Part shown: positions 1-64,000 of the stretch, piece after piece
Numbering within the stretch: the first letter of the stretch is position 1
How the letters are laid out: each line of letters starts with the position of its first letter
IMG/VR virus record: IMGVR_UViG_3300032156_000002
Location: 9,023 to 73,022 of that record
Strand: one strand, 5' to 3'
Length of the DNA: 64,000 nt
DNA from: a virus
Lineage: Duplodnaviria > Heunggongvirae > Uroviricota > Caudoviricetes
The notes under the pieces: generated by a model
Seen by the model: only the letters and a program-made list of their open reading frames with translations
Database searches by the model: none
Told to the model about the DNA's origin: nothing
Made by a program: the position numbers and the translations under genes

Positions 1-1127
1 TATTCGATGTCCTTCGCAACAGCCCCAAGACCCTCGCCGAACTCTCGCGCATCTTCGACCGAAGCCCCGAGACAATTACCAAGCGGCTCGACACCCTTGA
101 GGTTGAGGGCTGGTATCTGATTCGCGAGAACGACCAAATCAGCGTGCCGGTCAGCCTGCGGCCTCGGGTCACGGTGCCCGTCGCGACACTTGCCGATGTC
201 GAGGGCCGCGAAATCAGCCTCGGCGTATCGAGTGACCTTCACGCCGGGTCGCGTTGGGCACAGCCGACGGCATACAACAAGTTCAGGCGCATTGCCTACG
301 ACGAGTTTGGGGTGCGGATGTTCCTTGAGCCGGGCGACAAGACGGCTGGCATCTACGGCTACAAAGGGCAGGACCAAGACCTGATACCCGCGTGCCGCCC
401 CGTGAGCCGTCAGGATAGTTATGGTGCGACCTACAATCAGGTGTGGCTCGCCAGCCAGTGCATGGTACCTCTTGAGGGCGCGACCACTTATATCCTCGGC
501 GGCAATCACGACTGGTTCCACGTGACGGCGAACGGCCACGACCCGGTGAAGATGCTGTGCAGTCAGCGCACCGACGTGATTTACTGTGGCTACGACCATG
601 TGAGCATCCCGCTCACGAAGGACATGGACGTAAGGATGTGGCACCCGAGCGGCGGAATTCCCTATGCCCGGAGTTATCGAATGCAGAAGGGACTTGAGAG
701 CCAAGCCTTCGCCGACTTGCGGACGGCTATCGCCAAGGACAGGACGCCCAAGGTCTCGGCGCTTATCGCCGGGCACTTGCACATTGTCATTCCAGTGCCG
801 ATGATGCCAATTATGGGATTGCACCCCGGATGCTTCGAGGCGCAGAGCAACTACCTCAAGCGCAAAGGACTTGTACCCGACGTGGGCGGCAGTATTCTCA
901 CCTTCCGTCTCACAGAGAATGGCCACGTCCAGCGTATCACGTGGACGTGGATTCCCTTTGACGAGATTGAGGACGACTGGGAGAACTGGCCGCTTCCCGA
1001 GGAACAACACTCGCGATTCGAGCCGGATAACGTCGGCGTGATATTCTCGTTCCAAGAACTTCGTGACCCGAAACTCACGCCCGCCGGACCCGTGCCAAGT
1101 GGCCCCGAATACTCGGGAGCGCACTAG
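1..1127 (+). CDS. 5'-truncated HTH plus calcineurin-like metallophosphoesterase. The reading frame is open to the window start; the listed Met at 144 is internal.
   Basis: Frame open from nt 3 with no stop. N-terminal SPKTLAELSRIFDRSPETITKRLDTLEVEGWYLI is winged-helix like. Downstream motifs DLHAG, GGNHDW and GHLHIVIP match metallophosphatase signatures. Confidence 0.6.
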   Translation, partial: FDVLRNSPKTLAELSRIFDRSPETITKRLDTLEVEGWYLIRENDQISVPVSLRPRVTVPVATLADVEGREISLGVSSDLHAGSRWAQPTAYNKFRRIAYDEFGVRMFLEPGDKTAGIYGYKGQDQDLIPACRPVSRQDSYGATYNQVWLASQCMVPLEGATTYILGGNHDWFHVTANGHDPVKMLCSQRTDVIYCGYDHVSIPLTKDMDVRMWHPSGGIPYARSYRMQKGLESQAFADLRTAIAKDRTPKVSALIAGHLHIVIPVPMMPIMGLHPGCFEAQSNYLKRKGLVPDVGGSILTFRLTENGHVQRITWTWIPFDEIEDDWENWPLPEEQHSRFEPDNVGVIFSFQELRDPKLTPAGPVPSGPEYSGAH

Positions 1128-1223
1128 GTCCGAACGTGTTGGTATTATCAAGGCGGTGGTCTAAACTGTAGGTAGTCATGCGGGCAGGCATGACCTCCCT
1201 CCCTCGCGGGGCTAAGGCCCCCA

Positions 1224-1260
1224 GCGCCGTGTCTTGGCAGAGACGCGGCGCTTCCTTTTC
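1224..1260. terminator. GC-rich hairpin plus T-rich tract between convergent genes, a possible bidirectional intrinsic terminator.
   Basis: gcgccgtgtcttggcagagacgcggcgc followed by ttccttttc, lying between the + gene ending at 1127 and the - gene ending at 1259. Confidence 0.3.
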
Positions 1261-1597
1261 AGTTTGGGCTTGGGGCCAGACCCAGTATCCACATCACCGG
1301 CGGGATTACCAAAGCCGCGTTGGGGACAGGGATGTGGGTGCATTCCCGTCCTATCTGATTCGCGTTCGCCCAGTCCCACCACAACCGGTAGAGGATGGCA
1401 TGCTGGAACATCCCGAGACTCAATCGCGCGCGCATGTAGGCCAGCACAGGGTCGTCGGGGAAGATGATAACGCCGCGGTCGCAGTCCATGCAGTAGATGC
1501 CTAGCGCGTCGCGGCCGTCTTTTTTCACCCAGCCGTGATACTGGCGGACGGGCATGCCCGTTGCGGCGTCACGGAGAGGATAGAAGTCGCGTGTCAC
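1259..1597 (-). CDS. Hypothetical protein, 112 aa. The start may be an internal Met at about 1555, since the ORF overlaps the next gene.
   Basis: ORF track. No recognisable motifs. Confidence 0.35.
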   Translation of the reverse strand: MTRDFYPLRDAATGMPVRQYHGWVKKDGRDALGIYCMDCDRGVIIFPDDPVLAYMRARLSLGMFQHAILYRLWWDWANANQIGRECTHIPVPNAALVIPPVMWILGLAPSPN

Positions 1598-1865
1598 GCT
1601 TGCTCGGCCTCGCGTTGGTCACGGGGTGGCCTGTCTTGCGCGGCTTGGTCTTGAACGCGAGTACGTCCTCGCGGCGCATGTACCACGCGCGCCCAAACCA
1701 CGTGGCGAGCAAACGCTTTTCCTTGATGAAGGCACGCACCCGGCGCGGGCTGACGCCAATCATGTCAGCCGCGGTTGCCACGGTGAGCATGCCCTTCATC
1801 ATGTCGGCGTAGTGGTCGCGTGCGAGCGCGACCAGAAGTTTGTCAGATGAGCGTGAGCGTGTCAT
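1569..1865 (-). CDS. Small HTH DNA-binding protein, excisionase or MerR-like helix-turn-helix.
   Basis: Start is an internal Met (MTRSRSS...) of ORF 1569..2093. The motif MIGVSPRRVRAFIKEKRLLATWFGRAWYMRREDV is typical of an HTH_17/Xis fold. It abuts the upstream NTase gene with a 4 nt gap. Confidence 0.5.
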   Translation of the reverse strand: MTRSRSSDKLLVALARDHYADMMKGMLTVATAADMIGVSPRRVRAFIKEKRLLATWFGRAWYMRREDVLAFKTKPRKTGHPVTNARPSKRDTRLLSSP

Positions 1866-1869
1866 GGGC

Positions 1870-2700
1870 TTATTGTACCACAGTCGGCATGCTTGGCTTG
1901 TCGGGCCAGCCCGCGAGCACCACTTGGACGCACAGGTTGTGGATGGCCTCGCGGTCGGGCTGGGCCGGGAGGGTTGACGCGAGGTAGGCATCCTCGGACC
2001 GCTTGAACAGGTCATCCGACAGCGCCTTGACCCGCTCAAGGCTCCACTCGCCCCGTTTGATTTCCAAGAGTTCGGTCGCGTCCTCGCGTTCAACGTACAA
2101 CTCGCCGTCCTTCAGGAACTCTATGCCCATGCGCAGGAGCCGGACGAGGTGCGCCGCGTTCTTGGTGTCGTAGCCGAACTTCTCCACGAGCGCCTTGCGC
2201 TTTGCGCCCATAAACCCCTCGAAGGCCCCGTGGGTCATGCGGTGAAGTTGGCCATAGGCATAACCTGTGAAGGAGCGGTAGACGTGGCGGCCGACGAACA
2301 GGCGGCGGCTGTCGAGAATCAACTGCCCAGCGGGTTCGACGCGCAGGTAGTATTTCTCGGGGAGCCACAGCATCATCAGGACATTCGGGTTGCCTTGGGC
2401 GAGCAGGCCGATGAACTTGCGGGCCTCATATACGACAATATCCCACTCGTCGTGTTTGATTTCGCGGGTCCCTCGGTGGGCGAACTCCAACAGGCCGACA
2501 TAGTATTCCATCGGCGGCACGCACACGAACATCACATCCTTGTCATCAATGCTCGTGGCATCGGAGTTTGGGCGGTAGGTCCCGTGGGCTATTGAGCCTC
2601 GGTAGCCCGCCAGAATGGCCCACTCACTCAGGAACGGCTTGCCGTCGGTAATCGAGCGCGGGATTGTCATTTTTGTGTCCTCTTCTTTGCCGCCCGCCAA
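1870..2700 (-). CDS. Nucleotidyltransferase-fold protein, Pol-beta-like NTase, possibly RlaP/DUF4037 family.
   Basis: GSIAHGTYRPNSDATSIDDKD matches the hG[GS]...[DE]x[DE] NTase active-site pattern. 276 aa. Confidence 0.5.
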   Translation of the reverse strand: MAGGKEEDTKMTIPRSITDGKPFLSEWAILAGYRGSIAHGTYRPNSDATSIDDKDVMFVCVPPMEYYVGLLEFAHRGTREIKHDEWDIVVYEARKFIGLLAQGNPNVLMMLWLPEKYYLRVEPAGQLILDSRRLFVGRHVYRSFTGYAYGQLHRMTHGAFEGFMGAKRKALVEKFGYDTKNAAHLVRLLRMGIEFLKDGELYVEREDATELLEIKRGEWSLERVKALSDDLFKRSEDAYLASTLPAQPDREAIHNLCVQVVLAGWPDKPSMPTVVQ

Positions 2701-3344
2701 GTCTTACAGGCGACGGACAGTTTTGCACGGGTTTCGGGGCCAAGTGTGCGACCGCGCATTGCGGAACTTATGCGCGCGCGAGTCTCGGCTGTGTGAGTAT
2801 GTCCGCGATGCGCGATACTCATGCGTGCGCGACTCTCGGCTGTAACCGTGTGCCCGCGCAACGCGACGCTAAGGCGCGTGCGCGTTTCGGGGCCGAAGAT
2901 ACGTCCGTGCCGTGTGTTACTCATCCAAGCGCGGGTCTCGGCTGTGTGAGTACGTCCGCGATGCGCGATACTCATGCGTGCGCGACTCTCGGCTGTAACC
3001 GTGTGCCCGTGCAACGCAATACTCATGCGTGCGCGCGTCTCGGCGGTGCGCGTGACGCCCAGCGAGGAGGTCACGCATTTCTTGCAGATGTTGTAGTGCC
3101 CTCGGACGTTTACCAATCCCTGTTCGTAACGTGTGAGTTCGAACGGTTCGCAGATGACGACAGTTCTGAACTCGAATGCGCCCTCACCGTACTTGCGAAA
3201 CGTGGCCTGCAAGTGCCGATTGATATGCGTTCCACGGCGCAGGGCGCGAAGATGACTGAGTAGCCGAGATTCGACGCGACAACTCTGCCCAACATATCCC
3301 CGCCCGTTACGCAGGTTTCGAATGGCATAAACGCCGGTGCTCAT
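2667..3344 (-). CDS. Free-standing GIY-YIG homing endonuclease with tandem NUMOD3 DNA-binding repeats.
   Basis: N-terminus GVYAIRNLRNGRGYVGQS...R...H...E matches the GIY-YIG core. The C-terminal half has at least 5 repeats of TAETRARMS-type NUMOD3 motifs. Confidence 0.8.
   Translation of the reverse strand: MSTGVYAIRNLRNGRGYVGQSCRVESRLLSHLRALRRGTHINRHLQATFRKYGEGAFEFRTVVICEPFELTRYEQGLVNVRGHYNICKKCVTSSLGVTRTAETRARMSIALHGHTVTAESRARMSIAHRGRTHTAETRAWMSNTRHGRIFGPETRTRLSVALRGHTVTAESRARMSIAHRGHTHTAETRARISSAMRGRTLGPETRAKLSVACKTWRAAKKRTQK
2760..3060. repeat. Tandem imperfect direct repeats of about 45-50 bp, coding for the NUMOD3 repeats of the homing endonuclease.
   Basis: gtgtgagtatgtccgcgatgcgcgatactcatgcgtgcgcgactctcggctgtaaccgtgtgcccg recurs with variants. 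Confidence 0.7.
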
Positions 3345-3375
3345 TCGCCTCCCATCAGAGTGCGTGCGCGATTGT

Positions 3376-3525
3376 CATAGCCAGCCGTACTCTAGGGCCA
3401 GTCCGAGCGCGAGCAGGCCCACGAGAAACACGATGGTCAGAATCAGGTTGCGCGTGTTGGCCCGGCGCTCGGCGTCGGTCATCGCACAGTCCTCGGGCGT
3501 GTATTCCATGAAGTTCATTGGCATT
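3376..3525 (-). CDS. Small membrane peptide of about 49 aa, MPMNFMEYTPEDCAMTDAERRANTRNLILTIVFLVGLLALGLALEYGWL. Coordinates are within 1 nt.
   Basis: Not in the ORF track because it is under 60 aa. AGGAG RBS lies 6 nt upstream. One predicted TM helix. Confidence 0.35.
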
Positions 3526-3542
3526 GTCGTTTCTCCTGTTGG

Positions 3543-3746
3543 TTAGACGGATGGCGTCACACCCTTGAAGCGGGCGCGGAGTTCCGTGCGGAGCGCCATG
3601 ATTCGCGCCTCGATACCTTGCATGTCGGCATACTCGGCGGGGTGCGCCAACTTCATGTGGATGCGGAGCAACTCCCCGACCTGATAGCCATGGCCACTCA
3701 CTTCCACTTGGCAGAGCGGGCACTTGCGTAGTTGAAGCATATTCAC
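3543..3746 (-). CDS. Hypothetical 67 aa protein with CxxC.
   Basis: ORF track. Tightly packed with neighbouring genes. Confidence 0.45.
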   Translation of the reverse strand: MNMLQLRKCPLCQVEVSGHGYQVGELLRIHMKLAHPAEYADMQGIEARIMALRTELRARFKGVTPSV

Positions 3747-3776
3747 TCCCGTGGTAAATAAGGGCCTAACGGTAAA

Positions 3777-4304
3777 TTAGGCTCCTGTCTTGTGGATGCG
3801 CAGGGCGATGCGCGCGACGGTCGGGATTTCCGGGGCCACCCTGAACAGCCGGTCCTTGGCCGCCTGAATCTCCGCGTTGTCCTCGTCGGCCAGTAGGCTC
3901 TTGAGAGCCTCGGCCATAGCACCGTCCGAAGTACCGGCGGCCAGAGCCGCGGCGATGTGCTCACGGACGGGATTGGCCGCCCGTGTGGCGGCAATCACTT
4001 CGTCCTCGGAATCGGTGCGCGAGTTGCGGCCCAGTCCGGCATAGGCGCGACCGGCGAGGTACGCGGCCTTGCCAGACAGGTGAGCCAGCGCGGCGAGCGC
4101 CTCTTGCAACAGCATGTCGCGGTCGGTGAGCGGCACGCGCTGGACATTATTGTCAAAGGCGAGGCCGTCGCCAAGTCGCCTCATCTCCGCGTCGTGGATG
4201 ACCACGTTGATTTGGTCAACCACCGGCCGACTCCCCGATGGCCCGCGGCTCGGGTCAACCAGTTCGTCGCGGGCGACTTTCAAGGCAGTCAGTAGGTCAA
4301 TCAT
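3777..4304 (-). CDS. Hypothetical protein, 175 aa.
   Basis: ORF track. Overlaps the next gene by 8 nt. Confidence 0.5.
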   Translation of the reverse strand: MIDLLTALKVARDELVDPSRGPSGSRPVVDQINVVIHDAEMRRLGDGLAFDNNVQRVPLTDRDMLLQEALAALAHLSGKAAYLAGRAYAGLGRNSRTDSEDEVIAATRAANPVREHIAAALAAGTSDGAMAEALKSLLADEDNAEIQAAKDRLFRVAPEIPTVARIALRIHKTGA

Positions 4305-4902
4305 GGGTCTCTCCCTCTACGGACTTCGAGGCCGCGAGCGCGCGGTCAGCGCGCAGTGCGACCATCTTCCAGTTCTTGGCGCGGCGCAGTGCCGCCTTGG
4401 CCTTGCCGTCCCATTCCTTCGCCTTGGCGAGAGCGTGCTCGCGCCGCTCCTCGCGTTTTTCACTCAGGGTCGGCTTGGGCTTGGCGACCGGAATGCGAGG
4501 CTCGACCTTCACCGTTGCGGCCCAGTCATAGACAGGCCCCTCACCGCGCCAGCCGTTGCCCATTTGTTTGTGGGTCAGGCCGCGGATGGCATGGGCCATC
4601 TCGTGCACCACGACATAAGCGAAGGCTTTGCCGTTGAACGTCGCGGTGCTTGTAGCCACGCTCCCAAACTTGCGCGAGCGACGGATGATGGCCGGGCGCG
4701 GCACGCGCACCGTGGCGTCGCGCGAGTTCCGGTAGGCGTAGCCACTATAGGGACCGCGCGAGCGCCAAGCGTTACCCTTGCCGTAGATGACATGCAGAAC
4801 GAAGCGGTCGAGACGCCGCTGTTCGAACTCGCCGCGCGCCACACGGCAGGCGATGGTCTTGAGTGCTCGGGTATCCCAGTCTGTGCGATTGTCAATCTTC
4901 AT
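4297..4902 (-). CDS. SprT-like or zincin-like metallopeptidase domain protein with an HEMAH motif.
   Basis: VVVHEMAHAIRGLTH HExxH motif followed by a lysine-rich charged C-terminus. Confidence 0.5.
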   Translation of the reverse strand: MKIDNRTDWDTRALKTIACRVARGEFEQRRLDRFVLHVIYGKGNAWRSRGPYSGYAYRNSRDATVRVPRPAIIRRSRKFGSVATSTATFNGKAFAYVVVHEMAHAIRGLTHKQMGNGWRGEGPVYDWAATVKVEPRIPVAKPKPTLSEKREERREHALAKAKEWDGKAKAALRRAKNWKMVALRADRALAASKSVEGETHD

Positions 4903-4973
4903 TGGGCCTCCATGTCAGTAGGACCACTCGACTTTCGTCTCCCGGCAAATCCACCGGCAGACCTCGGATAACC

Positions 4974-5005
4974 CTATTGTACCACATGCGGAACACTTTG
5001 TCAAG
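4974..5005 (-). promoter_or_regulatory. Conserved sigma70-like promoter, family copy 1, firing leftward.
   Basis: Reverse complement reads cTTGACAaagtgttccgcatgTGGTACAATagg, with -35 TTGACA, a 17 nt spacer and an extended -10. Confidence 0.5.
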
Positions 5006-5048
5006 TTGAGCGAATCATCAGGGCCGGTTGCCCGGCCCCGATTCGACA

Positions 5049-5291
5049 TTATTTGCCCGTGAAGATTAGACTTGCGCTTGACCAGAACACATAGGCCCAC
5101 ACGGCCACGAGCGCGGCGTCGCCCACGATGAGGACCTTTTGCAGTGTGCGGCGAGCCTTGGCGTTGTCGTTCAAGGTCCCCGCCCTGAGTATGCACACGT
5201 CGTCCACGATGTGCCGCATGCCGATGACGACCATGAGCAAGGCGAAGATTATCAATGCCGCGCGAAGGATTTGCATAACCGATTCGGGCAT
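5049..5291 (-). CDS. Small membrane protein, 80 aa, 2 TM.
   Basis: Hydrophobic stretches LIIFALLMVVIGM and AALVAVWAYVFW. Confidence 0.45.
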   Translation of the reverse strand: MPESVMQILRAALIIFALLMVVIGMRHIVDDVCILRAGTLNDNAKARRTLQKVLIVGDAALVAVWAYVFWSSASLIFTGK

Positions 5292-5300
5292 ATCTCCTCC

Positions 5301-5663
5301 CTATAGTCTCTCGACCCGCGCAAGCCAATTCGCGATTTCGGTCGTGGTGATGAGCAGGTGGTCGCGGTGCGGTGCGATGAAGTGGAACTTGAAGTCGTGA
5401 TGATGCGCCCAGCACTGCGGCGTGGTGTCGCGAAAGTCCTCGCGGCTGGGTCGCTCGCCGAAGTAGTCGGCAAGAATGCTCAGAGCAAGGTCCGCCGGTC
5501 CGCTCCCGCCGTAACCCATCTCGAAGCCGGTCGGGCTGTGCCACACCACGTGGTACAGCGGCCGTCCGTCCACGGTCGCCAGAACCTCAGCGCCCTCGTG
5601 TCCGCGCCTCGCCTCGTATACTTTGTCAACCGGTTTGTCGTTCACGTTCCCTCCAATGCACAA
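5301..5663 (-). CDS. Hypothetical protein, 120 aa.
   Basis: ORF track. Conserved-looking WHSPTGFEMGYGGSGPADLA segment. Confidence 0.5.
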   Translation of the reverse strand: MCIGGNVNDKPVDKVYEARRGHEGAEVLATVDGRPLYHVVWHSPTGFEMGYGGSGPADLALSILADYFGERPSREDFRDTTPQCWAHHHDFKFHFIAPHRDHLLITTTEIANWLARVERL

Positions 5664-5738
5664 TTGCGGATAGTCACTAGGATAAACAGACCACCGGGGC
5701 GCGGCTACCGCACGGCCGCGCCCGGATGGAATGCTTTG

Positions 5739-6398
5739 TTACAGACCTCCGGCCCACGAACTGATGGTAGCGGTGAGACGGTCGAACTCAGGTGAGACCT
5801 TCTCGGCCCAGCGGGTGGCCGACTCCAACTTGGCCAGCCCGCCGTCTACATCGCCGTCCCCGACGAGGCCGATGGCGTCACGCAGGTCACGGACCGAGTT
5901 CTCCATGTAGGTCTGCGCGTTGTCCGCGTCATCACGGAAGCAGGTGGGTATGTTACTGCGGTTCGCCTGCACCCGGCGATAGATGGAGTCGGCTTCGTTG
6001 TACCAACCGGGCCAGTCGAAGTCGGCGGTCGAAGTGATGCGGTCCGTCAGTTGCGCGCCCTCGGTGAACAACGCGGCGCTGGTCTCTGCCCAATTCACGA
6101 TACTCTGCATTTCGCCGATGGTGCACCCGAACGGGCCGGTGGGCGCAGGCACGGCCGTTGGCGGTCGAGCCGTCGGCTTCGCCGCCTGTGCGGGTTTGGC
6201 CGTGGGGACCACCGTGACGTACACAATCTGAGGCTCGCCTTGCACGGACCCTGCGCCGGGGTCGGTGCGAACGATGAGCGCGGTCAACAGACAGATGACG
6301 GTCATCAGGCCGACGAAACCCACGGCCAGCGCGACCCACGCCCAACCCGGTAACTTGCTCTTGGTATTACCAATCCCGTTGCTCGGCATGCTGTTCAT
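5739..6398 (-). CDS. Membrane-anchored protein with an N-terminal TM helix and a Pro/Ala-rich linker.
   Basis: Start at the internal MNSMPSNG of ORF 5739..6527. Followed by WAWVALAVGFVGLMTVICLLTALIV. Confidence 0.5.
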   Translation of the reverse strand: MNSMPSNGIGNTKSKLPGWAWVALAVGFVGLMTVICLLTALIVRTDPGAGSVQGEPQIVYVTVVPTAKPAQAAKPTARPPTAVPAPTGPFGCTIGEMQSIVNWAETSAALFTEGAQLTDRITSTADFDWPGWYNEADSIYRRVQANRSNIPTCFRDDADNAQTYMENSVRDLRDAIGLVGDGDVDGGLAKLESATRWAEKVSPEFDRLTATISSWAGGL

Positions 6399-6426
6399 TG
6401 TTATCTCCTCGGCTGAATGCTCCCGC

Positions 6427-6720
6427 CTATCGGCGGGGCTTCTTGTCCGTGTGGATTGCCCACGGACCCTCGGCCACATGGCCGGGAACGAACCGTTGAC
6501 AGTTGCCGCACTTCTTGCCATGGGCATTGAGCGCCTGCGCCCACGTTCGATTGATGACGTACCCTCGCCCGCACATCGCGGGCAATGTCACGCGGCCCGG
6601 CAGGCCACTCGACTTCCGGTTGCTCCGCGTGCGGGCATCCGGCACGAGCGTCAGATGCAGATTGTGCTCGGTCTCGCCGTCGCCGACCCACTCGGCTTTC
6701 CCAAACTTGGTCTTGACCAT
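6427..6720 (-). CDS. Hypothetical Cys-rich 97 aa protein.
   Basis: ORF track. CGRG...CGNC pattern. Confidence 0.4.
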   Translation of the reverse strand: MVKTKFGKAEWVGDGETEHNLHLTLVPDARTRSNRKSSGLPGRVTLPAMCGRGYVINRTWAQALNAHGKKCGNCQRFVPGHVAEGPWAIHTDKKPRR

Positions 6721-6741
6721 CCCGCGCTCCTCTCAGTGCCT

Positions 6742-6772
6742 AATTATACCGCCTGCGGAACAGTTTGTCAAG
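6742..6772 (-). promoter_or_regulatory. Conserved promoter, family copy 2, firing leftward.
   Basis: Reverse complement reads cTTGACAaactgttccgcaggcGGTATAATtagg. Confidence 0.5.
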
Positions 6773-7028
6773 GGACGCCACAATAGTCCCGTTTTGCGCC
6801 TTCCTTGCGGAGTTGGATGGCGCGGGTCGCGGCCAGTTCCAGCGTTTGGTGCGCAGAGTCGCGCTTCCATGCCCTGTGATAGGCGACCTGCTTTGTCACG
6901 ACCCACCACCCGTGACCGCGGACGCTTTGGGGCGGCGAGTAGGTGATGGCCACGTTCGGAAAGCCGTAGCCTACTTGGATACGGGGCAACGAGTGTCTCA
7001 GTTTCATCAGTCGTTCAATCGCTGTCAT
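6768..7028 (-). CDS. Hypothetical 86 aa protein.
   Basis: ORF track. Confidence 0.4.
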   Translation of the reverse strand: MTAIERLMKLRHSLPRIQVGYGFPNVAITYSPPQSVRGHGWWVVTKQVAYHRAWKRDSAHQTLELAATRAIQLRKEGAKRDYCGVP

Positions 7029-7347
7029 CTTCGTCCTCCTCGGTATCTTCGCAGACTGCGCCCAGCGTTGCGGCTACGCGCCGCCCGTCCTCGTTGAGTG
7101 TATACAAAATATAGTCATGCGTATTCGATTCGTATACGGTCGAGAGGTAGACCTTCATCAACAGGCGCTTGACCGTGGCCGTCCCGACCCGCTCGTTGCC
7201 TAAGTAGTAGACCCCCGCCCCGTCGGCCCACGTCAGGTCGGCCTCGTCGTTCTTGGCCAGCGCGCACAAGACCCATTTCTCCCTCGGAGTCAGGGGAACG
7301 CGCCGGAGAGCGTTTATCAATGCCATGCCTTCCTCGTAGGCGTTCAC
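7015..7347 (-). CDS. Hypothetical 110 aa protein with an acidic C-terminus.
   Basis: ORF track. Confidence 0.45.
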   Translation of the reverse strand: MNAYEEGMALINALRRVPLTPREKWVLCALAKNDEADLTWADGAGVYYLGNERVGTATVKRLLMKVYLSTVYESNTHDYILYTLNEDGRRVAATLGAVCEDTEEDEDDSD

Positions 7348-7736
7348 GTCGTGGTCTCCACGGCACTTGCCACGTCCACGATGCTATCGGCGCGCTCTGG
7401 CATGGTCTGCAACAGCAACAGGACGCTGTTCATGGTCTCCTGTACGGCCATGGGTCCAAGGCCGCGCAACGTCCTGAGCGCGGCGATGGCGCGATGTTTG
7501 AAGTCCAGAGCGCCCAGCCTCAGTGTCTCGTCCAGAGACAGCGGATTGAGCGGCGTAGTGTTGGCGAGTAGTCTCTCGCGCAGAATCGCGAGGTGGCCGA
7601 TAACCACGAGGTCCGCGTCGGCCCCCGAGCCGTGATGGCCGCGCCGCACGTTCGCTCGGTGCTGGCGGTCGGCGCGACCGATACGGCGGTCAATCAGGCG
7701 CAACAGCATCTCTACTTCCTTGGCGGTCAGTTCCAT
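7344..7736 (-). CDS. Hypothetical protein, 131 aa.
   Basis: Start at the internal MELTAKEVEM of ORF 7344..8132. The upstream part of that ORF is Arg-rich junk. Confidence 0.45.
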   Translation of the reverse strand: MELTAKEVEMLLRLIDRRIGRADRQHRANVRRGHHGSGADADLVVIGHLAILRERLLANTTPLNPLSLDETLRLGALDFKHRAIAALRTLRGLGPMAVQETMNSVLLLLQTMPERADSIVDVASAVETTT

Positions 7737-7786
7737 GGGAATCTCTCCCTCTACGAAGGACGGCGTTGCGCATCGCGCAACACAGG

Positions 7787-8290
7787 CTATGCGTGCAACG
7801 GTCCGCCACAACGCGGGCAGGTCTCTCCCCCGCAGTACGGGCAGGCGTCGTGAACATCGGCGGGCAACGGCGGCCCCGGCTTGCGTTCCCACTCGTGATG
7901 CCAGCCATCCTCGCCGGTACCGAACCGACTGTGCACGAGGAAGGCTCCCTCTTCGCGCCAGTCGCCGGACCCGAGTTTCGCGCCCGTGCTCATCTTTGCC
8001 CACACCTTGGCCAGCCAACCCTTGGCCGTGGTGCGCGGGTCGCGCACGGCGTTGTAGTAGTAGTTCGTGACCAGCCGCCAGATACTTCGCGGCCAGCCCT
8101 GAGCGGGCCGTACCGTTCCGCACTTCGGGCACAGCGGCTCATCTGCGGCCTTGTTGTCATCCTCGTCCTTCCACGGATGCGAGCACTTTGGGCACTGGCT
8201 GTAAATCTCCCAAGCCTTTGCCTCGACCCGGACCTTGCGATAGGACCCGTCGGCCAGTTTTTCAATCCCGTTCGGTAGCATCTCGGTCAT
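7787..8290 (-). CDS. Cys-rich, Zn-binding-like protein, 167 aa.
   Basis: CPKCSHPW...CPKCG...CPYCGGETCPRCGG, multiple CxxC pairs. Confidence 0.5.
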   Translation of the reverse strand: MTEMLPNGIEKLADGSYRKVRVEAKAWEIYSQCPKCSHPWKDEDDNKAADEPLCPKCGTVRPAQGWPRSIWRLVTNYYYNAVRDPRTTAKGWLAKVWAKMSTGAKLGSGDWREEGAFLVHSRFGTGEDGWHHEWERKPGPPLPADVHDACPYCGGETCPRCGGPLHA

Positions 8291-8769
8291 GGTTGGCTCC
8301 TCACGGCCTTGCGCGGACGCCGGGCCAGTCGGTCGTGGTGGAGTTCGATGGGCAGGATGGACACGCAGTAGCCCTCGTCGTTGGCTGGGTACGGTGGTCC
8401 GGCTTGGTAGTGAAGGTTCCCGCCGTAGAGTTCCTCGCTCAATTCCGTCTCCACTATCCAGTCCTCGACCTTGACCTGCGGCCTAGCCCGCAGGCACCAC
8501 CCGGCACACCACATGCTGGCCGCGGTGAGGTCGTCGGTCAGATAGTAGGCCACGTCCTCGTGCGGGTCCTCGCCAATGGCGAGGTACAGCCGCCCCGGCT
8601 TTTCGCGCGCGCGCCGGTGATAGTGCTTGGCGATGACCGCGGCGAACCCGCGTATTTCCGTCTCGTCGGGGTATCCCTGCCGCCCGGCGCGAGCGGTCTC
8701 CTGCATGTCGCGCGCCGTGCGCACAAGGTCCTTGGCCGCATTCTCAATCCAATGCGCAAACTTGGTCAT
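8287..8769 (-). CDS. Hypothetical protein, 160 aa.
   Basis: ORF track. 4 nt overlap with its neighbour. Confidence 0.5.
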   Translation of the reverse strand: MTKFAHWIENAAKDLVRTARDMQETARAGRQGYPDETEIRGFAAVIAKHYHRRAREKPGRLYLAIGEDPHEDVAYYLTDDLTAASMWCAGWCLRARPQVKVEDWIVETELSEELYGGNLHYQAGPPYPANDEGYCVSILPIELHHDRLARRPRKAVRSQP

Positions 8770-9095
8770 TGCACCACCTCCGCCTCAGGCTCAAACTCGA
8801 TGCTCCCGCCCACGGGGATTTCCGGGCGGCCCGCTTCGAGCCACTCGTCGTATGGCGTGAAGCCTTCGAGCAGACCGAAAGCGCCGTCCACGCTGTAGGC
8901 GATTTCCTTACCGACCAGCATGGCATTATCAACACAATGACCCGCTCCGATTGCGCCGGGAAACGCATCGTCCAACGAGCGCACGGTCTGACCGTTGTCG
9001 CACGGAATGGCCCGACCACTCACGAGCAGGTAGCCCAGCCCGGACCCCCACGACCCCGCAAAGCCTTCGATGGTTCCTCTGTAAACCGTAGGCAT
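8766..9095 (-). CDS. Hypothetical protein, 109 aa.
   Basis: ORF track. Confidence 0.5.
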   Translation of the reverse strand: MPTVYRGTIEGFAGSWGSGLGYLLVSGRAIPCDNGQTVRSLDDAFPGAIGAGHCVDNAMLVGKEIAYSVDGAFGLLEGFTPYDEWLEAGRPEIPVGGSIEFEPEAEVVQ

Positions 9096-9135
9096 GTCAG
9101 CCTCCCTTGCTTTGTAAACACACGAGCGCGGATTG

Positions 9136-9810
9136 TCAACATTCAGTCCACTCAGCCAGCACGGCGCGCCAAGTCACACGCGGGTCGTTTGGCTGAAGCA
9201 CGTGCTCTCTCGTGAACTCCTCGATGACCGGCTCTCCGGCCTTCTGCCACGGGCACAGTCGCATGCCATGGATGGCCGGGTGTTTATCAATCCGCCCGTC
9301 CTTGTCGAGCGTGCCGCCCTCGAAGTGGGTGATGACCATGCGATACACGTCCATGCCCTGCCACACGCCAAGGAACTCCTCGACCGCGAGCACATCGTCA
9401 GGCTTGAGGCTCCACAGGACCTCGGCGATAAGGTTGTCGGCAATACCCCGGAGGGCTTCAGCCATCTCGGTCTCCTGCTGGGCGTTGTCCTTAGCCGATT
9501 TCGCTTCGGCCTCGTATTCCCCCACCCTATCGAGTATCCGGCGCACTCGTGCCAGTCTCGGGTCAACAGCCGCGTCAGTCATTTTGGCCTCCTGATTGAC
9601 GCGCCTCCAAAAGCCCCATCTGTCCGAGTCCAAGTCATCCGACACGGTGACTCGGTCTGCTCTCCACAGCGTATTGAGTGCCTGCGAAACCGCCGCCCGC
9701 TGGCCCTTGTTGGGGCATGACACACCGTAGTGGGCGCAGGCGAGGTCAACGATTGTCACTTCGCCCTTGAGCGGGATGAGTGCCATGATGGCTGTCTGAA
9801 ACTTGGTCAT
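9136..9810 (-). CDS. Hypothetical protein, 224 aa.
   Basis: ORF track. Confidence 0.5.
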   Translation of the reverse strand: MTKFQTAIMALIPLKGEVTIVDLACAHYGVSCPNKGQRAAVSQALNTLWRADRVTVSDDLDSDRWGFWRRVNQEAKMTDAAVDPRLARVRRILDRVGEYEAEAKSAKDNAQQETEMAEALRGIADNLIAEVLWSLKPDDVLAVEEFLGVWQGMDVYRMVITHFEGGTLDKDGRIDKHPAIHGMRLCPWQKAGEPVIEEFTREHVLQPNDPRVTWRAVLAEWTEC

Positions 9811-10409
9811 TGGGGTTTCTTCCCTTCCGTCGCACGCTTCAGGTCGGCGGCCTGATGCTGGGCGCGCAAGACCTCGTGCTCGTTGATGTCCTCGATAGAC
9901 ACGTCACCTTGGGCGATGCGGGCGATGAAACTCTCGCCCATGTCCACGCCATTTATGTAGGCCGAGGACACAATCCCCTGAATGGCGTTCACCAAGGCGT
10001 TGAGTTCTGCGGCCAACGTGCGCGGCAAAACCCACTCCCGGTAGTAGGGCGTGTCGCCGTAGCGACTGTCATGGTCAACCCTTACCTTTTCGACGCCCGG
10101 AACATCCCACGTCGGCTCGTGGTCCGTCCGGCTCCCGCCAATGGCCCGGAGTAAAGCCTCGAAGGCGCGCGACAATTCCTTTTCGCTATCGCGCCGGTCG
10201 AGAGTACCGGCCTTCTGATGGGCGAAGGAATAGTCCAAGTCGGCAATCCACGTCACGACCGGGCCGGTCTCTGCCTTTTTTTCGCGTACCCGGTGGCCTA
10301 CGTCCGCGTCGTGCACGCATGGGCCGCAGACCGCCGACCGAGTGCGAGTTGGCTTGCCGCAGATGACGCACGGCACATCCTTGCGTCGGCGGGTGCTAAT
10401 GTCAGTCAT
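9807..10409 (-). CDS. Hypothetical protein, 200 aa, with an N-terminal CxxC...CxxC.
   Basis: ORF track. Confidence 0.5.
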   Translation of the reverse strand: MTDISTRRRKDVPCVICGKPTRTRSAVCGPCVHDADVGHRVREKKAETGPVVTWIADLDYSFAHQKAGTLDRRDSEKELSRAFEALLRAIGGSRTDHEPTWDVPGVEKVRVDHDSRYGDTPYYREWVLPRTLAAELNALVNAIQGIVSSAYINGVDMGESFIARIAQGDVSIEDINEHEVLRAQHQAADLKRATEGKKPQ

Positions 10410-10451
10410 TTCGGGTCCGCTCTCTTTAGGATTTTCATTGCGTCAGCCTCC

Positions 10452-10919
10452 CTATATCCAGCGATGGCGCAGGGCGTACCCGCCGTCCCTGTGCCAGTGT
10501 GTATTCACAAGGCGCTGGGTGCCGTCCTTGTCGGAAACCACGCCCTCACGCCAGCGGTTGGGCCTGAAGTCGCGGTCGCCGTTGGTGTGGTCGTTACTCG
10601 GACAGTTCTCTCCGATGCACCCAAAGCCATCCGGATAGAGCGCGCCCGCCAACCGGTAGACCGTCTCAAAGCCCATGTCCATACCGCACCCGCGCATTTT
10701 CACTCCCCAGCGGTCGCGGTCGAAGGACTCGCCGAGCGCCGTGGCGACCAAGAATGCCAGCCCGTAAGGCTCGCCGTCGCCAAACACGAGCGCGTCAATT
10801 ACCCGACTCGTGCCACTGCGCGACACGTGACGCAGAATTGTGTATACAGTGTCGCCCACCTTCACGACCTCTTGCAGTTTCTCAATCGCTTTCCTGCGCG
10901 CAATCTCTTGGGCGTTCAT
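10452..10919 (-). CDS. Hypothetical protein, 155 aa.
   Basis: ORF track. Confidence 0.5.
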   Translation of the reverse strand: MNAQEIARRKAIEKLQEVVKVGDTVYTILRHVSRSGTSRVIDALVFGDGEPYGLAFLVATALGESFDRDRWGVKMRGCGMDMGFETVYRLAGALYPDGFGCIGENCPSNDHTNGDRDFRPNRWREGVVSDKDGTQRLVNTHWHRDGGYALRHRWI

Positions 10920-10957
10920 GGTATCCCTCCTGCGGGAACCGAACTGCCGTCAACGGG

Positions 10958-11113
10958 TCAGGCTTGCCAAATCATGCGTGCCATCTCAACGCCATTCACG
11001 TCCTCGATGTGCATTGTCACCCAGCCCCGCTCGACCAACACCTCCCACTCGTGGCTGTGATACTCGACCCACTGAACCTTTGTCACCCGAACGGACCGGA
11101 CGTAGTTAGCCAT
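10958..11113 (-). CDS. Hypothetical small protein with a probable start at MANYVRSV.
   Basis: Strong AAGGAGG RBS upstream of the internal Met of ORF 10958..11173. Confidence 0.4.
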   Translation of the reverse strand: MANYVRSVRVTKVQWVEYHSHEWEVLVERGWVTMHIEDVNGVEMARMIWQA

Positions 11114-11354
11114 TGGTCGCCTCCTTGGGGTTGCACCCCTCGCACGGGAACTTCGCCTCGGGATTCGCGGCATGCCAGAAGGCGTGGCCGAGATGCCCGG
11201 CCTGCGGCTCGCGCGCGAATGCCTTGCGGAGCAGGTCCAGATACTTGCCGGTGATGTAGACCTGAATGTGACGCCCCTTGTCTGTGTTGCCTTCCGCCGA
11301 AATCATCTCGGTCGGGGTCACGGTCACGTACTCGGCGGTTGCGTATTGACTCAT
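11106..11354 (-). CDS. Hypothetical 82 aa protein.
   Basis: ORF track. Confidence 0.4.
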   Translation of the reverse strand: MSQYATAEYVTVTPTEMISAEGNTDKGRHIQVYITGKYLDLLRKAFAREPQAGHLGHAFWHAANPEAKFPCEGCNPKEATNG

Positions 11355-11869
11355 ATTGGCCTCACTCTCTCAAGGTTGTGCCAGTCCCCGTTGCGGTCGC
11401 GCCACTGGGCGCGTATGACGCAAAGTTGGGTCACGTTGCGCCACCCGCGATGCCCGCGTACCTTGCGGGCCACCTGCCGGGCGGCGTCCAAAAGCGACGT
11501 GGCCTCGACCGGGTAGTAGCCCATGAGGCTCTTGACTTTGCCGTAGTCGTGGGCGTCATTGCGGGTGCCGACCGCCACGTACTGGACATGGAACTCGCAG
11601 GTCGGCGCATTGCGCATCAGGGCGGCGCACGGCTCACAGAAGTTGTCGGGGGCCTTCATAGACAGGCGCGCCTTGGGGATGCTCGGCTCGCCCACGAGCG
11701 TGCCGTGCGTGTCGCAGACCACCGCGTATTTCTCGCCCACGTCCAAGTCCTGCGCGGCGGCCACATAGATGACCACCTTGCCCGCAGTAAACGGATTGCG
11801 GCGCTCTGCGATGTAACCCGGTTCGGTGCTGTGTTGCTTGCGTGGATGAAGCGGGTCCTTGGGTTGCAT
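11351..11869 (-). CDS. Hypothetical protein with a start at the internal MQPKDPL.
   Basis: ORF 11351..11962. The upstream 31 codons are Arg-rich and overlap the next gene. Confidence 0.45.
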   Translation of the reverse strand: MQPKDPLHPRKQHSTEPGYIAERRNPFTAGKVVIYVAAAQDLDVGEKYAVVCDTHGTLVGEPSIPKARLSMKAPDNFCEPCAALMRNAPTCEFHVQYVAVGTRNDAHDYGKVKSLMGYYPVEATSLLDAARQVARKVRGHRGWRNVTQLCVIRAQWRDRNGDWHNLERVRPI

Positions 11870-12180
11870 CAGAGCACCTCTGCCTTGCTCGCCGTCACAT
11901 GACAGAGCGGGCAGTCCGGGTGCGCGGCGGCGTCGTCGTGCCACTCGTGATTGTCGGAGCATTGCTCGGTGCGCCCCTCGTGCTTGCAGGCATTGCCGCC
12001 GCAGAACATTCCGGTGTCGCCCATGTGCATGATGGGGGCTTCGTTGTCATCGGTGTCCGGCATCTCGCCCGACTCGAATAAGTACGTGACCGCGGCGAGC
12101 GTCCGGCGGCATTCGGGGCATAGGTCGGCATAGGTCTCGGGGGCAAGAAACTTGCGTGTAGTGCTCGGGGTATTCGTCAT
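11869..12180 (-). CDS. Cys/His-rich small protein with a start at MTNTPSTT.
   Basis: ORF 11869..12231 would overlap the promoter, so the internal Met with its RBS was chosen. CPECRR...CGGNACKHE...CPLCH. Confidence 0.45.
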   Translation of the reverse strand: MTNTPSTTRKFLAPETYADLCPECRRTLAAVTYLFESGEMPDTDDNEAPIMHMGDTGMFCGGNACKHEGRTEQCSDNHEWHDDAAAHPDCPLCHVTASKAEVL

Positions 12181-12232
12181 GGAGGTCTCCCATCGGAACG
12201 CCTGTCGGCGGGCGGTGCGTGCTTCCTTCATC

Positions 12233-12264
12233 TAATATACCGCGTGCGGAACAGTTTGTCAAGC
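12233..12264 (-). promoter_or_regulatory. Conserved promoter, family copy 3, firing leftward.
   Basis: Reverse complement reads gcTTGACAaactgttccgcacgcGGTATATTag. Confidence 0.5.
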
Positions 12265-12398
12265 CTAAGTTTCGACTTCGGAGGGCGAGTGACTTCGGCC
12301 TTGGTGCCTCGCGGACTGCCTCGGGTTGCGCAATCCCTTTGGCTTCCTGTCCCCTACGGGCCAAGCGCGCGAGTTGCGCCGCTCGCCCTCCACGCTCT

Positions 12399-12428
12399 TA
12401 TTATACCACGTGCGGAACACTTGTCAAG
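12399..12428 (-). promoter_or_regulatory. Conserved promoter, family copy 4, firing leftward, in tandem with copy 3.
   Basis: Reverse complement reads cgcTTGACAagtgttccgcacgTGGTATAATaag. Confidence 0.5.
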
Positions 12429-12624
12429 CGTCAATTGCCGGGCCGCCCGCCCATACGTCGGCGCTCGCCACAGGCCCGGCGGGGGGTCCACTCGGCGCAC
12501 TTTTGCCCATCTTGCCCTGTGCGCCCCGCTCCGGCCCGGCCCGTGCCCTTCTCTGGCACACTGGGGCGCTCCTGTCCGCCCCCCAAAAGACCCAAGTTTG
12601 ACCCAAGCGCCTCCCTGCGCGCAG

Positions 12625-12660
12625 TGTCGCTACACCTGTCGCTACACCTGTCGCGACAGA
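12625..12660. repeat. Tandem 12 bp direct repeat TGTCGCTACACC, 2.5 copies, a possible regulator-binding site in the divergent control region.
   Basis: tgtcgctacacctgtcgctacacctgtcgcgacag. Confidence 0.5.
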
Positions 12661-12714
12661 CTGGAATGCGCCGGTGCTTATTCAAGCCTCGGGCCTTTCG
12701 CTGGAATATGGCGA

Positions 12715-12746
12715 TTCTTATTCATCGTTCCGCTTGTGGTAGAATA
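12715..12746 (+). promoter_or_regulatory. Rightward promoter of the gmd operon, a degenerate member of the conserved family.
   Basis: ttattcatcgttccgcttgTGGTAGAAT with an extended -10. Its spacer resembles that of the other family copies. Confidence 0.35.
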
Positions 12747-12752
12747 GGGGCC

Positions 12753-15035
12753 ATGACCACTCTGCCCCTGCCACTGGACACGCCGGACCCGCGGCCCGAG
12801 CCGCCCGAGCAATGGAGTCAATCGTCGTGGGATGGCACGTTGCCAGACCGGCCAGCGCCCGCGCTGTCGCCCTACGGCGACTTGCCGAGCGACGGGGATA
12901 TTCAATCGGGCAAGGTGGTCCGCCGCGCGCTCATCACGGGCATTACTGGGCAGGACGGCTCGTATCTGGCGGAGCAACTCGTGGCTCGCGGCTACTTTGT
13001 GTACGGCCTCGTTCGCCGCACGTCACATCCCAACTACGAAAACCTGCGCGGCATTCTCACTAACCCCGACCCTTTCGTTCGCGGCCGCCTCACGCTCATT
13101 GCGGGTGATGTGACCGACCCGGCCAGCGTAAGCGGGGCGATGTGTGCCGTCCTTCCGCATGAGGTCTACAACCTTGCGGCCATGTCGTTCGTGGGCGCGT
13201 CGTGGGCGCAAGCCCGGCTCACGTTCGACGTGAACGCCATAGGCTTTCTCAATATCCTCGAGGCGGCCAAGGCGCAGATGGAGCGAGCGCGCAGGCAGGA
13301 CTATCTCAGCCTTACGGCTATCATTCCTGACCCGCGCGTGTATCAGGCCAGCACCTCCGAGATGTTCGGAAAGACAGCGCCGCCTCAGAACGAGGACAGT
13401 CGCCTCAGCCCGCGCAGTCCCTACGGCATCGCCAAACTCGCGGCGCACATGCTGGCGCGTGTCTACCGCGAGTCGTATGGGCTGTATGTCGCGAGTGGGA
13501 TACTTTTCAACCACGAATGTATCTCCGCCAAGACGCCTCTACTCATTCGCCAAGGGGGCACAATTCGGGCGGTCACGCCGTATGACCTTGTGCCCATCAA
13601 GGACAAGAGCAAGGGCAAAGCGAAACAGACATGGGCGTTGGCCGACACGCAAATTTGGGACGGCGACCAATGGGCCGACTTGCGGCACATCACCGCGACG
13701 GCATTGCGCACAGAGGACGCCAGCCACAGAATGCTTGAAGTGAATGCGCGTGGCGGAACAGTTGACGTGACGGCGAGTCATAACATGCTTGACGCCGAGG
13801 GCAATAAGATGCCCGCAGGGGCGATTCGGCACGGAACGCCTATGCCGCGCTTGCTACTTGCTACCCATTGGCCAACACCTTCGGGATGGGCGCGTGTCTC
13901 AGATGAACTAGCGGCATTCCTTGGGTACATGGTTGCCGATGGCTACATCGAGCGAGATGGCAACAAGATTCAGTATACGAAGAACGCCCGCTCTATGCGT
14001 GGGGAGGTGGCTGATTTATGGCATCGACTCTTCGGAGGGACATCGCGTGAGTGGGAGGGGAAATCCGGCTTCTCGACCGGCGGCCCGGTGACACAACTTG
14101 CTTTGACTGGCGTACCCGCCGTGGCCGCTTGGCTACGGGAAATGCTCTACTCTGGCGACCTCAAACAGGTGCCTCCGCTCATTCTGAATGCGACCGCAAG
14201 CGCACGACGTGCATTCCTTGACGCCTATTACGCAGGCGACGGCCTCAAGGCTGGCAACGGATTGTCATTCAAGACGAATAGCCCCGTACTTGCTCTTGGC
14301 CTTATCTACCTCTATGGACTTGAGGGCAATCGCGCATCGGTCTATGTCGAGCACCGCGAGGGCAAACGCTACTACGCCGTCAACCTCCGGTCCAACGACG
14401 CCATCGGCGAAAAAGGACAACATCTCGCGAAAGACCCGGCCGAGGTCATGTCTATCGGCGACGGCGAGCCGACGAACTGGGTATTTGACCTCGAGACATC
14501 CACGGGCAAGTTCATGGCGGGGGTGGGACGGATTGTTGTGGCAAACAGTCCTCGCCGCGGCCTTGAGTTCGTGACCCGCAAGATTGCGCGAGCGATTGCA
14601 CGAATCCAAGCGGGCCGCGAGCGCACCGTCGAACTGGGGGATACATCGGCCCAGCGCGACTGGGGATACGCGCCCGAATACACGGAGGCCATGCGGCTCA
14701 TTCTGCGCCACCGCCTGCCCGAAGATTTCGTCATCGGCACCGGCCAGACCCACAGCGTGCGCGAGTTCACCATCGCGGCTTTTTCCGAGGTGGGCTGTCG
14801 CGACCCGTGGCCCTACGTGATGACGCGCGGAACGCTTATGCGCCCCGCCGAGATTCCTGTGCTTCGTGCGGATTGTCAAAAGGCGAAGCGATTGCTTGGG
14901 TGGTCGCCGCACATCCTCATGCCAGACCTTGCGGCGCTCATGGTTCGCGCCGAGATGGACGCGCTCAATGCGCAACCGTTGGACCCGTTGCGTGTTGAAC
15001 TGACCGAATCAAAGAATCTCCCGCCCATTCAGTAG
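12753..15035 (+). CDS. gmd: GDP-mannose 4,6-dehydratase interrupted by an intein. There is a roughly 50 aa N-terminal extension; a GTG start nearer ITGITGQDG is also possible.
   Basis: ITGITGQDGSYLAEQL, GDVTD, YGIAKLAAH (the YxxxK SDR motif), LFNHE|C...VVAN|SPRRGLEFVTRKI and RDWGYAPEYTEAMRL are classic GMD blocks. Confidence 0.85.
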   Translation: MTTLPLPLDTPDPRPEPPEQWSQSSWDGTLPDRPAPALSPYGDLPSDGDIQSGKVVRRALITGITGQDGSYLAEQLVARGYFVYGLVRRTSHPNYENLRGILTNPDPFVRGRLTLIAGDVTDPASVSGAMCAVLPHEVYNLAAMSFVGASWAQARLTFDVNAIGFLNILEAAKAQMERARRQDYLSLTAIIPDPRVYQASTSEMFGKTAPPQNEDSRLSPRSPYGIAKLAAHMLARVYRESYGLYVASGILFNHECISAKTPLLIRQGGTIRAVTPYDLVPIKDKSKGKAKQTWALADTQIWDGDQWADLRHITATALRTEDASHRMLEVNARGGTVDVTASHNMLDAEGNKMPAGAIRHGTPMPRLLLATHWPTPSGWARVSDELAAFLGYMVADGYIERDGNKIQYTKNARSMRGEVADLWHRLFGGTSREWEGKSGFSTGGPVTQLALTGVPAVAAWLREMLYSGDLKQVPPLILNATASARRAFLDAYYAGDGLKAGNGLSFKTNSPVLALGLIYLYGLEGNRASVYVEHREGKRYYAVNLRSNDAIGEKGQHLAKDPAEVMSIGDGEPTNWVFDLETSTGKFMAGVGRIVVANSPRRGLEFVTRKIARAIARIQAGRERTVELGDTSAQRDWGYAPEYTEAMRLILRHRLPEDFVIGTGQTHSVREFTIAAFSEVGCRDPWPYVMTRGTLMRPAEIPVLRADCQKAKRLLGWSPHILMPDLAALMVRAEMDALNAQPLDPLRVELTESKNLPPIQ
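13518..14546 (+). mobile_element. Intein of 343 aa with a LAGLIDADG homing-endonuclease domain, inserted in the gmd NHE/SPRRG active-site region.
   Basis: Begins with Cys right after LFNHE and ends in ...VVAN followed by Ser+1. Two LAGLIDADG-like motifs, LAAFLGYMVADGYIERDG and FLDAYYAGDGLKAGNG. The extein junction reconstitutes the canonical NHESPRRGE. Confidence 0.8.
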
Positions 15036-15079
15036 TCCGGCGCACGGACCCAACCGCGCCCGGCCAATCGAGAGGACCC

Positions 15080-15820
15080 ATGGACATTATCTTTCGCACT
15101 CTGCAAGGTGGCCGCCGCACCGCCGTGACGGTAGGCGGCATGCTCTGTGGCGTGGCCATACGCGGTCGGAAAGACTCGCCCAACCTGCTACTGGGCATAG
15201 CCGTTGCGATTTTCAAGGCGCGCCCCCACGGCTTTGATTCGTACACCAACCAACTCATTGATGACGAGCGCCCGCCCGTCCACCGGGCAACCCTGAGCGA
15301 GACGGGCATTGGATTCCTGATTCAACTCTGGCATCAATACCATATGGAGTTGATGGCGCAGAATCGCGCCGCGGACGAGGGCGTACACCGGCTCCTGACG
15401 GCCACCGCCCGCCTCGCGAAACTCAAGCAGAATGGGGACTGCGTTTGTGAGGCGTGTCTCGCGCAGGCTCGGGATGAAACCTCGGATGCTATGGAGATTC
15501 TCAATGCTCCTAAGCCCGGCATGACCCTGAGCGAAAAGTACGCGCGCCGCTGGTTGCGCATTACCCCTATCATCGCGTTGGACGGGCAGGCCGACGTATC
15601 CTTCTGGATGGACCGCATGGCTTTGATGCGTGGCGAACCGGACCCGGTGCATGGCGTGCGCGGCATTGCGATGGCGGCGACGAAGGCCCCCGGCATGCTG
15701 ATTTTGGATGACCCGCTCACGGCTACCGGTATTGCGGAAGGGAAGCAACCGGACACACCGCTCACGGTCGCAGAGGTAAGCGGCTACGAAGGAATAATCA
15801 ATCTCGCGGCTGAAGCATAG
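15080..15820 (+). CDS. Hypothetical protein, 246 aa.
   Basis: ORF track. Confidence 0.5.
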   Translation: MDIIFRTLQGGRRTAVTVGGMLCGVAIRGRKDSPNLLLGIAVAIFKARPHGFDSYTNQLIDDERPPVHRATLSETGIGFLIQLWHQYHMELMAQNRAADEGVHRLLTATARLAKLKQNGDCVCEACLAQARDETSDAMEILNAPKPGMTLSEKYARRWLRITPIIALDGQADVSFWMDRMALMRGEPDPVHGVRGIAMAATKAPGMLILDDPLTATGIAEGKQPDTPLTVAEVSGYEGIINLAAEA

Positions 15821-15828
15821 GAGCGCCC

Positions 15829-16584
15829 TTGAAAGTCTCCGTCATACTCACGCTGTACGGGCGCGAGGTTGCCAGCCGCCGGGCGCTCGCGTGCCTGTTG
15901 CGCCAGACGCACCCGCCCGAGCAGATTGTCATTGTGGATGACGAGAATGGGGGTTGGGCTGAGGCCGAGGTCGCCAAGGACCCGCGCCTGCTCTACTTCC
16001 CGTTCAGGCCAAGGGGCGGAGCGTGGCGCGCGTGCAACCTCGCGGTCAATGCCGCATGGCCCAGTGTCACGGGCGATTACATCATTCTCACTTGTGGCGA
16101 TATGCTTGTGCCGACGTTCGCCGTCGAGCGCCATCTTGCCGCGCAGGTGGGCGACTTGCGCACGACGCCCACCGTCTACGGACTGGACGAAAACACAACG
16201 ATGCGGCTGGGCGTGCCCGCGGAGGACGAGCAGGGGCACTGGGCCTTGCCGGATTATCAAGACTGGGTAGACCACGAAAAGTTCAACAACCTGCCGGGCT
16301 TCTGGCAGTGGCCGAGCATATCAACCGCGCCGAACGAGGGTGTACTCAAGGCGGACGGGATTTGGTATGCGTCGGCAAAGGCGTGGCGGCATCACGTGTG
16401 GTTCAGCGGCAACACGCGCGCCGGGTGGGAGTTCTTTGGCCCGCCCCTGATTCCAAGCGACGACCTCGGCGCAGACGAACTGGGCATGCACAAGAACGAA
16501 TGTGGCTATCCCGGCGGACGCCGCCCGCTCACCGACTGCGGGTACGCCATCTATCACCAGTTCCACATACCGGGTGGCCGATGA
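15829..16584 (+). CDS. GT-A fold (GT2-like) glycosyltransferase, paralog 1 of 4, with a TTG start.
   Basis: KVSVILTLYGRE...LLRQTHPPEQIVIVDDENGG resembles the GT2 N-terminal signature. Shares WxGNTREGWE and YHQWH motifs with paralogs 2-4. Confidence 0.55.
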   Translation: MKVSVILTLYGREVASRRALACLLRQTHPPEQIVIVDDENGGWAEAEVAKDPRLLYFPFRPRGGAWRACNLAVNAAWPSVTGDYIILTCGDMLVPTFAVERHLAAQVGDLRTTPTVYGLDENTTMRLGVPAEDEQGHWALPDYQDWVDHEKFNNLPGFWQWPSISTAPNEGVLKADGIWYASAKAWRHHVWFSGNTRAGWEFFGPPLIPSDDLGADELGMHKNECGYPGGRRPLTDCGYAIYHQFHIPGGR

Positions 16585-17366
16585 AAGTCAGCGTCGTCAT
16601 GGCCGCGCGCTACCGTGCGTCCTCGGGGCCGCGTTGCCTCAAAGCCGTGCTTACCCAGTCGCGTCCGCCAGACGAGATTATCATGGTCAACTGCGGCGAG
16701 AACGAATGGGCCGCCCACATCAACAGCCCGCTTGTCGCCGCGGGTGGCCACAAAGTCGCGTTCAAGTACGTGCGCTACCATCCCGCCTCGCCCACGGAAT
16801 ACGCATACACGCGCGGGGTCAACAAGGCGTGGAATCGATGCACTGGCGACTACGTGTTTATCACTCCAACCGATGCACTGGCTCCCTTTCACTGTATCGA
16901 GGCGTCGCTCGCGGTCCAGACAGGCATGCACCGCGTGTGCCATCTCGTGTATGGGCTGGATGAAGGGACCACAAGGCGTCTGGATGACCCGCTATTCCGG
17001 TGGCTGGGTACAGACTTCGAGATTTTCCATACCCTGTCCGGCTTCAGCACGTGGTGGAGGCGCGGCTGGCCGCCGCCCAACAACAGCCCCTTGCAATTGC
17101 AGTGGTGGGGCAACACAGTGTTCAGTTCTAACACGCGCGAGGGTTGGGAGCAATACTGGCCGGGGCAACCCTTCAGCGATGACACGGTTACGGGCAACGA
17201 CGAGATATGCCTGAATATGATGGAGCACGGGGTGGACGTGCCGGACCGTCCTATCAGCGCACCCACGTGGCGCGAGATTACCAAATGTCCAGTTCCGGTC
17301 TATCATCAATGGCACTTGACCCAAGCCGAGGAAGATGCGGCCCACGCTCGCAAGAGGAAAGCCTGA
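16581..17366 (+). CDS. GT-A fold glycosyltransferase, paralog 2.
   Basis: Real gene is in a different frame from the artefactual 447 aa ORF 16023..17366. MKVSVVMAARYRASSGPRCLKAVLTQSRPPDEIIMVNCGENEW. Confidence 0.6.
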   Translation: MKVSVVMAARYRASSGPRCLKAVLTQSRPPDEIIMVNCGENEWAAHINSPLVAAGGHKVAFKYVRYHPASPTEYAYTRGVNKAWNRCTGDYVFITPTDALAPFHCIEASLAVQTGMHRVCHLVYGLDEGTTRRLDDPLFRWLGTDFEIFHTLSGFSTWWRRGWPPPNNSPLQLQWWGNTVFSSNTREGWEQYWPGQPFSDDTVTGNDEICLNMMEHGVDVPDRPISAPTWREITKCPVPVYHQWHLTQAEEDAAHARKRKA

Positions 17367-17369
17367 CCC

Positions 17370-18188
17370 GTGAAGATTAGCGTTGTCATGGCCGCGCGCT
17401 ATCGCTCCGACCATGGCCCGCGCTGTCTCAAGAGCGTGCTGTGGCAGACGCGCCCGCCCCACGAGATTATCATGGTTGACTGCGGCGAGAACGAGTGGGC
17501 GGCGGATATTGGGCCGACAGTGCGAGCCTTGAACGGGTCCGAGGTTGAATTCAAGCGCCATCGTTATGCACCGGCAAGCGTATATGAGTACGCTTACACG
17601 CACGGGGTGAATGCGGCATGGCCGAGGTGCACAGGCGACTACATTTTCATCACGACAACCGACGCGCTCGCGCCTGTGCGTTGTATCGAGGCGTCAATCG
17701 CCATGCAGGTCGGCACGTCGCGCGTGTGTCATCTATGCTATGGGCTAAACCGCGCGACAACAAACCGGCTCGATGACCCCGCCTTCCGCTGGGCAGGAAC
17801 CGACATGCGCCTTTTTCATTCCCTGCCGGGATTCGAGGACTGGTGGAAAGAGGGGCCACGCTGGCCTCATCCGAACAACAGCGTAATCCAACAGGCGTAC
17901 TGGAACCACACCCTGTTCACGAGCAACACGCGCGAGGGCTGGCTCGATTCGCCAGAGTGGCCGGACCTGCCATTCCCTACCCCCGAGTTCATAGCCCGTG
18001 ATACATGGTTTCTGGCCGCCACGGACGAGCGGAGCATGGCCTACCTCGAGGAGAGCGACTCGCTAATCAGGAAGTCCGGCGTTGGGAAGCGTCCGGTCAC
18101 GAAGTGCCCCATTCCGGTCTATCATCAGTGGCATCTTGAGGTCAAAGACGAGAATCGTTTGCACGGCTGGGTCGGCCGGGAGACTTGA
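17370..18188 (+). CDS. GT-A fold glycosyltransferase, paralog 3, with a GTG start.
   Basis: MKISVVMAARYRSDHGPRCLKSVLWQTRPPHEIIMVDCGENEW, about 60% identical to paralog 2. Confidence 0.6.
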   Translation: MKISVVMAARYRSDHGPRCLKSVLWQTRPPHEIIMVDCGENEWAADIGPTVRALNGSEVEFKRHRYAPASVYEYAYTHGVNAAWPRCTGDYIFITTTDALAPVRCIEASIAMQVGTSRVCHLCYGLNRATTNRLDDPAFRWAGTDMRLFHSLPGFEDWWKEGPRWPHPNNSVIQQAYWNHTLFTSNTREGWLDSPEWPDLPFPTPEFIARDTWFLAATDERSMAYLEESDSLIRKSGVGKRPVTKCPIPVYHQWHLEVKDENRLHGWVGRET

Positions 18189-18191
18189 GAC

Positions 18192-19007
18192 ATGGATGAC
18201 ATACGCAAAATGAAAGTGTCCGTCGTAATGGTCGGGCGCTACCGCGCAGAGAATGCGCGCCGCTGTCTGGCCGCGCTCCTCTGCCAGTCGGTCGTACCCG
18301 ACGAGATTGTCATGGCCGATGACGGCGGGAACGCATGGGCGCAGGCCATGCAAAGCCCACTGCCCGGCACGGAGATTGAGTTCAAGTACCACGGGTATCG
18401 CCCGCAGGGCGGCCCAGTGCACGCCTACACGCTCGCGGTCAATGCGGCGTGGCCCAAGGTGACGGGCGACTATGTTTTCATGTGCCCGACCGACATCATC
18501 GCGCCCTATCACGGGATAGAGGCATCGCTCGCTGTACAAGAGGGAACGCACCGAGTCTGCCACATTGTCTACGGCCTGAACGAGGCGATGACCGGGATGC
18601 TGGATGACCCGGCCTTCAAGTGGCTTGGCACGGACTTCGAGATTTTCAAAACCCTCCCCGGCTGGGGCGATGTGATTGGCGCGTCCCCGTTCAACAACGC
18701 GCGCGCCCATGGCTGGTGGCATCACACAATGTTCACGTCCAACACGCGCGAGGGCTGGGAGGAGTTCTGGCCGGGCAAGCCGTTCAGCGACAGCGACCAG
18801 TACGGCAATGACGAACTCTGCCTGTTCGAGATGGAACAGGCCGTCGGGGCGGCATTCAAGGCAGAGGGCGCGACCACGCCTCGCCGTCATCTGACGAAGT
18901 GCGACCTTCCGGTTTATCACCAGTGGCACTACAAGGCGGGCGTCGAGGAGAAGATGTACCGCGGCGAGATGAGTGAGCGAGCGATGCGTGCGTTGGGAGC
19001 ATCCTAG
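18192..19007 (+). CDS. GT-A fold glycosyltransferase, paralog 4.
   Basis: MKVSVVMVGRYRAENARRCLAALLCQSVVPDEIVMADDGGNAW. Same conserved C-terminal motifs. Confidence 0.6.
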   Translation: MDDIRKMKVSVVMVGRYRAENARRCLAALLCQSVVPDEIVMADDGGNAWAQAMQSPLPGTEIEFKYHGYRPQGGPVHAYTLAVNAAWPKVTGDYVFMCPTDIIAPYHGIEASLAVQEGTHRVCHIVYGLNEAMTGMLDDPAFKWLGTDFEIFKTLPGWGDVIGASPFNNARAHGWWHHTMFTSNTREGWEEFWPGKPFSDSDQYGNDELCLFEMEQAVGAAFKAEGATTPRRHLTKCDLPVYHQWHYKAGVEEKMYRGEMSERAMRALGAS

Positions 19008-19807
19008 TGGGCAAACCCACGCCCGCGCAGGCGCGATTCCTCAAGACTATCGCGGAGTATCCGGGGAGCACGGCTGGCAAGTGGGGGTCCGACGCGCGAC
19101 TGTCGGACCCGGAGGGCGTGCGCGACCGCGACAGGCTTCCCCTCAATCTCAAGACCATGATGGTCTGCCTGCGCCTCGGCTGGCTTGACAGCGCCAAGAG
19201 CCGCACGCAGTTGGACTGGGGAGGCGGCCTGCGCACGGTCTATCGCCTGAACGACCGCGGGCGCGCGGCGATTGCGGACCTGCCGCCCGAGGCGTTTATC
19301 AATCCGAGGCGCGTGACCGCCCATACCGTCAAGGGCGAGGCTGGCCGCGTGCTGGATGCGCTCGCCTCCCGTCACCGCTGGCCCGAGTGGGTGTTCATGC
19401 CCGAGGTCAGCCTGCCCGTTCCTGTCCCTCAGGGGTCCTATAGGCCCGCACACAACAAGTCGCATCGCGTTGACGCGCTGGCCGTCAGCATCTACGAGTC
19501 GAGCGGCTACGCGCGCGTGGGTTACGAGGTCAAGGTCACGCGCGCCGATTTTCAAACTGAGATGTGCCGCCCGGAAAAGACACAGGCCAGCGCGATGTGG
19601 TGCAGTGAGTTCTACTTCGCCTGCCCCAAGGGTGTACTTGAGCCGAAGGACGTGCCCGACCCCTACGGCCTTGTGATTATCAACCCAAGGGGTAGCACGC
19701 GCCGGGTGAAGCGCAGTACAATAGAGTCGCGCCCTCCCACGTGGGGCGCAGTGGCATACCTGATTCACCGCATCGTGGACGAAACACAGGAGACCACAAA
19801 TGAGTGA
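19007..19807 (+). CDS. Hypothetical protein, 266 aa, with an N-terminal HTH-like segment and a C-terminal PD-(D/E)XK-like motif.
   Basis: VDALAVSIYE...GYEVKVTRAD fits D..E.K. Weak. Confidence 0.4.
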   Translation: MGKPTPAQARFLKTIAEYPGSTAGKWGSDARLSDPEGVRDRDRLPLNLKTMMVCLRLGWLDSAKSRTQLDWGGGLRTVYRLNDRGRAAIADLPPEAFINPRRVTAHTVKGEAGRVLDALASRHRWPEWVFMPEVSLPVPVPQGSYRPAHNKSHRVDALAVSIYESSGYARVGYEVKVTRADFQTEMCRPEKTQASAMWCSEFYFACPKGVLEPKDVPDPYGLVIINPRGSTRRVKRSTIESRPPTWGAVAYLIHRIVDETQETTNE

Positions 19808-20102
19808 CGCTACGATAGAGATAGGCAAGTCCGACATGATTGGCTCGCCGCCAGCCTTGCCCGAGCCGGTCCTCGAGAAGCACTATGCGGCAATGACATG
19901 GACCGACCGGGAGATGGACGAATTGCGCCGGACGCGGTGCCTGTGTCTGAGGTGCGACCACATGCACTTCAACGCCGCGGGCGAGCAACTCGACAATCAC
20001 TGCCCGTTCGCCGCGACGCTGTTCGCCGTGTGCAAGGCGGCGGACATGGCGACCATGATTACCCGGTGCGGCTACTACCGGCCCAAGGTCCTCGCGACTT
20101 GA
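19800..20102 (+). CDS. Hypothetical Cys-rich 100 aa protein.
   Basis: ORF track. Confidence 0.4.
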   Translation: MSDATIEIGKSDMIGSPPALPEPVLEKHYAAMTWTDREMDELRRTRCLCLRCDHMHFNAAGEQLDNHCPFAATLFAVCKAADMATMITRCGYYRPKVLAT

Positions 20103-20545
20103 CGCCCCCCACGGGCGAGGGGCCGGACCCGCCACGCAATCAATTCGGCAACAAGTTCGACCTCGCACTGAAGGCGGGCGAGGAGTTCGAGGACTTCTTC
20201 CGGGGCCTCGTAGCGAACGCAACGGTGGAGTGCAAGAAGGATTACGTTGCTCGCGAGACCGGCAACCTGTTCGTCGAGTTCGAGTGTCGGAACAAAGCAA
20301 GCGGCCTGTCCGTGACGCAAGCGGATTGGTGGGCGTTCGGAATCGTCGGGGCAGACGGCAACGTGGAGCGCATCGTGCTTGTGTCAACGTCGTGGCTGAA
20401 GCGCGAATGCCGACGCCTGTTTCGACTCGGGCGCATTGCCAAAGGCGGCGATGATGGATTGTCGCGCGGCGTTTTGCTCCCGCTCACCTCTGTCGGGCGC
20501 GAAGGGCAGTCAAACAGGGTAGGCCAACAAGAGTCTGCTCGATAA
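20099..20545 (+). CDS. Hypothetical protein with a TTG start overlapping the upstream stop.
   Basis: In frame with ORF 19898..20545, but its first 67 codons overlap the previous gene. Confidence 0.35.
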   Translation: MTPPTGEGPDPPRNQFGNKFDLALKAGEEFEDFFRGLVANATVECKKDYVARETGNLFVEFECRNKASGLSVTQADWWAFGIVGADGNVERIVLVSTSWLKRECRRLFRLGRIAKGGDDGLSRGVLLPLTSVGREGQSNRVGQQESAR

Positions 20546-20561
20546 CATCGGGGGTGTTAGC

Positions 20562-21956
20562 GTGACATGGGAGATAGTTGTCTCTGACGTGGTGAAGTGG
20601 GCCGCCGAGTACGATGGCCCGCTCTTCCACGCGCTTCTGTGCGACCCGCCCTATCACCTCACCTCGATTGTCAAACGGTTCGGCTCGCCCGACGCGGCTC
20701 CTGCCCAACTAGGGAGCGATGGCCGATTCTCGCGGCTGTCGCGCGGCTTCATGGGCCAGACATGGGACGGCGGCGACGTAGCCTTCCGCCCTGAGACGTG
20801 GGAGGCGCTCGCGCGCGTGTGCACCCCCGGCGCGTACCTGCTCGCGTTCGGCGGCACGCGGACCTTCCACCGGCTCGCCTGTGCCATTGAGGATGCGGGC
20901 TGGGAGATACGGGACACTCTCATGTGGGTGTACGGGAGCGGATTTCCAAAGTCGCACGATGTGAGCAAGGGCATAGACCGCGCCGCGGGCGCGAAGCGCG
21001 AGGTGGTGGGGCGCTCTCCATACTCGTCTCGCAGGCCCAAACCAATCCGCGGCAACGGGGAAATCATAGGCGTCGAAGGGGGCGATAGACATCCGGGCGG
21101 CGCGGTTAGTGTCACCGCCCCCGCCACCGCCCCCGCCAAGCAATGGGATGGCTGGGGCACGGCGCTCAAGCCAGCATGGGAACCCATAATCGTCGCGCGC
21201 AAGCCGCTCGAAGGGACAGTCGCGGCCAACGTCCAGAAGTGGGGCGCGGGCGCGCTGAACATTGACGGATGCAGGGTGGGGACTGAAGCGCATACCTATC
21301 GGGCACGGGGGACGAAAAACCTCGTAGACCAACACGCTTCGAGCGACCGCCCATATATTGCTGGACTTCCGAATCGTGATGAGCCGGAGGTGTCTGTGTC
21401 TGGCCGCTGGCCCGCGAACCTGATACACGACGGGAGCGAGGAGGTCGTGGAGAGGTTCCCGCAAACGACAACGGGAAGCGGACACGTTAGACATGCTGGC
21501 CATGTTAGCAATGGCGGGAGCGGTTACAAGAGCAAGGCGGGCACCGATGCCTATTGGCAAGGCGACTCCGGCTCCGCCGCCCGGTTTTTTTACGAGGCCA
21601 AGGCGAGCGCCGACGAACGCGAACAGAATCTACTTGGGAGCATTCCGTGCGTCCATTGCGGAGGACTTGACACAGTGACGCACAAGGATGACGAGGGACG
21701 GAATGTGCCGTGTCGGCGCAACGTCCATCCCACGGTCAAACCGATTGCGCTCGCGCAGTACCTCGCTCGACTCATCCTGCCCGCGCCGGTGGCCGCGCCG
21801 CGCCGCATCCTTGTGCCGTTCAGCGGGTCTGGCAGTGAGATGCTGGGCGCGTTGTACGCGGGGTGGGAGATGGTCCTTGGCATAGAAATCTCGCCCGAGT
21901 ACGCGGACATCGCGCGCGCCCGGCTTGCGCGGGATATTCAAGCACCACTATTGTAG
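20562..21956 (+). CDS. DNA methyltransferase, beta-class N6A/N4C (DPPY then FxGxG), probably an orphan. GTG start.
   Basis: LLCDPPYHL near the N-terminus and VPFSGSGSEMLGA near the C-terminus. 464 aa with a large insertion. Confidence 0.8.
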   Translation: MTWEIVVSDVVKWAAEYDGPLFHALLCDPPYHLTSIVKRFGSPDAAPAQLGSDGRFSRLSRGFMGQTWDGGDVAFRPETWEALARVCTPGAYLLAFGGTRTFHRLACAIEDAGWEIRDTLMWVYGSGFPKSHDVSKGIDRAAGAKREVVGRSPYSSRRPKPIRGNGEIIGVEGGDRHPGGAVSVTAPATAPAKQWDGWGTALKPAWEPIIVARKPLEGTVAANVQKWGAGALNIDGCRVGTEAHTYRARGTKNLVDQHASSDRPYIAGLPNRDEPEVSVSGRWPANLIHDGSEEVVERFPQTTTGSGHVRHAGHVSNGGSGYKSKAGTDAYWQGDSGSAARFFYEAKASADEREQNLLGSIPCVHCGGLDTVTHKDDEGRNVPCRRNVHPTVKPIALAQYLARLILPAPVAAPRRILVPFSGSGSEMLGALYAGWEMVLGIEISPEYADIARARLARDIQAPLL

Positions 21957-21974
21957 GTCATATCGCCAACACAG

Positions 21975-22259
21975 TTGGTTCAGGAGGATAGCATGCCGAA
22001 CACACCGATGGGATTACTGGAATACCTGCCTGAGTTCGTCAGGGCATTCACGGAACAAATCACGAACGATGACGCGCGCTGGGGGGCGACATGGCGCAAT
22101 CGCCCGCGCGCAGGGCAGGTCGAGCGCATGTGGGCGCGCCTCGCCGACTACAAGGACCAATTCGACAACGCGGGCACGCCTATCCCGTGGCTCAAGGTTG
22201 TGGGCGAGGCGTTCGTCGGCTGGGTGCGTGACACCTATCCTGATTATCAAACGCGGTAG
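21975..22259 (+). CDS. Hypothetical 94 aa protein.
   Basis: ORF track. Confidence 0.4.
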   Translation: MVQEDSMPNTPMGLLEYLPEFVRAFTEQITNDDARWGATWRNRPRAGQVERMWARLADYKDQFDNAGTPIPWLKVVGEAFVGWVRDTYPDYQTR

Positions 22260-22277
22260 CGGGCATGGAGTAGGTCA

Positions 22278-22505
22278 ATGGACAGACTGCGCCACTGGCT
22301 CCTGAAACATTGGAACTGGAAGTACACCGGCGTGGGCGTCATCCTTGAGGTGAACGCCGGGCCGCACGGGGATTATCAATTGTGCCTGCGCCTATGGCCG
22401 CTGATGTGGGACTTGGACGCCTTCCGGTCCAGCGTCGTAGTGCCGTTTGTCTTGCACATTGGCCCGATTGAGGCGACGGTCGAGCGCCACGGCGACGAGT
22501 CTTGA
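22278..22505 (+). CDS. Hypothetical 75 aa protein.
   Basis: ORF track. Confidence 0.35.
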   Translation: MDRLRHWLLKHWNWKYTGVGVILEVNAGPHGDYQLCLRLWPLMWDLDAFRSSVVVPFVLHIGPIEATVERHGDES

Positions 22506-22535
22506 CATTGGTCCGCGGACGGTATACTATTGTCA
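22504..22535 (+). promoter_or_regulatory. Promoter-like element at the start of a roughly 770 bp non-coding region.
   Basis: cTTGACAttggtccgcggacggTATACTatt. The spacer resembles the ccgcacg family. Confidence 0.35.
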
Positions 22536-23281
22536 TGTGGTCACGCCGGTGCGCTTCGCATCGCCCGACTCCTCGGAGCCAGCGCACATGCGACTGGCGC
22601 TAGGCGCGGCCACTGGTCATGCTCTGCGCCGACCCCGGTACACTCGTCCCTACGGTGCCGCGGTCACAACCGCCGCATTCAGTGGCAGTCCCTACGGGGC
22701 GGCGCGGAGCAATCATACGGGAAGGGAGGGCGCATGTTCACAAGGATGTACGGAGCATTGGCCGGAGCAGTCTATTGGCTGGGGCAACGGATGATGGGTA
22801 TTCGGTCTTGGCGGTAGGCATCGTTGGTCGTTGGGTGTGTCCCCGCACAACTATCGGGGGCGTGGAAGGCGAGAATCCCCGAGCACCCGTCTGGCGGCCC
22901 GTCTCACAAGGCGCGCAGAGGTAAGCGGCTACGCGGGTGCCCGGCTCCTGCGGGCAGTCGCTCCCGCCGCGGCGATTGAGCGCCTGCATTCGCAAACGCA
23001 GGAGCCGGGAACTAACAGGGCGGCCCTACGCTAACAAAAGGGCCTTGAGCCACCGAGCCATAGTCGCTACCCCCGGCAACGGAAGTTGTGTGCCGGGCTA
23101 CCCGACCTCGGCGTGGCAGGGCCGCCCAACTGACAGGGACAAGTCTGCGATGCGTTGACTTGCTTGTTGCCATAGGGTGCGCCAGCCAAGGGTACCCGGA
23201 GAGGCAATCTAGCCAACCCTGATGGAACGCTGAGAGCAGACACACAAGTGCACGCTTCAAGGCGCGCGCGGGAGATGTGGG

Positions 23282-23854
23282 ATGCAAACACTGTGCGTTG
23301 ACATTGACGGCCCGCTCGCCAATTTTGAACAGGCGGCCACCGACCGATTCGGAATCGGGCGTGGCCGCGAATCGTATTCGCTCGAAGCGCGCTTCCCCGA
23401 CCGGACCGCCGCTGTTCGCAAGTGGGCAGACAACCCCGACACGTACCGCGACCTATCCGTTGTTGATGGTGCGCGCGATGGCCTCGCCGCGATTGTCAAA
23501 CTCTGCCCTTGCCTCGAAATCCTCGCCGTGAGCGCACGGCCCCACGAGTCCTACGACATCACCTACGCATGGCTCAATCGCCATCACCTGCTTGCCCTCC
23601 TGAGCGGCTTGACGATTGTCAACTTTCAAGTGAAGCCCGAGGTCATCTGCTCGCTGGACCCCGTGGCCGCCATCGAGGATAGCCCGGCTCAGGCGCAGGC
23701 ACTCGCGGTCAAGGGCGTGCCAGTTATCCTATTCGACGCGCTCTACAACCAAGAACTCTGGACCGACATGCCGCCGGGTCACGCGCGTGCACGCGGCTGG
23801 CTTGAGGTCGCATCCATTGTGCCTGTGTGGGTCAGGGAGCGGGAGGCCCCTTGA
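23282..23854 (+). CDS. HAD-superfamily 5'(3')-deoxyribonucleotidase-like protein.
   Basis: VDIDGPLANFE is the DxDG HAD motif I in the NT5C arrangement. 190 aa. Confidence 0.55.
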   Translation: MQTLCVDIDGPLANFEQAATDRFGIGRGRESYSLEARFPDRTAAVRKWADNPDTYRDLSVVDGARDGLAAIVKLCPCLEILAVSARPHESYDITYAWLNRHHLLALLSGLTIVNFQVKPEVICSLDPVAAIEDSPAQAQALAVKGVPVILFDALYNQELWTDMPPGHARARGWLEVASIVPVWVREREAP

Positions 23855-23855
23855 G

Positions 23856-24146
23856 ATGTTGCTTGTGACGATTCAACTTATCCCGCAAGGAAACGTAGAG
23901 AACGCCCGGACGTTGGCGACCATCGAGATTGCCAATCTCGGAACGGGCAACGCGAAGATAGGCAACTACGCCTACCACGTTGTGTCAGATAGGCGGTCGG
24001 CGTCGGGGTGCAGGGCAACCGGGTTGCTCGTGGGATGGAGGCGCGACCGAAATCTGTTTCCGTTCATCGCCCGCATACTCGAACGCATGAAGCACGAGAT
24101 GCCCGAGATGTACGATGCGCCGTGGCTCGACCGGGAGGCCGGATGA
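23856..24146 (+). CDS. Hypothetical 97 aa protein.
   Basis: Internal Met of ORF 23787..24146, placed just after the upstream stop. Confidence 0.4.
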   Translation: MLLVTIQLIPQGNVENARTLATIEIANLGTGNAKIGNYAYHVVSDRRSASGCRATGLLVGWRRDRNLFPFIARILERMKHEMPEMYDAPWLDREAG

Positions 24147-24703
24147 AAAGTCTGTGTGAGCGGTGCCGCAAGCCATACACGCGCAAGACCCGTTCGAAGT
24201 ATTGCTTGACCTGCCGCCCGATTGTCAAGAGGGAGTACGCCGTGGTCGGCAGGGGCACGGTCCGCTGTCACAAAGACGCTGTGCCTATCCCCTCGATTAT
24301 CAATGCCCACTACGTGGACCGCGATGCCTCCACGCTCGGGCGCGAGAAACTGCGCGACCTGTTGCGGCGCGTTGTGCCTACGGGCGCATATGCGGTCATG
24401 GCGACGCGCGAGGACTCGACCTACGCTATCGGCGCGACCTTCGCGCAGAACGAAATCATCGAGACCCTGATAGACGGCTTTTGGGAGCGGGGCATCATTC
24501 TCAAGGGGCCGGGCGGGATACTCCGCGTCACGGGTGAGGGCGCGCCCCAACGGTTGGAGCGGTGGTGCCTGAGATGCAACCAGTACCGGAGCATCGCGGA
24601 CTTCTACACCGTGCACGGGATGCTCACGCCCTACTGTGCTCACTGTACGCCGCGCAAGTTGCCGCGCAATGTGGCGCTCGCAGAACTGGCGGGAGGGACA
24701 TGA
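24143..24703 (+). CDS. Zn-ribbon protein, 186 aa, ending in ...LAGGT.
   Basis: CERCRKPY...CLTCRP...CLRCNQY...CAHC. The start overlaps the previous stop (ATGA). Confidence 0.5.
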   Translation: MKSLCERCRKPYTRKTRSKYCLTCRPIVKREYAVVGRGTVRCHKDAVPIPSIINAHYVDRDASTLGREKLRDLLRRVVPTGAYAVMATREDSTYAIGATFAQNEIIETLIDGFWERGIILKGPGGILRVTGEGAPQRLERWCLRCNQYRSIADFYTVHGMLTPYCAHCTPRKLPRNVALAELAGGT

Positions 24704-25266
24704 TGGACGCGAAGCCAAGTGGCGAAGTCTGTCAATCTTGTGGTCGTGCCTACGATACGGTTTATCACGTCCCCGACTCTGTGTGGGCACGACTGTTGCC
24801 CAACAAGGCACCGGCTGGCCTTCTCTGTATTCCATGTGCCATCCGCATTGCGGGAGAGAAAGGGATTGACTTGTGGTGGGATGCGGCGGAGAACGATTTT
24901 CCAACCGCCGCCCTCGAATCGCAGGTGGCGGAGGCGCTAGGCAGGGAGCAACTCGCTAACATCCGCGTCGAGGCCATGATGGATGGCATGCGCAAGACGG
25001 ACGCGCGACTCATGGATGCTCGCAGGATGCTCTCGGACGATTACAACATCATGGTCGCCATACACACCAAGCGGAGGGATGCCGAGCGCCAACTTTCGGA
25101 GATGCAGAATACGGCGAAAGAGAATGGTTGGATGAAGCGCATCCTGTTAGCCATGTCCCCGGCCTACTGGATGGGGTGGGTCGAGGGGCCTCACTATGCG
25201 ACAGGCGACTTCGACGAACTGGCATTCTTTCGCGCACTGCGGAATATCAATGCGGCAGGAGGTTGA
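24700..25266 (+). CDS. MMDAK-family small protein, 188 aa.
   Basis: Starts MMDAKPSGEVCQSCGRAY immediately after the conserved GGAGGGACATGATGGACGCGAAG junction. Confidence 0.5.
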   Translation: MMDAKPSGEVCQSCGRAYDTVYHVPDSVWARLLPNKAPAGLLCIPCAIRIAGEKGIDLWWDAAENDFPTAALESQVAEALGREQLANIRVEAMMDGMRKTDARLMDARRMLSDDYNIMVAIHTKRRDAERQLSEMQNTAKENGWMKRILLAMSPAYWMGWVEGPHYATGDFDELAFFRALRNINAAGG

Positions 25267-25267
25267 C

Positions 25268-25579
25268 GTGGGAACGAAGTGTGCCGCAGTCGTGTGGCTC
25301 GACTCTGTGATGGTAAAGCCGGGTTGGTTGCCACCCGGCGGGATTGAGGCGTTTGAGGCGAAGGCCAGCATGATACACGTCTCTGTCGGGATGCTCGTGG
25401 AGGGGGCAGACTACATCCTTCTTTTTCAATCAGCGAGCGCAGAGTGGCAGGATGGCCGGAAAGAGCATGCCAATCTCATCAAAATCCCGCGCGTGTCTGT
25501 GCTCAGGTGCTCGTACTTCGACATTGACTTCGAGAAACTAACCAGTCTGAGCACAGGACAACCAGAGGTGAAGCGATGA
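25268..25579 (+). CDS. Hypothetical protein with a GTG start and a GGAGG RBS.
   Basis: ORF 25196..25579. gcaggagg lies 5 nt upstream of the GTG. Confidence 0.4.
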   Translation: MGTKCAAVVWLDSVMVKPGWLPPGGIEAFEAKASMIHVSVGMLVEGADYILLFQSASAEWQDGRKEHANLIKIPRVSVLRCSYFDIDFEKLTSLSTGQPEVKR

Positions 25580-25689
25580 AGATGATGAAGATTTGGAAGT
25601 GGTTGCGATGGTTTGTGCGCACCTGTTGGGGAGATTACTTCAGGCCGGGCGCGTATATGGAACTTCCTTTCGAGCCGTGGGAGTAGTCC

Positions 25690-26064
25690 ATGCCTAACCT
25701 AATCCGCTACGTGAACGAATGCGAACGCATCCCGACTGGGTGGGGATTGGCATGGCGCGACTGGACGTGCCAGCGCGCGGCGGTCATGCCCATCCCTCTC
25801 AACCTGCTCGCATGGGTGGGCATTGCCGCCTACCGATGGCTGACCATGCTACCGCCGACGCGCCTCGAACGTGCCATGTCGGAGCAATACAGCGCCGGTC
25901 GCAGGCGCGGTTATCACGAGGGGCATCAGGCGGCGATGGCACTCTTGTTAGAGATGACCGAATTGCATAGGGTAGCCGACCTGATGCGCGCCGACGAGCA
26001 CGGGCCAGTGATGTCGCCGCCGGTGAAGAGGGGAGATGCGCATGCCGAACTCGACACTGCCTGA
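25690..26064 (+). CDS. Hypothetical 124 aa protein.
   Basis: ORF track. Confidence 0.45.
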   Translation: MPNLIRYVNECERIPTGWGLAWRDWTCQRAAVMPIPLNLLAWVGIAAYRWLTMLPPTRLERAMSEQYSAGRRRGYHEGHQAAMALLLEMTELHRVADLMRADEHGPVMSPPVKRGDAHAELDTA

Positions 26065-26383
26065 AGGCCAAATCCGCCTCGGCTCCGACGCCGCGAATGC
26101 CTTGGGCTTTACCAAGGACAAGTTCACCGGCTACCTGTGGCACGACGGCAACGCCATTTACATATCGCTCATCGAGTCGCTGGACCAAGGCAAGGGGCAT
26201 CTCAAGGCGCTGTTCGACCGCATCTTCGAACTGGGCTACGCCGTGAAAGTGCCGACGCCCTTGCCGCTCATGGAGGCGATTCTCAAGCACGAGGGATTTG
26301 TCCACACGATGGAGTTTGACCCGCTCGTTGGCGACAACTGCGACGTGTGGTGCAAGGCGAGCGAAGCCGCGGTGCCGATATGA
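26036..26383 (+). CDS. Possible minimal GNAT-like acetyltransferase.
   Basis: IESLDQGKGHLKALFDRIFELGYAVKV resembles GNAT motif A, Q/RxxGxG/A. Weak. Confidence 0.3.
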   Translation: MRMPNSTLPEGQIRLGSDAANALGFTKDKFTGYLWHDGNAIYISLIESLDQGKGHLKALFDRIFELGYAVKVPTPLPLMEAILKHEGFVHTMEFDPLVGDNCDVWCKASEAAVPI

Positions 26384-27018
26384 CCATCGAGTTGCATCAC
26401 GGCGAATTCCAGACCGCGGACATTCAGCCCGAGTCGGTGGATGTCATCGCCACCGACCCGCCCTACCCGAAACCCTACCGGGGCCTGTGGCCGGACCTCG
26501 CCGTGTTCGCACAGCGCGTGCTCAAGCCCGGCGGGAGCCTGCTTGCTATCACCCCGCACTACCTGTTGCCTTGGGTCATCCAACAGTGGGGCGAGGCCGG
26601 GCTGAAGTACCGCTGGATTCTCAAGATGGACCAAGAGGCCGGACCGCACCCGCGCATGGCCATGGGAGTCGAGGTCACGTGGAAGCCGATTCTCTGGTAC
26701 GTCAAGGGAAACTTCCCGCGTGGGCGCGGCTTTGTGAAAGACGGATTTGAGTCTGTGACGAAGGGCGAACTCCTCGCCGTGCGCGGCCAGCCCTTCGAGT
26801 GGATGCAATCGCTGAACTGGGCCGAACACATGATGAGGTTTGTCAAGCCCGGCGAGTTGGTCGTGGACCCCATGATGGGCGTCGGCACCCTGCCCCTCGT
26901 AGCAGGCCAGCACGGAGTTGATGTCATCGGAGTCGAGAAGGACGAGGACGTTTATCAATTCGCCGTGGACCGGCTCCTCAAGGCAAACCTGTTCGTAACA
27001 GAAAAGAGGCTGACATGA
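26380..27018 (+). CDS. DNA methyltransferase, beta-class DPPY, probably a second orphan MTase.
   Basis: VIATDPPYPKP and VVDPMMGVGTLPLVA. Start at the internal MTIELHHG of ORF 26347..27018. Confidence 0.7.
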   Translation: MTIELHHGEFQTADIQPESVDVIATDPPYPKPYRGLWPDLAVFAQRVLKPGGSLLAITPHYLLPWVIQQWGEAGLKYRWILKMDQEAGPHPRMAMGVEVTWKPILWYVKGNFPRGRGFVKDGFESVTKGELLAVRGQPFEWMQSLNWAEHMMRFVKPGELVVDPMMGVGTLPLVAGQHGVDVIGVEKDEDVYQFAVDRLLKANLFVTEKRLT

Positions 27019-27371
27019 GGTACACCTTCAAAAAGAACAAGGGCAACACCTACGAGATAGAGGTCTCGGGCATGTGGCCGGGCAAGATTCTCTGCCCAAG
27101 CATCCGCGAGAGCATCGCCAAGTGGCGAGCCATCGTGCGGTTCCTCACGGCCAACAACAGTGCGGTGCTGGTGAAGGCGGGGGGCGGTTGCGCCCTCTGC
27201 CATTCCTACCTCGACATTCTCCTGATTGACCCGTGCTATCACTGCCCGATTTTCAAGGTAACGCACATCAACAAGTGCTTGAGTACGCCCTTCCGCCAGC
27301 GCCCCGAACTCCGTCACGCTGAGGCCGAGGTGCTGTTTCTGCGCGCTATCCTGAAGTTGAACGGCGGATGA
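27015..27371 (+). CDS. Hypothetical Cys-rich 118 aa protein.
   Basis: ORF track. Confidence 0.45.
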   Translation: MRYTFKKNKGNTYEIEVSGMWPGKILCPSIRESIAKWRAIVRFLTANNSAVLVKAGGGCALCHSYLDILLIDPCYHCPIFKVTHINKCLSTPFRQRPELRHAEAEVLFLRAILKLNGG

Positions 27372-27442
27372 CGGTTGTCTATGTTGCCCCTCATTCTCGT
27401 GGGTATCATTGTCTTTTTCCTGCTACTTTTGGCGATTGACCC

Positions 27443-27733
27443 ATGAGCGACAGTTACTTCGAACTCGCGCCGCTTCCGAAATACAGCACTGTGGTGGCGA
27501 CCCTACCTGCGCCAGCGAATTGCATGACCAAGGAGACGTTGGCGGAGCGCGGGCTTTTTCTGTGCTCACGGTGTCACGGCGACCGCTGGATACAGGTGCC
27601 GCATCCCCAGCCCGAGCGCCCCGACTGGCGCGTGAGGCAGGGATGCCCGCGATGCGGTGGCCACGGGGTCATGGGCCTGATTCGCGTGACCCCGGTGCCC
27701 GTGGAAACCAAACGTAAGGAGAGTGATAGATGA
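27443..27733 (+). CDS. Hypothetical Zn-ribbon 96 aa protein.
   Basis: CSRCHG...CPRCGGHG. Confidence 0.45.
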   Translation: MSDSYFELAPLPKYSTVVATLPAPANCMTKETLAERGLFLCSRCHGDRWIQVPHPQPERPDWRVRQGCPRCGGHGVMGLIRVTPVPVETKRKESDR

Positions 27734-28533
27734 ACCACCAAGGGATTTTCAAACTACTATTCGGGGCCGCAGTTGCGGCGGCCATCGCGCTCATCCTTGT
27801 CGTGATTGGGGTGCCTGCGCCTTCGGCCTGCGCTGGCGTTGCGGCGTGTGACCCTCCGGCCACATTCACGCCCATTCCACCCCCGCCTACGGCCACATTT
27901 ACGCAACCCCCGCCTCCGCCAACGGCGACCGACACACAGCCGCCGCCTCCTCCTCCACCGACAGCCACCGACACACAGCCGCCACCTGAGTCGACTCCAA
28001 CCTTCACGCCGCCGCCGCCGCCCCCTCCACCCCCTCCACCGCGTTATCCAACGCGCACTCCTCGCCCGACGGCCACGCCTACGCGCGCGCCTGCGCCTTG
28101 CGCGTGTGCGTGTTGCGAGGCAGGCTGGGTCGAGTTCGACACTGGCCTCGAGGGCACGACTGTCAGGGCGCGCGTCGCAGACATTGCCATTGTCGAGTAC
28201 GCAGAGGATGCCAACGGCCACCCATTCGCTTTCGTGGGCATGGTCGGCGGTAAAGAGAATGTCGCCGATGGGCCGCAAGCCGTGGTGTTGGTCCAGAACG
28301 CAATCAACTCAGTGCCCGCTTGCCCGGCCGTTGACCTGACCATAATCTCCTACACGGCCATTGGCCCGGTGGCGCGCAGGGCCGAGGTGGCGGTCCGCCA
28401 TATCGTATCGGTCGCCTTCGCGACCGGGGAGGACGGCGCACAGAAGGCAACCATTTACTTCGGGAATCTTGCGCCCACAATCGTAACTGACCCGGCGAGC
28501 ATCGCACTGCTCAGGGCTATCACGGCCCCGTAG
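27730..28533 (+). CDS. Membrane-anchored protein with a long Pro/Thr-rich linker and a Cys cluster.
   Basis: N-terminal TM, then PPPTATxTQPPPPP repeats and PPPPPPPPPPPRYPTRTPRPTATPTRAPAPCACACCEAG. Confidence 0.55.
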   Translation: MNHQGIFKLLFGAAVAAAIALILVVIGVPAPSACAGVAACDPPATFTPIPPPPTATFTQPPPPPTATDTQPPPPPPPTATDTQPPPESTPTFTPPPPPPPPPPPRYPTRTPRPTATPTRAPAPCACACCEAGWVEFDTGLEGTTVRARVADIAIVEYAEDANGHPFAFVGMVGGKENVADGPQAVVLVQNAINSVPACPAVDLTIISYTAIGPVARRAEVAVRHIVSVAFATGEDGAQKATIYFGNLAPTIVTDPASIALLRAITAP

Positions 28534-28689
28534 GGCTTTGTGTCGCGACACTTGTCTTGACACTTGTCGCGACATTGGCGTGTTTTGAGTGGACGCAAGA
28601 ATCTCGATTCGGCCTTTTTCAAGCGCATCGTGGCCGCGGGAGTGCATTTCGCCTTGACACGCCAAACGAATGACTGCTATTCTGCGGCC

Positions 28690-29733
28690 ATGATGCGTCC
28701 AATCAGACGGCACGAAACGCTCGCGGTCTGCTTGCTTGCGCTACTGTTGCTCGCGCTCGCGCTCGCGCAATCTGCCGTTGTGCCGGTCGAGACCACAGCG
28801 CCCGCGGCGCAGGTGCGGCCGACGCCCGCGGCTACCGAACTGCCCGCCCCGGCATTGTCAATCGCCCCGGCCATTGCGCCGCCGGTCGCGCCTTCGACAT
28901 GGCGGCCGCGCGCGCAAGTCCCCGCCCTGCCCGGCTCGGCCGATGACCCCTTCCTTCTGACCAACTTCGACATGCGTTTCGAACTCGGCGAGGATGATTC
29001 GAGTGTCTACAACGGTTACTACTGGGTGCTCGAAAAGGGGTCATGGATACCGGGCATGATTTCCAATCGCAGTTGGTTCCTTGCCAGCCCACAGCACACT
29101 ATCGGCGCGGCGACCTACTACGCCAATGGCGTCATGGAGGCAACGGCGCGGTCGCGCGGCATGAGTCTCAGCGGCTTTGTGGGCGGCGTATCTCTTATCA
29201 GTCCGGCCGACATCGGCCAGACTGTGTATCTGCGCAGACAGACCGAAGACTGGGAAGGTCCATTCCTCGTCGTGGACTGTGCGCGGCGTTCGGATATGTG
29301 GGGCGTTGTCTACTACCGCGGCGAAGTGGTCGAGGTAGATTTTCATACTGCCATTCGCTGGGGCATGGTCAATCCGACAACCTACAAGCGCATCTCCTAT
29401 CGCATGGACGGCGTGGAGGTGTGGAAGGGCAGACACCCGCCCGAGGACGGCGGCCAGCCACTAGACCTGCGCCAATACTGGATACCGCGAGTCGAGTGGG
29501 TATGGGGCTACGAAGCGCCGCCTCTCTACATGGGCGACGGCCAGTGGCGGCAACCCTATCGCCATGTTGTGGACGGCCTATGGGTCAATACCCCCTTCAT
29601 CGTGACGGACCCGGACACGGTGACGCCTCACCCTGTCGTACCCGGCCCGCTTACGCCCGGCGAGGTGTGTCTGCCCACAGACCGGGCGTGCGGCGAAGCG
29701 CGGGAGACTCTGATTCGCTGGGGGGTTTATTAG
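28690..29733 (+). CDS. Secreted protein, possibly a cell-wall hydrolase with a 3D/DPBB-like C-terminal segment.
   Basis: Signal peptide LAVCLLALLLLALALAQSA at the internal Met of ORF 28564..29733. VVDCARRSDMWG...GEVVEVDFHTA weakly resembles 3D-domain acidic motifs. Confidence 0.45.
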   Translation: MMRPIRRHETLAVCLLALLLLALALAQSAVVPVETTAPAAQVRPTPAATELPAPALSIAPAIAPPVAPSTWRPRAQVPALPGSADDPFLLTNFDMRFELGEDDSSVYNGYYWVLEKGSWIPGMISNRSWFLASPQHTIGAATYYANGVMEATARSRGMSLSGFVGGVSLISPADIGQTVYLRRQTEDWEGPFLVVDCARRSDMWGVVYYRGEVVEVDFHTAIRWGMVNPTTYKRISYRMDGVEVWKGRHPPEDGGQPLDLRQYWIPRVEWVWGYEAPPLYMGDGQWRQPYRHVVDGLWVNTPFIVTDPDTVTPHPVVPGPLTPGEVCLPTDRACGEARETLIRWGVY

Positions 29734-29750
29734 GCCACCCGTGGTATAAT
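29717..29750 (+). promoter_or_regulatory. Promoter-like element with an extended -10, a partial family member.
   Basis: ggtttattaggccacccgTGGTATAATtg. Weak -35. Confidence 0.3.
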
Positions 29751-29793
29751 TGCGATACGCGCGGCTCCAAGGTCGCGCGGGGAGGATGTAGCG

Positions 29794-30069
29794 ATGTTTT
29801 GGTCTAGACTCTGGCAAGTCCTCAATTCGTTCCTCATCGGCATTCTCATTCTCTTTTACTTCCTCATGGCTCTCTACTTGACCAGCCTGCTCGTGGTCCT
29901 GACGCCCACGTTGCGAGGCTGGGGTGCCGCGCTGAGTGCCATTGGCGCGTTCATCATGGCGATATGCGTTGCCGTCGTCTTTGTGGGCGTTGGCCATCTT
30001 TTCGCCATGGGCTGGAAAACCTCCGGCTGGAAGGCATCCTCGCCGCCGACACAGGAGAACGCGAAATGA
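29794..30069 (+). CDS. Small membrane protein with 2-3 TM, holin-like topology.
   Basis: LIGILILFYFLMALYLTSLLVVL and AIGAFIMAICVAVVFVGVGHLF. Confidence 0.45.
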   Translation: MFWSRLWQVLNSFLIGILILFYFLMALYLTSLLVVLTPTLRGWGAALSAIGAFIMAICVAVVFVGVGHLFAMGWKTSGWKASSPPTQENAK

Positions 30070-30302
30070 AGATTGTCCTCGATTGCATTGGTGGCTTTTT
30101 CATGGGGCTGTTCGTCCTCACGGGAGTGGCGGGGTGCTGGGGCGTTGCGTGGGTGTTCTTCCATGGCATGCTCGTATTGACCGGATGGGGCGCGCTATGT
30201 TTGGGCCTCGGCGGACTTATCGTTGCCGCTCTCGGGGCGGTGCAAGTCGCGTTTATCGGTTCTTCCTACTTTGAGCCGCTTCGCCTAAGTCAGAGGAGAT
30301 GA
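30066..30302 (+). CDS. Small membrane protein of 78 aa, 2-3 TM.
   Basis: Internal Met of ORF 29964..30302. GGFFMGLFVLTGVAGCWGVAWVFF... Confidence 0.45.
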   Translation: MKIVLDCIGGFFMGLFVLTGVAGCWGVAWVFFHGMLVLTGWGALCLGLGGLIVAALGAVQVAFIGSSYFEPLRLSQRR

Positions 30303-30306
30303 CCCA

Positions 30307-30590
30307 GTGATTGAGACCACCGATACTCGCATCCCCGTGAAGCGTTGGGTGACAGGCCTCGACGAGGGAACAGAGCGCCAGATACGCGACATTGCCAATC
30401 TGTCGGTCTCGCGCGCGGTCGCTATCATGCCCGACGCGCACGTTGGGTACGGCATGCCCATCGGCGGCGTGCTGGCGACCTCGACGAAGCGCCGGGCGCG
30501 TACAAGCCGATAGATGAGGTCATGGAGAATCAGCGCGACCTCGTATCCGCGATGGTCAAACTGACGCCCATCGCGAACATAAAGGGATAA
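30307..30590 (+). pseudogene. rtcB: RtcB RNA-ligase remnant. The N-terminal roughly 60 aa and the C-terminal roughly 30 aa are joined out of frame, with about 1 kb of internal sequence deleted.
   Basis: ORF 30307..30513 ends ...VAIMPDAHVGYGMPIGGVLATS, the RtcB metal-site motif. The -1 frame ORF 30345..30590 ends ...LDEAPGAYKPIDEVMENQRDLVSAMVKLTPIANIKG, the RtcB C-terminal signature. Confidence 0.6.
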
Positions 30591-30685
30591 TCACATGCGC
30601 ACTCCACAATGCAGAACGTGTCGGCACGCGAAATCAAAACACAACGTCGCCGCAGGTTGTCTGCACAGCGTCGGCGGGATGTATT

Positions 30686-31126
30686 GTGACTGTCTTGCCT
30701 TTGTTGCCCCGCGCAAGAAGCAAAAGACTCGGCGCGCATGAAAGGACTCCCCAACTCCTAATGGCCACCTACTACGACCTCGTTCGCCGCATCATGCGCA
30801 AGCCCGACATGCCAGAGGAACTGGCGGAGTTCATCCTATGGAATGGGACATGCTACCCGTTCGGTAGCGCGCTTCAGGTCGCGCGGCAACTGCGTGACAC
30901 GCGCGAAGCGCACGCACGCGGGATGAGTGTGTGTTGCATGTGCGGCGCAGAGTACCGCGACCCGGACGGCAGGATTGTCCTCGGAGGCGAGTGCGGCGCT
31001 GGCGGCAACTGTGCGGAGTTGGTGAGGATTGCCAAGGACCAGCGCGTGCGCGACAACGTGAAGCATCCGGCCCGCTGGGCGTGGGTCGCGAAGGTCCTCG
31101 GCAATCTCAAGGCGAGGGTCTTGTGA
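30686..31126 (+). CDS. Hypothetical Cys-rich protein, possibly starting at MATYYDL.
   Basis: ORF track. CCMCG...CGAGGNC. Confidence 0.4.
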   Translation: MTVLPLLPRARSKRLGAHERTPQLLMATYYDLVRRIMRKPDMPEELAEFILWNGTCYPFGSALQVARQLRDTREAHARGMSVCCMCGAEYRDPDGRIVLGGECGAGGNCAELVRIAKDQRVRDNVKHPARWAWVAKVLGNLKARVL

Positions 31127-31680
31127 TGCACACGTTCTTCACCGCGGACCCCCACCTCGGGCATGCCAATATCGTCCGGTATTGCAGTCGCCCGTTCACC
31201 CCGGAGACGATGGACAACGCGCTCATCGCCAACTTCAATGAGCGCGTGTCGAACGATGATACGGTCTACCTCCTCGGCGACTTCACGTTGGGCGGCCCGC
31301 AACTCGCGGCGGCCTACTTCGCGCGGCTCAATGGCCACATCCTCGTCGTTCCCGGCGGCCACGACCGCCGCTGGATTGATACGCCCATGACCAGCGGGTG
31401 CGGAGCGCAGGTGGTCATCCTTCCGGCGCTGGTCGAAGTGGAGCACGAACTGCTGGGTCGGGTCACGCTTTGTCATTACCCGTTGGCCAGTTGGCCGCGC
31501 TCACACTACGGGGCGTGGCACCTCCACGGTCACTGCCACGGGACCATCGGAATCTCGAACGTCAGCGCCGACAGACTCTTGCCGCCAGAGAATCATCGCG
31601 GTGTGCGCGTGGATGTTGGCGTGGACTGTTGGGACTACTACCCCGTATCCGCAGAACAACTCGCAGGGATTGTGCCATGA
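31126..31680 (+). CDS. Calcineurin-like metallophosphoesterase, 184 aa.
   Basis: MHTFFTADPHLGH, LLGDF, GGHD and WHLHGHCH metallophosphatase motifs. The start overlaps the upstream stop. Confidence 0.7.
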   Translation: MHTFFTADPHLGHANIVRYCSRPFTPETMDNALIANFNERVSNDDTVYLLGDFTLGGPQLAAAYFARLNGHILVVPGGHDRRWIDTPMTSGCGAQVVILPALVEVEHELLGRVTLCHYPLASWPRSHYGAWHLHGHCHGTIGISNVSADRLLPPENHRGVRVDVGVDCWDYYPVSAEQLAGIVP

Positions 31681-32624
31681 GCAAGTACGCTGGCCGTGCG
31701 TCGCCAAGGGCGCGCGGCGTTCCTTCGGAGGACACAGTGAAAGCCAAGGGTCAAGCAGGGACCGTTATTTCCATTACGCTCGGCGTCGTAGCGTTTCTCG
31801 CAATTCTACTGGTGCTGGGGTCGTGCAGTCCGGTCGAGTACGGCAACGTCCGGCTCGTCACGCAGTTCGGCGCGCTGACCGGCACGGTGTTCCACGAAGG
31901 GATGAACTGGAAAACGCCGTTCATCCAAGGGACAGTCGAGGTGCCTATCATGGTCCGCTCCTACGAGACCAGCGACCATCCCGAAAGCACGCAAGCGAAC
32001 TACCCGGACTACACCGTGGATGCGCAGACCTCGGACGGCCAGCAAATCACCGTCAGTTACACGGTCCTGTTCCGCATCCCGGCGGACCGCGCCATTGAAA
32101 TCGTGCGCAATGTCGGGCCGATGAAGATGGTCGTGGAGAACGTGGTGAAGGCGCACAGTCGCAACCTCGTGCGCATCCTTGCTCAGAACTACAAGGCGGG
32201 CGACCTCTACAGCGGCGTGGGCATTGCAGAGTATGAGGCCGAGGTGGGCAAGGCCCTCGAATTCGAATATGGCCGCTACGGCGTGATTCTCGACAGTTTC
32301 CTCGTGCGCAAGGTATCCTTCGACGCCGACTACGTGACCGCGATGGAGCAAAAGCAGATTGCCCTCGAAGCGGTCACGACCGAAAAGCACAAGGCCGAGG
32401 CCGCCGAATACCAGAAGCAACAGAAGATTCGAGACGCAGAGGCGAATGCCCAGTCAACCAAGTTGGGCGCGGACGCGGAAGCCTACAGCATCACGGTGCG
32501 CGGCAAGGCGCTTGCGGACAACCCGGACATCATCAAATGGGAGTTCGTGCATAACCTCGCCACCGCCAAGTGGCTGATGATTCCAAGTGACGGTCTGATA
32601 CCGATGCTCAATCTCGGTGAATGA
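31677..32624 (+). CDS. SPFH/band-7 (prohibitin/HflC-like) domain membrane protein.
   Basis: N-terminal TM, then an SPFH-like core and a Glu/Ala/Lys-rich coiled coil. Internal Met of ORF 31398..32624. Confidence 0.65.
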   Translation: MSKYAGRASPRARGVPSEDTVKAKGQAGTVISITLGVVAFLAILLVLGSCSPVEYGNVRLVTQFGALTGTVFHEGMNWKTPFIQGTVEVPIMVRSYETSDHPESTQANYPDYTVDAQTSDGQQITVSYTVLFRIPADRAIEIVRNVGPMKMVVENVVKAHSRNLVRILAQNYKAGDLYSGVGIAEYEAEVGKALEFEYGRYGVILDSFLVRKVSFDADYVTAMEQKQIALEAVTTEKHKAEAAEYQKQQKIRDAEANAQSTKLGADAEAYSITVRGKALADNPDIIKWEFVHNLATAKWLMIPSDGLIPMLNLGE

Positions 32625-32681
32625 TTGTCATTCGCCTCGTGAATGGGGCCGGGTATATATACCCGGCCCTCGGAGGGACCA

Positions 32682-33035
32682 ATGCCAGACAAGCCGTGGG
32701 AGAAATGGTTGCCGCAGGTGAACGCGGCAGAGATGAGGCGGTCGCGCGGCGAAGAACTGACGGAATCGCAGGCGGCGCTTATCGAAGTCTACAACTGCAT
32801 CCTCGAACTGGATAAGCAGTTTGAGCCTTTCCAGAGAATTCGGTGGGCGGAATCGGACGTAGCCCGCGCGACGCCCGAGTTGCTCCGGCACCTGCGTTCT
32901 ACGCGCGACCCACTCGCACTCACTTGGACGAACATGCTGGCGGACTTGCACAAGGCGGCGGCGACGGCCTACACCGAGGAGGAAATGGCGCAATACCGCG
33001 CCGCCATCGCGCCCGGTCCCGGTGAGGAAGGATGA
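32682..33035 (+). CDS. Hypothetical 117 aa protein.
   Basis: GGAGGG RBS. Internal Met of ORF 32643..33035. Confidence 0.4.
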   Translation: MPDKPWEKWLPQVNAAEMRRSRGEELTESQAALIEVYNCILELDKQFEPFQRIRWAESDVARATPELLRHLRSTRDPLALTWTNMLADLHKAAATAYTEEEMAQYRAAIAPGPGEEG

Positions 33036-33041
33036 CATCCA

Positions 33042-33269
33042 ATGCCCGACAGTCTGACACAGCGGCTCGTTCGGCTCTCCGGCGTCTACCAGAAGATGGC
33101 AGTGCAGACATTTCCAAAAGGCGGCGTTGTCGTCTGTGAGTTGTGCGGAGACGAAAAGGCGTTCACGGTCGAGCAGGCCGCCCACTACCTCAAGTCGGGC
33201 TGGCCGACGTGCACATGCTGTAACCGCGAGATGCGCGCCATGGCCTGCCCGCGCGAGATGACGAAGTGA
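33042..33269 (+). CDS. Hypothetical Zn-finger 75 aa protein.
   Basis: CELCGDE...CTCCNREMRAMACP. Confidence 0.45.
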   Translation: MPDSLTQRLVRLSGVYQKMAVQTFPKGGVVVCELCGDEKAFTVEQAAHYLKSGWPTCTCCNREMRAMACPREMTK

Positions 33270-33985
33270 GCCGCATCATTGCACTGGCCAACGCGCGCAA
33301 TGAAGCGCGGAACATAGACCGCTTCTGCCGGTCCTACCAGTGGGCGGACCGGATTATCATTGCCGACTGCGGGTGCGAGGATGACACTGTACAGCGCGCC
33401 ATGTGCTACGAGAACGTAGAGGTGCGCCCGTTCCAAGTGCGTGTTCACCTGCCCGGCGCGACCGGCTGGCGCACGCCGCAGGGCAAGTGCCTTGAGACCC
33501 TCATTGGCTGGGCCAGCGATTATCAACCCGACTTCCTCGTCTACGAGGACGTGGACTGCGTGCCCAACGGGCTGTTGCGGAACGAAGCGCGCCAGCGTAT
33601 CGAGGCCGCGACCCGACCTGTCATGCTGGCGCAACGCATCTACCTGTGGGGCGAGGACCAATGGTTCCCGAATCTCTCCACCCCGTGGGACCATGCGCAA
33701 CACACGCACTGGTTCCCGACGTTGTGGGCATGGCGCGCCGACTGGGACCTTGGCCCCTTTGACTTTATAGAGCGCGAGATTCATTACCGCAACTTGCCCG
33801 AGCCTGAGCAATGCGAACGCTTTACGCCGCCACTGTGCACGCTCCACTACACGTGGCCGGACATAGCCGAGGTTCAGCGCAAACTTGACTTCCTGCGCCA
33901 CGTGAGCGGCGAGCAACCGAACGCGATGCACCCGCTCAAGTTCGGCGGCCCGCTCGCGCCCTTGCCGGACTGGGCGCACATTTAG
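33266..33985 (+). CDS. GT2-family glycosyltransferase-like protein with a GTG start.
   Basis: IIALANARNEARNIDRFCRSYQWADRIIIADCGCEDDT matches the GT2 N-terminal beta-alpha-beta plus DxD-region signature. Confidence 0.5.
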   Translation: MSRIIALANARNEARNIDRFCRSYQWADRIIIADCGCEDDTVQRAMCYENVEVRPFQVRVHLPGATGWRTPQGKCLETLIGWASDYQPDFLVYEDVDCVPNGLLRNEARQRIEAATRPVMLAQRIYLWGEDQWFPNLSTPWDHAQHTHWFPTLWAWRADWDLGPFDFIEREIHYRNLPEPEQCERFTPPLCTLHYTWPDIAEVQRKLDFLRHVSGEQPNAMHPLKFGGPLAPLPDWAHI

Positions 33986-34058
33986 GAGGCCCAATGAAGC
34001 GTCGGAGTCTTATCATGCGAGAGGGAATGCTCGGGACGGTGCCGGGCGACCGACAGCC

Positions 34059-34394
34059 GTGGAGCCTAGAGGCCCTCGGCGTAGAATGGCGGCACTGGAT
34101 TTTGGGTCTTGTCCTGCATCTGAATCAAGGTGGCTAGTGGAAAAAGCCATAGGAATATTCCTCCTTTGTGTGTGCTGGGAGACATTGGCTATACTCTACA
34201 CTCGCACCGTTGCCCATTCCCTGCGCGATAGGCGTGGCTACGTCCGCGTCTTTGTTTTTGCCACGACCATCGCGTTGCTGGGCATCCTGCCGAGCGCGAT
34301 GACGATTCTCAATCTCACTGTCGTGAACGTCGCCGCATGGGGACTAGGGAGCGGCGTCGGTGCGGTGGTGGGCCTTGCTATTTGGAGGTCGTGA
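34059..34394 (+). CDS. Small membrane protein. Start uncertain, possibly GTG at about 34137.
   Basis: Two hydrophobic helices. Confidence 0.35.
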   Translation: MEPRGPRRRMAALDFGSCPASESRWLVEKAIGIFLLCVCWETLAILYTRTVAHSLRDRRGYVRVFVFATTIALLGILPSAMTILNLTVVNVAAWGLGSGVGAVVGLAIWRS

Positions 34395-35057
34395 ATGAAT
34401 AGCATTCAGGGCGCGAATAAAATGCCACCCGTTCCCGTTTGGTATTTCCCTAATAGGCAACCATGGGTAGAACTTATCCTGCGGAGCGCCATCACGACCA
34501 AGACCCGCGACTACCCGCGCCCACTCCCGTACCCCGGCTCGATTGTCGTGCTGTACGCGAGTACAAGGGCATGGGTCGGCGCAGGCGACCTGACCTTCAT
34601 GCTCCGCAATCCCCTCGACATGCGCAAACTCGTGCGGGGCGCTGTTGCGGGCTTCGCCCTTGTGACGGAGGTTGGCCCCACGGCGACGGTCATGCCCCTT
34701 GCCGACGCGGAGTATTTCCAAGACGTGTTCGGCTATAATTACGCAGGGACCTACAGCATCCGGGTGGCGCATCCCTTCCGGCTCCCCGTGCCCATGAAGT
34801 GGAGTGGGCGGGGCAATCCGGGGGTCAAGCCGCACCAGCGCGTGCCGCCCGACATTCTCAATGCCGCCGCCGACTACTTCGATACCTTGCCCGCGAATGT
34901 TCGCAAGCGGCTGGCCCAGTATCAGGCCGAGGTCGAGGATGCGGCCAGTCAACTTGAGCGGCGACTTGAGCACGCACTCTTTCCCCACGAGGCCAAGTCC
35001 CTTGAGGCCGCGGGGCAGTTCGGCGGTATCGAGGAACAGATAGCGACTGGGAGGTAG
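34395..35057 (+). CDS. Hypothetical protein, 220 aa, possibly with an ASCH/PUA-like fold.
   Basis: ORF track. Weak resemblance only. Confidence 0.45.
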   Translation: MNSIQGANKMPPVPVWYFPNRQPWVELILRSAITTKTRDYPRPLPYPGSIVVLYASTRAWVGAGDLTFMLRNPLDMRKLVRGAVAGFALVTEVGPTATVMPLADAEYFQDVFGYNYAGTYSIRVAHPFRLPVPMKWSGRGNPGVKPHQRVPPDILNAAADYFDTLPANVRKRLAQYQAEVEDAASQLERRLEHALFPHEAKSLEAAGQFGGIEEQIATGR

Positions 35058-35066
35058 GAGGAGCCT

Positions 35067-35555
35067 ATGCCCTACGTTTTTCAAACTCCGCTTCACATGG
35101 ATGACGCCGAGGAGCGCGCGCGCATTCTGCGCGAGGCGATTGCGGACATCGAGATGCAACTCGGCGACCGTGACCGGCGGGGTTTGGACGGCGAGCGATT
35201 GGACGGCGAGGACTACTTCGCGTGGCGCAAGCGTGCCCGTATCGCACTGCGCATGAAACAGGCGGAACTCGGGTTTATCAAAGGTTGGGTCAAGAGCCGC
35301 AGAGAAGCCGCCTCCGAGGCGTGGCTCGCGCGCTATGCGAGCGCACCGAACGCCTGCGAGGTGCTGTTGCGTAACATGGTGAACCTCGTGGGTGCGCTGA
35401 TTGCCGAACACCGGTACACCCTATCGGACGATGAGCGCGGACTCATGGGAGCGGCGCGCCTCCTCCAAGGACACTACTCGCCCGTGACCGTCATCACCGG
35501 GTCCGCGGTCATCGAGTCGTTCGCGCCCACCGGGAGTTTCGATTATGCCCACTGA
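35067..35555 (+). CDS. Hypothetical protein, 162 aa.
   Basis: ORF track. Confidence 0.5.
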   Translation: MPYVFQTPLHMDDAEERARILREAIADIEMQLGDRDRRGLDGERLDGEDYFAWRKRARIALRMKQAELGFIKGWVKSRREAASEAWLARYASAPNACEVLLRNMVNLVGALIAEHRYTLSDDERGLMGAARLLQGHYSPVTVITGSAVIESFAPTGSFDYAH

Positions 35556-36270
35556 CGACAGCATTATCAATCGGGTCGTTGTCGAGTTTCCGGTCAACGG
35601 GCCGGGCTATGGCGCGTTCGTGCTAGACACCCTGCGCGCCAACTACGGGCTGGCGGTCGAGATACGCGCGCTGTGGGACCGGCACAAACGTGTGCTGGGC
35701 GATGTTGTCCGCGGCGAGGGATTATCAACCGGCCTCGGTACGGTACCCCTCGGCGTTGCGCGCAACCTCGCGGTCGCCCTGCTCATGTCGGTCTACACCC
35801 AGTCGCCCGGTTCGTGGGGATTCATGTCGGAGCGCGATGCGCTCGAATGCCTGTCGCACTTGTCGGAGATACTGGGCGACGTGACCGGCTACAAGCACCC
35901 CGTGACCAATCCTGTCGGGAATCTCTCTCTCTTGATGCGGCGCTACCGCCGGGCCGCGGCGGCGGTTTTCAAACTCAGGGCGCAGGTGATGCGACTTCGG
36001 TGGGAACGCGAAACAGTCGCGGCAATCATGCGCGTTGGCGTGGACGATGCGGCGCGCCTGCGCCTGCGTATAGAGAATCAGCGCAAGGAACTGGATGACC
36101 GGCTCAAGGAACGGCAGGTGATGCGTAATGCAATCCGCGGGCTGGGGTTGTTGCGCGTGTGGGCAAAGCGCCTCGCCGAGAAACAGACGGGCGAGATGGC
36201 TGAGGCGCAAGAGGCCCTCATGGTCAAGGACTTCGCAGACCGAATGGACTGGACGAAAAAATACGAGTGA
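35545..36270 (+). CDS. Hypothetical protein, 241 aa.
   Basis: ORF track. Confidence 0.5.
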   Translation: MPTDDSIINRVVVEFPVNGPGYGAFVLDTLRANYGLAVEIRALWDRHKRVLGDVVRGEGLSTGLGTVPLGVARNLAVALLMSVYTQSPGSWGFMSERDALECLSHLSEILGDVTGYKHPVTNPVGNLSLLMRRYRRAAAAVFKLRAQVMRLRWERETVAAIMRVGVDDAARLRLRIENQRKELDDRLKERQVMRNAIRGLGLLRVWAKRLAEKQTGEMAEAQEALMVKDFADRMDWTKKYE

Positions 36271-36279
36271 GGAGGACGT

Positions 36280-36621
36280 ATGGCTAAACCGATTACAATT
36301 ATCCCGGCAAGTGGTCAGATGGCCGCGTTCGCAAGCATGACCACGGGCAAGAAACCCGAGGCCGGAGTCGTCAGCATTCCTCTGGCATGCTTCGCCCTCG
36401 TCCAGTACGGCCCCGGCGAAAGCGAGCACGAGTTCGGCGTGGTCGGCTACGTGCTGGGCGAGGAGATATACTGCCCCGAGGGCGGTGACGACTTCCTCGG
36501 CTACCTTGGCACCGGCGAGGACGGAGTCGCGGTCTACGGCAAGGCATCCGAGGCCCGCATGGCCGAGAAACACTCTGCGCCCGTTGATGCCAAGGAAGCG
36601 GACGAGAGAGTTGACAAGTAG
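36280..36621 (+). CDS. Hypothetical protein, 113 aa.
   Basis: ORF track. Confidence 0.5.
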   Translation: MAKPITIIPASGQMAAFASMTTGKKPEAGVVSIPLACFALVQYGPGESEHEFGVVGYVLGEEIYCPEGGDDFLGYLGTGEDGVAVYGKASEARMAEKHSAPVDAKEADERVDK

Positions 36622-36638
36622 ACCGCCCGTGGTACAAT
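36611..36638 (+). promoter_or_regulatory. Conserved promoter, family copy, firing rightward.
   Basis: gTTGACAagtagaccgcccgTGGTACAATaa. Confidence 0.5.
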
Positions 36639-36728
36639 AACTGCGTGTGTCCTCTAGGTGTAGGCGCAAGGGGTCACGGCTTCTAATCCTTTCACGTGGC
36701 CCCTTGCACCGCCTAGCGCGGAGGCTTC

Positions 36729-37151
36729 ATGGACCGACGCGATGACCTGAGTGTAAGCGATGACTTCGCCGCGGCTGTCCTTGCGACGGTCCTTCCCCAC
36801 GTAGGCTTTGACAATACCATAGGGCGCGCAGACCTGCTCACGCGATTGATGGCGCGCGGCTACACGACCGTAGACCTCGACCGCAAAATGCGCATTGCTA
36901 TCCATGACCTCCGCAACCAAGGGCACGACATCATTACCAATCCGGCGGGCGACGGCTACTGCATGGCGGGCAGTGCGGCCGAGGCGATTGCGTGGGCCGA
37001 GCACAAGATGCTCCCCAGCGCGCGTGATATGTTCCGCACGGTCAACGCCGTGATGCGGACCGTCCAACGCAAGTACCCGCTCAAGCAACTGGCGATGGAC
37101 AACATTCTGGCGGAAACTGGCCGACCGGGCCTGCCTACAATAGTTTCATAA
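36729..37151 (+). CDS. Hypothetical protein, 140 aa.
   Basis: ORF track. Lies downstream of the conserved promoter. Confidence 0.5.
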   Translation: MDRRDDLSVSDDFAAAVLATVLPHVGFDNTIGRADLLTRLMARGYTTVDLDRKMRIAIHDLRNQGHDIITNPAGDGYCMAGSAAEAIAWAEHKMLPSARDMFRTVNAVMRTVQRKYPLKQLAMDNILAETGRPGLPTIVS

Positions 37152-37165
37152 AGGAACCATAATAG

Positions 37166-37396
37166 ATGCTGTCAGGAAACAAGCCGAGCGCGGCTCCCGA
37201 GGTGAGGGGACAGGGCCTCAACCGAAAATACAATCTCTACCGGTACGGCTGGGGCAACAACGAGGTGTGCAAGGCGTGGATGGGTGCGGTCGTGCGGGTG
37301 CTTGCCGTTGGCCGGAAGCAGACGGCGCTCATTGAGCGAATCGGCGACGGCGCGCGCATGACTACGAGCCTGCGCGCGCTCAGGAGAATCAAGTGA
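37166..37396 (+). CDS. Hypothetical 76 aa protein.
   Basis: ORF track. Confidence 0.4.
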   Translation: MLSGNKPSAAPEVRGQGLNRKYNLYRYGWGNNEVCKAWMGAVVRVLAVGRKQTALIERIGDGARMTTSLRALRRIK

Positions 37397-37578
37397 GAGC
37401 CTTCTACCCCGGCGGCCCCAACAGACTGCCCGACCCCGAGTCGGGCGAGCATCTCGACTACGGGGTGATGCTCGGATGCGTGGATGTGCTGGCCCTGATT
37501 ATCATTGGCCTCGTGGCGACCGTCACGCTCTATGGCCTGTGGTACACGATTCGCGAAATTGGACAATTGATTCACTAG
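37393..37578 (+). CDS. Small membrane protein, 61 aa.
   Basis: VLALIIIGLVATVTLYGLWY. Confidence 0.4.
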   Translation: MRAFYPGGPNRLPDPESGEHLDYGVMLGCVDVLALIIIGLVATVTLYGLWYTIREIGQLIH

Positions 37579-37586
37579 GAGGCAAC

Positions 37587-37823
37587 ATGGCAGACGAGTT
37601 TAGTTGGGAAGGCAAGGAAGCGCAGTTCCCCAAGACCATCTATGCGGGCATTCCCGACTCGGACGAGGACGGTGCGTATGTCCCGGCATTCTCGAAGATG
37701 GTTGAGGTCGAGGACATAAAGCCGGGCACGGAATGCCTTGTAGGGGTCTACCAGTTGGCTGAAATCCGGCACATCACCGTGGACGTGAATATCCGCGCGG
37801 CGATGCAAGTCGAGCCGGAGTAG
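37587..37823 (+). CDS. Hypothetical acidic 78 aa protein.
   Basis: Internal Met of ORF 37476..37823. Confidence 0.4.
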   Translation: MADEFSWEGKEAQFPKTIYAGIPDSDEDGAYVPAFSKMVEVEDIKPGTECLVGVYQLAEIRHITVDVNIRAAMQVEPE

Positions 37824-37851
37824 CGCAAACATTTTCAATAGGAGATAGCAC

Positions 37852-38385
37852 ATGAAGCGAATAGCACTGATTGCCGCATTGCTCGTACTGATGGTTGGCT
37901 GTCTGCCTTCGCCAGTGCTCGTGGCCACGCCGAATGTCGTGGTCATCACGTCGCCGCCCATCGAGGTGACGCGGGAGGTACAAGTCACGCGCGTGGTCCC
38001 GGCGACCCCGCTCCCGGCGACCGTCGCGCCGACCGTCCTTCCGACCTACATGGCGACCGAGCCGGTCGTGCAATTCACCGACATCACATGGACGCGCGAC
38101 GCGAAGGTTCCTCGTATCTGCATCAATCAGGGCGTCGCCTTCAAAATGGTTCTCGAAGGCAAGCCGGGGCTGGATGTGGTTTATCACATCAACCACTATG
38201 ACGGCGCGGGCGTCAAGACCTATCGTAGCAAGGACTTCGCAGGCACCATCGAAGCCGACGGCAAGTTGGTCAAGTCCTTCCAAGAGTCGTTCACGTATCA
38301 GAGCAAGTGGCGCGTGCAACTGGTCATCACGTGGCCGCTTCCGCTGGTCACGCGGAACGCAAGCATCACTGTGGACTGCAACTAG
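37852..38385 (+). CDS. Lipoprotein.
   Basis: MKRIALIAALLVLMVGC gives a signal peptide with an L-M-V-G-C lipobox. Confidence 0.6.
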   Translation: MKRIALIAALLVLMVGCLPSPVLVATPNVVVITSPPIEVTREVQVTRVVPATPLPATVAPTVLPTYMATEPVVQFTDITWTRDAKVPRICINQGVAFKMVLEGKPGLDVVYHINHYDGAGVKTYRSKDFAGTIEADGKLVKSFQESFTYQSKWRVQLVITWPLPLVTRNASITVDCN

Positions 38386-38692
38386 GAAGCGCCTCACGGC
38401 GCAATGCAACTGACTTTGGCTCCGGGTCTCGTCAAACAGGCCCGGAGCACATGGGGCCGAGGGCGCGCTTCGGCGCAAGGGACTACTGTCCCTCACGGTA
38501 GGCACTCGACCCCAGTATGACCGGGCTGGGCGCAAACGGCGACGGCTCTCGTAGCATGTTACGAGGTAAAGACGCCGGACGGTCGCTCCGATAAGCGCCC
38601 GGCCCGAGGGGCTAGGTAGGAGTCGCCTAACGAGCGACTCCGGTGGTCGCCTTGCGACCTAAGCCGCGCGAGCGGGGGAGCCTAGCCCCTAC

Positions 38693-38776
38693 GGAGAGAT
38701 AGCCAAGCGGCGAAGGCACCCGTCTGATACGCGGGTGGGCGTAAGCCCCTCGGGCGTTCGAATCGTCCTCTCTCCA
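38693..38776 (+). tRNA. Class-II tRNA-like gene with a long variable arm, a Ser-type acceptor and D arm, and a predicted anticodon GAU.
   Basis: Cloverleaf reads GGAGAGA-TA-GCC-AAGCGGCGAA-GGC-A-CCCGT-CTGATAC-GCGGG-[TGGGCGTAAGCCCCTC]-GGGCG-TTCGAAT-CGTCC-TCTCTCC-A. T-loop TTCGAAT, G18G19, U33, 7/7 acceptor pairs, 84 nt. Confidence 0.5.
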
Positions 38777-38918
38777 CTAGCGGGGCGGCAAATCCAAAGG
38801 CTGGCGTGGGTGATGATTGTCGGGGTGAGGGGAACACTCAATCCCGGCACAAGCGGCGGTGGCCGCCGTCTCGGGGTGAGGCCACAAGAACGCCAACCTT
38901 GCCGCCCCGCTTTCTGAT

Positions 38919-38947
38919 TTGACAAACTATTCCGCACGTGGTATGAT
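38919..38947 (+). promoter_or_regulatory. Conserved promoter, family copy, firing rightward.
   Basis: tTTGACAaactattccgcacgTGGTATGATagg. Confidence 0.5.
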
Positions 38948-38983
38948 AGGGATGCTCACAGACTAGCGAGCGGAGGTGATGCG

Positions 38984-39547
38984 ATGAACGAGGTCCTTGA
39001 GAACACAATCACCCCGTGCGATTCGGCAAGCCGAGTTATTGCCAATTTCTATGTGCAACTCGGGCGCGATGACTGGGAGAATGCGCGCCGCATTGGCATC
39101 GAGCGCAGGGACCGCGACCGGGAGGAGGGTATCGTGGAACTCGCCACTCACCCGGAGATTTGTCTCGACCCCGACGAAACAGCCACCAACTACGGCGCGG
39201 AGATGGCGGCGGCGATGTGGCTCAAGGTGCCATTCGACGAGAACACCGACCCGCGCAAAGCCCTGAAGTTCGACCTGCTGTTTCGTGGCCTGAAGATTGA
39301 CGTGAAGCGTCCGCACGTTCGGGCCAAGGCGCTGTCCATTCCGCCACACACGCGCGACGGCTGGTGCGACATCTACTTGGTTGTCCAGTGCGTCGGCCGC
39401 CGCTACAAGGTAACGGGGTGGATGCGGGCGGCGGAGGCGCGGACAGAGAAATACTGGAACGATGGTTGCGCGAAGCCGTGCTGGCAGGTTCCGTTCGGGG
39501 ACCTGCGCGACCCGATTGACCTGCTCCTCGCGGAGGGACTGCCATGA
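38984..39547 (+). CDS. Hypothetical protein, 187 aa, with a possible PD-(D/E)XK-like motif.
   Basis: FDLLFRGLKIDVKRP fits D...(D/E)xK. Weak. Confidence 0.45.
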   Translation: MNEVLENTITPCDSASRVIANFYVQLGRDDWENARRIGIERRDRDREEGIVELATHPEICLDPDETATNYGAEMAAAMWLKVPFDENTDPRKALKFDLLFRGLKIDVKRPHVRAKALSIPPHTRDGWCDIYLVVQCVGRRYKVTGWMRAAEARTEKYWNDGCAKPCWQVPFGDLRDPIDLLLAEGLP

Positions 39548-39834
39548 AGCAACCCGACGGCGGCATGCGCATCACAGCGGTTTCCGTGCTCGCGCTTATG
39601 GCCATCGGCCTAACCTCCGTGCTCGCCGCGCTCAACTTTGCGGGGATTATCAATGTGTCGTGGTGGGTCGTTACCGCGCCGGTGTGGATTATCCCCGTCA
39701 TCACCGTCGCGCTCGTCCTCGTTTCCCTCACACTCCTCGGCCCCGACATTATCAAAACCTACCGTTCCGAGAGCGCCTACAGGCGGTCAATTCGTCAGAA
39801 GATTGCCGAATTCCTGCGTCGTCCCAAGCCTTGA
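39544..39834 (+). CDS. Membrane protein, 96 aa, 2 TM.
   Basis: Hydrophobic helices. Confidence 0.45.
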   Translation: MKQPDGGMRITAVSVLALMAIGLTSVLAALNFAGIINVSWWVVTAPVWIIPVITVALVLVSLTLLGPDIIKTYRSESAYRRSIRQKIAEFLRRPKP

Positions 39835-39858
39835 CAACTATTCCGCCTGTGGTATAAT
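39831..39858 (+). promoter_or_regulatory. Conserved promoter, family copy, firing rightward.
   Basis: cTTGACAactattccgcctgTGGTATAATaagg. Confidence 0.5.
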
Positions 39859-39893
39859 AAGGTCAGTCTAAAGCCTACCGACGGGAGGGCGGA

Positions 39894-40295
39894 ATGACTA
39901 CCAAAAAGGAACGTCAAGAAGCGATGTTCAAGGATTTGTTTGAGAAGGCGCACGAGGCCGGGACGGCCGCGGCGTTTCTCACTCAGCCGGTGCCGATGGT
40001 TGTCGAGGAGCACCGGAGTATGCTCGATGACGCCTCGCCGGTTGTCAAGCAATGGTATGTTCCGGGCGGCGTGTGCGGCTTTGCGTGGGTGAGTATCAAG
40101 CCCGCCAATGGTCCGGCGGCTCACTACGCGGTCAAGAACTGCGGCGCTCGCCCCGACTCGTACTACGGCGGCGTGAGCATTTGGGTCAGCGACTTCGGCC
40201 AGTCCATGCAAATCAAAGAGGCTTACGCGCAGGCTTACGCGCGCGTGCTGGCTGATGGCGGAGTCAAAGCCTACCCCATGTCGAGGATAGACTGA
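39894..40295 (+). CDS. Hypothetical protein, 133 aa.
   Basis: ORF track. RBS gggagggcgg. Confidence 0.5.
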   Translation: MTTKKERQEAMFKDLFEKAHEAGTAAAFLTQPVPMVVEEHRSMLDDASPVVKQWYVPGGVCGFAWVSIKPANGPAAHYAVKNCGARPDSYYGGVSIWVSDFGQSMQIKEAYAQAYARVLADGGVKAYPMSRID

Positions 40296-40325
40296 CGGCC
40301 CGCGCTTCGTGATAAGGGGCAAACC

Positions 40326-40535
40326 ATGACTGTACCGATGATTGTCGCCCTGTGCGTTCTTGCGGGCATTGCCTGCCTGATGCTGGCGAACGCCAACTTT
40401 CCGCATCGGTGCGAGGGCATGGTCACGCGCACCACGGCGACCGGTCTGAGCCAGAAGCAGTGCGCGCGCATTGCCGTGAACGGGCGCATCTACTGCGAGG
40501 CACACCTGCGCGCCATGAACGACGGAGCAAAGTGA
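40326..40535 (+). CDS. Small membrane or Cys-containing protein, 69 aa.
   Basis: ORF track. Confidence 0.4.
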   Translation: MTVPMIVALCVLAGIACLMLANANFPHRCEGMVTRTTATGLSQKQCARIAVNGRIYCEAHLRAMNDGAK

Positions 40536-40816
40536 TGAGTTTCGCTAAGGGCAGTCAGGATTGGGGAGGGCGGCGAAAGGAAAACCCGGAGGGCGCGCCG
40601 CGCGTGACGAGACAGGACGTACTCGACCGCGCGCGCGAGTTGGGCCTTCAGGTCAAGCGCGACGGCCTATACGGTATGTCCGGCAGATGGTTGTACCTCG
40701 ATGGCAAGGCGTGGCGGGGTCTCGGCAACACAAACTTTCGCGCCGTCGAGAGGATGCGCGCTATGATTGGTGGCCCGGATTGGATTCTGCCGGATGGAGG
40801 GGCCGATGCTAACTAG
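40535..40816 (+). CDS. Hypothetical 93 aa protein.
   Basis: Internal Met of ORF 40352..40816. Confidence 0.4.
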   Translation: MSFAKGSQDWGGRRKENPEGAPRVTRQDVLDRARELGLQVKRDGLYGMSGRWLYLDGKAWRGLGNTNFRAVERMRAMIGGPDWILPDGGADAN

Positions 40817-41144
40817 ACGCGAGAGCGAGGAACTCGACCGGCACATCACCGGCAACTATGGCGAGGACCAGTTCCGCGACTGGAACCGATTTGACGGCCT
40901 CGACCCGGACGGTCCGATTCCCGAAGAGGACTACATCCCACGCCACAAACAGAAGGGCCGCGGCAAGCGCGTGAGCAAGTGTTATCACAAAGGTAGCGGT
41001 GCGCGCAAGGGCGGGGAGCCTAAGCGGTCCAACCCGTTCCCCGAGGATACCTACGAGTTCTACGAGTGGCGCGCCGGATGGCTGGGTATGGACAAGTGGG
41101 CGCGCGAGAATCCCCAAGAGCAATGGCCGGAGCCACGACAATGA
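40806..41144 (+). CDS. Hypothetical 112 aa protein.
   Basis: Internal Met of ORF 40767..41144. Confidence 0.4.
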   Translation: MLTRRESEELDRHITGNYGEDQFRDWNRFDGLDPDGPIPEEDYIPRHKQKGRGKRVSKCYHKGSGARKGGEPKRSNPFPEDTYEFYEWRAGWLGMDKWARENPQEQWPEPRQ

Positions 41145-41362
41145 TGCAGGTCGGGTGGTGGGGCGTTCCCGGCTCACACCGGGATGGCACGCAGGTCCAC
41201 ATCTCCGCGAGCGCGCACAAGGCGCTCTGCGGCGACACGTTCGTGCCGCACTCCGAGTTCCAGTGGTGCGCACACGACGTGGCCTTCGGTCTGTACCTTG
41301 TCGAGTGCGAGCGGTGCGTCAAGAAATACGTGTACGTCTCTCAGTTGGAGGTGAAGCAATGA
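41141..41362 (+). CDS. Hypothetical 73 aa protein.
   Basis: Internal Met of ORF 41066..41362. Confidence 0.4.
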   Translation: MMQVGWWGVPGSHRDGTQVHISASAHKALCGDTFVPHSEFQWCAHDVAFGLYLVECERCVKKYVYVSQLEVKQ

Positions 41363-41601
41363 GCGAACACACACGAGACTATCGCTCGGTTACTCTTGGC
41401 ATGACGGAGGGCGATGGCATGGGGGTCCAGCGCATCAGGGCCGTCGCGGCGATAAACCTCATTGACGGCATGCCGTTCGATTGGGGAGTCTATATCGGCA
41501 CCGGGAGCGACGAGCACATTGCGGCCTACGGCATGAAGCAACCGCCGAATGTCGGGGCGGCCCTGTTCCTCGACCTGCCCGCGGCCCTCTACCGAAAGTA
41601 A
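41359..41601 (+). CDS. Hypothetical 80 aa protein.
   Basis: In frame with ORF 40999..41601. ATGA overlap with the upstream stop. Confidence 0.4.
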   Translation: MSEHTRDYRSVTLGMTEGDGMGVQRIRAVAAINLIDGMPFDWGVYIGTGSDEHIAAYGMKQPPNVGAALFLDLPAALYRK

Positions 41602-41624
41602 GAGGGGAGAACAAAACGAATCCC

Positions 41625-41900
41625 ATGCGCCGTTGGATTCCGAACTCGGAGTTTGAGGATTACAAGTGGCATCGTCGCGCCGAACGCATCGCGGCCCGCA
41701 ACCAGCCGCCTGCGCCAAAGGCCGCGCCGCCGCCGCCGGACCCGCCACCGACACTGCGCCAATGGTGGTGCCTCAGGTGCAACAACGCGGTGTTCGGGGG
41801 CAAGGCGATGCGCCAAGTAGTGCGCACCAAGGACGGCCGCGATGTGCATTGCTACTGCGGTGGAGACTGCGAGTTGAGGATTGTGGAGGGGCGAGGATGA
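41625..41900 (+). CDS. Hypothetical 91 aa protein with Cys pairs.
   Basis: RBS agaggggaga. CLRCNN...CYCGGDC. Confidence 0.4.
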   Translation: MRRWIPNSEFEDYKWHRRAERIAARNQPPAPKAAPPPPDPPPTLRQWWCLRCNNAVFGGKAMRQVVRTKDGRDVHCYCGGDCELRIVEGRG

Positions 41901-42283
41901 CCAACCAACCGAAGCCGCCGGGCGAAACACCGCTTGAATTGAAAAGATACATCGCATTGAGGGCGCACACCGTCGCGCGTTGGGGGCGGAGTATGCCACA
42001 TGGCGCAAAGCGGCGGGAGGATGAGATGAGCGAGAAGCCGGATGCCCCCATGAGCGACAAGGAGCGCGCCGACCGCCTTGAGGGGATGTTAGATAGATGC
42101 CTAGATACTATCGTTGACCTCAAGGCGGAGAACGCGGCGCTGAGGGATGAGCGCATTGTGCTTGAGAAGGCCTTGCGATTTGCCACATGTAGATGTGAGG
42201 GTGCGCCATACTCCGATACATCCATGCACGATGACGAATGCCCATACACCGCAATTCTACGCAAAGCCGCAGGAGGGACATGA
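41897..42283 (+). CDS. Coiled-coil small protein of the MSEKPDAPMS paralog family, ending in AAGGT. The true start may be the internal MSEK at about 42026.
   Basis: Shares MSEKPDAPMS[DE]xERADRLE.M.D...VDLKAENAAL with the gene at 42716. Confidence 0.45.
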   Translation: MTNQPKPPGETPLELKRYIALRAHTVARWGRSMPHGAKRREDEMSEKPDAPMSDKERADRLEGMLDRCLDTIVDLKAENAALRDERIVLEKALRFATCRCEGAPYSDTSMHDDECPYTAILRKAAGGT

Positions 42284-42714
42284 TGGACGCGAAGGAAACA
42301 CTGGAACTTTGGCGCGATGCCAGAGAGCACTTTGAGACTGGCGACCTCCAGCACAAAGAAGGCGAGTGCATTGCCGCATTGCGAACTCTGTGGGATGCGC
42401 TTTCGGAAACCCTCGCGGCCAAGTTCGCCCTCGAAGCGCAGGTGGCGGAGACGGAGAAAGAATTGGCCGAGGGTGACTATTGGATGATGCGGGCCAAGGA
42501 CTTCGCCGCAAACGGAGGGTGTCCATCCTGCTTTGCCTCCGACGAGGCTGGGCACAAGGACGGATGCGAAGTCGCCGCCCTCGAAGCGCAGGTGGCGGCC
42601 ATGCGGAAGGCGGGGGGCAAGTTGGCCGACAGACTCATCGGCCTTCACAAACCGTTGGTAGGCAGGCCAATAGACCGCGAACTTGCGGATTGGCGCAAGG
42701 CGGCGGGAGGGTGA
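42280..42714 (+). CDS. MMDAK-family small protein, 144 aa.
   Basis: Starts MMDAKETLELW after the conserved junction. Contains two EAQVA coiled-coil repeats. Confidence 0.45.
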   Translation: MMDAKETLELWRDAREHFETGDLQHKEGECIAALRTLWDALSETLAAKFALEAQVAETEKELAEGDYWMMRAKDFAANGGCPSCFASDEAGHKDGCEVAALEAQVAAMRKAGGKLADRLIGLHKPLVGRPIDRELADWRKAAGG

Positions 42715-42715
42715 G

Positions 42716-43456
42716 ATGAGCGAGAAGCCGGATGCCCCCATGAGTGAAGAGGAACGGGCCGACCGCCTCGAAAGAATGGTAGACACACTGGCGGGCACCG
42801 TCGTTGACCTCAAGGCGGAGAACGCGGCGCTGGTGGCAGAGTGCGACATGGCCTTGGCCGTGACAGTAGAACGGGATGGCCTCAGCGGTAGGTTGACGAA
42901 TGCCCTCGCCCGCATTCAGGCATTGGAGCCTTTGATAACCGAGAACGCGGCGCTGAGGGAGGCGGCGGCAAATCTCGTGGCCGGTGCCATCTTCAATCAG
43001 ACCGGCGTAGTGATAACCAACGCGGCGCTGTATGCACTACGCGCCGCCCTGCGCCCCCGGACGCACGGCGCGATGGCGAGTGAATGTCAAGAGTGGCGCG
43101 AGATGCTTGAGAAAGCCGCGAGGAGGGACATGATGGACGCGAAGGATAAGCACAGTTGCGCCGAGCCACGTTACTTCATGGACACAGCCGTTGTTGAAAC
43201 GGATGACGGGCCTCCTCAACCAAGGCAGGCCGCATTCCTGATGTGTACCCAAGAGGGCTGTGCTTTTCATCTCGGCGATTATGGGGAAATTGTCGCATAC
43301 ATTCGTGGCCTCGAAACCGCCAAGTCCTCCCTCGAATCGCGGGTGGCGGAGTTGGAGACACTTCTGCGCGACGCCGACAATTGGGTGAATTGGCCTCGAG
43401 GAATTGCCAAGCGGGTGCGCGCCGCCCTCCGCTCCGCCGATAAGGGAGGGACATGA
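42716..43456 (+). CDS. MSEKPDAPMS-family coiled-coil protein, apparently fused in frame to an MMDAK-family module at about 43132.
   Basis: The junction at about 43115-43145 reads gcgaggagggacATGATGGAC. One extra nt relative to the other copies removes the stop. Confidence 0.4.
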   Translation: MSEKPDAPMSEEERADRLERMVDTLAGTVVDLKAENAALVAECDMALAVTVERDGLSGRLTNALARIQALEPLITENAALREAAANLVAGAIFNQTGVVITNAALYALRAALRPRTHGAMASECQEWREMLEKAARRDMMDAKDKHSCAEPRYFMDTAVVETDDGPPQPRQAAFLMCTQEGCAFHLGDYGEIVAYIRGLETAKSSLESRVAELETLLRDADNWVNWPRGIAKRVRAALRSADKGGT

Positions 43457-43785
43457 TGGACGCGAAGCCGCAAACTGCACTCGTGATGTGGCAGGACAGC
43501 GTTGACCTGAGCCGCAGGTGTGCCAACTACAACCCGAGTCGCCAAGCACTCATTGACGTTGCAGACTATGCCCTCGCCCTCGAATCGCAGGTAGCGGAGT
43601 TGGAGAGGATAACGGAGGTAGCACTCAAGATTGTCGCCCAAACTTTGAACGAGGCACGCTTTACGCATGTGCGCTGGCAAGCATGTGAGCGCATCAATGA
43701 GAAGTTGGGGAGAGCACACATCCCGCTTTGTCTGTTCGACCACGGCGGGATTGCCGACGCTGGGCATTGCATGGCGGGAGGGTGA
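43453..43785 (+). CDS. MMDAK-family small protein, 110 aa.
   Basis: MMDAKPQTALVMWQ after the conserved junction. Confidence 0.45.
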   Translation: MMDAKPQTALVMWQDSVDLSRRCANYNPSRQALIDVADYALALESQVAELERITEVALKIVAQTLNEARFTHVRWQACERINEKLGRAHIPLCLFDHGGIADAGHCMAGG

Positions 43786-43787
43786 CG

Positions 43788-44222
43788 ATGCCCCGACTGA
43801 ATGAAGGTCGGGCCGTTGCTTTGCACTGTGGCTATTGCGGCGACCCCGTGTGGGAAAACAACGGGCACCTGTGCAAGAAATGTAGGAAGTACGAGGAGGA
43901 ACTCAGGAGCGCCGAAAGGATACGCGAGCGGAACCTGAAGTTCTCGGAGCGCGCCCTTCACTTTCTCCTTGTGAGGGACGCAATGGCTGACTGCCCTCTG
44001 TCGCCGGGTTTGCCGATGAGCGTTGTTGAATTGCATACGATGCTCAAGGATGGGGTCCTTTCGCCGGGGTCGTTGATATGCGAGGGGGACAGTCCCAAAA
44101 AGGTCTTTAGGGTCCGTGCGAATCCGCTTCCGCACAAGGTACTGCCACACGAGGTATCGGACCGCATGAGACGCAAGGCGGAGGTGTTTCGCTGGCTTGC
44201 CCCCGTGAAGGCGACTCGTTAG
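43788..44222 (+). CDS. Zn-ribbon protein, 144 aa.
   Basis: CGYCGDPVWENNGHLCKKCRKYEEE. Confidence 0.45.
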   Translation: MPRLNEGRAVALHCGYCGDPVWENNGHLCKKCRKYEEELRSAERIRERNLKFSERALHFLLVRDAMADCPLSPGLPMSVVELHTMLKDGVLSPGSLICEGDSPKKVFRVRANPLPHKVLPHEVSDRMRRKAEVFRWLAPVKATR

Positions 44223-44420
44223 GACTTCACTTTTCAAGCCTACTTGCGTCTATCCCAAAGTTGGGGTATTCTGTAAGGGTGGCCCGTAGCGTTGGCGGCC
44301 CAGCGCGCCGACTGGGCAGGGGTGGTGTATGGCGTGGCTGATTGTCGGGGTCCTGTTTATCATTGCCGGAGCGGTTGGCTGGCTGAATGAGCGGCGTCGG
44401 CGCAACCTGAAAGGCCATGG

Positions 44421-44792
44421 ATGACCATTGACCGTCAGTACGCGGAATCCGACAACGAGCGCGGGCGGACCTACCAAGTCCATACGGCACTCGTCTGCCC
44501 GGACTGCGGCGATGTCACGGACCTGAACGCTCCGTGCCAAGGCACCGGCTATCACTACATCACCGCCAAAGGCGAAGTGGTGGCGATGTTCGAGCGGCCC
44601 TTTTATCACCCAGCGTGCGAGCACAGACCCATCGTGATATTCGGCGTACTGACCACGAGCATCGGGTCTGGCAGTTGGTTCGACCTGTTCAGGCGCGTAG
44701 TAGAAATCATGGCGGGCGGGAGAGACGGGCAGGATGCCAAGAATGGCGAGGGAGCCACGGGGCGCTCTGACGCTGACGGTCCCGCGTCCTAG
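44421..44792 (+). CDS. Hypothetical protein, 123 aa.
   Basis: ORF track. CPDCG...C. Confidence 0.45.
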   Translation: MTIDRQYAESDNERGRTYQVHTALVCPDCGDVTDLNAPCQGTGYHYITAKGEVVAMFERPFYHPACEHRPIVIFGVLTTSIGSGSWFDLFRRVVEIMAGGRDGQDAKNGEGATGRSDADGPAS

Positions 44793-45309
44793 TCTTGAGG
44801 GCGGGGAGCCTGTTGTCTTTGCCTACGCGGGGATTGTCATTCCCCCGAGCGAGAGCACGCGATTCTTCGGCCAGTGGGTCTACCTGCGCATACGCGAGCC
44901 GGAGATGGAAGTGGTCACGCAGGTGAGTTCGTTCTACGACCTCGCCGTGCTCGGCTATCTGGTCGGGCGCGGGATTACCAATCTCATCGAGGTCAACTAC
45001 GGGCCGCTCCAACTCTACCGATGGATTGGGATGGATGCGTTCCTGCGGAACGCCGTGGTCGGCACCGTGCTCGACCGTACCGTACTCAGGACCCCCTACT
45101 CGTGCTGGACGCTACTGCAACTTGACTTTCAACTACCCAGCGGCAAGCCGCCCGTGCGTCACCTGTACTGGCACGAGGTGAAGCCGCTGTTGGAATACGT
45201 CCGGGCCGCAGGGATTATCATTCCGGGCGTGTCGAGCGCGGATGCTTTCGACCTGCCCACGCCCCGCTACGAACCGGCGCGCGACTACACAGATGGAGGC
45301 GCAGAATGA
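44734..45309 (+). CDS. Hypothetical protein, 191 aa.
   Basis: ORF track. Confidence 0.4.
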   Translation: MPRMAREPRGALTLTVPRPSLEGGEPVVFAYAGIVIPPSESTRFFGQWVYLRIREPEMEVVTQVSSFYDLAVLGYLVGRGITNLIEVNYGPLQLYRWIGMDAFLRNAVVGTVLDRTVLRTPYSCWTLLQLDFQLPSGKPPVRHLYWHEVKPLLEYVRAAGIIIPGVSSADAFDLPTPRYEPARDYTDGGAE

Positions 45310-45572
45310 GCATCCCGCTGTTGCCTGTCCTGAAGCCGGTCCTGAAACCGGTCCTTTGCTCAGTTGTAGGCCACGACTGGAAAGACGAAACAATCACCGA
45401 AGGCATCAAACGCCTGCGGTGCGCCCGTTGCAGTGAACTCGGATACCCGGTGCCAAATGGCATGGAGCGCCCTGACTCCAACCTGAGTGGTGCCAATGGC
45501 ACAACGGAAGCCGAAGTCTCGCAAGACGGCCAAGAGTCGCGCGCCCCTGACGGGCGCGGCATCCAACCGTAG
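45306..45572 (+). CDS. Hypothetical 88 aa protein.
   Basis: ORF track. Confidence 0.35.
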   Translation: MSIPLLPVLKPVLKPVLCSVVGHDWKDETITEGIKRLRCARCSELGYPVPNGMERPDSNLSGANGTTEAEVSQDGQESRAPDGRGIQP

Positions 45573-46446
45573 ACCAACCAAGCCAACGCGCACGCGCCGG
45601 GAGGTAGCCGCTACCGTCAAAGAGCGGCTGGACTACCCCTCGCCTCCCCCCGCGCCACTGCCCGGCATTCGTCCCCCCGATTTTCAATCAGAGATTGCAT
45701 CGAGCGATTCCGAGCGATGTACGGCTCGGCGCAAGGTGTGCCGCAATCCCGCGACCGGGTGCGAGTACCGCTACCCGCGTGGCGACCCCTCGACAGTATG
45801 CCCCGTGTGCGGATTTCCGCGCCGGTGCAAGAACCACGTTGCGCCGGGTTTCAGTGTATGTCGCATGCACGGGGCGAATCCGAAAGGTATCAAATCTGCT
45901 AAATATATGGTTTCGTCCCAAATCAGTGCGGCATTCAACCGCATCATAGCGCACCCGTCGCTCCTCGAACTCAGCCAAGAGATTGCCCTCGCGGCCACGC
46001 GCACCGACCAAATCATGGAGATGATGAACGACAACAACCCGGCGGCCAGCGTGGATGTCATCATGCAGGCCGCCAACATGATTGAGGTCGGCATTGTCAC
46101 GCATCAGGACTCGCAGGTACGAGCGGGCATGGCTCTGTTGCGCGCCGCGCTCGACCCGGCCTTTATCACTAAGCGGCTGTGGGAGGAGTTCCGCGAGAAC
46201 ACCGAACTCATCCGGCGCTTGAGTGAGACGGAACGTAAGTGGGGTTTCGCCAACAAGCAGGCGGTCCCCATCAATCAGGTCCTCGAATTCACCGTGTGGC
46301 TTCAGCAGTTGGTGCTCAAGTACATCCCCAACCCCGTAGACCGAGGCGCGTTCGCGCGCGAAATCCGCTCAGTGTTCCCCGTAGCCGCCGCCGAGGCCGC
46401 CGGGATACGCACAGGAGGCATCGTAGATGTCGTCAAGAGAGATTAG
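45487..46446 (+). CDS. Possible terminase small subunit or DNA-binding protein. Assigned by position only. Start uncertain.
   Basis: Lies immediately upstream of the large terminase. Basic N-terminus, Zn-finger-like CPVCGF...C..H, and a helical C-terminus. Confidence 0.3.
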   Translation: MVPMAQRKPKSRKTAKSRAPLTGAASNRRPTKPTRTRREVAATVKERLDYPSPPPAPLPGIRPPDFQSEIASSDSERCTARRKVCRNPATGCEYRYPRGDPSTVCPVCGFPRRCKNHVAPGFSVCRMHGANPKGIKSAKYMVSSQISAAFNRIIAHPSLLELSQEIALAATRTDQIMEMMNDNNPAASVDVIMQAANMIEVGIVTHQDSQVRAGMALLRAALDPAFITKRLWEEFRENTELIRRLSETERKWGFANKQAVPINQVLEFTVWLQQLVLKYIPNPVDRGAFAREIRSVFPVAAAEAAGIRTGGIVDVVKRD

Positions 46447-46582
46447 GCCGTGGTGGGCCAAGTGGCCCATCGCCCGTCTGTTGTGCTTTTTCAATCGCCA
46501 CGTCTACATCATCCGCTCCAACCCAACCGGAATCGGATTGGGTTTCTGCTATCACTGCGGCGAGTACGTCGGAGGTTAGCCC

Positions 46583-48172
46583 GTGGTTGTCCGCGACACG
46601 CAGTACAAATTCCGCATCCCGCCCGAGGACTGGATAAGCGACAGGGCGGTTGGAATCGCGCAAGCCGCCGACCCGCCGGAACCGAACGACCCGGCAGTGG
46701 CGGCCAAGATGCGTGCCGCCCGCACGTCGCTCATTGATTTCACCGAGCATACCTACCCGACCTACAAGACCGAGGAGTTTCATCGGCACCTTGCCGGGGC
46801 GTTGCAGAAGGTCGTCATCCCGCGCGCGGACGGCACGCGCGAGATTCCCAAACTGATGATTTTCGCGCCGCCCCAGCACGGCAAGTCGGAACTGGTGAGC
46901 ATCCGCACGCCGCCCTTCTGGCTGGCGCACAACCCGGACTTGCCCGTTGCGCTCATTTCCTACGCGGCGGCCAAAGCCTACGACAACAGCCGACGCGCGC
47001 GCAGTGTCCTTGAGTCCGACGCCTACCGCGACATCTTCCCGTACATCAACGGGGACCCGAACAACCGGCGCGTCACAGATTGGCACATCCTCGGGCGCAA
47101 GGGCTATGCGCTGGCCGCGGGCCTCGGCGGCCCTATCACCGGCCACGGGTTCGGCCTTGGCATCATTGATGACCCGTTCGAAAGTTGGGCGGACGCGCAA
47201 TCGGAGACCATGCGCGAGGGGGCGTGGAGTTGGTACGACGGCACGTTCCGCACCCGCATGTGGGAGAACAGCGCGGTCATCTTTATGATGACGCGCTGGC
47301 ATCTCGACGACCTCGCGGGCCGCCTGCTCGAATCCGAGGGCGAGGTAACAGAGGGCGGGGAGTGGACTGTCCTGCGCTATCCGGCGCTCGCAGAGGAAGG
47401 CGACATTCTCGGGCGCGAGATTGAAGCGCCTTTGGCCCCCAAGCGATTTTCAAAGACGTTCTTGCTCGACCTCAAAGAGAAGGCCAGCCCGTTCGTCTGG
47501 AATGCTGAATACCAACAGCACCCGATTGCCAGCACCGGCGACGTTTTCAATATCGCCCGGCTTCAGATTGTGGACGCACTGCCTGCGGAGGTCGCCGAAG
47601 TTGATGCCCCTGACGAGCCGGGCAAACCTCCGCGCATAGTCGAAGTCCACAAGGGCACACGCTACTGGGACCTCGCGGGTACAGAGGCCAAGACATCCAA
47701 GAGCGACCCGGACTGGACCGTAGGTACAGGTCTGACAACGTTCGAGGCCAAGTCGTTCATTTGGGATGTGGTGCGCATGCGCGCGTCACCCGAGGGCGTG
47801 CGCGCGACCATCGGGTTGACGGCGCAGACGGATGGACGCAGGGTGCGGGTCCGCATCGAGCAAGAAGGTGGGCAGGCGGGCAAGGCGCAGGTGCAGGACT
47901 ACATTGGCTTCCTCCAAGGATTCGACGTTGACGGCGACCTGCCAAGCGGCGACAAGCGGGTACGCGCCATGCCGCTCGCCGCTCAGGTGAACGCTGGCAA
48001 CGTGTTCCTGCTCCGCGGACCATGGAACAAGCAGTTCATGGCCGAACTTGCCGAGTTTGACCACGGCAAGCACGATGACCAAGTGGACAGTGCCGACGGA
48101 GCGTTCAACATCGAGACCGGCCAGCCGAAGTGGCGCAAGATTGGATTCAAGGCAATTTCGGGGCCAAGATAG
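46583..48172 (+). CDS. terL: Terminase large subunit with a GTG start.
   Basis: Walker A in IFAPPQHGKSEL. DDPFE and MMTRWHLDDL ATPase and nuclease-type motifs. 529 aa. Confidence 0.85.
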   Translation: MVVRDTQYKFRIPPEDWISDRAVGIAQAADPPEPNDPAVAAKMRAARTSLIDFTEHTYPTYKTEEFHRHLAGALQKVVIPRADGTREIPKLMIFAPPQHGKSELVSIRTPPFWLAHNPDLPVALISYAAAKAYDNSRRARSVLESDAYRDIFPYINGDPNNRRVTDWHILGRKGYALAAGLGGPITGHGFGLGIIDDPFESWADAQSETMREGAWSWYDGTFRTRMWENSAVIFMMTRWHLDDLAGRLLESEGEVTEGGEWTVLRYPALAEEGDILGREIEAPLAPKRFSKTFLLDLKEKASPFVWNAEYQQHPIASTGDVFNIARLQIVDALPAEVAEVDAPDEPGKPPRIVEVHKGTRYWDLAGTEAKTSKSDPDWTVGTGLTTFEAKSFIWDVVRMRASPEGVRATIGLTAQTDGRRVRVRIEQEGGQAGKAQVQDYIGFLQGFDVDGDLPSGDKRVRAMPLAAQVNAGNVFLLRGPWNKQFMAELAEFDHGKHDDQVDSADGAFNIETGQPKWRKIGFKAISGPR

Positions 48173-48339
48173 CCTATCGCAAGGTGCAAACATGCTTTAT
48201 CAATCATTCCTGCACTGGTATGCTTTTCTCGACAGGCAGTTCCTTGGCCCCCCGGATTCGGGGTGCTCGCGCAAGCCCGCCTACGGCGGGCGCACGGTCG
48301 TTAGCCTAAATCCTCGCACAGCGAGGTTGGAGAATCCAC

Positions 48340-50766
48340 ATGGCAAAGCCTACTGACCCAACCGATAACGCGCGCGCCCTGCATCTGCCCGCGTACCTCA
48401 ACCGCGTGGTCCCCTACTGGGGGCATCCGGGCTGGCTCATGGCCGAGCGGTGGCGCTCGTTCGTGCGCAATCAGGCGCTCTGCCTCGTCTGTCGCGACAC
48501 ACTCATTCAGAACGTATTATCAACCCCGTGGGATGTCGTGGCGAAGGACCCCGGCGACAAGCAAAGCCCCAGCCTCAAGAAGTCCATTGACCGAATCAAG
48601 AAAGTCCTCGAGGACGCCGAGGGCGACTTCGACACATTCTGCGAACTCGTATTGCAGGACATGCTCGACATTCCGTTCGGCGGCGCGTTCGAGGTGGGCC
48701 GCGAGGACGACTCGCCCGACGGCGATGTGCTGTGGATAGAACACATTGACGGTGCGACACTTCTGCCCACTGGCGACCCGGATGACCCGGTTGAACAACG
48801 GGTCAAGCAGATGCCCACGCGCACCGTCAGATTTCCAAAGTATGCCATCGAGCGGTTGTACGTGACGCCGCGCCCGGAGATTGACCGCAAGGGATGGGGC
48901 ATGGCCCCGCCTGAGAAGGCGTACCTCGCCATTGAGATGCTGTTCCGCGGCGACCGCTATTACGCGAATCTCTTGCTCGACACGCCCGAGGCGGGCATCC
49001 TCGACCTGATTGACATGGAGGAACAGGATGCCGAGGATTGGATTGCCAATGCCAAGGCTCTGTTCACTGGAATCGACGGATTCAAGGTGCCCGTTCTCTA
49101 TCAGCACACAAAACCCGCCGTGTGGATTCCTTTCAACCGCCCTCCCACCGACCTGCTATACGACAAGACAACCATCAAGTACGCGCAAATCCTTGCCGCG
49201 GCTTACGGGATGCGACTCTCTGACATCGGCATGGAGGACATGGGCGGCGAGAAAACTCTTGCGGGCGTTATCCGGGGAGAGCGGCAATCGAGGCGCAGTG
49301 GACAGGCACTTGTCCGAACCAAACTTGAGAACGCCATGGACCGCGTTGTTGGAGACAAACTCAAATTCATCTGGAAGATAGACGATGACGAAGTGACGCT
49401 CGGCAAGGGCCGCGCCGTGATGACATACGTGCAAGGGCTGACGGCCGCCAAGGAAGCGGGTTTCATTGACGCGGCGGAAGGGCGGCGCGAATTGGTCGCG
49501 ACCGGCGTGCTCAAGGTCGAGATTGACCCCGAGGCTTTGCCTCCGCCTCCGGCGATGCCCGGCGCTATTGACCCGGCGACCGGCCTTCCCATCATGCCGC
49601 CGAATCCTCTTGAGGCGGCGGCCAGCGGCACGTCATCCGCGGAGTTGGGCGGGGTCCCCGTGAGTCAGGGCGGGCGAGGCGATAGTGGACTGCTGACACA
49701 GCGCGGTATTGCCGGAACGCGAACCACAGAGCAACTGCAAGCCGAGATGGCGCGGATTATCAAACCGGCGCTCACCCTCGTGGTCGAGCGCGCCGAGGAA
49801 CCGCGATTGCGCAGGCTTGTGCGCGCGGTAACAACGGCCATGGTCCCCAAGGTGGAGCGAACTTTCCTCGACCTCACCGATGAACAAATCGAGGAAACGT
49901 GGCTCCCCGAGATGCTGGCCTTCGACTTCGACGAGCCGAACGAGGTCGAGAACGCCGTGTTGCGAAGTGAGGCCGACGAACTGCGGGTCGAGGTCGAAAA
50001 GCATCTGGCCGATGACCCGTGGTGGAGAACAGCCACCGACGCCCGCAAGGACGAAATCATGGTCGTGATGCGCGCGGCGGCGGAGGCCGGGGCGGTGAAC
50101 GCGGGCTATGCCATCGTGCACGCGCTGTACGAGGCGGGCCAGCGGCGTGACTACGCCATGACGGGATATTCATTCAACCTCAGGAACAGGGCGACCATCG
50201 CCTTGCTTGAGGAGCGCGCGGCTAATCTCGTGCGCTGGGTGGACGAAGCGACCAAGACCTTCATCCGGCGTGTCGTGGTAGCCGGTGTGCGGCAGGGTTT
50301 GAGTTCGCCGGAGATTGCGCAGGCCATTCGTGACGGCGCGACCGCCGAACACATCCTGCAAGTAGATGGCTTCATCGGCGATGTCACGAAACTCATCCGC
50401 GAGGGACTCGTGGAGATGAGCGAGGCGCGGAGCAACTCGATTGTCAATACCGAAATCGCGCACGCCGAAACGACCGGGCGACTCGTGCAGTTCAAGATGT
50501 CCGGCCTGACCACGAAGGCGTGGGTCCACCGCGGCAAACGCGGCGTAACAGCCAAGGGCAACGTGCACCCATGTCCCCTGTGCGCGGGCAACGAGGCCAT
50601 GGGTTTTGTGCCGATTGACTTTGCGTACCCGACCGTGTTCCGCAATGAACCGTCGCCCGTGCCGCCCGCGCATCCGAGCGTGTGCCACTGCGACATCATG
50701 TTCAACGAGGCCGAACTTCTGGCCAAGGTGGGGACGAACGAATACCGTCCGTGGAACGGGCGGTAG
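48340..50766 (+). CDS. Portal protein fused to a C-terminal phage Mu F-like head-morphogenesis domain.
   Basis: Lies after terL. The C-terminal roughly 150 aa, with IVNTEIAHAETTGR...CPLCAGNEAMGFVPIDFAYPT, matches the Mu F/SPP1 gp7 family. The N-terminal roughly 500 aa has portal-like size and position. Confidence 0.7.
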   Translation: MAKPTDPTDNARALHLPAYLNRVVPYWGHPGWLMAERWRSFVRNQALCLVCRDTLIQNVLSTPWDVVAKDPGDKQSPSLKKSIDRIKKVLEDAEGDFDTFCELVLQDMLDIPFGGAFEVGREDDSPDGDVLWIEHIDGATLLPTGDPDDPVEQRVKQMPTRTVRFPKYAIERLYVTPRPEIDRKGWGMAPPEKAYLAIEMLFRGDRYYANLLLDTPEAGILDLIDMEEQDAEDWIANAKALFTGIDGFKVPVLYQHTKPAVWIPFNRPPTDLLYDKTTIKYAQILAAAYGMRLSDIGMEDMGGEKTLAGVIRGERQSRRSGQALVRTKLENAMDRVVGDKLKFIWKIDDDEVTLGKGRAVMTYVQGLTAAKEAGFIDAAEGRRELVATGVLKVEIDPEALPPPPAMPGAIDPATGLPIMPPNPLEAAASGTSSAELGGVPVSQGGRGDSGLLTQRGIAGTRTTEQLQAEMARIIKPALTLVVERAEEPRLRRLVRAVTTAMVPKVERTFLDLTDEQIEETWLPEMLAFDFDEPNEVENAVLRSEADELRVEVEKHLADDPWWRTATDARKDEIMVVMRAAAEAGAVNAGYAIVHALYEAGQRRDYAMTGYSFNLRNRATIALLEERAANLVRWVDEATKTFIRRVVVAGVRQGLSSPEIAQAIRDGATAEHILQVDGFIGDVTKLIREGLVEMSEARSNSIVNTEIAHAETTGRLVQFKMSGLTTKAWVHRGKRGVTAKGNVHPCPLCAGNEAMGFVPIDFAYPTVFRNEPSPVPPAHPSVCHCDIMFNEAELLAKVGTNEYRPWNGR

Positions 50767-50769
50767 CAC

Positions 50770-51072
50770 ATGCGGACTTTCACGGAGAGCAGGGATTATC
50801 AACCTGCGTCATGGCGGGATGTGAAGTTCAGGTCGCCGCGCGGTCGGCAGACTGAGCGAACGGCGAGCGTAACCTGCCCGTGCGGGCGGGTGTATGGATT
50901 GCGAGAGGGAGAGGTCGAGCACGACGGAACCGTGAGGACGCGGCTGGTTTGTCAGTGCGGTTTCGATGACATGATTCGCCTTTCAGGCTGGGAGGCGAGC
51001 GCCGAGGGAGGCGTTAGCGAGGGACGGCCAGCCCAGTTGGCCAGCGCGCCAACAAATCTGACGGGAGGTTAG
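50770..51072 (+). CDS. Hypothetical Zn-finger 100 aa protein.
   Basis: CPCGRV...CQCG. Confidence 0.4.
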   Translation: MRTFTESRDYQPASWRDVKFRSPRGRQTERTASVTCPCGRVYGLREGEVEHDGTVRTRLVCQCGFDDMIRLSGWEASAEGGVSEGRPAQLASAPTNLTGG

Positions 51073-51073
51073 C

Positions 51074-51580
51074 ATGCCAAGGGCAACAGCAACAGCAACA
51101 AGCAAGGCGGCGAAGGACGCGACGGAACCGAAGGCGACGGACACCACGAAGGTCCTGCCCGACGATGGGCCGTCGAAGGTACCGCCGGAACACGCGACGG
51201 AGATTTACCACATCCGGCGCACCCTAGCGCGCGCGAGCAACCCTGCCGCGGGCGCGTGGACTGGACCGGACGCCGACGAGGGAATAGGTAAGATGCTCAA
51301 AGAGGGTTGGGGCGTCAAGGATTTTCAAATCCTTGGCATCAACCCGGAAGGTGTACTCGCGCTGTGGATTCTGACCCGCTCGGAAGAGGGAGCGGGGCTG
51401 TCGGAAGCCAAGCACATCGTCCGCACGTTGTCGGGCGGCGGCCAACTTGGCACGGTCACGGGCTTTCAGGCCGATGCCGTGCTGTCGGGCTACCTGTCGG
51501 ACGGCTGGCGGCTTGAGTTCGTGCGCAACATCGGCTTCGACACCAACGGCATCAACATGGCGTGGATGCTCGTGCGATGA
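51074..51580 (+). CDS. Hypothetical protein, 168 aa.
   Basis: ORF track. Confidence 0.45.
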   Translation: MPRATATATSKAAKDATEPKATDTTKVLPDDGPSKVPPEHATEIYHIRRTLARASNPAAGAWTGPDADEGIGKMLKEGWGVKDFQILGINPEGVLALWILTRSEEGAGLSEAKHIVRTLSGGGQLGTVTGFQADAVLSGYLSDGWRLEFVRNIGFDTNGINMAWMLVR

Positions 51581-51873
51581 ACCTTATCGCCTATGCGGTC
51601 GTGGGGCGGCTCCTGATATGGCTCTGGCAGACATCCGGCCCCACGACTCGCATCTGGAAGTTGCATCCGTTTCTCACTGAGCAAGCGGAGTGCGACTTTT
51701 GCACCGGCTGTTGGGTGTACTTCGCGCTGGCCTTTCTGTTCGGGCAGAACTGGCTTGCGCCCATCTACGTGCCTGTGCTCAGTGAGTTCGTCACGGGCGT
51801 TGTGGCGAGTTTCATTGCCCACCTCGCATCGGCCGGGTGGCAAATGAAGTGGGGAGTGGTCGAGTTGCGCTAG
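51577..51873 (+). CDS. Membrane protein of about 98 aa.
   Basis: Internal Met of ORF 51562..51873. ATGA overlap with the upstream stop. Confidence 0.4.
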   Translation: MNLIAYAVVGRLLIWLWQTSGPTTRIWKLHPFLTEQAECDFCTGCWVYFALAFLFGQNWLAPIYVPVLSEFVTGVVASFIAHLASAGWQMKWGVVELR

Positions 51874-51885
51874 AAAGAGGCGGCC

Positions 51886-54800
51886 ATGCACATGCCCTCG
51901 TGGGCGGCGCAGATTATCAACAGGGCGGCGTTAGCGGAAGCCAATCGCGCCGCCTATGCCTGCGCGTTCCTGTCGCGCTACGGCGACGACGATGTTGACG
52001 AGGCGGCGCTTGCGAAGATTGCCGCCTACCAGCGCCGTGTCTCCGGCATTGCCGGTGTTCTCAAGCGCCCGTTCGAGCCGCAGGAGCCGGGCACCTTCCA
52101 CATCTCGCTGGCCTACTTCCCCGACGCGACCGACGAACAGATAGCGGCTCTGAAAGAGAACCTGTCGCTTCCGATTCCGTTCATCGTGACCGCGCGCGGG
52201 ATAAAGGTCTTTCCGCCCAATGGCGAGGGCCTGAGCGCCGTCGTGTTGGACGTGACCGCAACGCCCGCCCTCCTGCGCCTGCAATCGGAGATTATCAATC
52301 GGGCACTCTCGATGGACCTGAAACTGGGCGACTTCGCGGACCCGACAATCTACAGTCCCCATGTCACCCTTGGGTATAGCACCCTTGAGCAGAAGGACGT
52401 ACCGACCAGCATCGAGCCGTTCGAGTTGTGGGTCCGCGGATTTTCAATCACGCGCCACGACTACGACGTACAGTTGGATGTACGACTACCGCTCGTGCGC
52501 GAGCGCGGGCCGCTCGTGACCAGCGGCGGCCCCGGCTCCGGGCACTTCGGCCACGAGGGTAGGCCGGGCGAGGTCGGCGGCAGTCTGCCCGGCGGAAAAC
52601 TCTCTGTAGTTTATGACGAGCACCTAACAACCGAGGCCGAATACCGGAACGGAGTTATTGCCGTCGGGCCGAAGTTTTACGAACTCGACGATGCGGGACG
52701 GGCGCAAGTCATGGCGCACGAGGAAGGTCACGCCCTGAGCGACCAAATGCTGGCCGATGGGCGGGCGTTCGCGCTTCAAGACCAAGGTGCATTCACGGGA
52801 AAATTCGGCGACGAGACGGTTGATGGAATCAACGGACAACTTACTCCGGGCGAGAACGTAGCCGAGGCCTATGCTGTATGGAAACTCGACCCCGATTGGT
52901 TGTTGGAGCACTACCCACTTGCGCATCAGGCTATCGCCGAAGCGATGGCGCGCGGCGGATTGTCCACTGGGGAGCCGGGCGAGGGTGGATTATCCGAGGA
53001 GCACCAGAAGATATGGGAGGAGACCCGCGCCTCCTACGAGACTGCTCTCGCCGAGAAGTACGGAGTCGCCGAGGAACAGCACTGGGACACGGGGACATGG
53101 ATTGGGAGTGACGGCCGACTGCTTGCGCCCAACCAAGACCATCAGGCAATGGCCCTCGACGTATTGGGCTGGGGTAAGGACCTGACGCCCGGAACGAAGG
53201 AATGGGACGATAAGGGCGAGGCCGCGACGAACGAACTCGTGGCCGCCGGGTTGATTCGGTACAACGTGGCCGAGGCGGAGGTGTTCTTCGACATTCCCTC
53301 GAGGGAGGAAACGACGCATAAGCAGAAGGACGCCATGGCGCGCATCTTGACGATGCTTGCCGCCCGCAATGGGCAATGGCCATATCTTGCCATCAATGTC
53401 GGCCCGCCGTTTGAGGAACATGATTACGAGGGAAGCATCATGGGCGTGAGGGAAGGATACAGATTCCTCGGCCTGTCGGAAATGGGCTATGGCGACAAGG
53501 TTATCACACGCGGCGGACCCGGAAGTGGTCACTTTGGCCACGAGGGTAGGCCGGGCGAGGTCGGCGGAAGCGCACCCTCGGGCGGATTGTCAACTGGCGA
53601 GGCGGGCGCGCCCATTCGCCTGACGAAGGCGGCGCTGAATCGAATCCTCACGTGGTCATCCAGCCGCTACAATATGTACCCCAAACACGTCGCGGTGCAA
53701 CTTGCCTACGAGGTCCTGAACGGGGAGCGACCTGACGCCCCGTACCTGCTCCTCGAATCCGGCAACTACACGGAGGCGGCGGGCGGATTGTCATACGGCG
53801 AGTACATGGTCAATGGCCCCGAGGGCTACATTGTCGGCGGCAAGTACAAGGGGAGCGGGAACACTATAACGAACCCGGCCGACTTCGAGGAACTTGGCCC
53901 GCGCACCTACTTCGACATCGGCCTGAGGACGGGCGAGCCGTGGGCAGTGCACGGCGCGCGGCCGGACCTGTACGATTGGCAAGACGAGACCGTAGAACAC
54001 ATCCCGAAGGAAATGACCGACCGGGTGTGGGGCTACCATGCCGAGGCCGCGGGCGACATTTTCCGCGAGGTGGCCTTGCACGGTTCGGACGCGCCAGATG
54101 GCGGCTACCTGACGGAGAAACTGAAACGGGTCGAGAAGTCCTACCGAACCAGCGACCGCGACATCATCTTTTCCAATCCCCTCGCCCCCGATGACGAGGC
54201 GCGCCGGGTCGAGATGCTCGATGCGTGGCGGTCGGTAGACTATACCGAATTGCCCAAGCAACTGCGACTGGCCATTGGCGTGAATATCGGCCTGTTGGAA
54301 CGCGACCCGAGTGCCGTGCAGTCTGCGATTGAGTCGCTTCGCGCAATGCAGGCGAGCGAGTATGTCGAGCGCGGAGGTGAGGGGTCGGGCCACCACGGAC
54401 ACAAGGGCGTCCCCGGACATCGAGGCGGCAGTGCGCCGTCTGGATTATCAACCGGCGGGACCGAAATCGAGATGCACTTGACGGAAGGCGCGCTGTACGA
54501 TTCTGCCGCTCAGAGCGCATGGATTAGAGCAATCAAGGGAGCGGTGGACCGGCTTTCGGAGCGGGGCATCAAATTACCCGGAAGGCTAATTGTCAGCGAC
54601 TCGTTCCTCGACATCGGAAAGTTCGCCGAGATACGGATGCAGGATAAGTCGGTCGTGACGGACGAGATGGCCGAGTCTTGGGCGCGGGGAAACTTCGAGT
54701 ATACGATTGCCGCCATGTGCGTGCAGACCCACGACAAGAACGACGCCATGTTCTTTGTCAATCCGTCGTGGCGCAGACGTTCGCACGGCATCGTCCCCGA

Positions 54801-57705
54801 CGAAAGAAGGGACCGGACAATAGAGGCGATGCTTTCCGATGACGGCCTGAACTTCATGGCCGCTCACGAGTTCGGCCACGCGCTTGACTTCATCGCTGAC
54901 GGCGAGAAGCAAAAATGGGTCGGACCGGTACCGGAAGCCTATAGCGACGCACTGGACACAATCTGTCACTACGACCGCGACAAACTGGATAACGAGTACC
55001 GCGCCGATGTCATTGCCGCGGCGCTGATGGGAAGGCCGCCAGAGCGCGTGACCGCAGTAGGGGGCACCTTCACAGAGGACATGACTAAGGTCGGGCAGAG
55101 GCTTTTGGGCATGGCCGAGACCCGCCTGACAACGCGCACCGCGCCCGGAATGATTGACGAGGAATATGTCACCGGCATGCGTCTCGCGTTTATCCCGGTC
55201 CCGAGCGGCATTATGTACGAGCCAGTTGTGGAGCGTGGCGGACCGGGTAGCGGCCACTTCGGCCACGCCGGTCGGCCCGGCGAGGTGGGCGGGAGTGCGC
55301 CGAGTGAAGGATTGTCAACTGGCGAGCCGGGCAAGCGAATCGTCAAGGTCCTATCGGTTGAGGACACGCGCGAGTACGTCGAGGGCAGGGACGATAAATT
55401 CCGCCCCGTGCCCGGCTCCGGCACAGAGCATACTTGCGACCGATGCGGGCGCTCGCACGAGGTGCACGCAACTGTCGAGTTAGAGGACGGTTCGGAGATG
55501 GTTGTTGGCACCGGGTGCATGAACGCCGAATTCAGCGAGGCTGTGCGCAGGCAGATGCAGAACAAGGAACGGGCGGCAAGGCGTGTACGGATTCTTGAGG
55601 CCGAGATGGCCGCAAAAAAGGTGGAACGAGAAAAGTGGGACGCGGAATACGAAAAGGTAAAGCAACTGCCGATGCCGGAAATAACCGAGAAGGAATTGGA
55701 GACTGGGCGCTATCCCGTCACTGAGTATCGCATGGGCGATGCCGATGTCTGGAATGACCCGCGGTATGGCCTGACCGATGAGCGGCGCAGGCTCTTGTAC
55801 TCGAACTGGTGGCGCAAGCGAATGTTTGAGCGCGGCTTCGAGAGCAACCGACCGGCGTATGATGAGGCGGATTATCTGAAGCGCATTGCGCGCGCACGAG
55901 CCGTCCTAGAAGCCGATGTGGCACCCGAGGTCGTGGAGCGCGGCGGACCCGGCAGTGGCCACTTCAAGCACAAGGGTGTGCCGGGGGAGCGTGGCGGCAG
56001 TGCTCCGAGCGGACGCGCGCCTGCACCGGGGGCCAAGGGTAGCGTCGAGCCTATCCTCTCGCGCCTGTATTCGCCCGAGGCGGGAGTGGCGTTCGTCAAC
56101 TTCAGGGGCAAGTACGCACTGGCCGACGTGGAGCACGGAGCGATTATCAATCGTCAGGGCAAGGTCCTCATCGAACGCACAGACCACAACCCCAAGGAAA
56201 TCTTCTGGCCCTACAGCATGATAGCCCGAATGGAAGGCAAGGTGATGGTCCACAACCACCCGACCGGGGCCGTTCTATCGGATTCGGACGTGATGTTCAT
56301 GCTCAAGAGCAAGTGCTCGGCGATTGTGGCCACGGGGCGGTGGGGTACCTACATCGCAAGCGTGGACCCCGGAGCCGACTCGCTACAGATTATCAATGCC
56401 CTCGGTCGGGCAAACGAGGAAATCTACTCGACCATGAAGGCGTTACCCGACTTCGAGAAAATGTCCGAGGCGGACAAGTGGACAATTCACTTGTCGGAGG
56501 TCTTTGAAACAGTGGAGGACACGACGGATGGAAAGTTCAGATTCGATTGGGAGCCGCCAGCGCCGGAGAATCAACCTGCGGAGCCGCTGGGATACGCTAA
56601 GGCCGAGACGGTCCAGCGCATGGACATCGAGGCTGGCGTGACACTGGACGGCCTCGAGGACGGCGATTACGAGAAGGCAACGATTATCACTGCCGACCAG
56701 ATGTGGGCGCTGATGCAGGGCAAGACCATCACCGCGAATGGCAAGACCATGACCCGCGCGGACGGCCCGTACATGCTCGGAGAGGCGGAGGCCGAGGCCG
56801 TGGAGCGCGGCGGAGCGGGGAGCGGCCATCACAAGCACAAAGGCATCATTGGCCATCGCGGAGGGAGCGCGCCGTCGAATCTTCCGAATGTCGAACCGCC
56901 GCCCGGATACGAGCAAGCACGAGGATTGCGCAAGGCGATTGACATTCTCAATCCGCCGAGAACGAGGAAGTTCGCGAGGGTTATCGGTGCGCTTGAGGCG
57001 ATTGGCCGCGTTCACGGCGTTACCATGTGGCCCATACCGCTCACCACAACGTCATCGAAAACGAAAGGCGGGGCCTACAGGCGCGAGGAATACACCCACA
57101 AGCCACTAGGGATAGCCCTCGTCACCGGGAAGGCCGACCTCGGGGTTGCCGCCGTGCACGAGTTCGGTCACTACATGGATGACTGGGGGCTGGGTCGCGG
57201 ATTCTTCGCAAGCAACAGGCCGGACATCACGAACCTGCCAGAGGAAGCGGGCCTCCACGGACCGTCGGTTTATGAGCAGAACACGGAACTACGCGAGGCG
57301 CTTGATGAGTGGTATCAGGCCGTCATAGATAGCAAGGCGGCGAAGGACTTGGAGCGCGGCGTGTTCAACTCGACGACCATGAAGAAGATTGTCGCCGCGG
57401 ACGGAACGACGACATGGCATGCCGTCCGTGAATCGGGCGTGGGCGGCCAACACAGGTTCTTGGCCAACGTTCGGCAGACGCACGAGTATTTTGCGCGGTC
57501 GTATTCCCAATACATCGCCTTGCGCGGCGGCGACGCCGAGTTGAAGGGCGAAATAGACGGCATCCTGCGCGATGCCAAGAACCCGCCGAGCGTGCCCGGC
57601 TACAAAACCATGGCCTTCACTCAATACTGGGAGTGGGATGACTTCGAGCCAATCGCGAGCGCGTTCGATAAGATTTTCAGGAGTACACAATGGGCGAGCC
57701 AATAG
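51886..57705 (+). CDS. Giant polyvalent protein, 1939 aa. It has an N-terminal 2H (LigT-like) phosphoesterase, three HExxH zincin-like peptidase domains, a Zn-ribbon and a RadC-like JAB/MPN domain. Its modules are separated by 6 copies of the RGGPGSGHFGHxGRPGxVGGS linker.
   Basis: 2H motifs HISLAY at about 52100 and HVTLGY at about 52360. HEEGH at about 52716, HEFGH at about 54865 and HEFGH at about 57157. VHNHPTGAVLSDSD at about 56251. Linker copies at about 52525, 53511, 54370, 55234, 55933 and 56803. Confidence 0.7.
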   Translation: MHMPSWAAQIINRAALAEANRAAYACAFLSRYGDDDVDEAALAKIAAYQRRVSGIAGVLKRPFEPQEPGTFHISLAYFPDATDEQIAALKENLSLPIPFIVTARGIKVFPPNGEGLSAVVLDVTATPALLRLQSEIINRALSMDLKLGDFADPTIYSPHVTLGYSTLEQKDVPTSIEPFELWVRGFSITRHDYDVQLDVRLPLVRERGPLVTSGGPGSGHFGHEGRPGEVGGSLPGGKLSVVYDEHLTTEAEYRNGVIAVGPKFYELDDAGRAQVMAHEEGHALSDQMLADGRAFALQDQGAFTGKFGDETVDGINGQLTPGENVAEAYAVWKLDPDWLLEHYPLAHQAIAEAMARGGLSTGEPGEGGLSEEHQKIWEETRASYETALAEKYGVAEEQHWDTGTWIGSDGRLLAPNQDHQAMALDVLGWGKDLTPGTKEWDDKGEAATNELVAAGLIRYNVAEAEVFFDIPSREETTHKQKDAMARILTMLAARNGQWPYLAINVGPPFEEHDYEGSIMGVREGYRFLGLSEMGYGDKVITRGGPGSGHFGHEGRPGEVGGSAPSGGLSTGEAGAPIRLTKAALNRILTWSSSRYNMYPKHVAVQLAYEVLNGERPDAPYLLLESGNYTEAAGGLSYGEYMVNGPEGYIVGGKYKGSGNTITNPADFEELGPRTYFDIGLRTGEPWAVHGARPDLYDWQDETVEHIPKEMTDRVWGYHAEAAGDIFREVALHGSDAPDGGYLTEKLKRVEKSYRTSDRDIIFSNPLAPDDEARRVEMLDAWRSVDYTELPKQLRLAIGVNIGLLERDPSAVQSAIESLRAMQASEYVERGGEGSGHHGHKGVPGHRGGSAPSGLSTGGTEIEMHLTEGALYDSAAQSAWIRAIKGAVDRLSERGIKLPGRLIVSDSFLDIGKFAEIRMQDKSVVTDEMAESWARGNFEYTIAAMCVQTHDKNDAMFFVNPSWRRRSHGIVPDERRDRTIEAMLSDDGLNFMAAHEFGHALDFIADGEKQKWVGPVPEAYSDALDTICHYDRDKLDNEYRADVIAAALMGRPPERVTAVGGTFTEDMTKVGQRLLGMAETRLTTRTAPGMIDEEYVTGMRLAFIPVPSGIMYEPVVERGGPGSGHFGHAGRPGEVGGSAPSEGLSTGEPGKRIVKVLSVEDTREYVEGRDDKFRPVPGSGTEHTCDRCGRSHEVHATVELEDGSEMVVGTGCMNAEFSEAVRRQMQNKERAARRVRILEAEMAAKKVEREKWDAEYEKVKQLPMPEITEKELETGRYPVTEYRMGDADVWNDPRYGLTDERRRLLYSNWWRKRMFERGFESNRPAYDEADYLKRIARARAVLEADVAPEVVERGGPGSGHFKHKGVPGERGGSAPSGRAPAPGAKGSVEPILSRLYSPEAGVAFVNFRGKYALADVEHGAIINRQGKVLIERTDHNPKEIFWPYSMIARMEGKVMVHNHPTGAVLSDSDVMFMLKSKCSAIVATGRWGTYIASVDPGADSLQIINALGRANEEIYSTMKALPDFEKMSEADKWTIHLSEVFETVEDTTDGKFRFDWEPPAPENQPAEPLGYAKAETVQRMDIEAGVTLDGLEDGDYEKATIITADQMWALMQGKTITANGKTMTRADGPYMLGEAEAEAVERGGAGSGHHKHKGIIGHRGGSAPSNLPNVEPPPGYEQARGLRKAIDILNPPRTRKFARVIGALEAIGRVHGVTMWPIPLTTTSSKTKGGAYRREEYTHKPLGIALVTGKADLGVAAVHEFGHYMDDWGLGRGFFASNRPDITNLPEEAGLHGPSVYEQNTELREALDEWYQAVIDSKAAKDLERGVFNSTTMKKIVAADGTTTWHAVRESGVGGQHRFLANVRQTHEYFARSYSQYIALRGGDAELKGEIDGILRDAKNPPSVPGYKTMAFTQYWEWDDFEPIASAFDKIFRSTQWASQ

Positions 57706-59606
57706 AAATCAACCTGTCTGATGACGGCCTCGCGGATGATGTCGAAGATGTCCGCGCGCGCCTCGCTGTCTCCCGCGGTCTTCACCGGATTGTCATTCGC
57801 GGCGGGCCGGGCAGTGGATTTGCTGGCCACGAAGGCGTGCCCGGACATCTTGGCGGAAGCGCACCCAGCGCGACCGGCCCCAAAGAGGAAGCGCCTGCGG
57901 TTCCGGCGGCTGGCAAGACTGGCGAAGTGGCGCAAGCGGGCGGAAAGAAAAAGGGCCACGTGAAGGGCTACACTGACCTGCACTCGAAATTCGAGCACGG
58001 GCCTGCGCTCGATGACTACTTGGTTGGAGCCGGGGGACCGCTGGGCCTGCGCCTCGCATCGCCGGACAAGGATGCCTTCCTCTCGAAGGATTCGGAGGAC
58101 CTGCGCAGTCGAAACGCGAAGTTGTGGTGGGAGCAGGTCGAGACCTCCTACCGCGAGTGGATTCAGCAACAGTTTGGGGCCAACCCTTGGGAGCAAGCCC
58201 GAGACCCTGAGACGAATCAGGCCAAATCGAGCGACGCATTCGCGACCGCCTACTACGCGAATCTTGAACACCTCGCGCCGTACATGAAGCAGTACACAGA
58301 CATGACCAAGGGCACGGTTGACGGAAGCGCCGCGGAGGCGGCACAGGCCGACTTCGAGGTAGCCCGCAATCTCGGACCCTACATGGTCAATGCGGAGCGT
58401 GTTTTCAATCAGGCCGCCGGTGGTGGTCGTCCCACGCGAGATGCAGTCAAGGCGCTTGTGGATGCCGACGAGTCAATCCCGCGGGCGCTCAAACCCCGCG
58501 CCACAGCGTTTGCCATCCTGAGTCTGATGCGCAAGTATTCGGCCAGTGACCCGGCCTACGCCATGACCATGCGCGGGGGTCCCCTGCGCAGGATTGTCAT
58601 TACTCGCGGCGGAGCCGGTAGCGGCCACTTCGGGCACGAGGGCGTCCCCGGCCACCTTGGCGGGAGCAAGGATAGTCCGGGTAAAGGGAATGACGCTCCC
58701 AAGACGGGAGCAACGCCCGGCCAGAAGGTCACGGCCACGGGCCGCCCGGTGCCGCCGAACGCGGCGTTGATTGACTCGTCTGACAAGCACCTGCTTGAGC
58801 AGGGGTCACAGCGCATCGGCGAAACGGTCGAGTCTTACGCCTACACGACCGAGGAGTGGTTGGACGCGGCAGAGGAAGTCATGGCCGAGCAACCGCCCGA
58901 GGTTGCGAAGAAGATTGCCGACGTGGAGGCGGCACTCAAGACGGGCGAGCCGACATCGAGACTCTACTCTGACGGCAAGGGCAATTACGACGGCGAGCGT
59001 GCCAAGTTGCACGATGGCATTCTGGAAAAAATGTTTGGCCGCGCGACGCCCGTTGCCGAGGGCGAGACGCCGCGCATGACACTAACGGGCGGTTTGCCCG
59101 GCTCTGGCAAGAGCACCGTGCTTTCGGCGAGGCGCGAGCAGGGTTTGGCCGACCTCGAGGGCGCGGTTCACATTGACTCGGACTGGGTGAAGGAACAGTT
59201 GCCCGAGTACGAGGGCTGGAACGCGGCGCTTGTGCACGACGAAGCCTCTGACATCATCTCGCGGGCAATGACGCGCGCGCGCGCAGAGCACTACAGCGTG
59301 GTCTACGACACGACCATGAAAACCACCCAAGAGACGGTGAACTTCGTGAACGCGGCCAAGGAAGCGGGTTACAGCGCGCACGTCATCTATGTGGACGTTC
59401 CGATGAAGATGAGTATGCGCCGCGCCATCAGTCGCTTCATGGACCCGAAATCAGGGCGTTACGTCAGCCCGTATTACATTGCGTCGAACGATAGCAAGAA
59501 CGTAGGAACCTTTGGAACGCTCAAGGCTCTCGTGGACACGTGGGAGCACTGGGACAACGCGACGCCGGGCGGCACGCCGACCCTCATCGCATCGAGCAAG
59601 CCGTAG
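57690..59606 (+). CDS. Polyvalent protein, 638 aa, with 2 linker motifs and a C-terminal P-loop kinase domain of the zeta-toxin or polynucleotide-kinase type.
   Basis: Linkers at about 57797 and 58603. Walker A TGGLPGSGKST at about 59088 followed by a kinase-like fold. Confidence 0.65.
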   Translation: MGEPIEINLSDDGLADDVEDVRARLAVSRGLHRIVIRGGPGSGFAGHEGVPGHLGGSAPSATGPKEEAPAVPAAGKTGEVAQAGGKKKGHVKGYTDLHSKFEHGPALDDYLVGAGGPLGLRLASPDKDAFLSKDSEDLRSRNAKLWWEQVETSYREWIQQQFGANPWEQARDPETNQAKSSDAFATAYYANLEHLAPYMKQYTDMTKGTVDGSAAEAAQADFEVARNLGPYMVNAERVFNQAAGGGRPTRDAVKALVDADESIPRALKPRATAFAILSLMRKYSASDPAYAMTMRGGPLRRIVITRGGAGSGHFGHEGVPGHLGGSKDSPGKGNDAPKTGATPGQKVTATGRPVPPNAALIDSSDKHLLEQGSQRIGETVESYAYTTEEWLDAAEEVMAEQPPEVAKKIADVEAALKTGEPTSRLYSDGKGNYDGERAKLHDGILEKMFGRATPVAEGETPRMTLTGGLPGSGKSTVLSARREQGLADLEGAVHIDSDWVKEQLPEYEGWNAALVHDEASDIISRAMTRARAEHYSVVYDTTMKTTQETVNFVNAAKEAGYSAHVIYVDVPMKMSMRRAISRFMDPKSGRYVSPYYIASNDSKNVGTFGTLKALVDTWEHWDNATPGGTPTLIASSKP

Positions 59607-59617
59607 GAGGCAGGACC

Positions 59618-61363
59618 ATGGCAGACAAAGAAATCAAACCCACGGAGCCAACGCCGGAGCCGACTGGCCCCAGCGGGTCAGCGCCACGGGGTGAGCAACC
59701 CGGCGGCCCAAGCGGGTCCACGGCGGGCGCATCGCGGCGCGTGGTGAAGATTCAGTTTGTGGATGACGGGGATGATGCCGAGTTGACTAAGGCGCTTGCG
59801 GGCTTCCGCAGTTCGGACACGGAGGCGCAGACCGGGCATTCTCAAAAGGGTGTTGTCATCCCGCCAGCCGAGGCCGAGACCGCCAAGCAACCTGCGAAAC
59901 CTCGGGGTCTACTACGGCGCGTCAGTTTGACCGAGCGACTCATGCCCGCGCAGACAGACCCGCGCCAGCCGGTCGCAGAACCGATGCGCGGCAGTGTGCT
60001 CACGCTGGACGAGATGGCGGCTATCCTGCGCGCGCGCCTGCGTGTGCTAGGCGAGAATATCGGTATCGAGGAGGCGCGTATACGCGAGGCGGCGGAGATT
60101 CTCACCGCTGTATGCGGCGGCGTGATTGACCTTGACATGGCGTTGCAGTGGGCCGAGGAGGGACAGAAGGCGGGCGTGTGGGCGCGTGACCCGTGGGGAT
60201 ACATTATCACTCCCACGCTCGTGCATGAAGCCGCGGCCCTGATTGCGTGGCAGGACGCGGGACTGACCGTGCGTGGCGGGCCGGGGTCCGGGCACTTTTC
60301 ACACAAAGGCCGACCGGGGCAGGTCGGCGGTAGCGAGGACACGCCCGGCAAGGGCGATGATGCGCCTCAGACCGGAGGCGTAGGCGGTAGCCCGAGCGAA
60401 AGTCAGAGTTTTGCCGCTGGCATGAAGGACAAGGACTATGACGCATGGGTAACGAAACTCTCTGTGATGCCCATGAGGAAACTGCGCGCATGGCAGGATG
60501 TGGTGATGGCGCAGTTAGAGGAATTGGACAAGCAACCGCAGGGCGAGGCAAACAAGACTGCGGGCATCGAGCAACAGTTGTGGCAAGAGGCACTGGCGAA
60601 CGCCGTGGCCCGCAAGAACTGGCCCAAGGATTACACCGACCCATTCTCATTGCCCGGTTGGTTTGCTGAATATCAGGCTGGCCAAGGCGCGGCAATCGGC
60701 GAACCCCAACCCTCCAAGGCGCAGGAGGGATTATCAACCGGCGAGCCGGTGTCCGGGGACACCACGCGCGTCGGGCTTACGAGTGCGCGACCGGGCCGAA
60801 CGAACGAGGAAGTGTTCGCCGCGATGCGTGAATTCGATGACCAACTCGGAGGCATCGAGACCGTAACATCGCACCGCGTCCAGCCGGGCGTCGGCGGGTA
60901 TATGGGCGACCACGAGGCGACGTGGATTATCGAGTACACGGGTAATGGCGAGGCCAAGAAACTCGTGGCCGCCACGGCTAAGAAGTGGAATCAGGACAGC
61001 GCCTTGCTTATTACCGGACCCGACAAGGGACAGGCGACCATCTCTACGGACTTCGAATTCGATGACCCGGTGACGCCGACCGAACGCAAGGCAGTCGAGA
61101 CAGCGATGATTGCGGCGGCGGAAAAAACAGGACAGTTCCGGGGTTGGCAGTGGTACCGCCAGCCGCACAAGTACAGCGTGCTCCGCGCCGTGTGCGTCCC
61201 TCAGTGGAAGGGTGTACCGGAGACACACAAGCAGGTTGCGGGAACGCTGGCAGACTTTTTCAAACAGATGGGTATGAACCACACCCTTCACGAGTACGAA
61301 GTGGGCGTGGAAGTGCTCGAAAAGGAGGGCGACAATGCCTACGACACCGTTCTCAGTCAGTGA
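59618..61363 (+). CDS. Polyvalent protein, 581 aa, with 1 linker motif and unknown domains.
   Basis: Internal Met of ORF 59540..61363 with a GGAGG RBS. Linker VRGGPGSGHFSHKGRPGQVGGSEDTPGKGDDAPQTG at about 60272. Confidence 0.55.
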   Translation: MADKEIKPTEPTPEPTGPSGSAPRGEQPGGPSGSTAGASRRVVKIQFVDDGDDAELTKALAGFRSSDTEAQTGHSQKGVVIPPAEAETAKQPAKPRGLLRRVSLTERLMPAQTDPRQPVAEPMRGSVLTLDEMAAILRARLRVLGENIGIEEARIREAAEILTAVCGGVIDLDMALQWAEEGQKAGVWARDPWGYIITPTLVHEAAALIAWQDAGLTVRGGPGSGHFSHKGRPGQVGGSEDTPGKGDDAPQTGGVGGSPSESQSFAAGMKDKDYDAWVTKLSVMPMRKLRAWQDVVMAQLEELDKQPQGEANKTAGIEQQLWQEALANAVARKNWPKDYTDPFSLPGWFAEYQAGQGAAIGEPQPSKAQEGLSTGEPVSGDTTRVGLTSARPGRTNEEVFAAMREFDDQLGGIETVTSHRVQPGVGGYMGDHEATWIIEYTGNGEAKKLVAATAKKWNQDSALLITGPDKGQATISTDFEFDDPVTPTERKAVETAMIAAAEKTGQFRGWQWYRQPHKYSVLRAVCVPQWKGVPETHKQVAGTLADFFKQMGMNHTLHEYEVGVEVLEKEGDNAYDTVLSQ

Positions 61364-61637
61364 CCTCAAGGACATCCTTGACGGACATCGCAAGGCACAG
61401 GTGAGCGACAAAGAAGCCAAGGTCGAGGATTTCCCCGAGGCTCCTGCGATGCCCACGGGCGACCAGACCGTGGCGGTGTTCTTTTCCAAGCCACAGGCAC
61501 CCGGTGGTGAAGAAACTGAGGCACCAGACTGGGTGAGTGCGACAGAGGCGGGCGATGCGGAAGGTGATGTCGAGGGTTGGCCGCAGAAGCCGGAGACGGA
61601 CCAATCGGGCGGTCCGACATTCAGCGAGGAGTCCTAA
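61335..61637 (+). CDS. Hypothetical acidic 100 aa protein.
   Basis: ORF track. Confidence 0.35.
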   Translation: MPTTPFSVSDLKDILDGHRKAQVSDKEAKVEDFPEAPAMPTGDQTVAVFFSKPQAPGGEETEAPDWVSATEAGDAEGDVEGWPQKPETDQSGGPTFSEES

Positions 61638-61638
61638 C

Positions 61639-62574
61639 ATGCTTGGCAAAGGTGTCTATCTGTGGAAGGTCTACACGATTGACGGTGGCGACGCGCGCGT
61701 TCTCGCGCGCCGTCTCCATTCGATGCAGGTCCAGCGCCTCGACGTGAAGGTGGCCGACGGCGCGAAGGTCCACGCCATCGCGGCATGGGAGAAGCCCGGC
61801 TGGGGCGAGAACGTCAAGGCCGAGTGGGTCGCCACCTTGCGCGACGAGTGTGCACGCCTGAACTGGCCGATGGAAGTGTGGGGCTTCGGCTTCGACTACG
61901 GATACGACGCAGTGGGCGAGGGAGCAATCCTCGGGTCGCAGGTCAACCGGCTCGGCTTGGACGGTGCCATTGCCGACCCCGAGGGCGTGTTCGAGGGACA
62001 AGTCAATGCGGTTGGCAAGGCGCGCGATATGGGAAGCGCCTACCATGCCGTCTGCCAGAAGCCAATAGCGATTGCCACGTGGGCGCTTTGGAGAAATCCT
62101 GTCACACTCGCACCCTATCACAATGTCGAGTGGGGCAAGGCGCTCATGGAGTGGGCCGACTATGGCGCGCCGATGGTCTACTGGCAAGGGCAAGGCGCAA
62201 AGGCCGCAGTCTCCTACCTCGACAATTGCATTGCTCAGTGGCGGTCTCTCATAACGAAGAAGCCTCTCCTGCCCGCAGGTCGCGCCTACGTGGGCGACGG
62301 TGGGACGGTGGATGTTCCCGGCATCACGGCATTCGGCCAGCGCGTGCGAGAACTCGCCGCGGCGACTGGCATCGTGGCCAGTCCCATCGCAGGTGAGTCG
62401 TGGTGGAATCTCGGGAGTGTCATCAAGTACCCGGACTGCTTGGCCGCTCTCTCGGCCTTGCCGCCCTACGCCACTGGCGTACAACCCTATCCGACCGCGC
62501 CACTTGCCGAATGGGCCGCGGCCTTGACCGCGCACGCGCGAACTCAGGGATACAGGGGACCGAGCCTCGCATGA
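61639..62574 (+). CDS. Hypothetical protein, 311 aa.
   Basis: Internal Met of ORF 61537..62574. No confident domain assignment. Confidence 0.45.
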   Translation: MLGKGVYLWKVYTIDGGDARVLARRLHSMQVQRLDVKVADGAKVHAIAAWEKPGWGENVKAEWVATLRDECARLNWPMEVWGFGFDYGYDAVGEGAILGSQVNRLGLDGAIADPEGVFEGQVNAVGKARDMGSAYHAVCQKPIAIATWALWRNPVTLAPYHNVEWGKALMEWADYGAPMVYWQGQGAKAAVSYLDNCIAQWRSLITKKPLLPAGRAYVGDGGTVDVPGITAFGQRVRELAAATGIVASPIAGESWWNLGSVIKYPDCLAALSALPPYATGVQPYPTAPLAEWAAALTAHARTQGYRGPSLA

Positions 62575-64000
62575 AAACTCTGTCCGGTGCACTCCGCAGG
62601 ATTATCAATCGCGGTGGTCCCGGCTCGGGTCACTATGGCCATCGTGGCCGTCCGGGCCGGGTTGGCGGGAGTCTGGCCGAGGACGGTCTCTCGACAGGCG
62701 AGCCGTCGGCGTGGGCCTCGAAATACAGAACGGGAAGCGGGCCGCTCAATGCGGAGGCGCTTGGCGAGGACGTTCGCCGCGCGGTCGATGAGCGCCCAAG
62801 TCGCGCGACGCATGGGAACACAGGCAAAAACGCATTCTTCCTCGTTGATGGCAAAATCTACTCGTGGGACAAGTGGCAGGAAATACCGAAGGCCGACCTC
62901 CCCCGTGCGGTGCCCGTTCATTCGCACGGCGGCGACAATTGGGAGTGGTTCGTAAAGCAACAGGGACAACTTGAGGACTTCCAACCGCAAAATCCCGCCG
63001 ACATAAAGTTGTGGCTCAAGGGTTTTGCCGCCGGTCACATGGGTCCTATTGCGGCGCTCATCATGCCCGACGGAAGGATGGAGACGCTTGAGATAACCGA
63101 CGCTGTTGACCCTGCGGTGTTCCGCATGAGCATGGCGAAAATAGAGAGCATCATCTATCGAAAGTACCCGGAGAGGTCCGCCTATTACCAAGAACACAAA
63201 TCTGACGCGGACTACCACAACTATAAGCAAGAGGTCGAACTCCTGACGAAGTTCGCACGGGACTACGGGCTACGCTATACCCGGAACCTGCGCTGGCGCG
63301 ACAATCCGACACCCTATTCTTCGCGCGAGATTTTTCTCGAAATGCGTGGCGGCCCCGGCTCAGGTCACTTTGGCCATGCTGGACGACCGGGCGAGGTGGG
63401 CGGGAGTGCGCCGAGCGGAGGATTATCAATCGGTGAGCCGCGCGAGTACGACCCGACTGAGCCGAAATACGGTGTTGAGTTCAAGATGACGGACGACGCC
63501 ATTGGCAGGGCTTGCCGCAAGGGTTGCATTGAGGCGTTGAAAGAGTTTGCCAGCGCCATGCACGCGAGACCGCGCGGCCTGTTGATTACCAATGATGTAG
63601 GATTGTTCTTCGGCGTCTCACCGAACGCCGATGTCGCGCAGAAAATCGAAGGTGGAGCATTCGGGTGCGCCGACGGCCGGAAGATTTGGGTGCAGGACAG
63701 ACTCGATACACAGAAACAGAAAACCTCGTGGATTGAGATGTCCGGCGGCCTCATGCCGGAAGAATTCTCTCCCGGCCACAAGGCGTGGAAGCGAATGGTC
63801 TACCACGAACTGGCCCACATCGCCACGATGTCCGATGTCATGGGCGACATGAGCGGCCTGCAACTCCTGACCGACCCATCCCTAGACCCGGAACCAGCCT
63901 ATAAGGAAGGGGCAGTGAGGCGCTACGGGGATGACATCACCACCATCCAAACCGAATACGTTGCCGACCTCGTTGCGGCCTACGTTGCGAAGGCAAGTGG
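62571..64000 (+). CDS. 3'-truncated polyvalent protein running off the window, with 2 linker motifs and an HExxH zincin-like domain.
   Basis: The frame is open from ATG 62571 to the window end, and is absent from the ORF track because it has no stop. Linkers at about 62610 and 63345. YHELAHI at about 63802. Confidence 0.6.
   Translation, partial: MKTLSGALRRIINRGGPGSGHYGHRGRPGRVGGSLAEDGLSTGEPSAWASKYRTGSGPLNAEALGEDVRRAVDERPSRATHGNTGKNAFFLVDGKIYSWDKWQEIPKADLPRAVPVHSHGGDNWEWFVKQQGQLEDFQPQNPADIKLWLKGFAAGHMGPIAALIMPDGRMETLEITDAVDPAVFRMSMAKIESIIYRKYPERSAYYQEHKSDADYHNYKQEVELLTKFARDYGLRYTRNLRWRDNPTPYSSREIFLEMRGGPGSGHFGHAGRPGEVGGSAPSGGLSIGEPREYDPTEPKYGVEFKMTDDAIGRACRKGCIEALKEFASAMHARPRGLLITNDVGLFFGVSPNADVAQKIEGGAFGCADGRKIWVQDRLDTQKQKTSWIEMSGGLMPEEFSPGHKAWKRMVYHELAHIATMSDVMGDMSGLQLLTDPSLDPEPAYKEGAVRRYGDDITTIQTEYVADLVAAYVAKAS

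What the first reader, a model, noticed from the sequence alone, without database searches (positions are those of the whole stretch)
1..64000. Strongly strand-asymmetric, over-represented AT-rich octamer (G)ATTATCAA
By eye I count about 30 occurrences of TTATCAA on the + strand. Most are in the extended context GATTATCAAyC. Examples lie near 1145, 5258, 7313, 9284, 16253, 19293, 19678, 22234, 22373, 24296, 26946, 33517, 35568, 35713, 39647, 39745, 48196, 48518, 49756, 50796, 51903, 52294, 54446, 56146, 56388, 60727, 62601 and 63421. About 20 further near-variants occur, such as ATTGTCAA and ATTTTCAA.

Its reverse complement TTGATAA appears only about once.

For a 7-mer with six A/T positions in DNA of about 67% GC, the expectation is below 1 copy per strand. 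The enrichment is therefore about 50-fold and essentially + strand only.

The motif occurs in both transcription arms and in different reading frames. In one frame it encodes the G-L-S of GLSTGE. So it is probably a DNA-level signal tied to replication, packaging polarity or recombination. It might be a Chi-like or KOPS-like element, a nicking or methylation target, or a dispersed protein-binding site, rather than a coding or mRNA signal.
Basis: seen in the sequence. Interest (0 to 1): 0.7.

Follow-up and report, generated by a model that had tools for sequence, protein, structure and literature searches.

The report
Dense single-strand-only motif in phage genome
An uncultured phage of about 100 kb carries an AT-rich signal (consensus GATT-N-Y-CAATC) roughly every 400 bases, always on the same DNA strand whichever way the genes point, and avoids it on the other strand; it most likely marks target sites of a strand-specific DNA enzyme such as a nickase, at a far higher density than in the nicked or Chi-rich phages I could compare it with.

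Summary
TTATCAA occurs 30 times on + and once on -. The true core is ATT-N-Y-CA (116:2). The 9-mer GATTNYCAA occurs 54:0, against 2.7 expected on both strands together. A weight matrix gives 153:8, about one site per 420 bp.

The signal acts at the DNA level:
- It lies in all three reading frames, in intergenic DNA, and at similar density in the opposite-strand gene arm.
- Against a synonymous-codon null, the + strand is enriched (95 observed vs 23 expected) and the - strand is depleted (1 vs 14).
- Sites avoid spacings under 100 bp.
- Sites are missing from a strain-variable 4-kb island.
- Polarity holds over 70 kb here and over 43 kb in a relative.

GC-rich relatives share the motif in two flavours, ATTNTCA and ATTTCCA.

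Best explanation (about 35%): recognition sites of a phage-encoded strand-specific endonuclease, like the nick sites of phages tf/LUZ24, phiKMV and T5, but 10-30 times denser. Rivals are Chi-like sites, KOPS-like guides, Type III/ISP restriction geometry, and priming or modification sites. No conserved nickase was found and nicks cannot be shown from sequence.

Some TTGTCAA copies are the -35 boxes of sigma-70-like promoters and are a separate feature.

The parts
1..64000 (+). Field of polar motif sites: core ATT-N-Y-CA, extended consensus S-ATT-N-Y-CA-A-t-c (quasi-palindrome GATT / NYC / AATC).
   Evidence: There are 116 core sites on + and 2 on -. Starts: 75, 783, 894, 1144, 1305, 2060, 2663, 3371, 4149, 4888, 5248, 6366, 8740, 8925, 9132, 9752, 10431, 10696, 11013, 13053, 14261, 14872, 15209, 15497, 15925, 16084, 16253, 16677, 17277, 17466, 17643, 18306, 18642, 19548, 19676, 20435, 20667, 20942, 22243, 22372, 22529, 23492, 23615, 23928, 24221, 24296, 24497, 26279, 26617, 27249, 27745, 28183, 28854, 29059, 29339, 29842, 30391, 31028, 31767, 32624, 33110, 33353, 33519, 34305, 34714, 34854, 35563, 35721, 36933, 37498, 37831, 39038, 39646, 39748, 43403, 44833, 44974, 45214, 45680, 46093, 46844, 47446, 47525, 48516, 48831, 49042, 49756, 50440, 50795, 51321, 51913, 52291, 52440, 53586, 53787, 54444, 54589, 55311, 56143, 56389, 56683, 56944, 57503, 57673, 57789, 58593, 59838, 60098, 60203, 60643, 60730, 62071, 62601, 63184, 63422, 63585.
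5247..5257 (+). Example site GATTATCAATG inside a gene on the - strand (antisense to the coding strand).
9131..9141 (+). Example intergenic site GATTGTCAACA within the minus-strand gene arm.
52290..52300 (+). Example full-consensus site GATTATCAATC in frame 0 (Ile-Ile-Asn) of the 1939-aa gene. The site is conserved in relative L030.
35720..35730 (+). Example site GATTATCAACC in frame 2 (Gly-Leu-Ser-Thr), using the rare codons TTA and TCA.
50439..50449 (+). Site GATTGTCAATA in the 808-aa gene. It is conserved at the homologous position in L030, L021 and L016, and replaced by a G+C-rich synonymous version in L006.
7736..7742 (-). One of only two core matches in the opposite orientation (ATTCCCA).
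   Evidence: About 14-19 are expected.
36809..36815 (-). The second opposite-orientation core match (ATTGTCA). It is the complement of a + strand TTGACAAT.
1259..11962 (-). Gene arm transcribed from the - strand. The motif stays on the + strand here (15:1 for the core; 11:0 inside the called genes).
39755..44832 (+). Motif-poor island with one core site (43403) in 5 kb. It has lower GC3. Indels and segment replacements relative to a near-identical strain (L001) lie at 38.4 kb, just upstream, and at 42.1-43.3 kb, inside the island.
46583..48172 (+). Large terminase gene. It is the reference for polarity: the motif is on the terminase-coding strand.
   Evidence: Terminase_6N/6C.
2667..3344 (-). 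GIY-YIG endonuclease with about seven NUMOD3 repeats. It is a candidate (weak) for a site-specific nuclease.
   Evidence: GIY-YIG E 1.9e-6; NUMOD3 E 7.6e-13. One search shows that the nearest homologues are only 34-44% identical, so it is not conserved in the clade.
19007..19807 (+). MmcB-like PD-(D/E)XK nuclease-domain protein (phrog_5429), 750 bp upstream of a DNA methyltransferase gene. It is a candidate (weak).
   Evidence: PF06319 in homologues. One search shows that 40%-identical homologues occur in phages without the motif.
20562..21956 (+). N6/N4 DNA methyltransferase, beta class, with a large central insertion. It is a possible modifier of an asymmetric site.
   Evidence: It is conserved in both motif-positive and motif-negative relatives.
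26347..27018 (+). Second, small N6/N4 DNA methyltransferase.
12400..12427 (-). NOT part of the motif family. This is a near-consensus sigma-70 promoter whose -35 box TTGACAA reads as TTGTCAA on the + strand. Similar promoters lie at 12234-12262, 6743-6771 and 4976-5004 on -, and start at 36611, 38919 and 39831 on +.

Best explanation
The motif is the recognition site of a strand-specific DNA enzyme that is probably phage-encoded. The most likely type is a site-specific nicking endonuclease. On this view the phage DNA carries, or can acquire, single-strand interruptions at GATT-N-Y-CAATC sites, all in one strand. This is the same kind of feature as the localized nicks of phages tf/LUZ24, phiKMV and T5, at 10-30 times their density.

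**Shown:**
- The signal is at the DNA level and polar.
- It is positively selected on one strand and counter-selected on the other.
- It is evenly spread.
- It is shared, with small changes in specificity, by a clade of related G+C-rich phages.

**Inferred:**
- That the enzyme nicks rather than only binds, translocates or modifies.
- That opposite-orientation sites are avoided because nicks in both strands would give double-strand breaks.
- That spacings under 100 bp are avoided because very short nicked segments would fall off.
- What the nicks would do is not known for any phage.
For: 1. **One-strand exclusivity independent of transcription.** The core is 116:2. It is 15:1 in the arm with - strand genes. 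It occurs in all three frames plus intergenic DNA. Counting the 5.9 kb left of the window, it is 125:3 over 69.9 kb, across several changes of gene direction.
2. **Two-sided selection against a synonymous-codon null.** Genic + sites are 95 observed vs 22.6 +/- 4.1 expected. Genic - sites are 1 observed vs 13.8 +/- 3.5, with a minimum of 5 in 300 simulations (Poisson P 1.5e-5). An orientation that is harmful when inverted fits an enzyme that cuts one strand.
3. **Spacing.** Only 4 of 152 gaps are under 100 bp, against 32 expected (P 2e-11). Density is even at 8-15 sites per 4 kb.
4. **Site anatomy.** The arms GATT...AATC are palindromic around an asymmetric NYC core, about 13.5 bits in all. This fits a dimeric protein that reads double-stranded DNA with a built-in direction.
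5. **Precedent (PMC3517423).** Phage tf has 14 experimentally mapped nicks, all in a 9-bp motif (TACTRTGMC) that occurs only on the top strand of a genome with two convergent transcription arms. All 17 near-cognate sites are on that strand. Relatives use a slightly different main site at similar positions, and the authors propose co-evolution of nickase and sites.
6. **The same pattern here.** Two flavours (ATTNTCA, ATTTCCA) occur across relatives, and 4 of 10 aligned sites are conserved between the window and L030.
7. **Slow build-up.** Recently exchanged DNA (the 40-44 kb island) lacks the motif, so sites accumulate slowly in resident DNA.
8. **Nuclease genes exist in the window.** These are the GIY-YIG/NUMOD3 gene at 2667-3344 and the MmcB-like PD-(D/E)XK gene at 19007-19807.
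Against: - Nicks cannot be seen in an assembled sequence.
- No nuclease was found that is conserved specifically in motif-positive phages. The GIY-YIG protein has no close orthologue. MmcB-like homologues occur in phages without the motif.
- The density (116-153 sites per 64 kb) is far above any reported nicked phage (4-14 major sites; T5 has additional minor ones). The nicked strand would then be cut into pieces of about 400 nt.
- The trait is patchy on the tree of the 808-aa protein and restricted to members with 60% G+C or more. That pattern would also fit a host-encoded recogniser.
- About a quarter of the source genome lies outside what I could read, so a reversal of polarity or a candidate enzyme there cannot be excluded.
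Confidence: 0.35

Rival explanations
1. Chi-like sites. The motif is the host RecBCD/AddAB regulatory sequence, accumulated in the orientation that protects and recombines the DNA end exposed during rolling-circle replication and packaging.
For: - Precedent (PMC12315714): phage LLS has 23 Chi sites (20:3). [quoted passage not shown] In both, the sites lie on the strand that carries the terminase genes.
- The motif here is also on the terminase-coding strand.
- Flavour and presence are patchy on the tree of the 808-aa protein and limited to G+C-rich members, as expected if the host dictates the sequence.
- Weak host hints come from MAG bins of Chloroflexota.
Against: - The known Chi sequences I recall or read (E. 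coli GCTGGTGG and Pseudomonas GCTGGCGC; the B. subtilis, L. lactis and S. aureus ones from memory) are G-rich 5-8-mers read on single-stranded DNA. This motif is an AT-rich quasi-palindromic 11-mer in a 62% G+C genome.
- Density is 2-3 times that of the Chi-rich phages, and uniform rather than clustered at one end.
- Counter-selection of the inverse orientation (1 vs 13.8) and avoidance of short spacings are not predicted by this model.
- Chi-rich phages lack a recombination module. This phage has a Rad52-like annealase (E 8.9e-7) and an SSB (E 2e-26) just left of the window.
Confidence: 0.15
2. Orienting sequences for a directional DNA translocase (KOPS/SRS-like). The motor might internalise, package or clear the phage genome, and must always be loaded in the same direction.
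For: - There is uniform polarity over at least 70 kb here and 43 kb in a relative.
- Harm from inverted sites and a benefit from dense, even coverage are both expected.
- The 8-mer with a central N resembles the form of KOPS GGGNAGGG (own knowledge).
Against: - No FtsK/SpoIIIE-type or other translocase domain was detected in the window.
- Terminase-driven packaging starts from a cut end and has no known need for guide sequences.
- I know of no precedent in tailed phages, and one literature search for skewed octamers, Chi or KOPS in phage genomes turned up none.
Confidence: 0.12
3. Geometry imposed by a Type III or Type ISP restriction enzyme, host-encoded or phage-encoded, that cuts only between head-to-head sites. 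The phage survives because all its sites point the same way.
For: - The inverse orientation is strongly depleted.
- A 7-bp asymmetric site with N and Y is the style of Type ISP and Type IIG/III recognition sequences such as CTnGAyG (own knowledge).
- T7 has all 36 EcoP15I sites in one orientation (own knowledge).
- The patchy distribution among relatives would fit dependence on the host.
Against: - It gives no reason for a 4- to 20-fold excess on the + strand.
- It does not explain the conserved flanks G(-1), A(+7), T(+8), C(+9).
- It does not explain the even spacing.
- No Res-type helicase-nuclease was found in the window.
Confidence: 0.08
4. Initiation sites for lagging-strand or displaced-strand priming by a phage primase, placed on the strand that is always the lagging-strand template in unidirectional replication.
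For: - The polarity is uniform.
- The spacing (median about 300-500 bp) is of the order of Okazaki fragments.
- G-C skew rises in the same direction over most of the window.
Against: - Known primase sites are trinucleotides (own knowledge).
- Inverted sites would be harmless, yet they are removed.
- No primase, helicase or polymerase gene was found in the 70 kb read.
Confidence: 0.08
5. Target of a strand-specific base modification, made by one of the two phage methyltransferases or by the sugar-transfer genes.
For: - Two N6/N4 methyltransferases are encoded, one with a large insertion typical of enzymes that read asymmetric sites.
- A GDP-sugar and glycosyltransferase cluster lies at 12-19 kb.
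Against: - Being a modification target does not by itself explain enrichment, polarity, depletion on the other strand or spacing.
- The 464-aa methyltransferase is equally present in motif-negative relatives.
Confidence: 0.07
6. By-product of coding: codon usage, a repeated peptide, or an mRNA signal.
For: - 45 of 67 sites in + strand genes are in one frame (ATT-NTC-AAn, which encodes Ile-hydrophobic-Lys/Asn).
- Several sites encode G-L-S-T in repeated virion proteins.
Against: - The motif has the same strand and a similar density in genes on the other strand and in intergenic DNA.
- It uses rare codons (ATT, TTA, TCA).
- It is 4-fold above a null that keeps the proteins and the codon usage.
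- Ordinary coding bias in relatives favours the purine-rich complement instead.
Confidence: 0.01

Closest known systems
Localized single-strand interruptions of Pseudomonas phages tf, LUZ24 and PaP3 (motif TACTRTGMC)
   Same: - A short asymmetric motif is found only on one strand of a genome with two opposed transcription arms.
- Near-cognate sequences are also absent from the other strand.
- The preferred sequence shifts between related phages, and some positions are conserved.
- The enzyme is unidentified (PMC3517423).
   Different: - Those phages have 8-14 sites per 45 kb, against 116-153 per 64 kb here.
- The phage lineage is unrelated (about 100 kb, uncultured).
- The motif here is an AT-rich quasi-palindrome.
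- Nicks are demonstrated there and not here.
Nicks of T5/BF23 and of phiKMV-like phages
   Same: - Interruptions occur in one strand only.
- The function is unknown, and in T5 it is dispensable.
- T5 has a genome size (about 120 kb) similar to this lineage.
   Different: - The T5 consensus (R/GCGCRGG) also occurs on the un-nicked strand, so its sites are not strand-exclusive.
- phiKMV has only about 4 sites, with a 19-bp consensus.
- The proteins examined from the window show no close relative among deposited phage genomes: TerL reaches at most 38% identity and the 808-aa protein gives no match.
Chi-rich lambdoid phages (LLS, MD8, JBD68)
   Same: - One octamer is the most frequent in the genome.
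- It lies almost only on the terminase-coding strand.
- It was accumulated by selection (PMC12315714).
   Different: - Those motifs are the host's G-rich Chi, clustered near one end, at about 1 per 1.3-1.9 kb, in phages without recombination genes.
- Here the motif is AT-rich, evenly spread, 3-4 times denser and counter-selected when inverted, and the phage has a Rad52-like annealase plus SSB.
KOPS / SRS (FtsK / SpoIIIE orienting polar sequences) and other architecture-imparting sequences
   Same: - They are highly skewed 8-mers, some with a central N.
- The wrong orientation is counter-selected.
- They act through a cumulative effect of many weak sites.
   Different: - They are chromosomal, and their polarity switches at the origin and at dif.
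- They are read by the FtsK gamma domain.
- No such motor is seen here, and there is no switch of polarity in 70 kb.
EcoP15I site asymmetry of phage T7
   Same: All copies of an asymmetric site point the same way, and the inverse orientation is eliminated.
   Different: - This is avoidance only.
- There is no extended consensus, no even spacing, and only a modest excess, in a genome where every gene is on one strand.
Stoperators of cluster A mycobacteriophages (L5)
   Same: They are dozens of asymmetric 13-bp sites dispersed through the genome.
   Different: - Stoperator orientation follows the direction of transcription in each arm, and the sites lie in short intergenic regions.
- Here the orientation ignores transcription, and most sites are inside genes.

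Membership tests
Phage localized-nick motifs (tf/LUZ24, phiKMV, T5) | Ligatable single-strand breaks at the motif in virion DNA | not testable with these tools
   Only assembled sequence is available.
Phage localized-nick motifs (tf/LUZ24, phiKMV, T5) | Asymmetric consensus present on one strand only, irrespective of gene direction | tested here: met
   The core is 116:2, and 15:1 in the opposite-strand arm. It is 125:3 over 69.9 kb.
Phage localized-nick motifs (tf/LUZ24, phiKMV, T5) | Near-cognate sites absent from the other strand | tested here: met
   The - strand has 1-2 sites against 14-19 expected. The weight matrix gives 153:8.
Phage localized-nick motifs (tf/LUZ24, phiKMV, T5) | Consensus shifts between related phages, with partly conserved positions | tested here: met
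   There are ATTNTCA and ATTTCCA flavours. 4 of 10 aligned sites are conserved in L030.
Phage localized-nick motifs (tf/LUZ24, phiKMV, T5) | A handful to about 15 major sites per genome | tested here: not met
   There are 54 strict and 116-153 relaxed sites in 64 kb.
Phage localized-nick motifs (tf/LUZ24, phiKMV, T5) | Phage-encoded nicking function | tested here: inconclusive
   GIY-YIG/NUMOD3 and MmcB-like nucleases are present. Neither tracks the motif among relatives.
Chi sites accumulated by phages | Motif identical to the Chi of the host's RecBCD/AddAB | not testable with these tools
   The host is unknown. There are only weak MAG-bin hints.
Chi sites accumulated by phages | Excess on the strand whose 3' end faces the exposed DNA end (the terminase-coding strand) | tested here: met
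   The motif and TerL are on the same strand.
Chi sites accumulated by phages | Phage lacks its own recombination module | tested here: not met
   A Rad52-like annealase and an SSB lie adjacent to the window on the same contig.
Chi sites accumulated by phages | Inverse orientation neutral (not counter-selected) | tested here: not met
   1 observed vs 13.8 expected.
KOPS / SRS polar guide sequences | Skewed 8-mer whose wrong orientation is avoided | tested here: met
KOPS / SRS polar guide sequences | FtsK/SpoIIIE-type translocase with a sequence-reading domain | tested here: not met
   No such domain was found among 75+ window proteins scanned with Pfam and PHROGs. The genome outside the window was not examined.
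KOPS / SRS polar guide sequences | Polarity switch at a replication origin or terminus | tested here: not met
   There is no switch in 69.9 kb here or in 42.9 kb of a relative.
Type III / ISP restriction site asymmetry (T7-EcoP15I type) | All sites in one orientation | tested here: met
Type III / ISP restriction site asymmetry (T7-EcoP15I type) | Pattern explained by loss of one orientation alone (no positive selection) | tested here: not met
   The + strand has 95 sites vs 22.6 expected. The flanks are conserved and the spacing is even.
Stoperator-type repressor sites | Orientation follows the direction of transcription; sites are intergenic | tested here: not met
   The strand is the same in both arms, and 77 of the 89 ATTNTCA sites classified are inside genes.

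The most novel reading that the evidence does not exclude
The motif may be a previously undescribed kind of phage 'self' polarity code: a dense array of orientation-dependent sites read by a phage-specific DNA motor or nuclease. It would be AT-rich, and so presumably rare in a G+C-rich host, which would tell phage DNA from host DNA and impose one direction on a genome-wide process such as attenuated degradation, internalisation or recombination-dependent replication. It would be a phage-encoded analogue of Chi or KOPS rather than a set of nick sites.
Probability: 0.2. Interest if true: 0.9.

Novelty: new variant of a known kind. Interest (0 to 1): 0.7.

Why it matters
- **An open problem.** Strand-exclusive motifs in phage genomes are known from only a few systems (T5, phiKMV and tf nicks; Chi-rich lambdoids). 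The function of the nicks has stayed unexplained for about fifty years.
- **A stronger case to work on.** Here selection has written the signal into the genome more than a hundred times. It forces rare codons into genes on both strands and purges the opposite orientation. The selective value must therefore be large and the responsible protein should be findable.
- **Natural specificity variants.** The clade offers two variants (NTCA vs TCCA) and motif-free relatives (L026 and the 50% G+C members). This is the material needed for comparative identification of the enzyme.
- **Possible tool.** A site-specific nickase with an 11-bp quasi-palindromic site would also be a useful reagent.
- **If not a nickase.** The signal would then be a new type of genome-polarity signal in viruses.

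Tried and rejected
1. **Coding or mRNA artefact.** Rejected by the frame analysis, the opposite-strand arm and the synonymous-codon null.
2. **AGCGAGCCA as a third motif flavour in relatives L008, L010 and L111.** Rejected. It is the repeat of 36-nt-period arrays, not a dispersed motif.
3. **Other strand-biased k-mers in relatives (GAAGAGG, CGGCGAG, TGGTGGA, TATTTTA, and reversed ATTNYCA in A+T-richer members).** These are ordinary purine-rich coding bias: no flanking consensus, and at most 18-fold enrichment against 40-70-fold for the true motif.
4. **Linking the motif to the 464-aa methyltransferase.** It is present in both motif-positive and motif-negative relatives.
5. **Linking it to the MmcB-like nuclease.** Homologues occur in unrelated G+C-rich phages that lack the motif.
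6. **Linking it to the GIY-YIG/NUMOD3 endonuclease.** It has no orthologue above 44% identity anywhere, so it behaves like a strain-specific homing endonuclease.
7. **Phylogenetic profiling of the 30 genes around the terminase.** All conserved genes are shared by positives and negatives.
8. **SNPs near sites as a footprint of nick translation.** The few differences between strains cluster at recombination junctions and are uninformative.
9. **Contig ends as a footprint of nicks.** They do not coincide with sites. Several assemblies break at about 2.9 kb, which is explained by the 51-bp NUMOD3 repeats.
10. **Look-alike binding sites (IHF, DnaA box, FNR half-site, GANTC, DarT TNTC).** Rejected because they fit only some variants.
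11. **Searches that found nothing.** Megablast against deposited phages and tblastn of the 808-aa protein gave no match. phmmer of four ORFans against PDB sequences gave nothing significant; the best hit was E 0.19 to endonuclease III for 35545-36267.
12. **Wasted look-ups.** Three look-ups failed on wrongly guessed start codons or returned only known contigs.

Full report
**1. What the window is**

The 64-kb window has 61.9% G+C. It belongs to an uncultured tailed phage.
- It encodes a T4-type large terminase at 46583-48172.
- Next comes an 808-aa conserved protein at 48340-50766. I presume it is the portal from its position, but this is not verified.
- Giant virion-module proteins follow: a 1939-aa protein with a LigT-like domain, and a 638-aa protein with a zeta-toxin/kinase domain.
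- It also encodes a GDP-mannose dehydratase interrupted by a LAGLIDADG intein, glycosyltransferases, two DNA methyltransferases and one tRNA-Ile.
- Nothing similar exists among deposited phage genomes. TerL reaches at most 38% identity, and the 808-aa protein has no match.
- The sequence comes from metagenomes. The longest contig with the same protein is 96,396 bp, and relatives reach 100-118 kb.

Third-codon-position G+C gives a clear gene map:
- one gene on + up to 1127;
- an arm of about 20 genes on the - strand (1259-11962);
- everything from 12219 to 64000 on the + strand.

**2. The observation**

- TTATCAA 30:1, ATTATCAA 24:0, GATTATCAA 19:0.
- Order-3 Markov expectations are 4.1, 1.7 and 0.75 respectively.
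- Among all 6- to 9-mers, the most strand-asymmetric words are all pieces of one motif.

The motif is broader than reported.
- ATTNTCA 89:1 and GATTNTCA 63:0.
- With C allowed at the sixth base, ATTNYCA is 116:2.
- GATTNYCAA occurs 54 times, all on +, against 2.66 +/- 1.70 expected for both strands together in dinucleotide-preserving shuffles.
- An iterated weight matrix gives the consensus S-[A>T]-T-T-N-[T>C]-C-A-[A>T]-t-c, about 13.5 bits. At 9 bits or more it finds 153 sites on + and 8 on -.
- Written out, the site is a quasi-palindrome, GATT / NYC / AATC, with an asymmetric three-base core.

**3. It is a DNA-level signal**

Of the 89 ATTNTCA sites:
- 45 lie in frame 0 of + strand genes (ATT-NTC-AAn, which encodes Ile-hydrophobic-Lys/Asn);
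- 22 lie in the other two frames;
- 10 lie inside - strand ORFs as called, eight of them in the minus arm and two in small doubtful ORFs that I later discarded;
- 12 are intergenic.

The preference for frame 0 looks like the cheapest way to fit the motif into a protein. It does not look like the cause, for these reasons.
- The motif forces rare codons. 57 of the 298 ATT codons start a motif, and TTA and TCA are used in the Gly-Leu-Ser-Thr reading.
- The minus-strand arm carries 15 core sites on + and one on -. That density is close to the rest of the window.

I resampled synonymous codons in every gene, keeping all protein sequences and the genome's own codon usage.
- On the + strand the null gives 22.6 +/- 4.1 genic sites. 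The observed number is 95.
- On the - strand the null gives 13.8 +/- 3.5. The observed number is 1, and the minimum in 300 simulations was 5.
- Markov models agree: 17-19 are expected on - and 2 are seen.

The motif is therefore selected for on one strand and selected against on the other. The second point is new and is the most useful clue.

**4. Distribution**

- Density is even, at 8-15 matrix sites per 4 kb. The exception is 40-44 kb, which has one site.
- That island has lower GC3. Indels and segment replacements relative to a near-identical strain (L001) lie at 38.4 kb, just upstream, and at 42.1-43.3 kb, inside the island. The motif is thus missing from recently exchanged DNA and builds up in resident DNA.
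- Neighbouring sites avoid each other. Only 4 of 152 gaps are under 100 bp, against 32 expected (P 2e-11). Outside the island the coefficient of variation of the gaps is 0.68.
- Polarity does not change over everything I could reach. A second contig of the same phage extends 5.9 kb to the left of the window and has 9:1. Together this gives 125:3 over 69.9 kb, across several reversals of gene direction.

**5. Relatives**

An alignment of homologues of the 808-aa protein retrieved about 150 loci from metagenomes and IMG/VR.

A subset shows the same phenomenon, always on the strand that encodes the 808-aa protein:
- L030 (66% identity): ATTNYCA 41:2 in 22 kb;
- L005 35:5, L006 46:3, L007 29:3 and L095 38:3, dominated by ATTTCCA;
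- L161 (a syntenic relative): GATTNTCA 14:0;
- weaker but still one-sided: L016 20:3, L117 15:1, L094 13:1, L021 9:1, L091 27:6.

Other points from the relatives:
- Enrichment over base composition is 40-70-fold in the strong cases. Any asymmetric word in other relatives reaches at most 18-fold.
- Walking along the L095 contig gave 42.9 kb, from 10 kb upstream to 33 kb downstream of the 808-aa gene. It has 72:8 at even density.
- In L030, sites on + also lie inside a block of - strand genes.
- Between the window and L030, 4 of 10 alignable sites are conserved. In L006 a shared site is replaced by a G+C-rich synonymous sequence.
- On a neighbour-joining tree of the 808-aa protein, the positives form a broad clade of members with 60% G+C or more.
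- Nested negatives exist: L026 (61% G+C, 8:7) and L008/L010/L011/L111 (48-53% G+C). The two flavours are interleaved on the tree.
- In A+T-richer relatives the complement of the motif is commoner on the coding strand. This is ordinary purine-loading bias, and it makes the polarity in the window all the more striking.

**6. What it is not**

- The apparent third flavour, AGCGAGCCA, in L008/L010/L111 is the repeat of 36-nt-period arrays.
- Four + strand TTGTCAA copies (4998, 6765, 12256, 12421; a fifth at 5623 is a weaker look-alike) and three - strand copies (36617, 38925, 39837) are -35 boxes of a family of near-consensus sigma-70 promoters. The form is TTGACAA-n-GTTCCGCA-n-GGTATAAT, and the promoters point along their genes.
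- The methyltransferase at 20562-21956 is conserved in both positive and negative relatives.
- None of the genes around the terminase separates positives from negatives.

**7. Candidate enzymes**

- The window encodes a GIY-YIG endonuclease with about seven NUMOD3 repeats at 2667-3344 on the - strand. Its closest homologue anywhere is 34-44% identical, so it behaves like a strain-specific homing endonuclease.
- It also encodes an MmcB-like PD-(D/E)XK domain protein at 19007-19807. Its 40%-identical homologues sit in unrelated G+C-rich phages that lack the motif.
- Neither can be assigned to the motif.
- No replication genes occur in the 70 kb read.
- Just left of the window lie a Rad52-like annealase and an SSB.

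**8. Mechanism**

Five facts have to be explained together: a positive function of many evenly spread copies, harm from the inverted orientation, independence from transcription, an asymmetric quasi-palindromic site, and drift of specificity among relatives.

The best documented match is the nick-site motif of phage tf and its relatives (PMC3517423).
- It has 14 mapped nicks in TACTRTGMC.
- All sites and all near-sites are on one strand of a genome with two convergent arms.
- LUZ24 and PaP3 use a slightly different main site, at similar positions.

Under this model:
- inverted sites are harmful because nicks in both strands give double-strand breaks;
- very short spacings are harmful because short nicked segments would dissociate.

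I therefore rank a strand-specific endonuclease site first, at about 35%. Three reservations apply: the density is 10-30 times any precedent, no conserved nickase was identified, and nicks cannot be read from an assembly.

**9. Rivals**

*Chi-like sites* have a direct precedent: LLS 20:3 and MD8 32:0, on the terminase strand (PMC12315714). They would also explain the host-like patchiness. Several points count against them.
- The site is AT-rich and quasi-palindromic.
- The spread is uniform.
- The inverse orientation is counter-selected.
- The phage has its own recombination proteins, whereas the Chi-rich phages are those without such a module.

*A KOPS-like guide* for a directional motor explains the polarity and the harm from inversion. 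It lacks both a motor and a precedent.

*Type III/ISP restriction geometry* explains only the depletion.

*Priming sites and modification targets* do not explain the depletion.

**10. Verdict**

The specific mechanism stays open.
- Nothing comparable in density and strand purity turned up in the papers I read or in my own knowledge, though the literature search was limited.
- I class the feature as a new variant of a known kind (strand-exclusive phage motifs), with a real chance that it is something new.

Noticed in passing
window 4976-5004, 6743-6771, 12234-12262, 12400-12427 (- strand); starts 36611, 38919, 39831 (+ strand): There is a family of seven near-consensus sigma-70 promoters with a conserved spacer (TTGACAA-n-GTTCCGCA-n-GGTATAAT). 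Each points along its genes: four drive the minus-strand arm and three drive the tRNA and small-gene region. On the other strand their -35 boxes mimic the TTGTCAA variant of the motif.
   Followed up: partly
L010 500-1260 and 2090-2870; L008 20-500 and 1360-1920; L111 1-440 and 1380-1540: Lower-G+C relatives carry two long arrays of 36-nt units. Each unit is AGCGAGCC(A), about 10 variable nt, A-r-y-AAACC, then about 10 variable nt. This is the dual-repeat, dual-spacer layout of TIGR arrays (TIGR-Tas RNA-guided systems, PMC12045711), with both repeats ending in CC(A). No Tas gene was looked for.
   Followed up: partly
window 12219-15035 (gene call 12753-15035): The GDP-mannose 4,6-dehydratase gene is split by a LAGLIDADG-type intein. 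The Pfam match comes in two stretches with the LAGLIDADG_3 domain between them.
   Followed up: no
window 2667-3344 (-), repeats 2752-3048: This is a GIY-YIG endonuclease with about seven tandem NUMOD3 modules encoded by 51-bp repeats. Contigs from three other samples all break at about 2.9 kb, probably because of these repeats. A second possible GIY-YIG protein (442 aa, E 0.001) lies left of the window (L173 6122-7450).
   Followed up: partly
window 39755-44832: This block of small genes lacks the motif and has lower GC3. Indels and replaced segments relative to a 99.9%-identical strain (L001) lie at 38.4 kb, just upstream, and at 42.1-43.3 kb, inside the block. It looks like a hot spot for gene exchange just upstream of the packaging genes.
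   Followed up: partly
L173 4012-5517 (0.5-2 kb left of window position 1): A Rad52-like single-strand annealing protein and an SSB are encoded next to a 491-aa Myb-domain protein. The C-terminal part of that protein is window 3-1127.
   Followed up: partly
window 1870-2670 (-), 51886-57705, 57690-59606: There is an RNA-repair theme. It includes an RlaP-type nucleotidyltransferase and an RtcB-like hit somewhere in the gene set. It also includes a LigT/2H-phosphoesterase domain at the N-terminus of the 1939-aa virion-module protein, and a zeta-toxin/AAA_33 kinase domain in the next protein. Together these suggest countermeasures against host tRNA or RNA cleavage.
   Followed up: no
window 38693-38777: The phage encodes a tRNA-Ile (anticodon GAT), which reads ATC and ATT. 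The motif adds many ATT and ATC codons: 57 of the 298 ATT codons start a frame-0 motif. The tRNA may offset that cost.
   Followed up: no
window 53586, 54444, 55311, 60730, 63422 and flanks: A repeated peptide (E/G)GLST(G)E recurs in the giant virion proteins and carries the motif in frame 2. The surrounding DNA (e.g. GGAGTGCGCCGAG...) is also repeated, so part of the motif count in 52-64 kb rides on a duplicated protein module.
   Followed up: no
L158 (contig binned in a Methyloceanibacter MAG, 29% identity in the 808-aa protein): ATCNTCGA occurs 19:2 in 22 kb (8:0 for ATCATCGA), whereas it is symmetric in other G+C-rich loci. It has the same form as ATTNTCAA. However, the copies seem to be in-frame Ile-x-Asp/Glu codons, so this may be coding bias.
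   Followed up: partly
L114, L036, L125/L126: G-rich words related to the E. coli and Haemophilus Chi sequence (TGGTGGA 13:0, CTGGTGG 9:0, GTTGGTG 9-10:0) are one-sided in some A+T-richer relatives. I could not separate this from coding bias.
   Followed up: no

Follow-up and report, generated by a model that had tools for sequence, protein, structure and literature searches.

A dyad in the spacers of dispersed promoters of an uncultivated phage, and its candidate HTH_17 regulator

When promoters scattered along a phage genome have in common not only their hexamers but also the sequence that lies between them, the question arises as to what, if anything, reads that spacer. The case considered here is a stretch of 64,000 nucleotides, referred to as the window, from a phage that is uncultivated and has a GC content of 62%. 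An initial annotation had suggested that the spacer contains an overlapping operator for a phage or host regulator, or else that it is recognised by a phage-specific sigma factor or sigma appropriator.

Membership and anatomy of the promoter family

A sigma70 scan of window positions 1-60000 returned exactly seven sites scoring at least 11 out of 12, and these form a single family: the element is carried by all seven of the best-scoring sites, none being without it. Each is intergenic and lies on the same strand as the next gene downstream, and the coordinates first proposed for them proved correct in all seven cases.

4976..5004, minus strand: P1, TTGACAAAGTGTTCCGCATGTGGTACAAT; spacer 17 bp, dyad TTCC-GCATGT-GGTA; score 11/12, with TG; target predicted from position, gene 4297-4902 and the genes downstream of it (minus strand)
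6743..6771, minus strand: P2, TTGACAAACTGTTCCGCAGGCGGTATAAT; spacer 17 bp; score 12/12; target gene 6427-6720
12234..12262, minus strand: P3, TTGACAAACTGTTCCGCACGCGGTATATT; proximal member of a tandem leftward pair, at the head of a leftward operon (gene 11869-12180 onward); score 11/12
12400..12427, minus strand: P4, TTGACAAGTGTTCCGCACGTGGTATAAT; spacer 16 bp; distal member of the tandem leftward pair; score 12/12, with TG
36611..36638, plus strand: P7, TTGACAAGTAGACCGCCCGTGGTACAAT; spacer 16 bp, with GACC in place of TTCC as the left arm; score 11/12, with TG; target gene 36729-37151 (plus strand)
38919..38947, plus strand: P5, TTGACAAACTATTCCGCACGTGGTATGAT; directly past a tRNA gene; target gene 38984-39547
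39831..39858, plus strand: P6, TTGACAACTATTCCGCCTGTGGTATAAT; spacer 16 bp; score 12/12; target gene 39894-40295 and a run of small genes to about 44.2 kb (plus strand)

The anatomy is that of a -35 element TTGACA, a spacer of 16-17 bp, an extended -10 of the form T/C-G-G, and TAYAAT. Six members are near-identical, conforming to TTGACAA-N3/4-TTCCGC-NN-GYGGTA-YAAT; a search with the 29-mer consensus, allowing up to 3 mismatches, gave 4 matches as against 0.00 expected, to which P4 and P6, with spacers one base shorter, must be added. The earlier count of at least 8-10 near-identical copies was therefore too high, as the seventh promoter (P7) has a diverged spacer, GACCGCCC, and the others are degenerate; an extended -10 regular expression, applied to the entire window, added no member to the family. 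On alignment the spacer is conserved beyond chance: over positions -27 to -17 the mean pairwise identity is 0.74, compared with 0.26 ± 0.03 for random 11-mers (0 of 20,000 reaching it). This conservation is bounded by the -35 and the -10, the flanks of the family promoters being unrelated. What did not survive is the literal decamer GTTCCGCACG by which the shared spacer had been described, as it has 15 matches in place of 9.8 expected, which is at chance level, and the copy at 37031 is intragenic; the exact pattern TTCCGCNNGYGGTA, on the other hand, occurs 7 times in the window, each time at a promoter and never within a gene.

Four weaker sites retain the spacer in part and have no usable -35:

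1872..1900, minus strand: HTH_17 gene promoter, CCAAGCATGCCGACTGTGGTACAAT; -35 lacking, dyad degenerate (TGCC-N6-GGTA)
12715..12745, plus strand: weak rightward promoter; exact dyad TTCCGCTTGTGGTA (12728-12741); -10 TAGAAT; no -35
22502..22530, plus strand: doubtful member, TTGACATTGGTCCGCGGACGGTATACT (GTCC-N6-GGTA); TTGACA, but a spacer of just 15 bp if the dyad sets the register; score 10/12; no convincing gene downstream
29717..29750, plus strand: degenerate member, GGCC-ACCCGT-GGTATAAT; no -35; upstream of gene 29794-30069

Three of these (12715-12746, 22502-22530 and 29717-29750) had already been described as degenerate relatives, which they are, the first and last lacking any recognisable -35; the fourth, at 1872-1900, had been omitted. 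In the two cases where a start codon follows closely, 6 nt past the -10 for the HTH_17 gene (ATG at 1865) and 7 nt past it for the GDP-mannose dehydratase gene read from the weak rightward promoter (ATG at 12753), this spacing makes it likely that the transcript is leaderless.

The conserved part of the spacer is a 14-bp dyad, TTCC-N6-GG(T/A)A, extending from about -24 to -11, so placed that its right arm takes in the extended -10 and reaches two bases into the -10 hexamer. Its register with the -10 is fixed. In promoters with 16-bp spacers a base is missing upstream of TTCC (for P4, between the -35 and TTCC), which implies that the element's position is tied to the -10 and that the dyad of P4 stays in register with it. 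Conservation is also position-specific: TTCC, the G at -16 and GGTA are invariant while the central bases vary.

Between 12.2 and 12.75 kb the family members are arranged divergently, in what had been called a control region of 520 bp. The tandem leftward promoters described there stand, but the intergenic region is 572 bp long (12181-12752), and P4 is about 290 bp from the rightward promoter. The 12-bp tandem repeat noted within it is likewise real:

12625..12658, plus strand: 12-bp tandem repeat, TGTCGCTACACC in 2.8 copies, with terminal palindrome TGTCGCGACA, inside the divergent control region

The repeat is probably the site of some factor other than that of the promoter family. It is plausible, judging from this layout, that the region is an early-gene regulatory hub; in the distant relative L003, too, tandem leftward promoters face a rightward GDP-mannose dehydratase gene.

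Conservation of the dyad and its association with HTH_17 genes

In relatives whose identity is 70-84% at the nucleotide level or 73-77% at the protein level, orthologous promoters retain 25-26 of the 29 core bases, while their flanks have diverged, in non-coding DNA to near-random identity. For P1, for instance, the ortholog in L066 conserves 26 of 29 positions, whereas only 10 of the next 40 nt downstream are identical; for P5, both L072 and L073 have an ortholog identical at 26 of 29. In the same two relatives P6 reads TTCCCCACGTGGTA, retaining TTCC and GGTA but losing the inner G, and the promoter of the HTH_17 gene reads TGCCGCCTGTGGTACAAT in L066 and L067 and TGCCGCGGGTGGTACAAT in L068. 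P2 is missing from L066, where the flanking genes abut; at this point the window carries P2 and, compared with L066, one additional gene (6768-7028). Promoters containing TTCC-N6-GGTA are found further afield in L001/L003, L024 and L018, which share with this phage only a distant homologue of the dehydratase (52% and 48% identity) or of RlaP (66%).

Just one of the 91 window proteins has an HTH detectable with Pfam, and it is the protein that had been singled out for an EMSA:

1569..1865, minus strand: candidate cognate regulator, a 98-aa winged-helix protein of the HTH_17/excisionase family with a C-terminal KPRKTGHP tail

It matches Pfam PF12728 at 39.6 bits (cutoff 27) as well as TIGR01764, and its PDB profile matches (4j2n, 8dgl, 4lhf, MerR and 6ama/6amk) include P2 Cox and RdfS. 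The subfamily to which it belongs has no close solved homologue and a KPRKxGRP tail of its own, and the structure model of the window protein is poor (pLDDT 57). A distance of 3-10 kb separates the gene from the closest strong promoters, which counts against its product as their regulator; no integrase was found nearby among the proteins of the window and of L069, the part of the same phage to the left of it.

Genome collections were scanned with the promoter pattern as the sole query, protein information being unused. Six other phage lineages emerged in each of which a dyad-bearing promoter adjoins a gene of this rare HTH_17 (excisionase/MerR-like) subfamily, namely the MWW family (15 contigs), L002 (38% GC, leaderless), L040, L017, L019 and L080, the gene being the first or an early one after the promoter. 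In 43 non-redundant loci outside the MWW family (239 kb), all 4 subfamily matches lie on the motif's strand and follow the motif at a distance of at most 1 kb (P about 3e-5), compared with 0 matches in control contigs from phages totalling 1.04 Mb; within the short stretches examined of L001/L003, L018 and L024 there was no such gene. Members of the subfamily across lineages have the recognition-helix residues S-x-R-R-V/I-R and the tail in common, which fits a common operator core. In the MWW family a divergent switch beside the HTH_17 gene contains three dyads within about 100 bp, one in the spacer of a strong promoter, one upstream of that promoter's -35 (thus not in a spacer) and one in the spacer of the divergent, leaderless HTH_17 promoter. 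At two of these dyads in L032 the central 6 bp are replaced by TTGCAA while TTCC and GGWA are unchanged.

What might read the dyad

The dyad keeps its register with the -10, is retained in relatives, is missing from other promoters of this phage and accompanies the HTH_17 subfamily; on comparative grounds this backs the proposal of an overlapping operator for a phage regulator. On balance we favour a reading in which the family constitutes dispersed promoter-operator units under the phage's own HTH_17 protein, probably acting as a repressor. Each unit would then be a strong housekeeping-sigma promoter that host RNA polymerase could use unaided, until the HTH_17 protein with its KPRKxG(R/H)P tail (1569-1865) bound the dyad, probably as a dimer, and competed with sigma for the -10 and extended -10. 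In this way all seven strong promoters, which head two blocks of small genes of unassigned function (leftward from 12.2 to 3.4 kb, rightward from 36.7 to 44.2 kb), would be silenced together, while the weaker, -35-less site at the regulator's own leaderless promoter would provide for autoregulation, with a similar site at the rightward dehydratase promoter. We infer, in this scheme, the binding of the protein, its dimeric mode, repression rather than activation and the early status of the genes.

It is somewhat unlikely that the dyad is indeed an operator but is bound by something else, be it another phage regulator, an unrecognised small protein or a host factor. Phage regulators that might be proposed are encoded in L069, where three more DNA-binding genes adjoin the window (an XRE-type HTH_31 protein, one of GerE/LuxR type and a 491-aa Myb-like protein), and the majority of window proteins could be assigned to no family; moreover the site at the HTH_17 gene itself is degenerate (TGCC), and L074, which has the only IMG/VR homologue of the window-type protein, lacks the element upstream of it. 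However, those left-hand regulators do not recur beside the motif in the other lineages, whereas the HTH_17 subfamily does so in seven lineages including that of the window, and the promoter of the XRE gene has a different spacer, the same spacer being found at the divergent SSB promoter. As for a host factor, the scan of genome collections found only single matches per genome, with no sign of a host regulon.

An explanation that dispenses with any separate regulator is that the spacer is an intrinsic determinant of strength or shape read by host RNA polymerase, contacted by sigma region 3 or the beta-prime zipper, the promoters being copies of a host-optimal one; this we regard as unlikely. 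The fixed register with the -10 would be expected, the right arm is the extended -10 present in every promoter of the phage, and a published study reports that spacer sequence matters for sigma70 (PMC3130263). Since GTGGTA occurs also in promoters without TTCC, the right arm may be set by polymerase alone, in which case the symmetry of the dyad could be partly coincidental. Yet other promoters of the same phage, in L069, combine TTGACT or TTGACG and a 17-bp spacer with GTGGTAGAAT and have different spacer sequences without TTCC, showing that RNA polymerase has no need of it; nor can a spacer contact explain the MWW dyad upstream of a -35, and the link to the HTH_17 subfamily is left unaccounted for. 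Consensus promoters in IMG/VR show no excess of TTCC at the corresponding position (33 occurrences vs 58, 26 and 25 for permuted controls), which also indicates that the module is not widespread.

That the spacer is functionless, the promoters being recent cassette copies (by duplication or recombination at module boundaries) too young to have diverged, would suit the location of P2 exactly at a gene-sized insertion or deletion relative to L066, and the repeat in L003 that runs past the -10 into the 5' UTR. It is nevertheless improbable, given that orthologous copies persist amid near-random non-coding flanks, that the core is common to distant relatives and unrelated lineages, and that conservation is position-specific. 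Least credible of all is a phage-encoded sigma factor or appropriator in the manner of T4 MotA/AsiA, for which spacer conservation in general, and nothing else, speaks: the -35 and -10 are canonical and optimally spaced, and the 91 window proteins yielded no domain that is sigma-like or known from appropriators, so this part of the initial annotation is not borne out.

Comparison with known regulatory systems

Several features of the proposed HTH_17 operators have parallels. In the MerR family of promoters, as here, the operator is a dyad within the spacer and the regulator (here a candidate one) has a MerR-like DNA-binding fold. MerR promoters, however, have over-long spacers of 19-20 bp, so that the regulator must realign the hexamers; the present ones have optimal spacers of 16-17 bp, consensus hexamers and a protein without an effector domain, a combination that makes repression more likely than MerR-style activation. 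P2 Cox, 186 Apl, RdfS, Streptomyces BldC and mycobacteriophage D29 Gp36 belong to the same winged-helix superfamily, but the binding sites of Cox, Apl, BldC and Gp36 are direct repeats in arrays, in contrast to the single 14-bp inverted repeat within a promoter spacer seen here. In the lytic phage D29, Gp36 acts as a MerR-family repressor on early as well as late genes (PMC12266134). That excisionase-like proteins can repress promoters is established. The three dyads of the MWW family, lying within about 100 bp between divergent promoters of which one serves a leaderless regulator gene, resemble lambda OR1-3, whereas in the window phage the sites are single and dispersed over seven or more promoters, and the regulator family is another.

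Dispersed repressor sites at promoters are known for C1 of phage P1 and for gp71 of mycobacteriophages L5 and Bxb1, and it is these systems that the present one resembles in having one short site at many promoters over tens of kilobases. The P1 sites are asymmetric and of 17 bp, those of L5 asymmetric and of 13-14 bp, with many intragenic “stoperators” besides, and the regulators are large proteins of C1 or gp71 type; here, by contrast, the site is a dyad, is confined to promoters, and has as its candidate regulator a 98-aa excisionase-like protein. With one site repeated at many promoters, a single phage protein can control many transcription units.

Promoter architecture and the spacer dyad

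The initial annotation had described a promoter family in which the spacer sequence is conserved along with the −35 and extended −10 elements, and its seven coordinates for the strong copies turn out to be right: a sigma70 scan of positions 1-60000 returns exactly these seven at 11/12 or better. They are listed here with the weaker members and the gene of the candidate regulator (coordinates are those of the window except where a locus is named).

4976 (-), strong promoter P1
6743 (-), strong promoter P2
12234 (-), strong promoter P3
12400 (-), strong promoter P4
36611 (+), strong promoter P7
38919 (+), strong promoter P5
39831 (+), strong promoter P6
12715-12745 (+), weak promoter of a dehydratase gene
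29717, weak member
1872-1900 (-), weak promoter of the HTH_17 gene
1569-1865 (-), HTH_17 gene, encoding a 98-aa excisionase-like protein

Each of P1-P7 is intergenic and oriented toward the next gene, at some 16-90 nt from its start codon and with Shine-Dalgarno sequences present; the predicted transcript from P4 passes through P3. The −35 hexamer TTGACA is exact in all seven, the spacer measures 16 bp (P4, P6, P7) or 17 bp (P1, P2, P3, P5), the −10 hexamer is TATAAT, TACAAT, TATGAT or TATATT, and positions −15/−14 read TG in five cases and CG in two (P2, P3), the G at −14 being invariant. Judged by sequence, all seven qualify as sigma70/SigA-type extended −10 promoters. A search with the 29-mer consensus allowing up to three mismatches gives four matches (0.00 expected), and two further copies differ from it solely by a spacer one base shorter; the figure of 8-10 near-identical copies first suggested was too generous, the number being six. 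P7 carries GACCGCCC in its spacer where the others carry GTTCCGCA. A copy of GTTCCGCACG at 37031 is intragenic, and was discarded as a chance match.

Likeness within the family runs from the −35 to the −10, the flanks being unrelated, and the spacer is indeed conserved beyond chance, as had been claimed: mean pairwise identity over −27 to −17 is 0.74, where random 11-mers average 0.26 ± 0.03 (none of 20,000 as high). Three degenerate relatives had also been proposed; these do share part of the spacer and the −10, but two of them have no −35. An extended −10 scan and a repeat finder add a further degenerate member at 1872-1900 (-), directly 5' of the HTH_17 gene, and TTGACA is missing from the weak members at 12715, 1872 and 29717. 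Since the ATG of the HTH_17 gene (1865) falls 6 nt after the −10 of its promoter, and that of the dehydratase gene 7 nt after the −10 at 12715-12745, both transcripts are probably leaderless.

When the promoters are aligned on the −10, the invariant core is a dyad, TTCC-N6-GGTA, situated at about −24 to −11 inside the spacer and extended −10; its right arm begins with G-14 and G-13 and ends with the first two −10 hexamer bases. In the promoters with 16-bp spacers the absent base falls between the −35 and TTCC, so that the dyad is locked to the −10 rather than to the −35. The exact sequence TTCCGCNNGYGGTA occurs seven times (in P1-P6 and in the rightward promoter, at 12728) and never inside a gene; these sites and four degenerate ones are all at promoters, while two-mismatch matches inside genes are at chance level, giving no sign of intragenic, stoperator-like copies. 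The looser pattern TTCC-N6-GG[AT]A matches 12 times in the window against 3.2 expected, and the degenerate members retain CC-N6-GGTA, with left arms GACC, TGCC, GGCC and GTCC. A reading of the dyad as an RNA hairpin was ruled out, since it would leave a central loop of just 2 nt. The intergenic sequence at 48207-48225 (TTCCTGCACTGGTATGCT), with the terminase gene on one side and that for an 808-aa protein on the other, fits TTCC-N6-GGTA; it has a poor −10 and no −35.

The view that RNA polymerase itself would not require the spacer element is supported, indirectly, by other promoters of the same phage and by its frequency elsewhere. In L069, DNA of this phage to the left of the window, a divergent promoter pair separating an SSB operon from a leaderless XRE-type gene has the form TTGACT/TTGACG-17 bp-GTGGTAGAAT; its extended −10 is identical to that of the family whereas its spacer sequences are different, which suggests that GTGGTA is common to promoters of this system generally and TTCC peculiar to one promoter class. 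Further, when IMG/VR was scanned with TTGACAA-N4/5-TTCC-N4-G-N-GGTA-NN-AT and with three left-arm permutations of it, TTCC at its fixed position was not enriched among consensus promoters (33 matches against 58, 26 and 25), from which it is not general to strong promoters; the idea that it might be a general or widespread promoter feature was dropped accordingly. The L069 pair, at about 5520-5615 of that locus and ~4 kb left of the window start, constitutes another divergent control region, whose promoters have in common a spacer of a different sequence. Its two promoters, TTGACTTACTGAACAGGATGTGGTAGAAT for the SSB operon and TTGACGCGGATGGCCGGACCGTGGTAGAAT for the leaderless XRE-type HTH_31 gene, are both kept in the relative L066.

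The HTH_17 protein and its co-occurrence with the site

The product of 1569-1865 matches PF12728 at 39.6 bits (cutoff 27) and TIGR01764 at 29.4 bits (cutoff 28.8), and within its 98 aa HTH_17 (residues 26-74) is the single domain, accompanied by a basic tail. It is the sole Pfam-detectable helix-turn-helix among 91 window proteins. An AlphaFold2 model (pLDDT 57) was too poor for a fold search; a sequence profile reaches Pukovnik Xis (4j2n) at E = 5e-6, and the PDB profile matches are to Pukovnik Xis, RdfS, RacA, P2 Cox, MerR and BldC. A match to "DafA" was set aside, being weak (E = 0.04-0.08) and providing no lead in the literature.

Metagenomes were scanned with the promoter pattern alone, using no protein information, which gave 36 loci. 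Together with a scan of genome collections this brought out a single phage family of 15 loci, named MWW after its accession prefixes, in every member of which a strong promoter (TTGACAATCCTTTCCGCGTGCGGTAAAAT) and a weak one (TTGATTATTTTnnCCGCGTGCGGTAAAGT) diverge from each other, and the ATG of a ~90-aa HTH_17 protein follows 7 or 8 bases past the −10 of the weak promoter. The control region of ~100 bp contains three dyads, one in each promoter spacer and a third (TTCC-N6-GGAA or TTCC-N6-GGTA) just upstream of the strong −35. In L032, two sites read TTCC-TTGCAA-GGTA or -GGAA, the centre being free and the outer tetramers fixed; the latter lie one helical turn apart, a spacing such as would be expected for binding by a dimer. 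About 1 kb beyond the leaderless gene, these phages have a two-domain HTH_17 paralogue.

With a profile built from the MWW proteins, the window protein and homologues of the latter, members of the same subfamily turned up at four further, unrelated loci, directly downstream of the motif, and a looser scan supplied a fifth.

Loci carrying the motif together with an HTH_17 gene of this type
L008, L009, L021, L025-L028, L030-L034, L037, L041, L047: MWW family, 52-58% GC (L047 is a contig binned with a Pyrinomonadaceae, Acidobacteriota, MAG)
L002: subfamily gene downstream of motif, leaderless, 38% GC
L040: subfamily gene is the first after the motif promoter
L017, L019: subfamily gene is the third in the operon
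L080: fifth locus, from the looser scan; the gene's own promoter is TTGACAAAATTTTCCAACCTCGGTATCCT

Common to all members of the subfamily are a recognition helix with S-x-R-R-V/I-R and a tail of the form F-x-x-K-P-R/K-K/P-x-G-x-P. The zone extending 1 kb downstream of the motif makes up 7.6% of the strand-space in the 43 non-redundant loci outside MWW (239 kb) and contains all four of their subfamily hits (P about 3e-5); the profile matched nothing in 1.04 Mb of phage contigs that were retrieved as controls by means of the permuted patterns. Searching in the opposite sense, from protein to site, was less productive: in IMG/VR it led to one locus (L074), without the element, and the MWW-type HTH_17 protein was not found there. 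The scan of genome collections with the promoter pattern gave 21 hits, one per genome and mostly in Clostridia MAGs; the subfamily was not found near any of them, and all except L047 were taken as chance matches. Overall, site and subfamily occur together in seven lineages (counting that of the window), and this co-occurrence makes the protein of 1569-1865 a candidate ligand of the operator originally suggested to overlap the promoters.

Conservation and genomic setting

In L066, a relative at 70-84% nucleotide identity, P1 is kept at 26/29 positions while only 10/40 of the next 40 nt downstream are identical; P2 is missing there, the window having at that point both P2 and an extra gene (6768-7028). 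Just upstream of P1, a GC-rich hairpin, GGGGCCGGGCAACCGGCCCC, at 5020-5045 (-) is also kept in L066 (6967-6995), and resembles a terminator, albeit one lacking a T-run, that would separate P1 from the upstream operon. Two relatives at 73-77% protein identity, L072 and L073, keep P5 at 26/29 and P6 at 25-26/29 positions; their P6 orthologue, TTCCCCACGTGGTA, demonstrates that the outer TTCC and GGTA persist though the inner G changes. Orthologues of the HTH_17 promoter read TGCCGCCTGTGGTACAAT in L066 and L067 and TGCCGCGGGTGGTACAAT in L068. Much further away, a 102.7-kb IMG/VR contig (L001, L003) whose sole shared gene is a 52%-identical dehydratase has three copies of the promoter, two of them in leftward tandem opposite the rightward dehydratase gene, just as in the window; the same promoter type also occurs in L024 and L018, likewise distant relatives. 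For the first gene of the leftward operon, a homologue search returned that gene alone.

The control region at 12.2-12.75 kb has some additional features. A 10-bp palindrome, TGTCGCGACA, lies at 12649-12658, where it closes the 12-bp tandem repeat of the region, and recurs exactly at 28541-28550, 28565-28574 and 48490-48499 (10 matches against 3.5 expected if one mismatch is allowed). A TTGACA within the 51 bp that precede the gene at 28585-29733 has a copy on either side, and the palindrome may be a second operator, serving another regulator. The 572-bp region as a whole shows RNA folding no better than that of shuffles (z = -1.2). The leader between P4 and P3, 12263-12399 (-), could form one long hairpin, GGAGGGCGAGC...CTCGCCCTCC, of -61 kcal/mol, and its folding is marginal (z = -2.0; 8/200 shuffles fold as well).

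Megablast of 15 kb of the window (62% GC throughout, from a source contig of ~96 kb) against 50,697 phage records gave no nucleotide match, and the window's terminase is at most 38% identical to that of any isolated phage. The gene calls made here agree with those made publicly on near-identical metagenome contigs (JGI 3300031707, SRR9617952, ERZ27247707). Leftward genes occupy 12180 to 1259, and those from 12753 on are rightward, with the terminase at 46.6 kb and very large, structural-looking proteins following from 48.3 kb. The promoters serve two blocks of small proteins of unknown function, from 12.2 to 3.4 kb and from 36.7 to 44.2 kb, which would fit early genes; Pfam and PHROGs assign no function to the ten genes immediately 3' of promoters.

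Several other features of the window may be recorded here. The GDP-mannose 4,6-dehydratase gene (12753-15035) is split by an intein-like insert of ~340 aa with a LAGLIDADG domain, missing from the homologue in L003 (~333 aa; that in L024 ends at the locus edge), and its product has an extra proline-rich N-terminal extension of 57 aa. A homing-endonuclease-like GIY-YIG/NUMOD3 gene at 2667-3344 (-), between the RlaP gene and the small-gene block, holds 51-nt tandem repeats (2728-3084). Repetition is also found at 15829-19007, where four tandem paralogous genes of ~250-270 aa each give DNA repeats at 789-840 nt spacing; at 24691-24716 and 42001-43606, where a small paralogous gene family has near-identical RBS/start regions (GGGAGGGACATGATGGACGCGAAG, four copies) and shares internal repeats of 33-93 nt; and at 52508-63446, where ~10 copies of a 59-103-nt repeat coding a Gly-rich motif, roughly GGPGSGHFGHxGRPGxVGGS, are distributed over a 1939-aa ORF and the three or four large ORFs that follow it. 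The single tRNA gene, 38693-38777 (85 nt with a long variable arm; Ile-GAT according to ARAGORN), is preceded by an ~80-nt element (region 38612-38777) with long-range self-complementary ends, GGGGCTAGG...CCTAGCCCC, kept in L072 and L073, the latter apparently having two tRNA-like units; the element itself has no Rfam match, Rfam's sole find being the tRNA.

A proposed operator-regulator module

Being consensus promoters at optimal spacing, P1-P7 should be usable by the host polymerase unaided. A protein bound at −24 to −11 would cover the extended −10 as well as the −10 at its upstream edge, so that repression is its most likely effect; the degenerate site at the regulator's own promoter would then provide for autoregulation, while at promoters without a −35 the protein may have a positive role. 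We therefore put forward, tentatively and as something we rate a little below an even chance, the following module, undescribed before and belonging to uncultivated phages: a rare, excisionase-like HTH_17 subfamily, recognisable by its KPRKxGRP tail, has as its operator a TTCC-N6-GG(T/A)A dyad that lies across the spacer and extended −10 of promoters that are otherwise consensus, forming a three-operator switch in some phages and having spread here to at least seven promoters as a genome-wide early-gene shut-off.

The operators of P1 C1 and the promoter sites of L5 gp71 are cases of one site repeated at many dispersed promoters, and in having one short site so distributed over a single genome the present phage is like them, though L5 also has intragenic stoperators and here there are no intragenic copies. 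Promoters of the MerR type likewise have a dyad operator within the spacer, but that spacer is 19-20 bp long rather than 16-17 bp, and MerR has coiled-coil dimerisation and effector-binding domains, neither of which is present in the HTH_17 candidate. The initial annotation had also raised a phage-specific sigma factor or appropriator as an explanation for the conserved spacer. In the T4 MotA-AsiA system, a phage-specific box replaces the −35 and there is an appropriator gene, whereas here the −35 is canonical and no sigma-like domain appears among the 91 scanned proteins; this reading is accordingly disfavoured, the small proteins of unknown function being its remaining candidates.

As to the protein, its profile matches place it in the excisionase/MerR-like group, probably with the winged-helix fold. 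To act as a recombination directionality factor it would work with a neighbouring integrase, but no integrase or recombinase domain was found in the 91 window proteins or in the 7.4 kb to the left of the HTH_17 gene (of four proteins of more than 700 aa outside the 91-protein scan, the two checked showed no recombinase match either). The same group includes transcription regulators, for instance D29 Gp36 in a lytic phage (PMC12266134). Known regulators of the group bind direct repeats, whereas the site here is a dyad.

If the proposed module is real, its occurrence in phages of 38% to 62% GC would make the operator-regulator pair portable across very different hosts, and a protein subfamily routinely annotated "excisionase" would acquire a regulatory role. 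Together, the 29-bp consensus promoter, which carries its own operator, and a regulator of ~60-100 aa would also make a small part independent of the host, directly testable in E. coli and a possible synthetic switch. More generally, metagenome searches by promoter pattern may pair an operator with its regulator free of annotation. For this phage, which has no cultured relative, the module would join the two blocks of small, functionally unassigned genes (roughly 50 in all) into one regulon, and provide a start for sorting early from late functions.
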